NCBI GenBank assembly: GCA_014729335.1
Contig: WJKC01000057.1
Location: forward strand, 1-34,022
From: an archaeon
GTDB taxonomy: Archaea; Nanobdellota; Nanobdellia; WJKC01
Length of the DNA: 34,022 nt
Reading direction: 5' to 3'
Shown here: one piece after another, positions 1 to 34,022 of the stretch
Layout of the letters: each line of letters opens with the position of its first letter
Position numbering within the stretch: the stretch's first letter is position 1
Position numbers and translations under genes: made by a program
The notes under the pieces: generated by a model
Databases searched by the model: none
Told to the model about the DNA's origin: nothing
Seen by the model: only the letters and a program-made list of their open reading frames with translations

Positions 1-867
1 CCCGGGCTTGCCAAAACACTCAGCCTTGAACCGGCTTCTAAGCTTAAGGAAGAACTCAACCGCCCACGGAATGAATAGTATTAAAGCAAACTTCTCAACA
101 TTACTGACAATAGCCACCACAGCAATAACCGCTCCAGTAGTGAAGTTAACACTGTCGCCCGGGAACACCCTGGCAGGGAACCAGTTGTAATTAAGCAGCG
201 CGAATAAAGCAAAAGAGTAACTAATAGCTATGATGCTGCCAACCAGGCTGTTATTAAGAAAAGCATAGACCCCCAGGCTCAGCGTGGCAATGGCTCCCAT
301 TAAGACCTCCACGCCGTTAATACCTCCAAGCATGTTAGTGGCGTTAGCCGCGCCGGTTATGGCTATGGGGATTAATAATAAAATGTAGATAATGCCGAAG
401 TCAACCGCGCCTATTAACGGCAGGGCCATGGTTGTTGAACCAGCCCTCACAGCCATTAAAGGAATAGCCGCTGGCAAAGGTAGTAACGGGAAGACCCACT
501 GGCTGAAGCCCATCCGCTTGTACTTCTTAGCCCCTTCACGCTTCTTGTTCTTCTTAATCAAGGAGGTCATGTCCTCCAGCAAGCCGTTAAGCATTATCAT
601 GAAGATGCTGGTGGTGGCTGCGAATAATGTTATTAAGCCGGAGGTGTCATCATAGAGGAATACTTTAAGGAACACGAAGGTCAAGCACCCGCCTAGGAAC
701 CCGAACAGGACTGATGGACCAGATGTATCAACCACCCGGGTCTTCTTTTTTTTATTAACGTCGTAACCAACTAGTCCTTCAAGCTTAAATAACCTTATCA
801 CCCGCGGGGTGACCAGGTAGGTTGTGATGAACGCAATGACCGGGATTATCACTAATTCAAAAGTCAT
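1..867 (-). CDS. UDP-GlcNAc:dolichyl-phosphate GlcNAc-1-phosphate transferase (AglH/Alg7/MraY-like, glycosyltransferase family 4); 3' end runs off the window
   Basis: Not in ORF track. Manual translation from ATG at 867: MTFELVIIPVIAFITTYLVTP...GYDVNK...GLLED...GAANATNMLGGINGVE...YNWFPARVFPGD...NVEKFAL; multi-TM; NM-x-G-x-NG and FPGD motifs; next to aglB. Confidence 0.85.
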   Translation of the reverse strand, partial: MTFELVIIPVIAFITTYLVTPRVIRLFKLEGLVGYDVNKKKKTRVVDTSGPSVLFGFLGGCLTFVFLKVFLYDDTSGLITLFAATTSIFMIMLNGLLEDMTSLIKKNKKREGAKKYKRMGFSQWVFPLLPLPAAIPLMAVRAGSTTMALPLIGAVDFGIIYILLLIPIAITGAANATNMLGGINGVEVLMGAIATLSLGVYAFLNNSLVGSIIAISYSFALFALLNYNWFPARVFPGDSVNFTTGAVIAVVAIVSNVEKFALILFIPWAVEFFLKLRSRFKAECFGKPG

Positions 868-904
868 TATATAATAGGTAGAGATTATTCTTTCTTTTAA
901 GCAT

Positions 905-3544
905 TTACCATGCAGGCGACCCGTTATCAACCCATTCCTCAAGCACGTCGTAGTCTATCCTGTAAATCTTAATATCAGTTGGGTCCCGCTGGTAAAGGAT
1001 TCCCTCCATCTTTAAAGGAGTCGGCGAGTTATAAACCAGTTCAAACCCCGGGATTGAACTATTAACCAGGTATAACTGGGTCATGAACCGGTTCTTAAGG
1101 TTTGATGGTATATGAATAACCCCGCCTGACACGAATTCAATGCATGAAGGCAGAGAGTTTGAGAAGTTAAAGGTTGTGCAGCCCTCATTCTGCTGGCATA
1201 AACAATTATACGGCAGGACCACGTTCTCGCCAGTATAAACATTGTATAATACTCCTAGTGGCTGGCCAAAATCCTGCTCCTCGTTCATTGGTATTAAGAC
1301 GTTAACAACGTAGCTCTGCTCCGAAGGGAATAACAAGTCATCAATCACCAAGTCCTCGCCCACTTGTCCCGGACCAGTTGCTTGGTCAAAGACTAATATT
1401 GTGCTGAAGTTCTCCGGCTGGTAAAAAGTGTTCTCTATCCGCTGCTTGAAAACAAAAGGCGAGTAATAACCAGGCCTGCCTCCAATATTAGCCATCTGGA
1501 CGTACTTAAGCACGTCGTCATCAACCACTAATAAGTAATTAGGCCGCTGCCCTGTCTCGTTGTTCTTAAAGTAGTCAAGCGAGTGGTAGACCTCTGTGAT
1601 ATTGTAACCACTGAAGGTCCTGCCGCCAATAATCTCATCCCAGTCAACCCGGTAGTTGCCGCCGTCAACAGTGGTTGCCCGCTCACCCATTGCCTGAACC
1701 CAGTAACCGTAATCCCACCAGTGGGTGAAGACTGCTCCAGGGTCAGTGTTATTCCTAACCCATGCCAGGGACGCGTCCCAGTCATCAGTGAGGCTGGGCC
1801 AGTAACTAAGGGCTGTTGCTGAGACAGTGATGAAGCCCCAGTAAATGACTAGTCCGGCTATTAAGTATGGGATGTTAGAGTAAACTTTGTCACCACTCCA
1901 TTTCTTAATCAGGTTAGATGCGCGGGTTATAGCGTAAGCCCCTATTAATACAAATATAGGGGTGCTGGCAAAGATTATCCTAACAGCTCCCCGGGTTGCT
2001 ATGATGCTGAGAGCGAACCATGATAATAGTAATAACTTGCCGGGCGTGACTTCACGCCAAGCCTTGCTCTTAGGATGGGACAGGAAGAACCCCGCCATCA
2101 CCAAGCCCAGCAGGGGCAGCGTGTATAAGTAAGTGCTTTCAAAAAAAGCGTTAACAGCGTAGTAAGACTGGTCATTGATGAACTTGCTGAACATGAAGAA
2201 GAACATGAAAACCGTGAAAGCAGTTATCAGGATTATTGACTTCTTCTTAAATTTACGCAGCACTTCATGAAGTAATAATATTGAGCCGGTGATGAATAAC
2301 GGGATGAACCACCTTAAACGCTGCCACCAGTCAACCCCCCGCTGAGGGTCATAGGAGTAAGGAGCTTGGTTCTCAGTGACTGAGACGCAGAAAGGGCAGG
2401 TGCCGAATGGGTGTATTATTGTCTCAATTATCTGGTTAGTCTTACCCACGAGGTCAAACAAACCTGTTAATTGAACGACTGGCATGGCAACTGCCAGGGC
2501 AACCGCTAGTATTAACCCAAAGTAGTAACTGTCAGGCCACTTTTTCCCCCCTCGTTTATTAATGTATAATTCATAGACCAGTACTTTAAGCAGCACCACC
2601 CCAGCAGTTAGGGTTGGTATGAGGAATAAGTCACGCCTAATCAGTGTCGGGAAACCGCCATACCTAAGGGTCAGGGTCGCATTCATTATCATCATCGGAG
2701 CGTACCAGCAGAAGAAGGTGATTATGTTCTTATTAGTCAGGCGGTTCATCAAGGTTAGTATCAGGAAGGTTAAGCCGATGCTGATGAATAAGAAGTTAGC
2801 CCCGCCCCAGCTAAGACCTGACATGCCCGCTAGTAACCCTGCTATTAAACCATGGATTAATACTTTTTTCAGTTTCTTAGCTTTAAATGACTTTACTAGG
2901 AAGAATATCATGCTGAACCAGAATATCATTGCCATATTTTCCTTGTCAGAGAAGCCGGCAATGGTCCTGAAAAGGAATGACGGCGCGAATGCCAGGAAAG
3001 CGGTTGCTATGATTGCTGTCTTCTTGTTGAATAACTCCTTAACCATTAAGTAGAAGAATGACATGCTTATGACGAACGCGACCACTGGGTAGATGATAGA
3101 GTAATCCATTAATTCCCCGCCAAATAAAGGGCTGAAGATTAAGTACAAGCCCGCCACAAAGTAAGTGCCGGCTTGATGCTCTCTGAAAATGAGGAATCCG
3201 TCAGGGAAGTACCTTAACTCGTCAACCTCCGGGATATAACCATTCTCCAATAACATTTCAGTGTACCGGTGGAAGCCGTAAGGGTCCAACCCCAGCAACC
3301 TGCCCTTATAATTAGGGATGCTGAGCGTCCGGACCCAGGCACCTATTAGTATGATGCTGATGACCCCAGCGTAGAATAGAATCTTCTTATTATCTTTAAG
3401 AAAATTAATAGCGTCAGTGAAGTCTATTTCATCCTCGTCAGCCGGTTCCTCACTGGCTGCTCCTTTCTTAGGCGTCAGCCACTTCTTGACTTTCTGACCT
3501 ATCTCTTTAAAGTTAATCTCTATCTCGTCATCATCTTTTGCCAA
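905..3544 (-). CDS. aglB: Oligosaccharyltransferase AglB (STT3 family)
   Basis: GLDPY, FSDKE, SVTE (TIXE-like), WWDYGYW and DVLK (DK) motifs; many TM helices then soluble C-terminal domain; TTG start. Confidence 0.95.
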   Translation of the reverse strand: MAKDDDEIEINFKEIGQKVKKWLTPKKGAASEEPADEDEIDFTDAINFLKDNKKILFYAGVISIILIGAWVRTLSIPNYKGRLLGLDPYGFHRYTEMLLENGYIPEVDELRYFPDGFLIFREHQAGTYFVAGLYLIFSPLFGGELMDYSIIYPVVAFVISMSFFYLMVKELFNKKTAIIATAFLAFAPSFLFRTIAGFSDKENMAMIFWFSMIFFLVKSFKAKKLKKVLIHGLIAGLLAGMSGLSWGGANFLFISIGLTFLILTLMNRLTNKNIITFFCWYAPMMIMNATLTLRYGGFPTLIRRDLFLIPTLTAGVVLLKVLVYELYINKRGGKKWPDSYYFGLILAVALAVAMPVVQLTGLFDLVGKTNQIIETIIHPFGTCPFCVSVTENQAPYSYDPQRGVDWWQRLRWFIPLFITGSILLLHEVLRKFKKKSIILITAFTVFMFFFMFSKFINDQSYYAVNAFFESTYLYTLPLLGLVMAGFFLSHPKSKAWREVTPGKLLLLSWFALSIIATRGAVRIIFASTPIFVLIGAYAITRASNLIKKWSGDKVYSNIPYLIAGLVIYWGFITVSATALSYWPSLTDDWDASLAWVRNNTDPGAVFTHWWDYGYWVQAMGERATTVDGGNYRVDWDEIIGGRTFSGYNITEVYHSLDYFKNNETGQRPNYLLVVDDDVLKYVQMANIGGRPGYYSPFVFKQRIENTFYQPENFSTILVFDQATGPGQVGEDLVIDDLLFPSEQSYVVNVLIPMNEEQDFGQPLGVLYNVYTGENVVLPYNCLCQQNEGCTTFNFSNSLPSCIEFVSGGVIHIPSNLKNRFMTQLYLVNSSIPGFELVYNSPTPLKMEGILYQRDPTDIKIYRIDYDVLEEWVDNGSPAW

Positions 3545-3551
3545 ATTTTTT

Positions 3552-4367
3552 TCATCCTCCTAGTGAAATAAATACCTCTATTAACCCGCTGATTATTAAG
3601 GTAACGCTAGCGAGTATAATCAGGTCTATTGAGTCAAGCAACACTTCTTTAAATTTCTTACTTCTAGGCTTATACCTGATTACTGCAGCGCTGATTATTC
3701 CCCCGGCAATGCCTGCCATGAAATAAGCAATAATCTCTGGCACGCCGTGAATCAAGTACTGGCCGAACCCTATCGGAATAGCGTGGAAGTACGAGAGAGC
3801 GTTCTGAATATTTGAGGTGATGACGTTGCCAATAGCTGTTCCAAGTACGCTGGCGTTCCAGGCAATGATGAATATTGCCCCAGCACCGTATAACAAGCTG
3901 AATAACAGGCAGAAGAATAATACTTTGAAGTTATTAGCTAGTATTATCTTCAAGTAAGTTGTTTGTATATAACCCCCTTGTATGCCCGAGTTGATATTGT
4001 TTATAGTGTTAATCTGGCTTGAGAACACCCTGGCTTTGATTTCAGGCGGCAGCACCAGGTACCAAGTGGTGAATGATAATAATAAGCCAAAGAACAAGAA
4101 GAAAACCACTCCAAGCACGTCCTTATGATTGCCGATTAATGGGAACTCTTTTTTTGAGAAGTCCTCGCCACCCTCCATTTTTAATACGTTAACCAGAATT
4201 GGGATGCAAGCCATGGTGGTTAAGAATACAACGCTTATTGAGGGGTTGTCAGGGAACACCCAGAGACTTAGTGCTATGCCGGCGCTTGATGACAACAAGC
4301 CCATTAGGAACATCTTCCAGCTTTTTTCACGGACCTCTGACGGGCTGAGTATTGATTCAAACACCAT
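3552..4367 (-). CDS. SpoIIM/DUF95-family integral membrane protein
   Basis: IxxNNxKV, WNASVLG and IHGVPEIIAYFMAGIAGG motifs, C-terminal SGLIEVFIS; ATG at 4367 preferred over the ORF-track start at 4379. Confidence 0.85.
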   Translation of the reverse strand: MVFESILSPSEVREKSWKMFLMGLLSSSAGIALSLWVFPDNPSISVVFLTTMACIPILVNVLKMEGGEDFSKKEFPLIGNHKDVLGVVFFLFFGLLLSFTTWYLVLPPEIKARVFSSQINTINNINSGIQGGYIQTTYLKIILANNFKVLFFCLLFSLLYGAGAIFIIAWNASVLGTAIGNVITSNIQNALSYFHAIPIGFGQYLIHGVPEIIAYFMAGIAGGIISAAVIRYKPRSKKFKEVLLDSIDLIILASVTLIISGLIEVFISLGG

Positions 4368-5406
4368 TGCCTGGTTCAAGCCTCCTGCTCCTGCCCTGGA
4401 ATCCCTCGCCTGTCTCCTTGGTCTTGATTAAACCCTGTTTTTCTAAACGGTTGATGTACCGCCTGAAACTCCTGATGCTTAGCTTGCCACCGTGCTTTTC
4501 CTTGTACTTCTTGTAAGCGTCGCCGCTGATTATTCCTTTATTATTCTTTATTATCTTAACTATCTTCTCCTCATGACTGTTTAGTTTCTTTGGCAGCGAG
4601 TCAGTCATCTTACCTAACACTTCATTAACATGTTTTAACAGTATCTTGCGGCTGGCGTCTTGTTCAGCCCGCCTGCCCGCTTCTAATAAGATGGTTATTG
4701 CCCGCCTGACATCAGTCTCTGAGTTAATGCTTACCTCGTGTATCACTTTATCACTGACCACTCCCTGCCTAAAGGCTTGTTCAGCCCGCCTCTTAATAAT
4801 GTTCTTCATCTCCCTGGTGGTGTAAGGCTTGAACTCTAAGTTGTTAAGGTTTAACCGCGAAATCAGCCTCGGCTCTAAGTAAGTCTTGTACTTAGGGTTG
4901 TTGGTTACTAGTAATACGCTGACGCTGTCTAGTTTTAATAATGAGTATATTATGTTAACGTCCTTGACTTTATCCACCTCATCAAGGCATATGACCACGC
5001 CCTTGTCTCTTAATTTTTTGAAAGCATTGCTTATTATCTCGTCAGTCGGCACGCCTTTAGGAGGGTATAGCATCCCTGTCTTGCGGGCTATTTCCAAAGC
5101 CATTGTATGGGTTGTCTGGTTCTCCCAGCAGTTAATATAGATTGGCACCACCTCGTTGCCGCTTGCCTCTTTCAGCTCCTGGAAAACGAACCGGGCGCTC
5201 GCTGTCTTACCTAACCCTGGCATGCCGTAGATGAACACGTTGCTGCCCCGACGTTTATGGAATAATGGTTTCAGGTAGTCAGCGATTATCTTAATCTCCT
5301 TATCTCTTTCAGGCATCTTGTAAGGGATGAATTTATAGTCAAGAATACTTTCATCCTTGAATATTGTCTCGTCATCCATTAGTATGTCCTTGAACAAGTC
5401 CCCCAT
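4357..5406 (-). CDS. cdc6: Orc1/Cdc6 replication initiator (AAA+ ATPase plus winged helix)
   Basis: LDYKFIP..MPERDKE, Walker A GMPGLGKT, YINC, Walker B LDEVD, SRL..F.PY, DVRRAI, C-terminal wHTH ending GFQGRSR. Confidence 0.92.
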   Translation of the reverse strand: MGDLFKDILMDDETIFKDESILDYKFIPYKMPERDKEIKIIADYLKPLFHKRRGSNVFIYGMPGLGKTASARFVFQELKEASGNEVVPIYINCWENQTTHTMALEIARKTGMLYPPKGVPTDEIISNAFKKLRDKGVVICLDEVDKVKDVNIIYSLLKLDSVSVLLVTNNPKYKTYLEPRLISRLNLNNLEFKPYTTREMKNIIKRRAEQAFRQGVVSDKVIHEVSINSETDVRRAITILLEAGRRAEQDASRKILLKHVNEVLGKMTDSLPKKLNSHEEKIVKIIKNNKGIISGDAYKKYKEKHGGKLSIRSFRRYINRLEKQGLIKTKETGEGFQGRSRRLEPGNGV

Positions 5407-5411
5407 GTTTT

Positions 5412-5633
5412 TTATCGGACGCGACGAGTCTTATTAAAGGTTCCGTTAATGATTCTCTTGTCAAGGGTTTCAAACCTTAGAACTTGGTTGAATAAGTTGT
5501 CTTGTTCCTTCCGAGGTTCTTTAATGGTTATTCTATACTTTGGTGTTGACTCCTTGATACATAATTCTTTCTTAGCATAGTTTTTATAATGCTTTGCCGG
5601 CGGCATTGACCAGTTAATATACCCCTTCTTCAT
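5412..5633 (-). CDS. Small basic hypothetical protein
   Basis: 73-aa ORF filling the gap directly upstream of cdc6, same strand; no motif recognised. Confidence 0.55.
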   Translation of the reverse strand: MKKGYINWSMPPAKHYKNYAKKELCIKESTPKYRITIKEPRKEQDNLFNQVLRFETLDKRIINGTFNKTRRVR

Positions 5634-5720
5634 TTAGTCACTTTTTACTGATGAGAGTTTTATAATATTTATTGTGGGTTGAAACATATTTAAATTAGTT
5701 GAAGCCTTCTAGATTACTTA

Positions 5721-6722
5721 ATGGGTGTTGATTTAAAGGACCTGGTGCCTAGAAGTAATGTTTCAATTGATGATTTGGAAGGCAAGAAACTAGGCGTTGA
5801 CGCTTTTAACTGGCTTTATCAGTTCTTGTCAATTATCCGCCAGCGAGACGGCACGCCGCTGAAGGATTCTAAGGGCAGGGTTACCAGTCACTTAACCGGC
5901 TTGTTTTACCGCACTGCTAAACTATTAGAGGCGGGAGTTAAGCTCTGCTACGTCTTTGACGGCAAGCCGCCTGAGTTTAAGAAAGTCACTGCCTCCAGGG
6001 TCAAGCGCCGGAAAAAAGCCCGGAAAGCTTATGAAAAAGCTAAAGCAGCTGGTGATTATGAAAAAGCTTATTCTAAAGCCATGCAGTCATCACGACTAAC
6101 TAGTCAGATGGTGATTGACGCTAAGAAGTTACTGGAAGCGTTCGGCTTGCCAGTAATCCAGGCGCCCAGTGAGGGCGAGGCTCAGGCAGCTTTCATGACT
6201 TTAAAAGGTGATTTATACGCTGCAGCAACCCAGGATTACGACGCGGTCTTGTTCGGCGCGCCAAGGGTTATCCGAAACCTTAATATCACTGGCAGGCGCC
6301 GCAGGGGAAATGCTTACGTTTCAGTCAGCCCTGAACTGGTATTGTTTGATGAGGTTCTTAAAGAGACATCTTTATCTCATGAAGAGTTAGTGACTCTGGC
6401 AGTTCTTATCGGCACTGACTACAACCCGGGCGGGGTTAAGGGCATTGGACCTAAGAGGGGTTTGAAGCTGGTGAAGGAGCACGGAGTTGACGCTTGGAAA
6501 GAGGTTAACTGGGACTGGGATATCAACCCCCCTGACATAATTGGCTTCTTCATGAACCCGCCGGTATTAAGTGATTACGAGTTATCCTGGAGAGCGCCTG
6601 ACAAGGATAAGATTATTAAATTATTAGTTGATGATTATGAGTTCAGCAGAGATAGGATTAGCAGCACTCTTAAGAAGGTGATGAAGGCTGCTGGTCAAGC
6701 TGGTTTAGGAGAGTTTTTATAA
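5721..6722 (+). CDS. fen: Flap endonuclease 1
   Basis: MGV start, DAFNWLYQFLSIIRQRDGTPL, VFDG, APSEGEAQAA, QDYD, GTDYNPGGVKGIGPK (H3TH), C-terminal PIP-like QAGLGEF. Confidence 0.97.
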   Translation: MGVDLKDLVPRSNVSIDDLEGKKLGVDAFNWLYQFLSIIRQRDGTPLKDSKGRVTSHLTGLFYRTAKLLEAGVKLCYVFDGKPPEFKKVTASRVKRRKKARKAYEKAKAAGDYEKAYSKAMQSSRLTSQMVIDAKKLLEAFGLPVIQAPSEGEAQAAFMTLKGDLYAAATQDYDAVLFGAPRVIRNLNITGRRRRGNAYVSVSPELVLFDEVLKETSLSHEELVTLAVLIGTDYNPGGVKGIGPKRGLKLVKEHGVDAWKEVNWDWDINPPDIIGFFMNPPVLSDYELSWRAPDKDKIIKLLVDDYEFSRDRISSTLKKVMKAAGQAGLGEFL

Positions 6723-6728
6723 AGCGTT

Positions 6729-7544
6729 ATGGAGCTTAAAGAGTTAATTAAGAACCCTGGAGAGTTAAGGGAGTTGATTAAACAAGGAATTGTTGACCCT
6801 GCTGATGTTAGGAGGGAGGTCTGTGATATTAAGCGTCACGAGCCGTTGGATGAATTAATCAATGGTTTGATAAAGGATTTAAACCCTGTTCCTTGTTTTG
6901 ACTATGATGGTGATGAAGTGATTAAGAGCTTGGAAGCTGATGCTGCCGGGACTGACAAGCATTATAAAGCAATGATTCACAACGAAGTACTAAGTTATAC
7001 TAAAAAACGTGATAAGGGTGTTAAGCAAGCAGTGAATACCAACCTTATATGGTACATCTTAGCTGAACGGCTGGGTCATTTTTGTTTGAAAAAAGCGCCC
7101 ACTGACTTCTTAGGAAAGATAGCTGCTTATTCTGTTTATCTAACCAGCAGGCGAGTCGGCGCAGGCGTGACCTGGGACGACCTCGGTGATAGAATTAATT
7201 TAAAAACCAGCACTTTAAGGGATTATTCTAAGACTGTTATGAAGAAATTATTAGGCGCTAAGTTTCACTTGTTTTGGGATAGGAGTTTCTTGTTTAAACA
7301 GGACTACAAGAAGTTACTGGACGACCTTGATGTTCCTTACTCTAAGATTGGTTCACTTCTTAGTGTTGATTGCTCAGAACTAACTGTTAAGCAGTTAAAT
7401 AAGATAAACGGGTTGGAGCACTCAATCTCTTCTTACAGTGATGCCAGGGGTTATGGTTACCAAGGCTTCCTTAAATCAAGGTATTATGATAAGTTAATGA
7501 ATCAACTAACCACCAACAATTTTTTTGAAAAAGAGCCTTGCTAG
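6729..7544 (+). CDS. Hypothetical protein with a possible TFIIB/cyclin-repeat-like HTH segment
   Basis: 271-aa ORF 6 nt after fen; segment IAAYSVYLTSRRVGAGVTWDDLGDRINLKTSTLRDYSK resembles a TFB cyclin repeat. Confidence 0.6.
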   Translation: MELKELIKNPGELRELIKQGIVDPADVRREVCDIKRHEPLDELINGLIKDLNPVPCFDYDGDEVIKSLEADAAGTDKHYKAMIHNEVLSYTKKRDKGVKQAVNTNLIWYILAERLGHFCLKKAPTDFLGKIAAYSVYLTSRRVGAGVTWDDLGDRINLKTSTLRDYSKTVMKKLLGAKFHLFWDRSFLFKQDYKKLLDDLDVPYSKIGSLLSVDCSELTVKQLNKINGLEHSISSYSDARGYGYQGFLKSRYYDKLMNQLTTNNFFEKEPC

Positions 7545-7582
7545 GCTTAACTCTTTTATACTGTTAAAGTTTTAGTATTAAT

Positions 7583-7852
7583 ATGAGATTGCATGCTTAC
7601 GTGTCAGGCGTTGTTCAAGGAGTCTTTTTCCGGAAGAACACTAAGGAGCAGGCTAATCGCTTAGGGCTTAAGGGCTGGGTTAAAAATCTTAGTGACGGCA
7701 GGGTTGAAGTAGTGGCTGAAGGTGAGGAGAGTAAGTTAAAAGAATTATTAGAATGGATTCATCAAGGACCGCCGAGCGCCAGTGTTACTGGTGTTGAGTC
7801 TGAGTGGCTTGAATCAACCCGCGAGTTTAAAGGTTTTAGAATACTTTATTAA
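7583..7852 (+). CDS. acyP: Acylphosphatase
   Basis: VSGVVQGVFFR and GWVKNLSDGRVEVVAEG, GPPSA signatures. Confidence 0.97.
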   Translation: MRLHAYVSGVVQGVFFRKNTKEQANRLGLKGWVKNLSDGRVEVVAEGEESKLKELLEWIHQGPPSASVTGVESEWLESTREFKGFRILY

Positions 7853-7876
7853 AGCAAGACTTATTAGAATTTTTTG

Positions 7877-8290
7877 ATGAATGTTCAATCTTTTATTAAA
7901 AAGTATGACGAACCATCACTCTTTAAGGAGTTATTAAAGAAGGGAGCTGAGTTCAGCGTTGATGAAATATCTGTTAAATGCGATGCTGGCAGCTTGGTCA
8001 AGGTCAAGCTTAAACCATTAATCAAGGATTATGCTACTAAGGGTATAATAAACCTTAACTGCCCTAAAAGCAAGAAGTTAAAGTTTAGCCTGAAGGAATT
8101 ATTCAACTCGATTAGTGAAGGCGGGTTTAAATTAGAGACCTGTCCTCTCTGCAACCAGAGACTGCTCCTTTTTAAAATCAAGGTAAGAGGTTTAAGTATC
8201 TCTTATCATAAGATTCATGGTTTATTCGAGCACCCTGAAAAAGTTGCAGGTGACGCTGATATTAAGAAGTTACTTACTTCTTTTTCTTAA
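7877..8290 (+). CDS. Hypothetical protein, possible Zn-binding (CPLC plus two further Cys)
   Basis: ORF with TATA-like TTTATTAA about 25 nt upstream of the ATG; no family recognised. Confidence 0.6.
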   Translation: MNVQSFIKKYDEPSLFKELLKKGAEFSVDEISVKCDAGSLVKVKLKPLIKDYATKGIINLNCPKSKKLKFSLKELFNSISEGGFKLETCPLCNQRLLLFKIKVRGLSISYHKIHGLFEHPEKVAGDADIKKLLTSFS

Positions 8291-8942
8291 AGAAGTTCTT
8301 AGCAGGCCCTTCCTTTATTGCCCAGCCAAAACCGATGCCGATAGCGAGGCTTAAGCCGAGGCTGATGCCCAGGACAATGAATTTGAACGAGTCCTCAAGC
8401 AGGCTGGTATTTGTTAAACCAAACTTTGGCAGCGCCATTACCAGGGCGAAGAACATGATGACCCCGTAGATTAACTCGCTGGCCCCTTCATTAAAAGGCA
8501 GCTCCATCTTACTAACCTTTTTGCGAATAAAGTCAGCGAATAATAAGCCGAGGATTATTATGCCAGCGCCGATTGATAACTCAGGCACCGCTTTTATCAA
8601 GGTGTCAAACATCTCTGATAAGAATATTAACCCAGCCCTGACCGAGGCTTCTTTAAGGAATATTATTAGTATATAATACTTAACTATTAAGCTGGCAGTA
8701 TTAGCAATATTAATATTATAAAGTGATTCTTTAAGCTTTGACTTCTTAATCCAGTCATCAACTTTTGAAGCAATTAATAACTTCTTGATTACGAACTCGC
8801 TTATCTTAGCCACGAACCAGCCGAATACTAGTATCAGCAACGCGGCAATGATTCTAGGCACGCCCAATATTATTGCAGTGCTCGTCTCCTGCAACACTTG
8901 GGCTGGCAGTTCAATTATTGAATAGAAAGTCTCATTAGCCAT
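8274..8942 (-). CDS. TM-helix-repeat membrane protein (CmpX / mechanosensitive-channel associated)
   Basis: Two repeats of PxIIAALLILxxGWxxA, C-terminal LAIGIGFGW; ATG at 8942 (MANETF) avoids overlap with the divergent gene. Confidence 0.85.
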   Translation of the reverse strand: MANETFYSIIELPAQVLQETSTAIILGVPRIIAALLILVFGWFVAKISEFVIKKLLIASKVDDWIKKSKLKESLYNINIANTASLIVKYYILIIFLKEASVRAGLIFLSEMFDTLIKAVPELSIGAGIIILGLLFADFIRKKVSKMELPFNEGASELIYGVIMFFALVMALPKFGLTNTSLLEDSFKFIVLGISLGLSLAIGIGFGWAIKEGPAKNFFKKKK

Positions 8943-8979
8943 TAATATTAATAAAATAAAGGTTTCTTTTAAATATATT

Positions 8980-9246
8980 ATGAGGCTTGAAGAACAAGTG
9001 GTTAAGGAGCGTGAAAGAGCCATTCTAGCGTTTAAGGAGCTAAAAGTCAATGACTTACCGGGCGCTAGGGACTTGTACGAGCTGGCTAAAGCGTACTATG
9101 ACGACGCCCTGCACTTCTATGATAAAGAAAAACTGTTGGAGGCTTTTGAGTTATTCGCCTATGTCTGGGGCTTGCTGGACGCCGGCGCCCGATTAGGCTT
9201 GTTTGACCCCGGTGCTGCGCGGCGACACTACAAGATTGAACAATAA
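8980..9246 (+). CDS. DUF357-family small archaeal protein
   Basis: AKAYYDDALHF...AF..FAYVWGLLDAGARLG pattern. Confidence 0.88.
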   Translation: MRLEEQVVKERERAILAFKELKVNDLPGARDLYELAKAYYDDALHFYDKEKLLEAFELFAYVWGLLDAGARLGLFDPGAARRHYKIEQ

Positions 9247-9325
9247 CTTTTTAAATCATTCAAAGGGGCTGTCGCCCCTCTTGACTCCTCTTCTATTTTT
9301 TTTATCAATAACTTTTTAAATCATT
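9241..9325. repeat. 20-bp exact direct repeat flanking a 45-bp hairpin insert
   Basis: CAATAACTTTTTAAATCATT at 9241-9260 and 9306-9325; insert contains AGGGGC-TGTC-GCCCCT. Confidence 0.9.
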
Positions 9326-9345
9326 GAGCGTTCTCTTCTCTGTTA

Positions 9346-9504
9346 ATGAGCGAGAATTGCATCTCATGCAGTAAGAATATTAGTTCAATTGACAACAGCG
9401 TTATCTTTGACTGCCCTGAGTGCGGCGAGGCAATTGTTAGGTGCGGCGAGTGCCGGCGCCAAGGAATTAATTATAAATGCAAGTGCGGTTTCAAGGGGTG
9501 GTGA
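9346..9504 (+). CDS. DUF1610-type double zinc-ribbon small protein
   Basis: Not in ORF track. MSENCISCSKNISSIDNSVIFDCPECGEAIVRCGECRRQGINYKCKCGFKGW; four Cys pairs; typical position upstream of aEF-1beta. Confidence 0.92.
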   Translation: MSENCISCSKNISSIDNSVIFDCPECGEAIVRCGECRRQGINYKCKCGFKGW

Positions 9505-9507
9505 GGG

Positions 9508-9771
9508 TTGTCCAACGTTATCATGACCATTAGGGTAATGCCAAAAGGTTTAGAAGTGAATCTTGACAAGTTAAAGAAAAAGATTATTGAAAAATTAAAA
9601 GAAGTTGTTGAAGGAGAAGTTGGCTTTAAAAAACAACCAATCGCTTTCGGCCTTAACGCTCTTGACTTAACACTAATAGTGCCAGAGGACAAGGGGTCAC
9701 TGGTTGAAGAGACATTATCAGGTATAAAGGGCGTCCAGACAGTGAATGTTCAGAGCGTCAGCCTAGTCTAA
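9508..9771 (+). CDS. ef1b: Translation elongation factor aEF-1beta
   Basis: IRVMP...PIAFGLNAL...VEE.LS.IKGVQ motifs; TTG start with GGTGAGG SD-like sequence. Confidence 0.93.
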   Translation: MSNVIMTIRVMPKGLEVNLDKLKKKIIEKLKEVVEGEVGFKKQPIAFGLNALDLTLIVPEDKGSLVEETLSGIKGVQTVNVQSVSLV

Positions 9772-10129
9772 GAATAACTGCTTTACTATCAGGGAATATT
9801 CCCTCCTTCTTGCAGATTTTTTTAAAACCATAATCTTCCAGCATCCCTATCCGCTCCTCATCACCCTCCTTCTCAATAACTGCTAGCGGTTCCCCTGCCC
9901 GCCTGATTATTGACTTTAGTATCAGTGAGTGCTCTGGCCTGAGATGCCAGTGGGTTAACTCATTAATACCAGCTAACCGTCTGACTATGACAAAGCCCTT
10001 AACCCCGTTATCCTCAACAACAATGGTTGTTAAAGCATTCTTTAAAACTGTTTCAAGCACGTTCCGGCTGACACCGCTTAAAGCGCTGATAACTGTTAAG
10101 TCACCAGTCCTGAGCTCGCGCGTTATCAT
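9758..10129 (-). CDS. Degenerate GNAT/RimI-like protein
   Basis: N-terminal R.L..GDL, V.EDNGVKGF, C-terminal YGFKK; lacks the R/QxxGxG acetyl-CoA loop. Confidence 0.6.
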   Translation of the reverse strand: MITRELRTGDLTVISALSGVSRNVLETVLKNALTTIVVEDNGVKGFVIVRRLAGINELTHWHLRPEHSLILKSIIRRAGEPLAVIEKEGDEERIGMLEDYGFKKICKKEGIFPDSKAVILRLG

Positions 10130-10165
10130 AAATACTTATAACCGCGAAGAGGTTATAAATTATTC

Positions 10166-11062
10166 GTGTTAAAACGAGTGGTGAGGGATATTGAGACCTT
10201 GAAGATTCAAGGCGCATCTAACGTGGCGCGCGCCGGTCTGAAAGCACTGGACCACGTTGTGAGGCGGTCAATGGCTGATTCAAAAAAGGAGTTAGTTAAA
10301 GAGTTAAAAGCTGCCAGCAAGAAACTGGTTAACGCCCGGGAGACCGAGCCAATGCTCCGGAACGCTGTCAGGTACATCTTTTGGAAGGTTGCTGATATTA
10401 GTGTTGATAATTATAAAGCCAAGACCCGTGAGATAATTAACGGGTTATACGGCACGGTTAATGACGCTAAGAAGAAAGTGTTTGAGATAGGGGCTAACGT
10501 TATCAAGGACAGCGACCGAGTCTTAACTCACTGTCATTCGAGCAGCGTCATGGGCATTATCAAAGCAGCCAAGCCCCGAGAGGTTATCTGCACTGAGTCA
10601 AGACCCAAGTACCAAGGCAGGCTGACTGCTAAGGAGCTAGTGAAGAAGGGTATTAAGACCACCATGATTGTTGACAGCTCAGTGGCTAATCACGTCAGGA
10701 GTGTTGACGCGGTACTGATTGGCTGCGACGCCATCACCCCTAACAAGGTGATTAATAAGATTGGCTCTTACGGTATTAGCCTCTTATGCGAGAAGTACGA
10801 TGTCCCATTATACGTCTGCTCCACAAGTTATAAGTTTGACCCTGAATCAATTATTGGCAAGGGAGTGGTGGTTGAGCAGCGAAGCCCCAAGGAGGTCTGG
10901 CGCTTCCCGCCCAAGGGCTTGAAGATTCTAAACCCTGCTTTTGACTTTGTTGACTATGATAACATTTATTCCTTCATTAACGAGCTGGGATTATTCAGCC
11001 CTGACTCGCTTTTCATCACGTTGAAGGATAGTTATGAATGGATGTTTGAGAAGGTCAGGTAA
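10166..11062 (+). CDS. e2b2: Ribose-1,5-bisphosphate isomerase (eIF2B alpha/beta/delta family)
   Basis: KIQGA, RETEP.LRN, THCHSS (catalytic Cys), TESRP..QG, GCDAI (catalytic Asp), NKIGS, NPAFD; adjacent to AMP phosphorylase. Confidence 0.92.
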   Translation: MLKRVVRDIETLKIQGASNVARAGLKALDHVVRRSMADSKKELVKELKAASKKLVNARETEPMLRNAVRYIFWKVADISVDNYKAKTREIINGLYGTVNDAKKKVFEIGANVIKDSDRVLTHCHSSSVMGIIKAAKPREVICTESRPKYQGRLTAKELVKKGIKTTMIVDSSVANHVRSVDAVLIGCDAITPNKVINKIGSYGISLLCEKYDVPLYVCSTSYKFDPESIIGKGVVVEQRSPKEVWRFPPKGLKILNPAFDFVDYDNIYSFINELGLFSPDSLFITLKDSYEWMFEKVR

Positions 11063-11095
11063 AGATTATTAAGCATTCATTCTATCCTTTTACTC

Positions 11096-12583
11096 ATGCG
11101 TTTCAAGGTTAAGAAACTAAACATTTCCGGCGGCAGCCACTTAATAGTGGTTATGAACGAGGTGACTGCCGGGCTGGAGGGCGTCCACGCAAGCAGCAGG
11201 GTTAAGTTATCTAATCATAAGAAGAGCATTATCAGCGTTGTTGACATAGCTGACAAGGAAGTGTTAGGGAGGTACGAGCTCGGATTATTCGACGAGGTGG
11301 TTGAAGCCCTTGGGGTTAAAGCCGGCGACGAGATAGAGGTTAACCCCGTGTCCCAGCCCCCGAGCGTTAATTACATTAAGAAGAAGCTTGACGGCTTAGA
11401 ATTAAGGCCTAACGAGATTAAGGAGATTATCGGCGACGTGGTTAGCAATGAATTATCACAAGTTGAGATGAGCGCGTTCGTCACCGCCACTTACACCCGC
11501 GAGTTAACAATGGATGAGACTTACCACTTAACCAAGAGCGTTATTGAGACAGGTCACAAGGTTAGTTTTGGCAAAGGGATTATTGCTGACAAGCACTGCG
11601 TTGGCGGCATCTCAGGCAACCGGACCACCCTTATCATTATACCAATCATTGCCAGTCTTGGTTTAAAGATTCCTAAGACCAGCAGCCGAAGCATCACCAG
11701 CCCGGCTGGCACGGCTGACACCATGGAAGTGTTAGCCCCTGTCGAGTTGTCATTAAAAAAGATTAAGAAGGTGGTTAAGAAAGCAGGCGGCTGTGTTGTC
11801 TGGGGCGGGGCTATGAACCTGGCAGCAGCTGATGACAAGCTTATCAGCGTCCGCCACCCATTAGCTCTTGACCCGTTGGGTTTAATGCTTGCCAGCATAA
11901 TGGCTAAGAAGAAAGCAGCTGGCAGCACTCACGTCATAATTGATATACCATTGGGCAAGGGAGCTAAGACTAAGAGTATTGGCGAGGCCAAGTACCTGGG
12001 CAGGCAGTTTGAAGAGCTTGGTCAGCGACTAGGTATGAAGATTAAGGTCTTAATAACTGACGGCAACAAGCCTATTGGCAAGGGCATTGGACCGGTTTTA
12101 GAGGCTCGTGACGTGTTATGGATACTTGAGCGCGACTCCAGGGGGCCGGTTGACCTTCGTGAGAAGAGTTTGTACCTGGCAGGCGAGTTGTTGGAGTTAA
12201 CCGGTAAGGCTAACCCTGGCGAGGGTCTGGGCATGGCTACCCGGGCGCTTGACAGCGGCGCGGCTTTAAAGAAGTTTAAGGAGATTATCAAGCTTCAAGG
12301 AGGCAAGCCTGTCTCGCCTGATAAGTTAGAACCAGGCAAGCACTCGTTTGAAGTGAAGGCGCCTAGGGGCGGTATTATTAGGTTAATTAATGATGACTTG
12401 ATTTCAAGGATTGCCCGCAGGGCTGGGGCGCCGGTTGATAAAGGCGCCGGCATCTATTTGTATAAGAACGTTGATGACTACGTTGAGAAAGAGGGCGTGG
12501 TGATGACCATCTACGCTGAGAATAAGCGTTTGCTTAAAGAAGCCAGCAAGTTAGTGTCAGAGGACTTATTTAAGATTAAGTAG
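11096..12583 (+). CDS. deoA: AMP phosphorylase (thymidine phosphorylase family)
   Basis: DKHCVGG.SGNRTT, IPKTSSRSITSPAGTADTMEVL, WGGAMNLAAADD, GAP.DKGAGI; extra N-terminal domain typical of AMP phosphorylase. Confidence 0.95.
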   Translation: MRFKVKKLNISGGSHLIVVMNEVTAGLEGVHASSRVKLSNHKKSIISVVDIADKEVLGRYELGLFDEVVEALGVKAGDEIEVNPVSQPPSVNYIKKKLDGLELRPNEIKEIIGDVVSNELSQVEMSAFVTATYTRELTMDETYHLTKSVIETGHKVSFGKGIIADKHCVGGISGNRTTLIIIPIIASLGLKIPKTSSRSITSPAGTADTMEVLAPVELSLKKIKKVVKKAGGCVVWGGAMNLAAADDKLISVRHPLALDPLGLMLASIMAKKKAAGSTHVIIDIPLGKGAKTKSIGEAKYLGRQFEELGQRLGMKIKVLITDGNKPIGKGIGPVLEARDVLWILERDSRGPVDLREKSLYLAGELLELTGKANPGEGLGMATRALDSGAALKKFKEIIKLQGGKPVSPDKLEPGKHSFEVKAPRGGIIRLINDDLISRIARRAGAPVDKGAGIYLYKNVDDYVEKEGVVMTIYAENKRLLKEASKLVSEDLFKIK

Positions 12584-12988
12584 GAAGTCCATGACTTTTT
12601 GATGCAGTGAAGTTGCAAAGTAATCTTTTACTTCCTCAGGCTTAACCCATTTAATCTCAGTGAACTTCTCACCAGCCCTCTCCTCACCACTAGTTGCTGT
12701 GCAGTAATAATAGATTGATAAGAACTCCCTTTTCTCAGGGTAAGTCTTGGCAAACACTATCTTATCAACCCTTACTTCCAGCCCAGTCTTCTTTTTAATC
12801 TCTAGTTTCAAGTAGTCTTCCACTTCTTGTTCATAGCCTGGCCTGCCCCCGGGAAAACACCAAGTTAATTCTTTTATGTAAGGGTCTTTTTCCCGCCTGC
12901 CAATAAGCACCTTCTTAGTCTCAGGGTTATAGATTATCCCTAAAGCATTAACAAGGAATACTCCTCTGTTAAATTCACTCCAGTTCAT
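12566..12988 (-). CDS. NUDIX-fold protein with altered Nudix box
   Basis: VLIGRR, WCFPGG, box GGRPGYEQEVEDYLKLEIKKKTGL, E.KWV. Confidence 0.85.
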   Translation of the reverse strand: MNWSEFNRGVFLVNALGIIYNPETKKVLIGRREKDPYIKELTWCFPGGRPGYEQEVEDYLKLEIKKKTGLEVRVDKIVFAKTYPEKREFLSIYYYCTATSGEERAGEKFTEIKWVKPEEVKDYFATSLHQKVMDFLLNLK

Positions 12989-13042
12989 TAATTAATTATA
13001 AGCAGGTAAACTTTTTAAATGGTTATTAATTTTCTGTTTCTC

Positions 13043-13297
13043 ATGGGTCGGATTAGGACTGTGGAGATCAGGAGCATAACTGATAAAATATTAGGTAAAT
13101 ACAGCTTGGATTCATTCTCTGACAAGTTCAGGGATAACAAGGAGCGGCTTAAGTCACTAGCCGAGGAGTTCCCGAGCAAGAAGGTTCTTAACCGGGTGGC
13201 CGGCAATATCACCCGATTGTTTAAAGATAAGCGCGCTGAGATGAAAGAATTATTAGAAGGCGGTCCTCAAGAGATTGAAGATGAATCTTTATCCTAA
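13043..13297 (+). CDS. rps17e: 30S ribosomal protein S17e
   Basis: MGRIRT..I, F..NK, SKKVLNRVAGNIT; ATG at 13043. Confidence 0.92.
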   Translation: MGRIRTVEIRSITDKILGKYSLDSFSDKFRDNKERLKSLAEEFPSKKVLNRVAGNITRLFKDKRAEMKELLEGGPQEIEDESLS

Positions 13298-13407
13298 CAC
13301 TCGCTGAATGGTTTGTCCTAAAACTTATAAACACTGCTTGTTATTACTGAAAACATGACTAGCTATCAACGTGATGGTCCCTGGTAGAATAGTTAGTCTT
13401 ACTAAGA

Positions 13408-13620
13408 GTGATTTACCCTGGTTTTATTCTTAACTGCCTAGTTGACTTTATCGGCTCCACTCAGTACCGGGCTGTTAAGGAGATTTCAAGAAGACACGAC
13501 CTTGCAACTTCAACTATTAAGTACGTTTTTCGTAAACTAGTAGCTCAGGGTTTAATTTTTTATGACAGCGCCATCACGTTCACTCTTAAAGGAATGAGGG
13601 AGGTGTTATGTGATGAGTGA
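13408..13620 (+). CDS. Small winged-helix DNA-binding protein (start uncertain)
   Basis: KEISRRHDLATSTIKYVFRKLVAQGLI...FTLKG wHTH pattern. Confidence 0.65.
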   Translation: MIYPGFILNCLVDFIGSTQYRAVKEISRRHDLATSTIKYVFRKLVAQGLIFYDSAITFTLKGMREVLCDE

Positions 13621-13993
13621 AGAAGTTGCTGAGTTCCTGAAAGAGTTCTACCCCGGTCTTTATGGTAAGATGGCTTCAGAGGCTTTTATCAGAGAACCAG
13701 CTAAGTATAATACAAAGGTCTTAGGCAGGCAAGTGGTTAAGGGAGTTATGTGCTATGAGGATACCAGCTTCAACGATGTTAGTATCAAGTTATTAGCAGG
13801 CGACTTGCAGTCTCTCAGGCGGTTAATTGAGCCGGTGAAGCCCTGCCGGTTGTCAATCAAGGTGCCTGAGTCATTAAGTGATTACGTTAATAACTTATCA
13901 ACTATTGGCTTTAAATTAATTGCTAAGGATTACAGTAACAGCCTGAACGAATATTTATTAGTGCTGAGCTACTCAGGTGATACTCATGGCTGA
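13613..13993 (+). CDS. Hypothetical protein, possible degenerate GNAT fold
   Basis: GGAGGTG SD upstream; C-terminal LSTIGFKLI pattern. Confidence 0.6.
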   Translation: MSEEVAEFLKEFYPGLYGKMASEAFIREPAKYNTKVLGRQVVKGVMCYEDTSFNDVSIKLLAGDLQSLRRLIEPVKPCRLSIKVPESLSDYVNNLSTIGFKLIAKDYSNSLNEYLLVLSYSGDTHG

Positions 13994-14066
13994 TAATGTT
14001 ATTGACGCTTTTGGCACCGAAGGGGCTTTGCCCCTCTCGACACCCCTTAGAGGTGGTGTTAAGTGA
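13986..14066 (+). other. 26-codon mini-ORF made of a duplicated trpS 5' end plus hairpin insert, coupled to the trpS start
   Basis: AGGTGA SD, ATG at 13986, MADNVIDAFGTEGALPLSTPLRGGVK*; its TGA overlaps the trpS GTG (GTGA). Confidence 0.6.
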
Positions 14067-14098
14067 CTGAGGGTAATGTTATTGACGCTTTTGGCACC
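13994..14098. repeat. 25-bp exact direct repeat flanking a 55-bp hairpin-containing insert
   Basis: TAATGTTATTGACGCTTTTGGCACC at 13994-14018 and 14074-14098; insert contains AGGGGC-TTT-GCCCCT. Confidence 0.92.
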
Positions 14099-15136
14099 AG
14101 CGAGATTCGTGATTATGACAAGTTATTCAGGGAGTTCGGGGTTGAGGACTTCACCAAGCTGGATGCGCCTGACCCATTAACTACCATGCGGCGCGGCATA
14201 GTGTTCGGCCACCGGGATTTGAAGCCGGTGTTAAAAGCCATGAAGAAAGGAGAGAAGTTCGCGGTTATGAGCGGCATCAAGCCGTCTAATTACTTTCATA
14301 TTGGGTCTAAGATGGTGGTTGACGAGATAGTTTATTTTCAGAATCACGGCGGCTTAGTTTATTACACCTTTGCTGATGTTGAGACACTCGCTGATAACGG
14401 CTTATCATTCAAGGAGTCAAGAGAGTACGCCAGGGACAACCTATTAGACTTAGCTGCTCTTGGTCTTGACCTGGATAAGGCTAAGATCTACCTGCAGTCA
14501 GAGGAGCCGACAGTCCTGAAACAAGCTCACGTCTACGCCCGTAACGTTACTAATAACATGCTAGAGGCAATCTACGGCGAGCACCCTGTGAGGATTTACA
14601 TGGCAGTCCTTGTGCAAGTAGCTGACATACTATTACCCCAATTGGAGCACGGACCAATGCCTGTGGTGGTGCCAGTGGGTTTTGACCAGGACCCTCACAT
14701 AAGATTGACGCGCGACATCGCAAGGAAGCATAAGTTAATGCCGCCTGCTTCAACTTATCATAAGTTCATCTGCTCATTACTAGGAGTGGAGAGGAAGATG
14801 AGCAAACGGGAGCCTCAGGGAGTGATATACCTTAACGAGGACCCTAAAAAAGCTCGTAAGAAGATAATGAAGTACGCTTACAGCGGGGGCAAGCCGACTG
14901 TTGAAGAGCACCGGGAAAAAGGCGGCGACCCAAGCGTTGACGTTTCATACCAGTACCTCACTTACTTGATGAGTGATGATGAGAAGTTGAAGAAGATACG
15001 GAGGGATTATGAGAGAGGTGACTTACTCAGCGGCGACTTGAAAAAGATACTGGCAGACCATGTTGAGGAGTTCTTAATAAACCATCAGAAGAAGCGTGAG
15101 AAGGCAGGGAAGAAGGTTGATAAAATACTAGCTTAG
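14063..15136 (+). CDS. trpS: Tryptophan--tRNA ligase (archaeal type)
   Basis: RRG..FGHRD, SGIKPS..FHIGS (HIGH), Q.ADIL.PQ, VPVG.DQDPHIRLTRD, KMSK, AYSGG. Confidence 0.96.
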   Translation: MTEGNVIDAFGTSEIRDYDKLFREFGVEDFTKLDAPDPLTTMRRGIVFGHRDLKPVLKAMKKGEKFAVMSGIKPSNYFHIGSKMVVDEIVYFQNHGGLVYYTFADVETLADNGLSFKESREYARDNLLDLAALGLDLDKAKIYLQSEEPTVLKQAHVYARNVTNNMLEAIYGEHPVRIYMAVLVQVADILLPQLEHGPMPVVVPVGFDQDPHIRLTRDIARKHKLMPPASTYHKFICSLLGVERKMSKREPQGVIYLNEDPKKARKKIMKYAYSGGKPTVEEHREKGGDPSVDVSYQYLTYLMSDDEKLKKIRRDYERGDLLSGDLKKILADHVEEFLINHQKKREKAGKKVDKILA

Positions 15137-16303
15137 TATCTTATCTCTTATTTTTTCAACACTCCGTCTTAATTTATCCTCTTTAACCCCCAGGGTGTTC
15201 TCACCGCCGCGTATCACTTCCTTTCCTTTAACGTAGACGCTTTTAATTGCGTTAACATTCATTAATTTAGCTAGCAACTCGCTCACGGTCTTGAAAGGCT
15301 TTAACTCTTTTAAATCTATTAGTGAGAAGCTCGCATCCATTCCCGGCGCTAACTGCTGATGCGTCAGGCAGTAGGCTTGTTCAATAGTGATGCCTGTCTT
15401 CTTATGAGACTCCCACGCCTCTTTTAACACCGAGGCGCTAGGGTTCCATGCAAAGATGTCAGTTCCAATCCTGACTTGGACATTATTCCTTAACATGTCT
15501 TTTATTGGAGCCTGATTGCCTGTTATTGAGTGGTTGCTCGTGGGGCAGTGAAGCACTGGCACGTCGTGCCGGCTTAGTCTTAGAACATCCTTTGAGTCAG
15601 CGTAGGTGCAGTGAGCTAGCCTTACGTCATGGTCCAGCATCCCAATATCATGTAAGTACTCAATAGTCCGCTTGCCGGTTAATTCCTTCATGTGCCTTAC
15701 CTCTTCCATTGTCTCGCAAGCGTGCATGTGGATTGGCAGTTCATGCTCCCTGGCAAACGCGAGCCCGTCCCTCATTAACTGAGGCGTGCACTCATACTCG
15801 TTAGCCAGTCCTAGTATTATCCTCTTTCCGTACTCCTTCTTTAGTTTTAATGTCTTGTTTAATTGTTTCTTAGGGTTGCCTGCCTCTTTATGAGCGTCCT
15901 TGACTGCTATGCACTCAGTATAACTCATCCCTGTTTTTTTAAAGGCTTTAATCACCGGCTCAGGGTCCATGTCCATCGCGTCCACGTGAGTCACCCCGTT
16001 CTTCAGGTACTCAAGGCAGGCTAGCATTGATGACTTGTAAGCATCACTCTTTGTTCTCTTCTTATGCATCTTGAAGCCAATTGAGTCAAAATAGTCATAT
16101 TTATTCATGCCAAGAGCTGTCCCCTTCATCAGCCTGCTTGCCAGGTGGGCGTGGGCGTTTCTTAAGCCCGGCACTAATAATAAGCCTGAACCGTTAAACC
16201 CGCTTGTTAAACCCTTTTTAATGTAAAGGATTTTATCCTCAAAGTATAAGTCCCGCTTAACTAGTCTGCCTTTAACTAGTAGTGTTAGGTTGTTGATTAT
16301 CAT
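15128..16303 (-). CDS. Amidohydrolase-family metal-dependent deaminase (MTA/SAH deaminase, SsnA-like)
   Basis: PGL.NAHAH, HMHACE, LAHC, HCPTSN, IGTD metal-ligand motifs. Confidence 0.88.
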   Translation of the reverse strand: MIINNLTLLVKGRLVKRDLYFEDKILYIKKGLTSGFNGSGLLLVPGLRNAHAHLASRLMKGTALGMNKYDYFDSIGFKMHKKRTKSDAYKSSMLACLEYLKNGVTHVDAMDMDPEPVIKAFKKTGMSYTECIAVKDAHKEAGNPKKQLNKTLKLKKEYGKRIILGLANEYECTPQLMRDGLAFAREHELPIHMHACETMEEVRHMKELTGKRTIEYLHDIGMLDHDVRLAHCTYADSKDVLRLSRHDVPVLHCPTSNHSITGNQAPIKDMLRNNVQVRIGTDIFAWNPSASVLKEAWESHKKTGITIEQAYCLTHQQLAPGMDASFSLIDLKELKPFKTVSELLAKLMNVNAIKSVYVKGKEVIRGGENTLGVKEDKLRRSVEKIRDKILS

Positions 16304-16345
16304 TTCTTAGTAATGTTTTTAACGCTGCTAGTCCTTATTAGAGTT

Positions 16346-16579
16346 ATGAAGTTAAAGGACTTCTGCCTCTGGGCTAAGACGCCTGGAATGCAGGTTAACA
16401 TGTCAGTGTTATTAATGGTTATATCCTTCTCAGGTTTTATTTACACTTACTACGCGTCTCTTTACTGGCCCTTAACCCTTTCATCGCCGATAATGGGCAC
16501 TTTCCTAGCACTAGGATTATTCTACCTTGGCTATACCTTAATCCTGTCTTACTTCATGATAAAGAATTATTATTTTTGA
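16346..16579 (+). CDS. Small two-TM membrane protein
   Basis: Two hydrophobic stretches; ATG at 16346 about 25 nt after TTTTTAA. Confidence 0.6.
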   Translation: MKLKDFCLWAKTPGMQVNMSVLLMVISFSGFIYTYYASLYWPLTLSSPIMGTFLALGLFYLGYTLILSYFMIKNYYF

Positions 16580-16791
16580 ATAACGTAGGACTCGCCTTGA
16601 TGGTAGTACTTAATCTCTCTGATTTTATTATTGCTGATGATAGTGAATTCATCAGGCACCCGGCTGATTAAGTAGTGTTTTGGGCTGAAAAAATCCCTCT
16701 CAACCCCTTTGAACTCAACTTTCCCCTCTATTTCAAGTATAACATTATCTAAACCCTTGAAATCATCCTTTTTAAGAGTGATGTTATTCAT
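16570..16791 (-). CDS. Small hypothetical protein
   Basis: 73-aa ORF directly downstream of nucS. Confidence 0.6.
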   Translation of the reverse strand: MNNITLKKDDFKGLDNVILEIEGKVEFKGVERDFFSPKHYLISRVPDEFTIISNNKIREIKYYHQGESYVIQK

Positions 16792-16804
16792 ATTAGATGA
16801 TTAA

Positions 16805-17572
16805 TTAGGAGTTGCTCTTTAAGTACTTTTTTAGTTTTTGCTGCCGGCTCTTATCAACTATATTTCTGTTTGGCGGCTCCACACGAGCAAACTTGTAACC
16901 CCAGTCCTTTAGCATTCCCTCAGCGTTCTTGCTCATGCCAGGAGCCGCGATGTAGCCAACAACTTTTTTTACTCCTTTAACTTTTTTTATTTTCTCAACG
17001 TACCGCCTTAGCTGCTGCACTGCGTTCAACCCGGCGGTCACTCGCTTGCACTCAATTATTACCAGTGTTCCCTTGCCGTTATGACCCATCACGTCAATGA
17101 ACCCGTACTTTGTCTGCTCTTCAAGACTCACCGGCTTGAAGTCATCACTGATAAGGTACGGCTTCTCATAAATCATTCGAGCCATATCAGCCTCGCTCCC
17201 AACAATTGACACCTCCTCAGCATCGCTTAGCTCGGCTGAGACTAACAGGTTAACTTTTGAGATGTTAATCATCATGTGCTCGCGAGGGTTAATGGATTCA
17301 GCAGTGATTACTAACGCGTCACCAGTTTTGAATTTAATACTCGCCCCTTCCTTAATCCAGTTAATAGGGTTCCTGCCAGTGGGCTTATGAACCAGCAGGG
17401 TATTGTCCTGCTTGATTGTCACTACGCGCTCACCCCGCTCCAGTTTAGAGTAAGCCCTTCCCTCGTACTTGACCATGCACTCGCAGTACAAAGTGATTAA
17501 TTCCCGGCGCCTTAACGCGTGCTCTAACACGTTCTTGGCTGTTTCAAAATCAGGTTCAACATGACTTCTCAT
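16805..17572 (-). CDS. nucS: Endonuclease NucS/EndoMS
   Basis: C.V.YEGRA.S.L..GER..IKQD..LLVH...P.NW, GSEADM, GFID, IECKR, AVQQLRRYV, C-terminal PIP-like QQKLKKY. Confidence 0.95.
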   Translation of the reverse strand: MRSHVEPDFETAKNVLEHALRRRELITLYCECMVKYEGRAYSKLERGERVVTIKQDNTLLVHKPTGRNPINWIKEGASIKFKTGDALVITAESINPREHMMINISKVNLLVSAELSDAEEVSIVGSEADMARMIYEKPYLISDDFKPVSLEEQTKYGFIDVMGHNGKGTLVIIECKRVTAGLNAVQQLRRYVEKIKKVKGVKKVVGYIAAPGMSKNAEGMLKDWGYKFARVEPPNRNIVDKSRQQKLKKYLKSNS

Positions 17573-17767
17573 ATTAAGGTTAAATTATTATTAACTTGTT
17601 AATAATTCTTCTTCAAAACAGGAACCCTTTATTTCCTCTGGAGTTGTTCTGGAAGGCTTTTCTGAGCCTCCTAAAAAGGTTTAATTATTTTCAATATAGA
17701 AAAGAATTGAGTGTTTTTGTTTCCTTTAGAAACCTTTATTAACTCTTATTGGCAATTAATCTTTGAT
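17573..17767. promoter_or_regulatory. Candidate replication origin: ORB-like box with AT-rich flanks, between divergent promoters
   Basis: Minus strand 17643-17625 reads CTCCAGAGGAAATAAAGGG (ORB-like with G-string); weaker copy TTCTAAAGGAAACAAAA at about 17731-17715; AT-rich tracts at 17573-17610 and 17673-17710. Confidence 0.55.
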
Positions 17768-18154
17768 ATGAGTGAGTTTGGTATTGGTTTTCATCATGAG
17801 CTGCCTTTAACAGATAATGACCTTGTTTACTGGCTGGCTGAGGATGAGAAGTTATACTTTGCCCGTCGAAGTGATTATAATAGCACTGTTAAGGAGGTAT
17901 TAGTTAATGATTTGAGGGCTGATATGATTAACTTGTCACGCTTGCTTGTGAAGCCTGAGCTGGAGTTTAAGTTAAGAACAACAAATGAACTGGTTGGTTT
18001 TAGAAAGGCTAATAGCATTACTTACATGATTTTTGAAGGGGCGAGGGAGTTCTCTGCTGATAATATTCATTACTCTCTTGGCATCTTTAAGGGTTATTAT
18101 GAATTGTACTTTAAGGGTGATTATAAGAGTGATATATTGCCTCTTGTTAAGTGA
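17768..18154 (+). CDS. Hypothetical protein
   Basis: ATG at 17768 about 26 nt after TTTATTAA; the ORF-track start (17711) lies upstream of that TATA. Confidence 0.65.
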   Translation: MSEFGIGFHHELPLTDNDLVYWLAEDEKLYFARRSDYNSTVKEVLVNDLRADMINLSRLLVKPELEFKLRTTNELVGFRKANSITYMIFEGAREFSADNIHYSLGIFKGYYELYFKGDYKSDILPLVK

Positions 18155-21017
18155 TTAGTATTCCAGGCTTGCCAGGCATGGCTTGCCCTGCTTTCTTTTC
18201 CTTTGAGTTCTCCGCGTCTATTACCTCCATCTTGGCTCCGAACTCTTTTTCAAGGTAGTCCTTTGTCTGCACTATTGTCTCCAGCTCCCGGCTCTTTTCT
18301 ATTATTGTTTTTGGAATCCTTGACACGTCCTTGACTAGTGATTTTATTATCCTGGTTGCTTCCTTGCCGTGCTCCTTGACTGTCTTAACCTTCATTACTT
18401 CTTTGATTAACTTCTTGAAGTCTCGCTTGTTCTTTGACTTAACCACTTTTTTTATCAGCTCGTACTTCCAGTCATGGCTGATGAATAATGTAATCTTCCT
18501 CGGCTCTTTCTTAACCAGTTCAACTACCTCGTTGATATCGCTTATTAGGTTAATGATTATTTTTTCATAATTCTCTATTCCGGGCTTAATCATTGACTTC
18601 TTAATCTTTGGGTATTTTTTTAGCGACACGAACTCTTTGCTTCCTAGCTCCTCGTTTATCTCCTCGCATAAGTGGGGGATTATCGGCTCCAGGGCTATTA
18701 TCCATTTTGGAATAATGGTTCTTAAAACCGAATTGTAGTCTTTTACCGAGACCCTGTTGCGGTAGTAGTTAACCTCGTTTAGGAATTTGAAGAATATGTT
18801 AACAGCGTAGGCGCGGACCTCCATTTCTTCTCCCTGCTTCTTAGCATCTTTTAGCCTTGAGTAGAACCTTGAAACAATCCATTTGTCAATGTAGTCAAGC
18901 TTCTTCTTCGGCTTTGCCTTGGACGCTGCCATGCATAAGTTATAGAAGCTTTTGAGTTTATTCTTTACACTGGCGACTTCTTTTTCACGCCAGTCAGCTT
19001 GGGTGTCAATTTCGGTTGAACTGGTAACGTATAATCGGTAAAGGTCGGCTGAGTACTTCCTTGGGATGTCAATTAATGGTATAACGTTGCCTCTTGACTT
19101 GCTCATCTTAACCCCTTCTCTGCCGGTTAAGAACTCGTTAAAAGTCATTGCTTTTGGCCAGTGTTTCTTAGGGAAGATTAGGACGTGGTGCATGATGAAG
19201 AATATTAAGTGGTTGCCGATGTGGCCTGGTGCTGTGTGTCGCTGGTCATTAGGGTACCAGTAAGTGAATGACTCGCGCATTTTTTTTAAGACATTGACAG
19301 GCACCTTTGTCTTTTTTGCTAAAGACTTAACCCCTCCTTTTCCTAGGTAGACATAGTCAAATAATTCAGGGGTTAACTGTTTGGGTTTCACTTTATGTTT
19401 TCTTATTAGGTGGGCGATGGTGTAGAAGCTCATGTAGATTGTTGAGTCGCTCAGGCTCTCAATCATCCATTGTTTGTCAAACGGGAAGTGGGTGCCTAAT
19501 CCTCTTCTGCGCGCGCAGGGTCGCTTCTCAAGCCAGTCAAGCACGTCAAGGAACTGCTTGCGGTACTTCTCAGGGTAAATCCTCATAGAGGTCAGCAATC
19601 CATGCGCGTCTTTTTTCCACTTCTTGCTCGTGTAGTCAATGAACCACTGGTTGTTCAGCACAGCGATTATTACTTTGCCTCCGCAACGGCACTCGGCTTT
19701 GCGCGTGGTCTCGTAAAAGGTTAGTGCTTTGTCATCTTTTTTCAGCTTGTTTATCACTTGGTCTTTTATCTCTTTGATTCTTAACCCGCTGAACTCGCCG
19801 CACTTGTCATTAAGAACGCCTTTGTAGTACTCGTCCTTGTACACCTTCTTGGTTGCCTGCTCTATTAAGTCCTTGTCAGCCAGGCGCTTAACACCTAACT
19901 CCTTGCAGGCTTTAATTGCAGGCGCCTTGTCATAACCCTCTATGTCAATGATTGTCACCGGCTTTATTGATTTTACTTCTTTGGCTTTTAAGCCGTACTT
20001 TTTAATTTTCTGCTCACTCCCCTGCAGGTCTTTTAACCCTATGTAGTCCAGCGGGGCGTGAGCAGGCACTGAATATACTATTCCTGAGGCGGTGTCAGGG
20101 TCAACGAACTCGCCTGGCAGTACTGCCACGTTAGTGCCTATTGGCGTGTCAACGTGTTTGCCAATTAACTCCTTGCCAACGAATTCACTAATTTTTTTAA
20201 TGCCTTTTAGCTGGTACTCTGCTTTATCATAAGCCTCAGCGCTCATGATTAGTGTTTCATCCTTGTACTCTGCTTTAATATAAGTCTCGTCAGGGTTAAC
20301 CCATAAGTTGGTGATGCCGTAGATTGTCTCAGGTCTCAGGCTTGAGCCGATTAAGTATTCATCATCTAGTTTGAATTTTATTGCGGTGAATTCATTAATC
20401 TTTACTTTATCAGTGTCACCGTCCTTGATGTCATCCTCGCCAACCGCGTTCTCACAGTTAACGCAATAAGTGACTGGGTGGTCGCCTTTGGTGATGGCTT
20501 TCTTTTTCATTAACTTCTCGTACTGCCACTCGATGAACTTGTTATAGATTGGCTCGCCAGTATTGAACTTCATGCGCCAGTCAATGCTTAACCCGATGCT
20601 GTTAAAGTCATTGCTTATGACGCTGGCAAAATAGTCAGCCACGTTCTGCGGCTTGGTGAATGACTTTATTATCTTATCAACCTTTTTCTTGTTTGACTCG
20701 TATAATGAGACATAGTCATGGAATAGTTTAGTATATTTTTTATCCTTGTTTTTTATCCGCTCGCTGATAGCTAGTATCGGCGTGCCTGATATGTGGAAAG
20801 CCATTGGCCATAAGACGTTGTAGCCCATTTTCCGCTTGAACCTGGCAACGAAGTCAGCCACGCAGTAAGTCCTGCCGTGGCCCACGTGTAATGGCCCTGA
20901 AGTATAGGGGTAGGGCACGGTGAAGAAGAACTTCTTGCCTTTGCCAGTGCCTGGCTGGAATACTTTATTCTGTCTCCACTTGCTCTGCCATTTTTGCTCT
21001 ATTTTCTGCAGATTCAT
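18147..21017 (-). CDS. leuS: Leucine--tRNA ligase (archaeal/eukaryotic type)
   Basis: PYPYTSGPLHVGHGRTY, WPMAFHISGTPI, SSLRPET, VYSVPAHAP.DY editing domain, IESLSDSTIYM, KMSKSRGN, AMPGKPGI. Confidence 0.97.
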   Translation of the reverse strand: MNLQKIEQKWQSKWRQNKVFQPGTGKGKKFFFTVPYPYTSGPLHVGHGRTYCVADFVARFKRKMGYNVLWPMAFHISGTPILAISERIKNKDKKYTKLFHDYVSLYESNKKKVDKIIKSFTKPQNVADYFASVISNDFNSIGLSIDWRMKFNTGEPIYNKFIEWQYEKLMKKKAITKGDHPVTYCVNCENAVGEDDIKDGDTDKVKINEFTAIKFKLDDEYLIGSSLRPETIYGITNLWVNPDETYIKAEYKDETLIMSAEAYDKAEYQLKGIKKISEFVGKELIGKHVDTPIGTNVAVLPGEFVDPDTASGIVYSVPAHAPLDYIGLKDLQGSEQKIKKYGLKAKEVKSIKPVTIIDIEGYDKAPAIKACKELGVKRLADKDLIEQATKKVYKDEYYKGVLNDKCGEFSGLRIKEIKDQVINKLKKDDKALTFYETTRKAECRCGGKVIIAVLNNQWFIDYTSKKWKKDAHGLLTSMRIYPEKYRKQFLDVLDWLEKRPCARRRGLGTHFPFDKQWMIESLSDSTIYMSFYTIAHLIRKHKVKPKQLTPELFDYVYLGKGGVKSLAKKTKVPVNVLKKMRESFTYWYPNDQRHTAPGHIGNHLIFFIMHHVLIFPKKHWPKAMTFNEFLTGREGVKMSKSRGNVIPLIDIPRKYSADLYRLYVTSSTEIDTQADWREKEVASVKNKLKSFYNLCMAASKAKPKKKLDYIDKWIVSRFYSRLKDAKKQGEEMEVRAYAVNIFFKFLNEVNYYRNRVSVKDYNSVLRTIIPKWIIALEPIIPHLCEEINEELGSKEFVSLKKYPKIKKSMIKPGIENYEKIIINLISDINEVVELVKKEPRKITLFISHDWKYELIKKVVKSKNKRDFKKLIKEVMKVKTVKEHGKEATRIIKSLVKDVSRIPKTIIEKSRELETIVQTKDYLEKEFGAKMEVIDAENSKEKKAGQAMPGKPGILIT

Positions 21018-21250
21018 TATTTAACCTCAATCCCTGCTTTATTTATTATTTTTTCTAAATCATTAAAACTGCTTATTATTCCAATCATCTTAGCAGTAGT
21101 GCTTTCATCTTTTCCTATGCGGGGGTACTGGTATACCTCTTTGTTTTTGATTACGTAGGCATTAGCTGTTAGTTTCAGCACGTACGTTTCTGCAGGGTCC
21201 ATTTTCTCCGGCAGTTTTTCATAATCAAGGTGTATTGCGTTGAATGCCAT
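21017..21250 (-). CDS. Small hypothetical protein
   Basis: 77-aa ORF whose stop overlaps the leuS start by 1 nt. Confidence 0.6.
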   Translation of the reverse strand: MAFNAIHLDYEKLPEKMDPAETYVLKLTANAYVIKNKEVYQYPRIGKDESTTAKMIGIISSFNDLEKIINKAGIEVK

Positions 21251-21254
21251 AAGA

Positions 21255-21620
21255 TTAGTGAACCCTTTTTATACTCCATTCAATTTTTTCTTTTTTCTTA
21301 ATCATCTTTGTTATCTGTTTCTCCAGGAAAATCTCAGAGTCAGTGAAAGGCACTTTGAAGTTATTATTTCTCTCCCAGAAATAAGCAGGGTTATTATCAA
21401 CGCACTTGAATACTATGTAACTGCCTATTGTCTCAGCACTTATTCTTGGATTATAATCCTTAACCCTTATGATTCCATTGTAATCAACGTCTTTTTCATA
21501 ACACTTTATGATGTCCTGTATCATTTCTTTATGGTTTTGATAGAATTTCATCCAGGGCTTGTTAGGCTTGCTTGTATGATTAGGTATTTCATATACAGTT
21601 TTGCTTGTAGTTATCACCAT
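21255..21620 (-). CDS. Hypothetical protein
   Basis: Perfect GGAGGTGA SD (21635-21628) 7 nt before ATG at 21620. Confidence 0.7.
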   Translation of the reverse strand: MVITTSKTVYEIPNHTSKPNKPWMKFYQNHKEMIQDIIKCYEKDVDYNGIIRVKDYNPRISAETIGSYIVFKCVDNNPAYFWERNNNFKVPFTDSEIFLEKQITKMIKKKEKIEWSIKRVH

Positions 21621-21665
21621 GACTAATTCACCTCCAGTAATCAATTTTTTTTTTTTAAATAGAAG

Positions 21666-21714
21666 TGAAGCTAGTGAATTTATTACTGCAACCGCAACAA
21701 TAAACTTAGCTTCA
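21666..21714 (-). promoter_or_regulatory. Long imperfect hairpin, probable structured 5' leader or small RNA
   Basis: TGAAGCTA/TAGCTTCA, TTTATT/AATAAA and TGC-AACC-GCA nested stems; TTTATAAA at 21741-21748 with purine-rich BRE-like sequence on the minus strand. Confidence 0.5.
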
Positions 21715-21771
21715 TTATTTTACCCTTAAAAGACAATTCTTTTATAAACCTTTTCATTAAGTATTTCTGGA

Positions 21772-22959
21772 ATGGCTTTTAGTTTTATGCAGTTCTTGAA
21801 TGAGCGGATTGTTCATTTTAAGAAGATGGTTCCTTTATCAATCACCTTTTTTATTTACCTGCTGGGCTGGGGTTTTGTTTCGCCAATATTTAATATCAGG
21901 GTTAATGACGTGACCGGCTCTTTATCACTTTCAGGTATTATTTTTTCATTAGTTGGGTTGGTTGGTGTGTTCTCTGACCCCTTGGTGGGTTTGTTCTGTG
22001 ATCGGTATAATATTAAGAAGATGATACAGTTTAGCCTAGTCCTTTACTCAATCGTCTTCCTTATGTATTCAATAGCTGGTTCTTTTGAGTTCCTGTTCAT
22101 CACTAGGTTAATGCACGCTTTTGCCTTGTCGCTGCTTTGGACTAGCGGCTGGACTCTTACAAGGAGGTTAACTAAGGGCAGGTACGCTCAGGAGGAGATT
22201 AGTGCTTGGTCAAGTGTTCAGAACATGGCTTACATTCTGGGGCCGATCATTGGCGGTTTGATAATAACTATTTATTCTTGGCAGAGTGTTTTCTATCTTG
22301 GGTCTGTTTTTTCAATAATTAGTTTATTATATTTCACCTTTAAGGTTAAGATGCCGGTTAACCATAATTCCTGCCCTAAGACTTTCAAGGAGCAGTGGCA
22401 TAGTTTCTTTAAGGACCCTTCAGTGGCTTATAGGCTGATAGCTCTTAACCTTGTTTTATTCATTGCTTCAACATCTTTTTATTCATTCCTGCCAATACAC
22501 TTGGTTGACACGGGCGTTAGTATTGAGGGTGTGGCAATAATACTGGCTTTATCAACTACTGTTCCTTACATCTTGTTCCCAATAGTTATTGGCGTGGTGG
22601 CTGATAATTACGGCCGCAAGATACCAACGCTTTTTGGATTATTATTCATGGCACTGGGTTTGATATTCTTCACATGGATTAACACTTTCACTCAGTTCCT
22701 TTTCTACACCTTTGTTATCTATACTGGTGTAGTGTTTATTCAGATGAGTATTAACGCTGAATTAAATGATATGGTTTCAGAAAAAGAGGTTGGTGGTTTC
22801 ACTGGGATTTTTGAAGGATTTAAGGATTTTGGGATACTAATTGGTCCATTAGTTGTGGGTTTCATTTCAGCAGTCACTAGCATCACTTTTTCATTCTTAA
22901 TCCTAGGAGCGGTATGCACTTGTTCAATAATAGTTTTAAAAGGCTTTAAGAACTTCTAG
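21772..22959 (+). CDS. MFS transporter
   Basis: About 12 TM; GLFCDRYNIK and GVVADNYGRK motif A copies; GPIIGG. Confidence 0.93.
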   Translation: MAFSFMQFLNERIVHFKKMVPLSITFFIYLLGWGFVSPIFNIRVNDVTGSLSLSGIIFSLVGLVGVFSDPLVGLFCDRYNIKKMIQFSLVLYSIVFLMYSIAGSFEFLFITRLMHAFALSLLWTSGWTLTRRLTKGRYAQEEISAWSSVQNMAYILGPIIGGLIITIYSWQSVFYLGSVFSIISLLYFTFKVKMPVNHNSCPKTFKEQWHSFFKDPSVAYRLIALNLVLFIASTSFYSFLPIHLVDTGVSIEGVAIILALSTTVPYILFPIVIGVVADNYGRKIPTLFGLLFMALGLIFFTWINTFTQFLFYTFVIYTGVVFIQMSINAELNDMVSEKEVGGFTGIFEGFKDFGILIGPLVVGFISAVTSITFSFLILGAVCTCSIIVLKGFKNF

Positions 22960-22999
22960 TAAGTATTAAAAACAGGTTAATGCTTTTTTTTATCTTAAA

Positions 23000-23074
23000 G
23001 GGCCCGTAGCCTAGTCTGGATAGGGCGACAGGCTTCTAACCTGTAGGTCGGGGGTTCAAATCCCCCCGGGCTCA
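23000..23074 (+). tRNA. tRNA-Arg(TCT)
   Basis: Acceptor GGGCCCG/CGGGCTC, anticodon arm ACAGG-CTTCTAA-CCTGT, T arm GGGGG-TTCAAAT-CCCCC; CCA not encoded. Confidence 0.96.
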
Positions 23075-23090
23075 TACCTGAACTGCGGGG

Positions 23091-23111
23091 GGGGGACTTC
23101 GTCCCCCTTTT
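23091..23111 (+). terminator. GC hairpin plus T-run after tRNA-Arg (terminator-like, or a relative of the hairpin element)
   Basis: GGGGGAC-TTC-GTCCCCC-TTTT. Confidence 0.5.
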
Positions 23112-23172
23112 GATTTTCATTCATTATTGATAATGTAAAAGTTCTTTGGATAATCAGCTGTTGATGATAGTG

Positions 23173-24351
23173 TTATATGAATTTTTGCAGTATTGTTTGT
23201 TTCTCTCTTATTAGTTTGCTTTTTCTGAGGTCAAAACCTGTTAGTCTTTCAGTATAGGTCCGGGCTTGTTCATAATTGTTGAATTTTTTACTGTTCTGCA
23301 GTGCTTTCCTCACTGCTTCCCGCACGACCCAGACTCCTAGCGGCATGTAGTAGTCCTTTGTTATCTGCCTGATGACTAGGGCGCTGGCTTGAAGGTTGTT
23401 GGACGCGAGCCATTCAGTGATTGGCAGCCTGCTCGCGTAGTAGCCGCCCCCTGTGTTCTCAGCGTATTTTTTCCGACCGTTGAATTGTTCGTAATCAGTC
23501 ATTACTTGTGTTTCATTGCTGCTGAACACTGCCCCGGGCATCCACATCTCGATTAACTCGTAGCTCCAGAACCGGGGCATTAATAGGATTGTGAAGATGT
23601 TGCCAAAGTACTTGCCGTGGAATACCTGGTAGTAATCAATCACCTCGTTGTTTTTTAGTTTTTTAATATAATTCTTTCCAAGCGTGTCGTCAGTGGCTGT
23701 GATTGACCACCGCGTGGGTACTAGTTTTCGGTTTTTATCAACGCCTAGTGTGCCCGCGCTTAGGATGCTGCTTATCTCGTACTCTTCGAGTTCTTTTTGT
23801 TTTAGTATTATCATTGCCTCGCCTGCTTTTAAGTCAGTGTCGTAGTGTACTTTCTGGACCGCTTTTTTTATGCGCGGGTGGTCGTTGACTCTTAACTCTT
23901 TGACCTCGGCTGCTGGGCCGTAGGGTTGTGAGTGGATGTTGTAGTTGACTAATATTTTTGGCGCTTTTTTTAGTGATACATCAATGCTTAAGGGCTTGCT
24001 TGAGAGGGCTGATGACTGGACGTACTCGTTGAATCCTTTAACTTCTTTGATTTTAACCTTGTTCCTTGAGTTAACCAGGCTTGAACGGTAAGTCATGACG
24101 TCAATGATTGATGATTTATTATTAACCCACTCCCTGGGTCCTTTATTAGTTGTTGACTCGTGGGGTGAGAGCAGCCCGGCGTACACTTTTGGGTAGCCGT
24201 GCCAGCCGATGAACACGCCCGCTGTCTCTGATTTGAATTCTTTTTTTGGTTTAAGGGATTTCTTAATGTCTAGTTTAGCCAGCACCGGGCATCTTGGCAG
24301 CCCGCATTTTAGTCTGCCTTTGCATTTAACGCAGTCAAATCCTATCTTCAT
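23173..24351 (-). CDS. nreA: Nre-family DNA repair protein
   Basis: CVKCKGRLKCGLPRCP, VFIG..GYPKV, LVPTRWSITATDD, GGYYASRL, PLGVWVVRE, C-terminal PIP QTILQKF. Confidence 0.93.
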   Translation of the reverse strand: MKIGFDCVKCKGRLKCGLPRCPVLAKLDIKKSLKPKKEFKSETAGVFIGWHGYPKVYAGLLSPHESTTNKGPREWVNNKSSIIDVMTYRSSLVNSRNKVKIKEVKGFNEYVQSSALSSKPLSIDVSLKKAPKILVNYNIHSQPYGPAAEVKELRVNDHPRIKKAVQKVHYDTDLKAGEAMIILKQKELEEYEISSILSAGTLGVDKNRKLVPTRWSITATDDTLGKNYIKKLKNNEVIDYYQVFHGKYFGNIFTILLMPRFWSYELIEMWMPGAVFSSNETQVMTDYEQFNGRKKYAENTGGGYYASRLPITEWLASNNLQASALVIRQITKDYYMPLGVWVVREAVRKALQNSKKFNNYEQARTYTERLTGFDLRKSKLIREKQTILQKFI

Positions 24352-24478
24352 TAATATTAGATTGATTGTTGGGTGTATATAATACTAAGGGTTGGTTGTC
24401 CTTTAATACCCAATACTCTTAAATACTCATTGTACCTTAGAAAACTTTATAAGTGGTCGTGGAGGGATTTGTTTTATC

Positions 24479-24589
24479 ATGAGTGACGAGCTTGAGTTAA
24501 TAGAGGATGTTTCTGAGGATGATTCTGTTTACTCGCTTGAGGAAGAGGATGATGAGACGACTGAGACTATTAGGGCTTATATTGGTTGA
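24479..24589 (+). CDS. 36-aa highly acidic microprotein
   Basis: Not in ORF track. MSDELELIEDVSEDDSVYSLEEEDDETTETIRAYIG; GAAAAC-TTTATAAG BRE/TATA at about 24440-24453. Confidence 0.65.
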   Translation: MSDELELIEDVSEDDSVYSLEEEDDETTETIRAYIG

Positions 24590-24633
24590 ATAGATTACTT
24601 TATAAAATACTATCACTATTTATTTTTTATAGC

Positions 24634-24757
24634 GGGGTCATAGTCTAGTCTGGCAGGACAACCGGCTCCAGACGATTCTTCGTATTGGAGCGCTGATTCA
24701 ATAATTTGGAGATGACGAAGATACCGGTTAACCGGGGTTCGAATCCCTGTGACCCCA
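24634..24757 (+). tRNA. tRNA-Trp(CCA) with 51-nt intron at canonical 37/38 (24672-24722)
   Basis: Acceptor GGGGTCA/TGACCCC, anticodon stem ACCGG/CCGGT around CTCCAG^A, T arm CGGGG-TTCGAAT-CCCTG; TTTTATAAAA promoter upstream. Confidence 0.93.
24672..24722 (+). ncRNA. Intron-encoded box C/D guide RNA predicted to direct Cm34 of tRNA-Trp
   Basis: Guide TGGAGC complementary to GCTCCA, D-box CTGA (24693-24696), C-like ATGACGA (24712-24718); the D+5 rule lands on C34. Confidence 0.7.
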
Positions 24758-24819
24758 TTTCACTGGGTGCCAAGAGTTCTCTTCTTTTGAGCACCTGTGA
24801 CCCCATTTCACTGGGTGCC
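24746..24819. repeat. 26-bp exact direct repeat of the tRNA-Trp 3' end and trailer flanking a 22-bp insert
   Basis: CCTGTGACCCCATTTCACTGGGTGCC at 24746-24771 and 24794-24819; insert AAGAGTTCTCTTCTTTTGAGCA. Confidence 0.92.
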
Positions 24820-24933
24820 GGGGGAGGGGTCTTTCTGAGGACTTAAGCATGGATAGACAGTTTTATACATTCTAGTAATATATGATTTAGATAACCAAAA
24901 CCTTTTTAAATTAGGCGTTAGAAAGAACTGTTG

Positions 24934-27120
24934 ATGAATTTGAAGAACCGGTTTGTTGGAGGAGTGATTCTTTCATTAATAATGCTTGGAGCGGCTAGTG
25001 CGGGCTACCAGGACTACGAGGTTGACTGGATGGTGCTGCCTGGAACTATTTATGAGAACACTGATGTGACAATATTTGGTTATATTAGTATTGATGATTT
25101 GGGAGGGATACTGCCAATTAACAACTTTACTCTGCGGGTCATGGAGGGCTCAACTGTTAAGAAGCAGTTGAAGCTGACTGACACGGCTCTTAGTTATGTT
25201 AATGATTATGATAATGATGAGTTATTGCTTGATGGTTTCTTTTACACTAAGATGAGTGATTTGGATGAAGGCGTCTACTCTGCGATAATTTCAATCGGGG
25301 GCGAGGACGTTGATTATCAGAGTTTTGAGGTTAATAGCGGCGAGTCTAACCTCTCAGCCAATCTTATCACAATCACGACTAATAATGGTCCAGTCATAGA
25401 CCTTGATTATACTGGCGGTACACCAATTGTTAACGCGGAACTATACCTTTATGGCAGGGAGAACTTTGACAACCCTACAGTAGTGTCTGCTTCAGGAATA
25501 ACTAACGGCACTACTTATCATGTTGACGAGGTTAGTGGTTTTGAGTTAAGTGATTATGTTGATGATAACCAGGTTTATGGGTTTGTTGTTTACGGCGTCA
25601 CTAGTGATGGTAATCCTTCTGAACCAGAGATTATTGTTAAGAACACTGGTTTTAAGGATATAGTATATGATGCTGGCGCTTCACTTGAGACTAAGGCTTT
25701 GAAAAAGGGAAAGGCTGAGTCATTATCCTTATCTATTGAGAATAACGGTTCTTTACTAACTAGTTATGAGGTTGGCTTGAGCGGTTCATTAAGTGATTAC
25801 GCCTCAGTTGATGATGGTTTTGAGTTAATGCCTGGTGATTTAGTGACTAAGAGTTTAATCATTGACTTGCCGCGGAGCCATGTTCCGTTAACCGGTAACT
25901 TAACTGTTACTTTAACTGCTGGTGGTTCAGTGGTTGATGAGCAGACTTACTTTATGAATTTATCAGCAGCTGACCCGATTCATAGTGTTAGTGTTAATAG
26001 TGTTACTTTCTCAGAGGATTATTACTTTGAAGGAGAGTATGTTAAGGGTAATATTTCAATAACTAATGACGGCGACTACACGGAGTACGTTGATGTTAAG
26101 TATTATTTTAATAATCAGGCAGTTGGCAAGACTAACCAGGTTAGTCTAGCTAGGGGTGAAACAAAGAATATCACTATCTTTTCACAGGCAGGGTCTGAGT
26201 CAACGCTTGTTGTCACTGCCACTAATGGTAACTTGGATTATGTTGAATCATTTGATGTTAATATTGTTAATAAGGATTATGAGTTCAACTTCTACTTGGA
26301 GGATAGTGAGATTATATCACAGAACGCTGTTACTGAGACTGCTGAGTTAGTGATTGAGAACACGGGTAATGTTGATGACGTCTTCTTGGTGACTAGTGGT
26401 TATGGCAATGTTGAGTTAAATAATAGCGGTAAGAATACAATCTCTGTTATTGTTCCGCCTGAAGAGTCAGTGGTTATAGACGCTGAGGTTAATATTCCTT
26501 CGGATGAATTAATGGTTAATTCAACTTTCACTGTTTGTTCTCAGATGGGTAATGAGTGCAGTGAAGCTGACCTGTTAATCAGTATTTTCAGGTCTGCTGA
26601 TGATATTCAGGGCTCTGAGAGCGTGGTTAATATATCTGAGACTTCCTTAACAGGTGATACTGAGGAGGGTGTTATTTACTCTTTTGATGTGACTAATAAC
26701 AGGCTTATTTCAAAGAATTATGAGGTTGTTTATGAGACAAACGCTACTGGTTTAGAGTTTAGTGTTTACCCCGGGGTTAATTTCACAGTCCAGCCAGGAG
26801 AGACTCAGAAGGTTTTCCTTTATGCTACTCCGAGCGAGGCTGGAGATTATGACATTAATTACATAATTAAGGAGGAGGGCGTTGAACTGGCAAGCGGTGA
26901 TTTGGAGTTAAACGCTGGTTCAAGTGTGGATGGGATTACAGGTTTCGCAGTGGCTGCGGGGGGAGTTCTTGGAGTCGCTGGCTTAGTTGTGCTCGTCTTG
27001 TTTATTTATTTTTATTTTATTAGGCAGCCGTCTAGCACTGATGATGACTTCAAGCCGGTTGAGGTTAAGAAGGCAGACTTAACTAAGCCTGCAACTAAAA
27101 ATGATGATAAGTACTGGTAA
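24934..27120 (+). CDS. Secreted, C-terminally anchored surface glycoprotein with Ig-like (CARDB/COG1470-like) repeats
   Basis: Signal peptide, acidic beta-rich repeats (IENNG, ITNDG, IENTG, L.PGE), many N-x-S/T sequons, GITGFAV before a C-terminal TM and charged tail. Confidence 0.8.
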   Translation: MNLKNRFVGGVILSLIMLGAASAGYQDYEVDWMVLPGTIYENTDVTIFGYISIDDLGGILPINNFTLRVMEGSTVKKQLKLTDTALSYVNDYDNDELLLDGFFYTKMSDLDEGVYSAIISIGGEDVDYQSFEVNSGESNLSANLITITTNNGPVIDLDYTGGTPIVNAELYLYGRENFDNPTVVSASGITNGTTYHVDEVSGFELSDYVDDNQVYGFVVYGVTSDGNPSEPEIIVKNTGFKDIVYDAGASLETKALKKGKAESLSLSIENNGSLLTSYEVGLSGSLSDYASVDDGFELMPGDLVTKSLIIDLPRSHVPLTGNLTVTLTAGGSVVDEQTYFMNLSAADPIHSVSVNSVTFSEDYYFEGEYVKGNISITNDGDYTEYVDVKYYFNNQAVGKTNQVSLARGETKNITIFSQAGSESTLVVTATNGNLDYVESFDVNIVNKDYEFNFYLEDSEIISQNAVTETAELVIENTGNVDDVFLVTSGYGNVELNNSGKNTISVIVPPEESVVIDAEVNIPSDELMVNSTFTVCSQMGNECSEADLLISIFRSADDIQGSESVVNISETSLTGDTEEGVIYSFDVTNNRLISKNYEVVYETNATGLEFSVYPGVNFTVQPGETQKVFLYATPSEAGDYDINYIIKEEGVELASGDLELNAGSSVDGITGFAVAAGGVLGVAGLVVLVLFIYFYFIRQPSSTDDDFKPVEVKKADLTKPATKNDDKYW

Positions 27121-28819
27121 AGTATTATCCCTGTTTTCATTATTAATATTATTAAGTGGTGCTAGGGGTTTAGAGGCTTGTCAGTGCAGCACGGTTACTA
27201 CTGAGTTATACTTCACTAATGATGAGTCAACTGTTCAGCACTATACTCTTCAGAAGAGCGGGCTGGCTAGTACTTGGTCAACTCTTACTCCTTCAACTTT
27301 CACTCTTGACCCTGGCGAGACAAAACTAGTGGTTGTTTTCTTAAGGGTTGGCTGCAGTGTTGAAGAGGGTGTTTATGACTTGGTTGTTAAAGCCGTGTCA
27401 GAGGATGGCTTGATTTCAGAGTCAGTTAGTTTTGAGGTTAGTTCTTGCAGGTCAGTTGCTGTTAAACCTGAAATTGAGCCTGTTGCTTGTGTTAATCAGG
27501 GGTTATTAATGCCTTTAAACATCAGTAATGATGGTGATTACTCTGAGAGTGTTAATTTAACATCTTCTAGTGGCAATCTTAGTATTAGTTCATTAACTCT
27601 TGATAGCGGTGACTCTCAGCTGGTTAATCTTAGTCTTGTTCCAAGAGAGGTTGGTTTAAACCCTGTTATCATCACTGCTTCCTGGTCTGGTGGTGACAGC
27701 AGGTCGGTGATTAGTGTTAACACTACTGAGTGCTCTGCCTTTACTGCTTCTTTATCTAATGGTTATGTTAATCTTTGTGAGAGTGATGAGGTGGTTGTTA
27801 AGTTGACTGTTACTAATGACGAGGAGGGTAAGCGTTTCTTTTTTAACTCTTCTTCTTTGCTTTTTGACTTGCTGTCAAACACTTACCTTGAGCCTAATGA
27901 GGTGATGGTTGAGGACTTGGTTGTTTATAGCAGCTGTGAGTCAGGTGTTAGCGAGCCAGTGATTAGGGTTTGGGCTGAGGGCGCCGGCGTTGTTGAACTC
28001 CCTTTAGTGCTTAATGTTAAGGGCTGCTACCTGCCTATAGTTGTTGCCCGCACGCAGAGTGACTTGGCTTGTGCTTGTGAAGAACTTGTTTATTACTTTG
28101 ATGTTTATAACCCTGGTTTTAAAGAGATGATTTACGCTGTTACTTCCAGCGCTGGTTCAGTTTATCATGATGGTGTGAGAGTTGATAGCATTACCCTTGA
28201 CCCTGATGAGTCAATTACGCTGTCAGTTAATCACTCTGTTCCCTGCGGTTACTCTGGCAGTCTTAATTTATCCTTGACCGCGACCTCTATTAGTGCTTGC
28301 AGTAAGACTTCAACCAGTATGGTTAAGTTAATGGTTGATTCCTGGACTGACTGCCAGGCGGTTAGTCTTCAGGCCCAGCCCGTTGTTAGTGGTTTTAATG
28401 AGTCGCCTTTCACAGTGCCTGTTAATGTTAGGAATATTGGTGTCAGGCCCACTAGTTATAACTTGGTGGTTACTGGTTCAGCTATGAGCAACTTGCTGGG
28501 TGTTAGTAAGAGTTTTGTCACTCTTAACCCTGGTGAGAGCGAGGTTGTTGAGTTAACTCTTGACCCTGAACGGATTACAGGCAGTTTCATTAGTGTCCAG
28601 GCTTTTAGTACGGATAACTTGGCTAGTGATTCTGCAGTTATTAACTTCGGCGAATCCTTTCTTAGTGATTACGATTTTTATTTCTTGTTAATCCCGTCTG
28701 CAGTTACCGTATTATTGATTATCTTGTTGGTTAGAAGTAATCTTTTTAATAAAAGCGGTGGTAGTATTAATTCTAGTGGCAAGGAAATCAAAATCAAGAA
28801 AGCAGAAAGGAAAAAGTAA
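27101..28819 (+). CDS. Cys-rich surface protein with about five Ig-like (COG1470-like) repeats
   Basis: Signal peptide; about 90-100 aa repeats with LDPGE, LDSGD, LEPNE, LDPDE, LNPGE and spaced Cys; C-terminal TM plus basic tail. Confidence 0.8.
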   Translation: MMISTGKVLSLFSLLILLSGARGLEACQCSTVTTELYFTNDESTVQHYTLQKSGLASTWSTLTPSTFTLDPGETKLVVVFLRVGCSVEEGVYDLVVKAVSEDGLISESVSFEVSSCRSVAVKPEIEPVACVNQGLLMPLNISNDGDYSESVNLTSSSGNLSISSLTLDSGDSQLVNLSLVPREVGLNPVIITASWSGGDSRSVISVNTTECSAFTASLSNGYVNLCESDEVVVKLTVTNDEEGKRFFFNSSSLLFDLLSNTYLEPNEVMVEDLVVYSSCESGVSEPVIRVWAEGAGVVELPLVLNVKGCYLPIVVARTQSDLACACEELVYYFDVYNPGFKEMIYAVTSSAGSVYHDGVRVDSITLDPDESITLSVNHSVPCGYSGSLNLSLTATSISACSKTSTSMVKLMVDSWTDCQAVSLQAQPVVSGFNESPFTVPVNVRNIGVRPTSYNLVVTGSAMSNLLGVSKSFVTLNPGESEVVELTLDPERITGSFISVQAFSTDNLASDSAVINFGESFLSDYDFYFLLIPSAVTVLLIILLVRSNLFNKSGGSINSSGKEIKIKKAERKK

Positions 28820-29336
28820 GTGGCTTAAGGGCTGGCTTCAGCATGATAAGGTTGTTGTTATGGGTGACTTGAGCAGGCTCCAGTCGCTTCGTGATAAGGG
28901 TTTTTTTGGTTCTATTATTAATGATAAGCTTGAGTTGTCTCTTTGCGAGGCTCTTTACTTGATGGAGCGGGGGAAACTGCATGTGAGTGACAAGCGGGCT
29001 CTTTCTTTGAAGGGTTTTATTAAGCGGGCTAAGAAGGTTGACTCTCGTTTCTGGACTCGTTTCAAGGTCTACTCTGATATCCGCTCTAAGGGTTATATCA
29101 CCCGGGCGGCTCTTAAGTTCGGCGCTGACTTCAGTGTTTATGATAAGGGCACTGTGCCCGGGCGTCATCATAGTAAGTGGTTGTTATTTGCTGTGAGTGC
29201 TGATGAGTCTTTTAATTGGCGTGAGTTATCAGCTATGAACCGGGTGGCTCATAGTGTTAAGAAGGACTTGTTGGTTGGAGTGCTTGACTCAGAGGGTGAT
29301 GTTACTTATTATAGTACTAATTGGATTAAGCCTTAG
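28776..29336 (+). CDS. endA: tRNA-intron (splicing) endonuclease, catalytic subunit
   Basis: LELSLCEALYL, VY.D.R.KGY, LKFGADFSVY, HSKWL, RVAHSVKK (Tyr/His/Lys triad); start GTG 28776 or 28758. Confidence 0.95.
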   Translation: MARKSKSRKQKGKSKWLKGWLQHDKVVVMGDLSRLQSLRDKGFFGSIINDKLELSLCEALYLMERGKLHVSDKRALSLKGFIKRAKKVDSRFWTRFKVYSDIRSKGYITRAALKFGADFSVYDKGTVPGRHHSKWLLFAVSADESFNWRELSAMNRVAHSVKKDLLVGVLDSEGDVTYYSTNWIKP

Positions 29337-30007
29337 CGGTTCCATAAGTCGTCTAAGTTTAGACATAGCTTGGCTAGTTTCCCTAGGGTGTAGAACGGCG
29401 CTCCCTCATGGCTGAAGTAGTAAGTGTTTTTCTCATTGAAGTGTCTTATTTTGAAGCTGTTCTTAACATTGTAAGCCTCGCTGCCGCTGAAAGCAAAGTT
29501 ATTTTCCAGCAGTGCTAGTTGTAAGTCTTTTATTGGATGGATTCTCTCAAGGCTCTTCCTGACCGAGAGGTAAGTGTTTATTAGTGTCTGGGGTATCACT
29601 GTTTCATAACCAGCTATTATCTTGTTTAGTTTTATCAGCCACTGCGATTGCTTGATGCTGTCTTTATCATAGAATACTGGTGTATTATTGATTAACTCGT
29701 CTATTAACTCGTGTTTTTTTAACAAGCCCTTGTTAACTTTCTTTTTTTTAACTCTTAGCTCTGAGTATTTGTCCATGATTTTTCTCTGGGTGAATAAGAG
29801 GTTTATTTTCTCAGCATCCCAGTCCATTTTTAATAATCCTTTCAGGTTTGTCAGGATGATGGTTTTCTCAGGCAGGTTGACTGAGTGATAGTAACTGCTT
29901 ACTCTTGTTTTGTCAAGCAGTACTGAGTAGTGGAGGGTGTCAAACTTGTTGTTGATAACGTTGTTTTTTACTTTTGGCACTGGCACTTCGATAATTAATA
30001 GGTTCAT
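29333..30007 (-). CDS. Hypothetical protein
   Basis: 224-aa ORF, TATA-like TTTTAAA upstream; no motif recognised. Confidence 0.65.
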   Translation of the reverse strand: MNLLIIEVPVPKVKNNVINNKFDTLHYSVLLDKTRVSSYYHSVNLPEKTIILTNLKGLLKMDWDAEKINLLFTQRKIMDKYSELRVKKKKVNKGLLKKHELIDELINNTPVFYDKDSIKQSQWLIKLNKIIAGYETVIPQTLINTYLSVRKSLERIHPIKDLQLALLENNFAFSGSEAYNVKNSFKIRHFNEKNTYYFSHEGAPFYTLGKLAKLCLNLDDLWNR

Positions 30008-30040
30008 TTGGTTAAGTATAGTGTTTTTGTTTTTAAAATA

Positions 30041-30382
30041 CTATTCTTCTTTTTTAGCTTCTTCAATATCTCTTTCCAGGAACCATAGGATGTTTGATAA
30101 TTGTCTTATCTCTTTTAATTCTTTTAGACCTGAGTAAAAGGTGTATATTAGTACTATTATCCCGCTGATTATTGATATCAATCCTGCTATGTGGAAGAAG
30201 TCGTATGGGGTTTCGGTTAAGCCTATGAATGCTATGCCGAATAGTATTATTGTGGTGCCGGTCCTGATGCTTGCCATCAGCGTCCGTTGGTAAGCAAGCC
30301 TTGTCCTCTTGTTTGCTAGTTTTGTCTGCTGCTCTGCTAGTTCTAGTCTTATTTTTTCTTTTTTCTTGTCATTCTTAGCCAT
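30041..30382 (-). CDS. DUF202 (YidH-like) membrane protein
   Basis: LANKRTRLAYQRT..A.IRT motif followed by two TM helices. Confidence 0.88.
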   Translation of the reverse strand: MAKNDKKKEKIRLELAEQQTKLANKRTRLAYQRTLMASIRTGTTIILFGIAFIGLTETPYDFFHIAGLISIISGIIVLIYTFYSGLKELKEIRQLSNILWFLERDIEEAKKEE

Positions 30383-30390
30383 TATTTAAA

Positions 30391-31059
30391 TTAATCATCC
30401 GCGCTTTTTAATAGTTTTAGCAGTTCTTTTAAATTGTTTATTTTATAGTCTGGTTCTGGCCCTTTTATGTTCTTATAGGGTCCTTTCATTAATTGGGCGC
30501 TTTTAATACCTGTTTTATTAGCTGCTTTTATGTCGCTGTCCGGCCGGTCGCCTATTAGCAACGCGTTTGTTGTTTTGAATTTTTTCAGTATTTTTTTTAT
30601 AGCTGTCTCTTTTGACTCTTCGTCACTTACTATCCACACGTTATTTTTGAAATAGGGGTATAAGCCCAGCCTGTTAATCTTGTCCCATTGCTTTTTTTCC
30701 TTGCCTTTGGTTAGGATGCATGTGTTGTGTTTTTTCTTTAATTTTTTCAGAACCCTTGTTGTTTCTGAGTAGGGTTTCATTAATTCCTGTTTTGTAGTGT
30801 TGTATTTGGTGACGCCCGCGGTGATGATTGCTAGTTGTTCCCTGCGGCTTAGGTTTGTCATCCTCTTGACTGTCAGGTCAAAGTGTTGATTGTAGTTTGA
30901 GCCTTTTTCTTTGATGACCTTGTTTAGTTCTTTTCTTATTTCTTCGTAAGTGCCTGGCAAGCCGCGTTTCATCATTGCCTTGACAGCTGCTTCCCGGCAC
31001 TGTATTACCTGCTCGTGAGTGGGGTATAAAGTGTTGTCCAGGTCAAATATTAGCAGCAT
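30391..31059 (-). CDS. HAD-superfamily hydrolase
   Basis: FDLDNTLY motif I, LT.G...KQWDKI.RLGL, IGDRPDSDI..A motif IV. Confidence 0.93.
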   Translation of the reverse strand: MLLIFDLDNTLYPTHEQVIQCREAAVKAMMKRGLPGTYEEIRKELNKVIKEKGSNYNQHFDLTVKRMTNLSRREQLAIITAGVTKYNTTKQELMKPYSETTRVLKKLKKKHNTCILTKGKEKKQWDKINRLGLYPYFKNNVWIVSDEESKETAIKKILKKFKTTNALLIGDRPDSDIKAANKTGIKSAQLMKGPYKNIKGPEPDYKINNLKELLKLLKSADD

Positions 31060-31140
31060 ATTAGTGTGTAGTTGTTTGTTTTTTTTATTTTTGTGTTTTT
31101 CATTACTTTTTTATATACTAAATTGTTCTTTTATTGTTTA

Positions 31141-32304
31141 ATGAAGCTTAAAAAAAGCTTGGAGAGATTTCATGATGAGAATCGTTATTTTATCCCGCTG
31201 CTATTTATAGCGTTTATCTTAATGGTTACTGGCGCTTTTTACTCTGGACCCGTGATTCTTAATTTTGACGTGTTATTTGAACACCCGTTATTATTTCAGG
31301 GCGACGCTGTTATCCAGGCGGTTACTCTTAGGCCTGACTGGACTTTCAGTATTGAGGTCTTGTCTAATAAGGATATTAGCTTGTCAGTTTTTAATCTTGG
31401 AGGCGAGCTGGTTGCCCGCTCTAATACCCGTTTTCTTGAGTTCTCGCCGGGTTTCTTGGATTTGTATTTTGTACAAGTTCATGGCACTGATTATGCTATT
31501 TTTGATTTTAATTACACTAAGAGGGGCATGGCTCCTTACCCTACTCCTTACTTGTTCTTTGCTAGTGGTTTATTATTATTTCTGGGCGTAATGGTTTATT
31601 ACTTGCTTGAGCCTTGGGGTTTTAAGTTTAAACGGAAGCTGGAGCGGCTTGACGCCGTGTTCTACCCGGTTGTTTTTTTAATGTCGTCGATTATTTTATG
31701 GGTTTTTAGGGATTCTTTGATATGGTTTATGCCTAAGTCTTTGTTAAATTATGTTTTGATGATTATTTTTTCATTAGTGGTTATTGCTGCTTGTTCTTTT
31801 GTTATTAGCGCTTTATTCAGGGGTGATAAGTTGTTTATGAAGAGCAAGAAGTATAAGAAGTTCTTTAAGGTTTTCTTCGGCTTCTTGTTGGCTTACGCAT
31901 TGGTTTTCTTAACTGTGCTGCTTGATTATAGTGGTCTTAGCAGCCAGGTCGGCTTGTTAGTTAAACTGGCTGTTCTTGGTTTTTTAATCCTTTTTTATGT
32001 TAAGTTTAATGAGCGGACTGCTTTGCTTATTTACTTATTCACGTGGTTGACTAGTGAGTTAATTAAATTGTTGGCTTACTCTATCGGCGTGCCAGTGGTT
32101 TTTGACACGTTCTTAACCAACCCGTCTCCTGTTGGTATGATTCCTTTATTGTTTGTTCTTGAGGGTTTCATGGTGTTGGCTGTTTACTTCCTGGTTAAGG
32201 GCTATTTTGCTAAGAACAGGGCTAAGGCTGTTTCTTACGGCTTGTATGCTAGTATTTTTGTTCAGGCTTTTATGCAGGTTTTCTCTGGCAGCAGTTTGAT
32301 TTAG
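31141..32304 (+). CDS. Polytopic membrane protein with a small extracellular beta domain
   Basis: One TM, a soluble region of about 100 aa, then about 8 TM; ATG at 31141 after TTTTTATA. Confidence 0.75.
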   Translation: MKLKKSLERFHDENRYFIPLLFIAFILMVTGAFYSGPVILNFDVLFEHPLLFQGDAVIQAVTLRPDWTFSIEVLSNKDISLSVFNLGGELVARSNTRFLEFSPGFLDLYFVQVHGTDYAIFDFNYTKRGMAPYPTPYLFFASGLLLFLGVMVYYLLEPWGFKFKRKLERLDAVFYPVVFLMSSIILWVFRDSLIWFMPKSLLNYVLMIIFSLVVIAACSFVISALFRGDKLFMKSKKYKKFFKVFFGFLLAYALVFLTVLLDYSGLSSQVGLLVKLAVLGFLILFYVKFNERTALLIYLFTWLTSELIKLLAYSIGVPVVFDTFLTNPSPVGMIPLLFVLEGFMVLAVYFLVKGYFAKNRAKAVSYGLYASIFVQAFMQVFSGSSLI

Positions 32305-32342
32305 GAGAACTCTAATAAATGTCTAATTACTATTTTTGTTTT

Positions 32343-34016
32343 ATGAGGATTAGTGTTGTTTTATTGTTTTTTTTATGCCTTTCCCCTGTATTTGCTTCTC
32401 AGTGCAGCACCGCGTTGGTTGGGGTGATGGAGACGCCTGATGGTTTTGAGGGAGTTCTTGCTAACCTTACTGTTAGCATGGCTCCTGGTTCTGGCAAGGT
32501 GTGGGTTGATACCATGCCGCTTACTAAGGTTGAGACTCAGGTCAGCGCCCGGATGGCTCGTGATGTTGCATGTGAGTTGTTGAGTGTTAATTGTTCAAGC
32601 ATTGATTTTTATTATTTGATGAGAAGTGATTATATAATGGTTGGCGGTCCTAGTGCTGGCGCGCCAATGGCTGTTTGCACCATGGCTTTACTGCTTAATA
32701 AGTCATTGGACCCTGGGGTTGTGATGACTGGCACTATTAACCCTGATGGTAGTGTCGGGCCTGTTGGCAGTATTGATGCTAAGGCGCGCGCCTTGACTGG
32801 TTATGATACCTTATTAGTTCCTGAGGGTTCTTTTTTTAACGAGTCTGATGTTTATGGTGTTGAGTTGGTTAATGTTGCTGATGTTCTGGAGGCTTTTTCT
32901 TATTATACTGGTTATGACGTGGTTTTCACTAATGTTTCTAGTGAGGAGTTGGTTAGTGCTGATTACCTTGACTTGATGCAGTTGATGAGTGATGACTTAA
33001 TCAGCGTTGCTGGCGATTACTTGAACGGCTCGGTTGCCGGCTCTTTGCTTAATGAGTCTCGTGATTTCTATGGTAATGCTAGTTATTATAGTGCTGCCAG
33101 CCTTGCTGTTAGGTCGTTAATTAATTCCATTTATGATAGTAATCTTTACCTGCTTAATGAGTCTCCTGAGAGCATTAATGACTTGTTAGTTAATGTTAGC
33201 AGCAGGGTTGATGAGTTTAAGCAGTCTTTTATTAATGATTTGCTTATTGACCACTTGTACGACCTTGAGGGTTTTGCAATAACCATGGACCGGGTTAGCG
33301 AGGCTGAGGACATGATTGCTGAGGGGCTTAACTCGTCTGATGCCGGGGAGGCGTTGTTTCTTTACTCTTTTGCTGAGACTCGTTTAATCACTGCTTATCA
33401 ATGGTCTTTTATTCTTGATTATTTCTCGTCTGATAAAGTGGTTGATTTTGACCTGGCTGTTATTAAGCCTTTAATTATTGAGCGCTTGGAGGCTGCTCGC
33501 AACGCTATTACTTATGCTAAGACTATAGTCGGTCCTGAATACCTTGCTGGGGCTGAGGACCATTTGAATAACGCTGTTAATTCTTATAACCGCGATGGGT
33601 TTATCTACGCTTTATTTGAGTCTTTGAAGGCCCGGGCTGAGGCTAACTTGTTGATGGAGTTAAGGGGTCTTGATGATCTTTCTGATAGGATTGCTTTTAA
33701 GCGTGACTCAGCTGAGCGCGCGGTTAGTAAGTCCATGAGCCGGGGTTACCTGCCTTTGCTGGCTCTTTCTTACTTGGAGTACTCTATGGCTTTTGAGGAT
33801 GACCCTTTTCAGGAGTTAATCTTCTTGGCTTATGCTAAGGAGTTTGCTAGTCTTGGCTCGTCAATTAATGAGTTTGTTAAGTATTCTCGTGATAGTTATT
33901 CTGTTCCTTATCAGGTTACCAGGCAGTTTGATTATGGTTTGTTGAGGCAGGGTTTATTGGTTATTCTTGGCTTTGTCCTTGGCTTGGTGGCTGCTCTGTC
34001 AGGCGTAGGCGGGTAA
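32343..34016 (+). CDS. Archaeal secreted Lon-like (S16) serine protease, COG1750 type
   Basis: Signal peptide, PGSG.V, TQ.SAR.A, GGPSAG (Ser), MTGTINPDGSVGPVG.I..K (Lys), YYSAAS, C-terminal TM. Confidence 0.9.
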   Translation: MRISVVLLFFLCLSPVFASQCSTALVGVMETPDGFEGVLANLTVSMAPGSGKVWVDTMPLTKVETQVSARMARDVACELLSVNCSSIDFYYLMRSDYIMVGGPSAGAPMAVCTMALLLNKSLDPGVVMTGTINPDGSVGPVGSIDAKARALTGYDTLLVPEGSFFNESDVYGVELVNVADVLEAFSYYTGYDVVFTNVSSEELVSADYLDLMQLMSDDLISVAGDYLNGSVAGSLLNESRDFYGNASYYSAASLAVRSLINSIYDSNLYLLNESPESINDLLVNVSSRVDEFKQSFINDLLIDHLYDLEGFAITMDRVSEAEDMIAEGLNSSDAGEALFLYSFAETRLITAYQWSFILDYFSSDKVVDFDLAVIKPLIIERLEAARNAITYAKTIVGPEYLAGAEDHLNNAVNSYNRDGFIYALFESLKARAEANLLMELRGLDDLSDRIAFKRDSAERAVSKSMSRGYLPLLALSYLEYSMAFEDDPFQELIFLAYAKEFASLGSSINEFVKYSRDSYSVPYQVTRQFDYGLLRQGLLVILGFVLGLVAALSGVGG

Positions 34017-34022
34017 TTAGAA

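Follow-up and report, generated by a model that had tools for sequence, protein, structure and literature searches.

By what route did three short inserts, each framed by an exact direct repeat, come to lie in the DNA of an ultra-small archaeon? The question is raised by the window, which is the whole stretch of 34,022 nucleotides analysed here. The answer favoured below is that the three loci are probably footprints of small non-autonomous insertion elements moved in trans, into targets that would have been opened by long staggered cuts. A first-pass annotation had reported the repeats (20, 25 and 26 nt), and their positions and lengths were confirmed. Shuffled sequence yields nothing comparable: a scan for maximal exact repeats of at least 16 nt within 220 nt gave 73 in the source genome (G000, 847 kb, 85% complete) versus none in any of 10 shuffled control genomes. 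The window holds four repeats of this class, three of them of at least 20 nt. Comparisons were made with G001, from a sister genus (1.03 Mb, 96% complete), with G002 (362 kb, same family as both) and with the other genomes named below, all genomes compared being metagenome bins.

The three loci of the window

The repeats are mutually unrelated and each is a copy of local sequence, as had been proposed from the sequence alone. Locus 1 lies between a DUF357 gene (8980..9246; PF04010, E 1.2e-14) and an HVO_2753-type zinc-finger gene; these and all other features located below are on the + strand. Its first repeat copy (A1, 9241..9260, 20 nt, TTTTTAAAT) contains the TAA stop of the DUF357 gene (9244-9246) and the TATA-like box that precedes the next gene. 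The second copy (A2, 9306..9325, 20 nt) matches A1 exactly and its TATA-like box is found 28 nt upstream of the zinc-finger gene ATG (9346). Note that the repeat is exact over 20 nt and extends to 25 nt at 92%. The insert (9261..9305) is composed of a hairpin of the family called F1 (9261-9283, 9 bp with one bulged C; fold z = -3.25 versus shuffles), a GACTCC tail and a T-rich run ending in T8.

Locus 2 lies at the start of the tryptophan-tRNA ligase gene trpS (14063..15136; TIGR00233, 235.6 bits versus a cut-off of 176.75), and its repeat corresponds to codons 3-11 of the ancestral gene. Copy A1 (13994..14018, 25 nt) is found directly 3' of the TGA of ORF 13610-13993, while copy A2 (14074..14098, 25 nt) now codes for codons 5-12 of TrpRS. 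The insert between them (14019..14073; fold z = -1.89) carries the F1 hairpin and CTCGACACCCC, followed by a tail with GAGGTG (14050-14055) and the present GTG start (14063). The remnant of the ancestral start is now a 26-codon upstream ORF (13986..14066; translation MADNVIDAFGTEGALPLSTPLRGGVK, then stop) that runs through A1 and the hairpin and whose TGA stop overlaps the new GTG (GTGA). trpS owes its present start codon and ribosome-binding site to the insertion, the old start becoming an upstream ORF. The insert tail resembles the ribosome-binding site and start region of the ancestral trpS, a resemblance that may be convergence. The proposed homology between the inserts of loci 1 and 2 is borne out by the covariance model of the family, R1, which scores them at 47.6 and 52.7 bits, respectively.

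Locus 3 coincides with the end of a tRNA-Trp(CCA) gene with a 51-nt intron (24634..24757). Its repeat copy A1 (24746..24771, 26 nt) spans the final 12 nt of the tRNA and 14 nt of trailer, and A2 (24794..24819, 26 nt) is an exact match. The 22-nt insert (24772..24793, AAGAGTTCTCTT and CTTTTGAGCA) had been read as a hairpin with a YTYGA ending. Its fold (-2.7 kcal/mol, z = 0.02) is no better than that of shuffles, it is outside the F1 sequence family, and it has the layout alone in common with loci 1 and 2. The orthologous insert of G001, AAGAATCTTTGATTCTT, is a stable hairpin; the layout is present there as a tandem array, and the G002 tRNA-Trp is without any. Locus 3 is old, since it is common to the second genus. 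The hairpin with TTTTGA ending that follows tRNA-Arg (23080..23115), also listed by the first-pass annotation, is strong (z = -3.35) but has neither a flanking repeat nor an R1 match.

The position of locus 3 brings to mind attL/attR cores of integrase elements that were reduced to a stub, an explanation that applies chiefly to tRNA-Trp. A tRNA-Ala gene on contig C21 of G000 likewise has 12 nt of its 3' end and 14 nt of trailer duplicated, and G000 carries three tyrosine recombinase genes. The latter are on contigs C58, C26 and C30, none on that of the window. Across the genomes the inserts are only 22-95 nt long and without genes, the repeats at different loci are unrelated, arbitrary local sequences found at dozens of sites, and empty and filled sites (see below) differ by the insert and one repeat only, all of which makes an att-site origin very improbable.

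The F1 family and the wider footprint

The F1 element has about 35 nt and reads N[G/A]AAGGGGC-loop-GCCCCT(C)T[C/T]N', followed by (G)AC-ACCCC and a T-rich tail. Its motif matches G000 20 times and the reversed genome 0 times in a regular-expression scan. Model R1, run over 151 class genomes, identified 18 copies in G000, 8 in G001, 4 in G003, and one each in G002 and G049, with no match in the other 146. Among these 151 genomes F1 is nearly restricted to the archaeal family to which G000 belongs. In the F1 alignment 98.3% of cells are paired, versus 47-58% in slid controls, a level reached by 0 of 500 shuffles. Covariation is seen at two of the basal pairs (G-C/A-U/G-U and C-G/A-U/G-C), with 8 double changes. 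Judged from this alignment, the hairpin structure is under selection. A reading of the hairpin flanks as a K-turn was dropped: 'AA' often takes the place of the 5' 'GA', with covariation of the Watson-Crick type. No Rfam family matched at the inserts. The ~35-nt module was also found 15 times in a Methanocellales bin, including a tRNA-Lys intron, in a 23S rRNA insertion, and in a Methanoculleus bin at what is, judged by eye, a tRNA-intron position; its presence in these bins suggests that it may travel between lineages.

The genome-wide search for copies proposed by the first-pass annotation yielded, among the 18 R1 matches of G000, 11 copies (10 loci) with exact flanking repeats of 18-55 nt, 2 with decayed repeats and 5 without. 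The last group speaks against the favoured reading. Flanking repeats are also present in G003 (27 and 22 nt) and G049 (41 nt). The single orientation noted for the four hairpins holds within the window but not across the genome, where F1 copies (the only ones oriented, by hand) occur in both orientations relative to genes; 'terminator' is therefore not their general role.

The repeat/hairpin insert/repeat footprint is not a property of F1 only, being displayed by several unrelated hairpin families. A filter on this layout retained 18 loci in the 847 kb of G000, 31 in the 1.03 Mb of G001 and 2 in the 362 kb of G002. The duplication of 20-26 bp first described is correct for the window loci, but the range is wider elsewhere: 16-67 nt by the filter (17-67 nt, median 25, among the 43 filtered loci) and 16-78 nt when every locus seen is included. 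At about 16 of 18 loci in G000 and about 21 of 25 in G001 a repeat copy contains, or is at most 15 nt from, the end of a gene or tRNA, as counted by eye on ORF-based gene calls. The repeats have sharp edges, their outer flanks matching at 3.8 of 12 positions versus 3.0 in controls; longer degenerate duplications, considered on the same figures, are mostly absent. No convincing border or cleavage motif was found at the 43 filtered loci, nor is there an in-frame bias (insert plus repeat length leaves remainders 0/1/2 by three at 13/9/21 of them). Within the insert a single hairpin occupies the 5' end; its foot defines the junction with a scatter of at most 1 nt. The hairpin is followed by an unrelated, variable, pyrimidine/T-rich tail, the insert ends showing no pairing in folds. 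Most copies carry a T-run at the tail end. A donor search of the genome found no match to the tails beyond the core, and the 3' end of the mobile unit is therefore undefined; this and the lack of a border motif both count against the favoured reading. The repeat-plus-insert unit forms tandem arrays at G000 C16, G000 C62 and the G001 tRNA-Trp. G001 has in addition two 1.5-kb cassettes flanked by 26- and 29-nt repeats; they were considered as larger parent elements, and their ORFs are without Pfam match.

Several of these traits could be expected if replication or repair in the host, rather than transposition, produced the footprint as a side effect: where a fork stalls or DNA breaks at a gene border, template switching or end joining would re-copy 16-78 nt and capture a nuclease-resistant hairpin as filler, with no dedicated enzyme. 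Variable duplication length, absence of a border motif and a footprint common to unrelated hairpin families would all agree with this scheme, as would the lack in G000 and G001 of the 7 enzyme families searched (see below). So would the sharpness of the junction, since a hairpin foot is a place where structure-specific nucleases or stalled polymerases would be expected to halt. The tails, copied from no other locus of the genome, were however not templated from a visible donor. The frequency of the footprint in G000 and G001 and its rarity in G002, of the same family, fits an element burst over a general repair error, and the linear motif CTYGAC-ACCCC, which stays conserved beside differing hairpins, suggests a specific recognition factor. 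We regard the repair by-product as unlikely.

Filled and empty sites and the mode of insertion

The favoured reading, insertion by elements moved in trans, is also supported by syntenic junctions. Of 17 compared between G000 and G001, 14, loci 1 and 2 included, carry an insert in one genome only, seven times in G000 and seven times in G001; the empty side has one copy of the repeat with nothing inserted. The remaining three have the same insert in both genera (2) or different inserts (1). For locus 2 the empty site with one repeat copy is present in all three relatives (G001, G002 and G003), and for locus 1 in G001, the only comparable relative. Comparison of orthologous junctions shows that the loci arose by insertion into a site that was ancestrally empty, and each has a direct target duplication of 16-78 nt. 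The further copies and the empty sites together support the initial proposal, according to which a small hairpin element, itself non-autonomous, duplicates the target signal on insertion and thereby leaves it intact.

The two loci filled with the same insert in both genera, G000 C42/G001 C1:52399 and tRNA-Trp, have diverged in sequence between the genomes. This speaks against a metagenome assembly artefact, as do the occurrence of the footprint in four separately assembled genomes and the length of the repeat-insert-repeat unit (50-120 nt), shorter than a read pair. An artefact could be suspected from the use of bins throughout and from the several arrays at contig ends; we consider it exceedingly improbable. 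The same two loci are less comfortable for staggered cuts, since their repeat copies are 100% identical within each genome and different between them. The within-genome identity can be attributed to slippage, which leaves unexplained that the C42 repeat borders differ between the genomes (40 versus 58 nt). At G001 C4:64457 the order is repeat-insert1-repeat-insert2-repeat with one 27-nt repeat throughout, an arrangement that is not predicted by random staggered cuts.

The absence of a mobilising enzyme from the window, noted at the outset, extends to the whole genome. Neither G000 nor G001 has a match to reverse transcriptase (PF00078), Cas1 (PF01867), RAYT/Y1 HUH (PF01797), DDE_Tnp_1 (PF01609) or rve (PF00665), and TnpB was not found in either. 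A topoisomerase IB acting at CCCTT was also considered, and neither genome has such a gene. Whatever cuts and joins the DNA is not a standard transposase; the protein responsible may belong to the host, a virus or a symbiotic partner.

The reverse transcriptase result bears on a retroposition scheme, in which a small hairpin RNA reaching from the hairpin foot to the U-run (e.g., a tRNA 3' trailer or terminator fragment) would be reverse-copied at a nick, with the second nick at variable distance. Variable long duplications are a hallmark of target-primed insertion and are present here, together with a defined 5' end and the T-run that ends most copies. Hairpin copies without repeats are furthermore found directly 3' of tRNA-Ser, tRNA-Lys and tRNA-Arg, where RNase Z would free such an RNA. 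Retroposition is nonetheless improbable given that PF00078 is absent from genomes 85% (G000) and 96% (G001) complete and that neither a source locus with the same tail nor an A-rich tail was found.

The mechanism can only be inferred. For elements moved in trans, DNA would be pasted into a break whose strand cuts are tens of bases apart, at a spacing that is not fixed, and fill-in of the long overhangs would generate the target duplication. In compact genomes the insertions that survive would be those whose duplication spans overlapping signals of both neighbours, namely a stop codon and promoter, a stop and a start, two convergent gene ends, or a tRNA end. Later tandem slippage or amplification of the repeat-insert-repeat unit would keep the repeat copies identical over long times. 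A bolder version, which we put forward tentatively and with more doubt than confidence, is transposase-free DNA movement in ultra-small archaea: enzymes of replication, repair or RNA processing, whether from the cell, its host or a virus, would paste modules made of a hairpin and CTYGAC-ACCCC into gene-border breaks with very long staggered ends. If true, new terminators, upstream ORFs, start codons and tRNA trailers would arise in this manner.

Elements of this kind would show how genomes with scarce spare DNA and overlapping signals accept insertions, the signals being copied rather than split, so that tightly packed neighbour genes are kept working by duplicated border signals while the insertions rewrite gene borders. 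Long variable duplication without a known transposase points either to an insertion chemistry not yet described or to host enzymes put to an unusual use. The footprint also leads annotation astray, with misplaced gene starts, false mini-CRISPR calls and contigs broken at arrays.

Comparison with known mobile elements

In the literature searched, the footprint fits no described mobile element of microbes. Within the texts covered by this search, F1 motif strings matched unrelated eukaryotic primers only, and nothing was found on hairpin inserts of DPANN archaea or on long or variable duplications with archaeal MITEs.

REP/REPIN and MITE-type repeats are, like the present inserts, small, multi-copy, hairpin-forming, non-coding, non-autonomous and mostly located at gene ends; F1 is also, as REP/REPIN, a GC-rich extragenic hairpin family. 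REP sequences, however, make no duplication and depend on RAYT (Y1 HUH), whereas 13 of the 18 copies here have duplications and PF01797 is absent. MITEs derive from a parent IS, end in inverted repeats and duplicate a short target of fixed length, while the present inserts have no terminal inverted repeats, a variable duplication of 16-78 nt and no parent transposase (PF01609, PF00665). Rickettsia palindromic elements, small hairpin repeats that a reduced genome tolerates inside its genes or at their edges, resemble the inserts as small hairpin repeats at gene edges; long target duplications are, to our knowledge, not a described feature of them.

Repeat-insert-repeat arrangements with inserts of 30-60 nt are also produced by Cas1-Cas2, including off-target 'neo-CRISPR' sites, and by casposons, and G001 C4:64457 has even two inserts. 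Cas1-type integrases use a ruler mechanism that fixes the duplication length. Here there is no Cas1, lengths vary, and the inserts form one homologous family rather than random spacers. The att duplications at tRNA genes differ from the present loci, which have no integrase-bearing element between the repeats and no specific att core. SINEs and target-primed retroposons share with the present elements variable, sometimes long duplications, a non-autonomous nature and one defined end, but here reverse transcriptase is absent and the tail is T-rich rather than A-rich; we know of no SINE-like target-primed retroposons in archaea.

The IS1634 family, whose IS1549 and IS1634 were the prokaryotic elements with long variable duplications that the literature search brought up, offers a likeness of footprint only. 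According to PMC2266710, the duplications of IS1549/IS1634 span 8-514 bp, without a mechanistic model, and the family is preferentially found among Euryarchaeota. Its members are autonomous IS of 1.5-2 kb with a DDE transposase, whereas the elements described here are inserts of 22-95 nt in genomes (G000, G001) without DDE_Tnp_1 or rve, and they carry one hairpin at one end in place of terminal inverted repeats.

Repeat pairs and their inserts

The archaeal bin that carries the window (G000; 847 kb in 65 contigs, 41.8% G+C, 85% complete, the window being contig C54 in full) has the three exact repeat pairs claimed by the first-pass annotation, at 9241-9325 (locus 1), 13994-14098 (locus 2) and 24746-24819 (locus 3). 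The repeat of locus 1 includes the stop codon (TAA) of a DUF357 gene as well as a TATA-like box 28 nt 5' of the start codon (ATG) of a gene for an HVO_2753-type zinc-finger protein. At locus 2 the repeat corresponds to the 5' end of trpS, which encodes tryptophan-tRNA ligase, and at locus 3 to the final 12 nt of an intron-bearing tRNA-Trp and 14 nt of trailer. The folds drawn for inserts 1 and 2 were recovered (z = -3.25 and z = -1.89, respectively). Insert 3, also described as a hairpin, folds like its shuffles (z = 0.02), while the hairpin 3' of tRNA-Arg that had been grouped with them has a strong fold (z = -3.35) and no flanking repeat.

G000 has 73 maximal exact direct repeats of at least 16 nt within 220 nt, whereas none of ten shuffled genomes has any. 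That repeats and inserts were created by faulty assembly is scarcely credible. Note that four G000 segments (C12:1-122, C53:4460-4575, C27:22820-22930 and C9:7227-7325) are tandem duplications whose near-perfect copies of 46-58 nt are separated by 1-7 nt. At least one is located at a contig end; these segments may be collapsed arrays or artefacts of contig-end assembly. The layout repeat/hairpin insert/repeat was defined by an exact repeat of at least 16 nt and a gap of 15-100 nt folding at -9 kcal/mol or below, outside protein-repeat clusters. It is displayed by 18/42 repeat pairs in G000 (847 kb scanned), 15/30 in the first 393 kb scanned of the sister-genus bin G001 (31 loci over all 1.03 Mb scanned) and 2/9 in G002, a relative of the same order (362 kb scanned). 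A fold at -12 kcal/mol is reached by 16 of 18 inserts vs 8.7% of random 50-nt windows. Repeats measure 17-67 nt (median 25) in the 43 filtered loci and 16-78 nt among all loci observed; inserts measure 22-90 nt (median 55). Flanks outside the exact repeat have background similarity (3.8 of 12 matches vs 3.0 in controls).

The F1 hairpin family and its distribution

Inserts 1 and 2 share a hairpin-plus-tail element of ~35 nt (F1), of which a loose regular expression finds 20 copies in G000 and 0 in the reversed genome. Thirteen copies taken from two genomes and cleanly aligned define a 9-bp hairpin in which one C is bulged. Of its pairs, six are invariant, a seventh deviates just by one unpaired cell, and the two basal ones vary on both sides (G-C/A-U/G-U and C-G/A-U/G-C). 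Paired alignment cells amount to 98.3% (47-58% in slid controls), and the covariation score was reached by 0/500 shuffles. On the 3' side of the hairpin come (G)AC, either A or T, a C-run and then a tail that is rich in T and varies in length and sequence; other hairpin families of the same genomes share the plan hairpin/short spacer/C-run/T-rich tail.

Further copies, proposed as a check of the element, were recovered with a covariance model of F1 (R1): 18 in G000, 8 in G001, 4 in G003 and 1 in G002, both of the same order, and 1 in another genome of the class (G049), the other 146 genomes of the 151-genome class sample having none. Flanking repeats, expected at such copies, are exact (18-55 nt) at 11 of the 18 G000 matches (10 loci, one tandem), decayed at two (21 nt with 2 mismatches; ~33 nt) and absent at five. 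Almost without exception, the end of the left repeat and the first paired hairpin base lie at most 1 nt apart; the right repeat starts 3' of the variable tail.

Full-length R1 matches outside the class sample occur in a Methanocellales bin (G151; 15, E down to 2e-11), a Methanoculleus bin (G152; 2), a Nanobdellati bin (5, with 12-nt repeats) and a Christensenellales bin (G153; 24). By eye, one G151 copy is among several hairpins of a ~170-nt tRNA-Lys intron and another within a 23S rRNA insertion (L036:300-400 / L212); no flanking repeats were seen at four inspected G151 copies. One G152 copy (L205/L211) neighbours a tRNA 3' half encoded on the other strand and, by eye, seems to occupy a tRNA-intron position. 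The RNase P RNA of G152 is 420 nt long vs a 288-position model, with extra hairpins. The G153 matches (L013-L016, L214, L216) form part of a longer, GC-rich repeat with several hairpins in this bacterium, related copies of which are found in other gut Clostridia bins among the matches listed; they may reflect homology or convergence. The matches in these four bins as a whole may stem from common descent, transfer or convergence.

Gene borders and empty sites

A gene or tRNA end is inside a repeat copy or at most 15 nt from it at ~16/18 loci in G000 and ~21/25 in G001, as read by eye on ORF-based gene calls. The duplicated pieces comprise a stop plus promoter, overlapping stop/start codons, overlapping convergent gene ends and tRNA 3' ends, to which G003 adds a tRNA 5' end. 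The uniform orientation noted by the first-pass annotation holds in the window and not genome-wide: between same-direction neighbours, F1 is co-directional in 4 cases and antisense in 5 (hand count), so that a terminator role is not general.

Several tRNA features were observed in G000. Three tRNA-Ala genes (C21:2417-2508, C27:1022-1095, C27:18069-18142) have a conserved 54-nt trailer in common; only that of C21 is followed by a second copy of its final 12 nt together with 14 trailer nt, the geometry found at the window tRNA-Trp. ARAGORN identifies introns of 41-96 nt, built of GC hairpins, in 11 of 45 tRNA genes (C3:20220-20376 and C61:11152-11319 among them), with an F2-like module in tRNA-Thr and a hairpin followed by CTCTCGA in tRNA-Met. 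The 51-nt window tRNA-Trp intron (24672-24722) has CTGA and GATGA-like boxes, which by analogy may recall the box C/D guide RNA formed by the tRNA-Trp intron of other archaea.

The order comprises just four genomes. In all three relatives trpS has one copy of the repeat sequence, no insert and an ATG overlapping the stop of the upstream gene; locus 2 thus results from an insertion with a 25-nt duplication, which split trpS after codon 11. The present start is a GTG within the tail of insert 2, 7 nt 3' of a tail-supplied GAGGTG. The old ATG begins a 26-codon upstream ORF (window 13986-14066) whose TGA overlaps the new GTG (GTGA), so that the two may be translationally coupled. Empty alleles with one repeat copy, which the first-pass annotation had proposed to look for, thus exist for locus 2 and also for locus 1 in G001, the only genome compared there, as G002 and G003 have a different downstream neighbour. 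Junctions with both flanks adjacent in the other genus (leaving aside 10/20 G000 loci whose flanks are not adjacent in G001 and one unclear G001 locus) are filled in G000 and empty in G001 in seven cases, the reverse in seven, and occupied by the same insert in two (the C42 gene pair and tRNA-Trp); one convergent pair at C46 has different insert families with repeats shifted by 4-5 nt. The G002 tRNA-Trp (G002:C5, L129) has no 3' duplication and an apparent second insertion of ~39 nt in its T-arm.

At the C42 pair and tRNA-Trp the inserts are orthologous but diverged, and in each genome the two repeat copies match at 100%, although the repeat itself differs from one genome to the other. The G001 tRNA-Trp is in a tandem array of a 52-nt unit (repeat plus insert) running off one contig onto another, and arrays are also found at C16 and C62 of G000. 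Slippage between repeats that adds and removes units would make the copies uniform. It does not explain the C42 repeat borders, which differ between genomes (40 vs 58 nt), nor does it account for G001 C4:64457-64640, where two unrelated inserts alternate with three copies of one 27-nt repeat as in a two-spacer mini array. The orthologous G000 site is empty.

Proposed mobilisation and comparison with known systems

Six-frame searches of the whole G000 and G001 genomes gave 0 matches to reverse transcriptase (PF00078), Cas1 (PF01867), Y1 HUH transposase (PF01797), TnpB (PF07282), DDE_Tnp_1 (PF01609), rve (PF00665) and topoisomerase IB (PF01028), the controls giving matches in known genomes. The Cas1, RAYT/TnpA(Y1) and reverse transcriptase genes considered by the first-pass annotation as possible partners thus had no match in either bin. 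Retroposition of a hairpin RNA, a reading to which the reverse transcriptase search is relevant, is distinctly improbable. Three distinct tyrosine recombinase genes are present in G000 (C58:2795-4033, C26:3-548 and C30:3-575; 52% and 24% identical, two cut by contig ends), none on the window contig; that the inserts are att stubs of such integrases is very hard to sustain. Two 1.5-kb pieces of G001 (C1:75064-76653 and C1:44131-45763) have exact flanking repeats of 26 and 29 nt, one a gene end and one tRNA-like sequence, and code for one ORF each (495 and 314 aa), neither of which matches a Pfam family.

The variable tails have no match elsewhere in G000 and no motif is found at the repeat borders of the 43 filtered loci. 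A reading based on staggered breaks was therefore chosen: the inserts are probably non-autonomous and mobilised in trans, each being pasted into a break whose staggered ends would be long and variable, after which selection would favour duplications that cover the signals of both neighbours. Their origin as a pure by-product of repair is rather unlikely.

No description of the F1 element or of the repeat/hairpin/repeat layout was found in the literature searched. The inserts depart from REP elements, MITEs, SINEs and Cas1-type integration, in each case by one or more of the defining features examined. The closest published footprint found is that of IS1549/IS1634, for which PMC2266710 reports duplications of 8-514 bp and gives no mechanistic model. 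These are DDE elements of 1.5-2 kb, whereas the inserts here are 22-90 nt long and DDE_Tnp_1 gave no match in G000 or G001; the two are alike in their long, variable duplications.

Follow-up and report, generated by a model that had tools for sequence, protein, structure and literature searches.

Can a replication origin in a DPANN archaeon lie apart from the initiator gene? This question is raised by the gap at 17573-17767 of the window, i.e., the whole 34,022-nucleotide stretch analysed here, for which the initial annotation had proposed an origin detached from cdc6. The window is contig C54 of a genome (G000) of 847 kb in 65 contigs, 85% complete, which was compared with three relatives of the same family (G001-G003, giving four family genomes). 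The gap separates nucS from a divergent 128-aa orphan ORF, beyond which follows a convergent class I tRNA synthetase gene (Pfam), which we take to be leuS. NucS plays a role in mismatch repair, and the nearest relatives of the nucS gene of the window are 74-77% identical to it. The orphan ORF has zero Pfam or NCBIfam matches. Its slot between nucS and leuS varies in content, with different orphan ORFs in G000 and G001 and none in G002; a homologue that is 38% identical was found in L146, a close nucS locus from a metagenome search, where it comes after a phosphorylase-phosphoribosyltransferase fusion gene (L146:608-2392). TATA boxes were predicted for both genes that flank the gap from a genome-wide TTAWWA peak 29-33 bp before the ATG (n = 346 genes). 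Scans of the gap for tRNAs and Rfam families returned zero matches. Elsewhere in the window, 24634-24757 gives a 124-nt Rfam tRNA match with no ARAGORN call, probably an intron-containing tRNA. Features are collected in Table 1, and published sources are cited throughout for the portions of their text that were available.

Table 1. Features of the nucS gap and its surroundings, in window coordinates.
Feature	Position	Strand	Remarks
Short Cdc6/Orc1 paralogue, 349 aa	4357..5406	-	Likely not the binder of the nucS-gap box
nucS/endoMS endonuclease gene	16805..17572	-	Pfam NucS_N and NucS_C; NCBIfam NF003270 above cut-off
Predicted nucS TATA box	17599..17605	-	ATG 33 bp downstream; ORB 5' end 39 bp upstream
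ORB-plus-palindrome block	17610..17716		Missing as one unit in the ~90%-identical relative
Full ORB, dyad core and G-string	17623..17644	-	Predicted site of the Orc1-1-like Cdc6 (C31); 72 bp from its 5' end to the nucS ATG
26-bp AT-rich palindrome, Nanoarchaeia oriC inter-ORB type	17683..17708		2 mismatches to the genome's own oriC copy; 24.1 bits
Weaker box of the initial annotation	17711..17732	-	Degenerate dyad without G-string; 7.3 bits (family matrix); probably not an ORB
Predicted TATA box of the divergent orphan ORF	17735..17742	+	From sequence; spacing fits the genome-wide TTAWWA peak
Orphan ORF, 128 aa, in the variable nucS-leuS slot	17768..18154	+	Function not assigned by Pfam/NCBIfam

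The ORB-type sequence that had been reported on the minus strand, CTCCAGAGGAAATAAAGGG at 17625-17643, was borne out by motif scoring. Its dyad core reads TCCA-N3-GAA, the form of an Orc1-1-type box, and a one-sided G-rich tail lies at the fixed distance, with GG at matrix columns 18-19. The box scores 20.2 bits and ranks third genome-wide with a family matrix (17 oriC boxes, taken upstream of cdc6 in the three family relatives only, own genome excluded), and 22.6 bits, ranking fifth, with an outside-family matrix (92 boxes upstream of cdc6 in genomes beyond the family). The 19-mer occurs once in the genome, also when up to 2 mismatches are allowed. The genome-wide scan proposed as a check counted 12 intergenic sites of at least 15 bits against 0.35 expected under a third-order Markov model, an excess of about 30-fold and thus not at chance level, in contrast to 2 coding sites against 4.6 expected. 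The excess is visible only when intergenic position and the G-string are included; loose 12-mer counts are uninformative, with 14 genome matches against 22 for a reversed control.

The premise that the cdc6 of the window is an initiator lacking an origin did not hold, since a canonical oriC lies beside a second, Orc1-1-like cdc6 on contig C31. This gene is full-length (C31:984-2195), with the polD small subunit downstream of it, and its product, which we take to be of the Orc1-1 type, lies above the NCBIfam cut-off for the ORC1-type equivalog, whereas the Cdc6 of the window lies below it. The C31 oriC (C31:582-983; L016) is the 402-bp gap upstream of cdc6 and contains five boxes around an 86%-AT stretch: two ORB(-) come first, then the AT-rich stretch with a palindrome, then two ORB(+), and a last ORB(-) immediately precedes cdc6. 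Box clusters occur upstream of the orthologous cdc6 in 30 of the 30 class genomes fetched (out of 40 with a match), with both orientations within 700 bp in 28 of them. Many class genomes have a box within about 70 bp of where cdc6 starts, which suggests autoregulation. In G002, on a contig of 727 kb, the orthologous oriC site (boxes at 117.4-117.7 kb) coincides with both the minimum of the GC skew (115.3 kb) and the maximum of the AT skew (117.5 kb), and this contig has no skew switch at nucS or ftsZ. In the literature, a DPANN origin beside cdc6 has been located by skew (available text of PMC5905446), and the pipeline of bioRxiv 10.64898/2026.08.15.744077, as far as its available portion describes it, would call C31, which is initiator-adjacent, rather than the nucS gap. 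The main origin thus most likely lies at the C31 oriC, elsewhere than in the nucS gap.

The distance noted by the initial annotation between the box and the window's own cdc6 stands (12.2 kb), as does the lack of a box in the upstream gap of that gene, where the best match reaches 3.3 bits with the family matrix; ORBs are likewise absent upstream of this short paralogue in all four family genomes. Its product is about 30% identical to the C31 Cdc6 and differs in the winged-helix region; being a shorter paralogue with a different winged helix, it is likely the wrong protein for the box-binding test that had been proposed. Non-initiators are described as being without ORB-contacting arginines at winged-helix positions (available text of PMC9738581). 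The short paralogue was found in most class genomes searched, with a conserved winged-helix sequence of its own, and is possibly a non-initiator regulator. The notion that the nucS gap is the main chromosomal origin, served by the cdc6 at 4357-5406, can draw on a well-matching ORB and a skew step at the site; against it stand the five boxes, the AT-rich stretch and the adjacent cdc6 and polD subunit on C31, the position of the skew extremes in G002, and the box-free upstream regions of the short paralogue, so that it is very improbable and already largely refuted.

A second element, absent from the initial annotation, was found 39 bp from the ORB, namely a near-perfect palindrome, a perfect 26-bp copy of which lies inside the AT-rich stretch of the C31 oriC. 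Its score was obtained with a matrix trained without this genome, on 20 other origins. The palindrome is present in 21 of 30 oriC regions of Nanoarchaeia (20 of these trained the matrix and are not independent), compared with 1 of 30 regions upstream of ftsZ2, 0 of 30 upstream of mcm, and 1 of 18 upstream of nucS, the last being only this window. An inward-facing ORB lies within 60 bp of it in 18 of the 21 oriCs that have it. The exact palindrome pattern matched in 20 of 41 genomes, and the reversed control in none; copy numbers range from 1 to 18, with ten intergenic copies in G000, 1 in G002, and 16-18 in G038 and G032. In all four family genomes, oriC is preceded by a gene (C31:72-581; L016) that has zero Pfam matches; a protein atlas, however, puts its product among DPANN 'transcriptional regulator' clusters that are winged-helix-like (score 0.92), and this product is a candidate binder of the origin palindrome. 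Judged from motif content, the nucS gap very probably holds a genuine Orc1-1-type box together with an origin palindrome, and the box is predicted to be a binding site of the C31 Orc1-1-like Cdc6.

The remaining features on which the initial annotation had relied carry less weight. The weaker box about 90 bp away is present at a distance of 88 bp, but it is at chance level (12 matches with 2 mismatches seen against 16 expected) and overlaps the BRE/TATA of the orphan ORF. The inverted repeat AGGCT..AGCCT exists at 17654-17669, but with 50 copies in the genome it is likewise at chance level; one of its arms is altered in a close relative, and a stable hairpin was rejected, as the gap folds no better than shuffled sequences (z -0.64). 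The gap is among the longer ones in the window, although 85 of 160 gaps of at least 100 bp, delimited with a simple ORF caller, are equally long. At 72% AT it does contain AT-rich tracts, but its weakest 50-bp stacking window is ordinary, at -53.7 kcal/mol against -42.3 kcal/mol for oriC, with 42% of gaps as weak or weaker. The arrangement ORB(-)/DUE/ORB(+) is not found here: to the right of the palindrome, the best plus-strand partners reach only -3.5 and -10.6 bits, the latter being a degenerate candidate at 17743 that was dropped. The genes adjoining the gap are nucS and the orphan ORF, the Orc1-1-like initiator gene being on C31.

The gap could nevertheless contain a second origin, weak or young, that has no cdc6 of its own and whose ORB and palindrome would be served in trans by the C31 Orc1-1; MCM would then be loaded in part of the cell cycles, at a site that synteny places about 120 kb away from the main origin. 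The initial proposal of a cdc6-detached origin thus survives in part, the ORB being real and the palindrome and a skew change-point fitting it, against which stand the main origin at C31 and the missing inverted partner ORB. The skew itself, taken at four-fold sites and corrected for gene strand, gives a similarly divided answer, since a change-point maps onto the gap but the combined measure has no clear sign change. It rises from +0.02 over the 10 kb to the left to +0.30 over the 10 kb to the right, a step of +0.28 that ranks first among the 119 gene boundaries of G000; in G002, the corresponding point by synteny gives -0.11. The best change-point, 17746 (rough 95% interval 17396-18043), is the strongest among the 12 G000 contigs tested, and none of 5000 gene-order permutations reaches the step at the gap, although neighbouring genes are not independent and the p-values given here therefore overstate the evidence. 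The G/C and A/T components both shift, on both gene strands, and no inversion breakpoint explains the step, because the genes keep their order and orientation in G001-G003. Against the G001 orthologues, the loss of leading-strand signal is larger on the left (-0.29, 13 genes) than on the right (-0.11, 8 genes; p = 0.02). Projected onto G002 coordinates, with the orientation of the G000 contigs assumed from synteny, the G000 signal falls off away from oriC, reaching about -0.1 to 0, and climbs again at the nucS gap; the G001 signal in the same projection is mostly positive. In addition, the ORB faces inward within 60 bp of the palindrome, in the arrangement of the palindrome-bearing oriCs, and box, palindrome, and spacing are retained or lost jointly in relatives.

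Several observations weigh against such an origin. The gap lacks both an inverted partner ORB and a strongly unwindable stretch, the skew on the left is near zero rather than negative, and the step falls to rank 11 of 90 after the G001 orthologues are subtracted. Two equal or larger steps occur in G001 without ORB or palindrome (chi2 155 and 175), and smaller motif-free steps also occur in G002 and G000. A weaker ORB-palindrome pair in G000 (C32:6016) shows no step, and another (C26:1102), 1.1 kb from a contig end, has the opposite skew sign on its right; G003 is without a step even at its own oriC and is thus uninformative for skew. Furthermore, the available texts argue that archaeal skews are weakly mutational (PMC12999951), that those archaeal origins which have been tested need an initiator gene beside them (PMC4010727, PMC3607249, PMC4595724), and that both inverted ORBs are needed at Sulfolobus oriC1 (PMC12141716). 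In view of both sides, we consider only tentatively that the site is a single-ORB, palindrome-bearing second origin on a chromosome under 1 Mb, a module of about 100 bp gained and lost within the genus, fired in trans by Orc1-1 and doubling as a nucS control element.

Other loci were also considered in the same skew framework. The motif-free strong steps of G001 lie at C5:84.5 kb and C1:183 kb, each adjoining an ftsZ paralogue, and the former is the start of a ribosomal-protein operon. The ORB cluster upstream of ftsZ was provisionally rejected as a second origin, being stepless in G000 and G002 and lying outside the interval of the strong G001 step about 3 kb away. The palindrome alone was also dismissed as an origin mark: among the non-oriC copies of G000, only those on C54, C6, and C51 (the last with a wide interval) lie within a change-point interval, and an upward skew step was absent at the palindrome copies tested in G001 and G003. 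Apart from the copy in the nucS gap, the non-oriC copies of G000 are C6:27909, C32:6016, C26:1102, C21:2346, C62:11069, C51:17173, C49:31, and C55:21501; a weak ORB-like match that faces inward accompanies three of them, and the second strongest skew change-point contains C6:27909.

The history of the module was followed in two close relatives, represented by contigs from two runs of one study (one or two contigs each, depth 5-17). In the relative of about 84% identity, the box is kept, and none of its five changes falls in the TCCA, GAA, or GG columns in a comparison made by hand; the palindrome stays symmetric and its spacing to the ORB is kept, although the orphan ORF is missing (joint 17738->18147). 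In the relative of about 90% identity, the orphan ORF and the nucS TATA region are kept, but box and palindrome are both gone, a loss that spans 107 bp, with a joint 17609->17717 that holds 23 other letters. No box was found upstream of nucS in 17 family-level and more distant loci; L146 has no box. Since the box is absent at 17 of 17 nucS loci and lost in a close relative, any control of nucS must be lineage-specific and dispensable.

The same pattern could mean that the block is a non-functional relic or a passive titration site without effect on nucS or initiation, e.g., a copied origin arm, or a box that drifts next to a dispersed palindrome. Its absence from one close relative and all family-level relatives, together with the dispersal of the palindrome in some genomes (10 copies in G000), is consistent with this; with about 10 boxes and about 10 palindromes in about 160 gaps, some 0.6 chance co-occurrences are expected by our estimate. 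However, all invariant matrix columns survive the five changes in the box of the 84% relative, where the palindrome is still symmetric, and intergenic boxes are about 30-fold above expectation. Moreover, inward-facing ORB-like matches of at least 7 bits occur in 4 of 17 non-oriC palindrome arms against 0.6% of the background, a count for which the distance window and the threshold were picked after seeing the data. A relic is considered unlikely.

We propose instead, with a probability of about 0.5, that the main role of the ORB is that of an operator tying nucS transcription to the state of the initiator, a reading whose strong rival is a weak second origin, with which it can coexist. As the main origin most likely lies elsewhere, control of nucS by the initiator is the likely function of the nucS-gap site. 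The C31 Orc1-1-like Cdc6 would bind the nucS box in trans through its winged helix, contacting the G-string as at known origins, and once bound just upstream of the BRE/TATA it may help or hinder TBP/TFB; the position of the box upstream of these elements makes activation more likely. In this manner, nucS would join mcm, ftsZ, nrdD, and cdc6-polD in a DnaA-like initiator regulon. The palindrome would bind a second protein, which, in the style of Sulfolobus ucm/UBP, may also act at oriC as well as at some ten further intergenic sites, and occasional origin firing from the same module would be compatible with the operator.

The geometry of the promoter speaks for this proposal. The ORB is oriented as nucS is, and its 5' end lies 39 bp before the TTAWWA TATA element. 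All four family genomes, though none of 26 others, have an ORB in gene-matching orientation (12.7-19.2 bits) upstream of mcm, at a distance of 82-90 bp from the match start. In G001-G003, TTAWWA follows the 5' end of this ORB by 40-42 bp, the mcm of G000 being without an exact TTAWWA. A fixed orientation and TATA spacing, as expected of an operator, are thus common to the nucS and mcm promoters; the boxes of ftsZ and nrdD have other geometries. The mcm ORB of G000 is at C42:12437, between tbp and mcm (loci L214-L217). ORB clusters occur upstream of ftsZ2 in four of four family genomes and 2 of 26 others. Each comprises three or four ORBs that alternate in orientation at intervals of about 45 bp (G000 C32:18350-18453; L026, L027, L028), and in all four family genomes they are 120-290 bp upstream of ftsZ2, which is divergent from a MinD/ParA-type gene. 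In G007 and G026, two genomes of another family, a single 32-bit ORB precedes ftsZ1 by about 205 bp (L313, L314). Boxes precede nrdD in G000 and G003 but not in G001 and G002.

Lone ORBs are a general feature of the class, since a pattern search of 41 genomes, from which 34 further loci were fetched (3 oriC-type, 31 non-oriC), gave scores of at least 19 bits for 24 of the 31 non-oriC loci. Only 1 of 11 other lone-ORB sites in G000-G002 has a skew step above the 95th percentile, and the palindrome was found within about 1.5 kb of none of the 31 other non-oriC loci (several genomes lack it altogether), which makes the nucS-gap site more origin-like than a typical lone box; the operator also leaves unexplained why the strongest skew change-point tested in the genome falls on the nucS gap. 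According to the available text of PMC1904270, isolated mini-ORBs are unbound in vivo in Pyrococcus and single full ORBs are tightly bound in vitro, and that of PMC3607249 describes non-origin Orc1/Cdc6 binding in Sulfolobus with transcript changes, the transcript data being unpublished there, and suggests a transcriptional role.

Three further arrangements of ORBs were observed. A lone ORB of 27-29 bits follows pheT or pheT-hjc, whatever gene comes next (G001 C1:14179-14222; G002 C5:256611-256629; G003 C1:97483-97501, L106); it has no skew step, its orthologous stretch was not found in the G000 assembly, and it is possibly a titration site. ORB pairs with G-strings facing each other, the reverse of the origin layout, occur 60-130 bp apart and far from cdc6 (G000 C65:16450-16534; G031 C6:3587-3714; G016 C10:13983-14110; G009 C56, L309). 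Strong ORBs are also found in or beside coiled-coil-like ORFs 2-11 kb from oriC (L322, L323, L325, and L326 in G034, G019, G006, and G025, respectively).

Among known systems, bacterial DnaA offers a parallel to the operator, with initiator boxes in the promoters of replication, nucleotide-reduction, and division genes that form a regulon or titrate the protein. The protein family and the transcription machinery differ from those at the nucS, mcm, ftsZ, and nrdD ORBs, so that the likeness is one of analogy only. The box resembles the oriC1-type ORB of Sulfolobus oriC1 and Pyrococcus oriC, bound by Orc1-1/Cdc6, in its dyad core and one-sided G-rich tail; TTCC/GAA-type dyad motifs with such a tail are described for archaeal ORBs in the available portions of PMC1904270 and the Ori-Finder-Arch preprint. 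In contrast to oriC1-type origins, the nucS gap has a single strong box, is missing the inverted partner and the adjacent initiator gene, has ordinary helix stability, and places its box just upstream of the TATA of another gene. The DNA-damage regulon of Sulfolobus Orc1-2 (PMC9738581) and non-origin Orc1 binding (PMC3607249) likewise put an Orc1-family protein at DNA-maintenance promoters; however, Orc1-2 is, in the text available, a non-initiator that binds ANTTTC, whereas the nucS site is a full initiator-type ORB, so that the initiator itself would be the regulator.

The secondary and dormant origins of haloarchaea (PMC4595724, PMC4010727) are, like a possible origin at nucS, lineage-specific extras of low or conditional activity, but they are described there with inverted ORBs and their own adjacent cdc6, neither of which the nucS gap has. 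Hyperthermus butylicus has an origin without an adjacent initiator, yet with an inverted pattern, according to the available part of the Ori-Finder-Arch preprint. Reports on extra-origin ORBs or on the origin palindrome in Nanoarchaeia were not found in a search that left most subscription journals outside; the supplementary tables of bioRxiv 10.64898/2026.08.15.744077, as described in its available text, cover Nanobdellota origins and may list the class ORB. As far as the literature searched shows, both the operator and the second origin would be new for DPANN archaea. An operator would add to the evidence for a DnaA-like archaeal initiator regulon (mcm, ftsZ, nrdD, nucS), one acting through full ORBs at defined promoter positions, and an origin would be a minimal, initiator-detached, single-ORB one that appears and vanishes among close relatives.

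In its placement the palindrome resembles the ucm motif of Sulfolobus, a second motif between the inverted origin ORBs with many non-origin copies. In the available text of PMC12141716, ucm is an 11-bp motif whose binding protein, UBP, is reported for Sulfolobales and Desulfurococcales, a DPANN counterpart being left as an open question; the Nanoarchaeia palindrome, in contrast, has 26 bp and a different sequence (by-eye comparison with PMC12141716 and the Ori-Finder-Arch preprint). Under either reading of the nucS gap, this palindrome, shared by 21 of 30 Nanoarchaeia origins, could serve as bait for the DPANN counterpart of Sulfolobus UBP.
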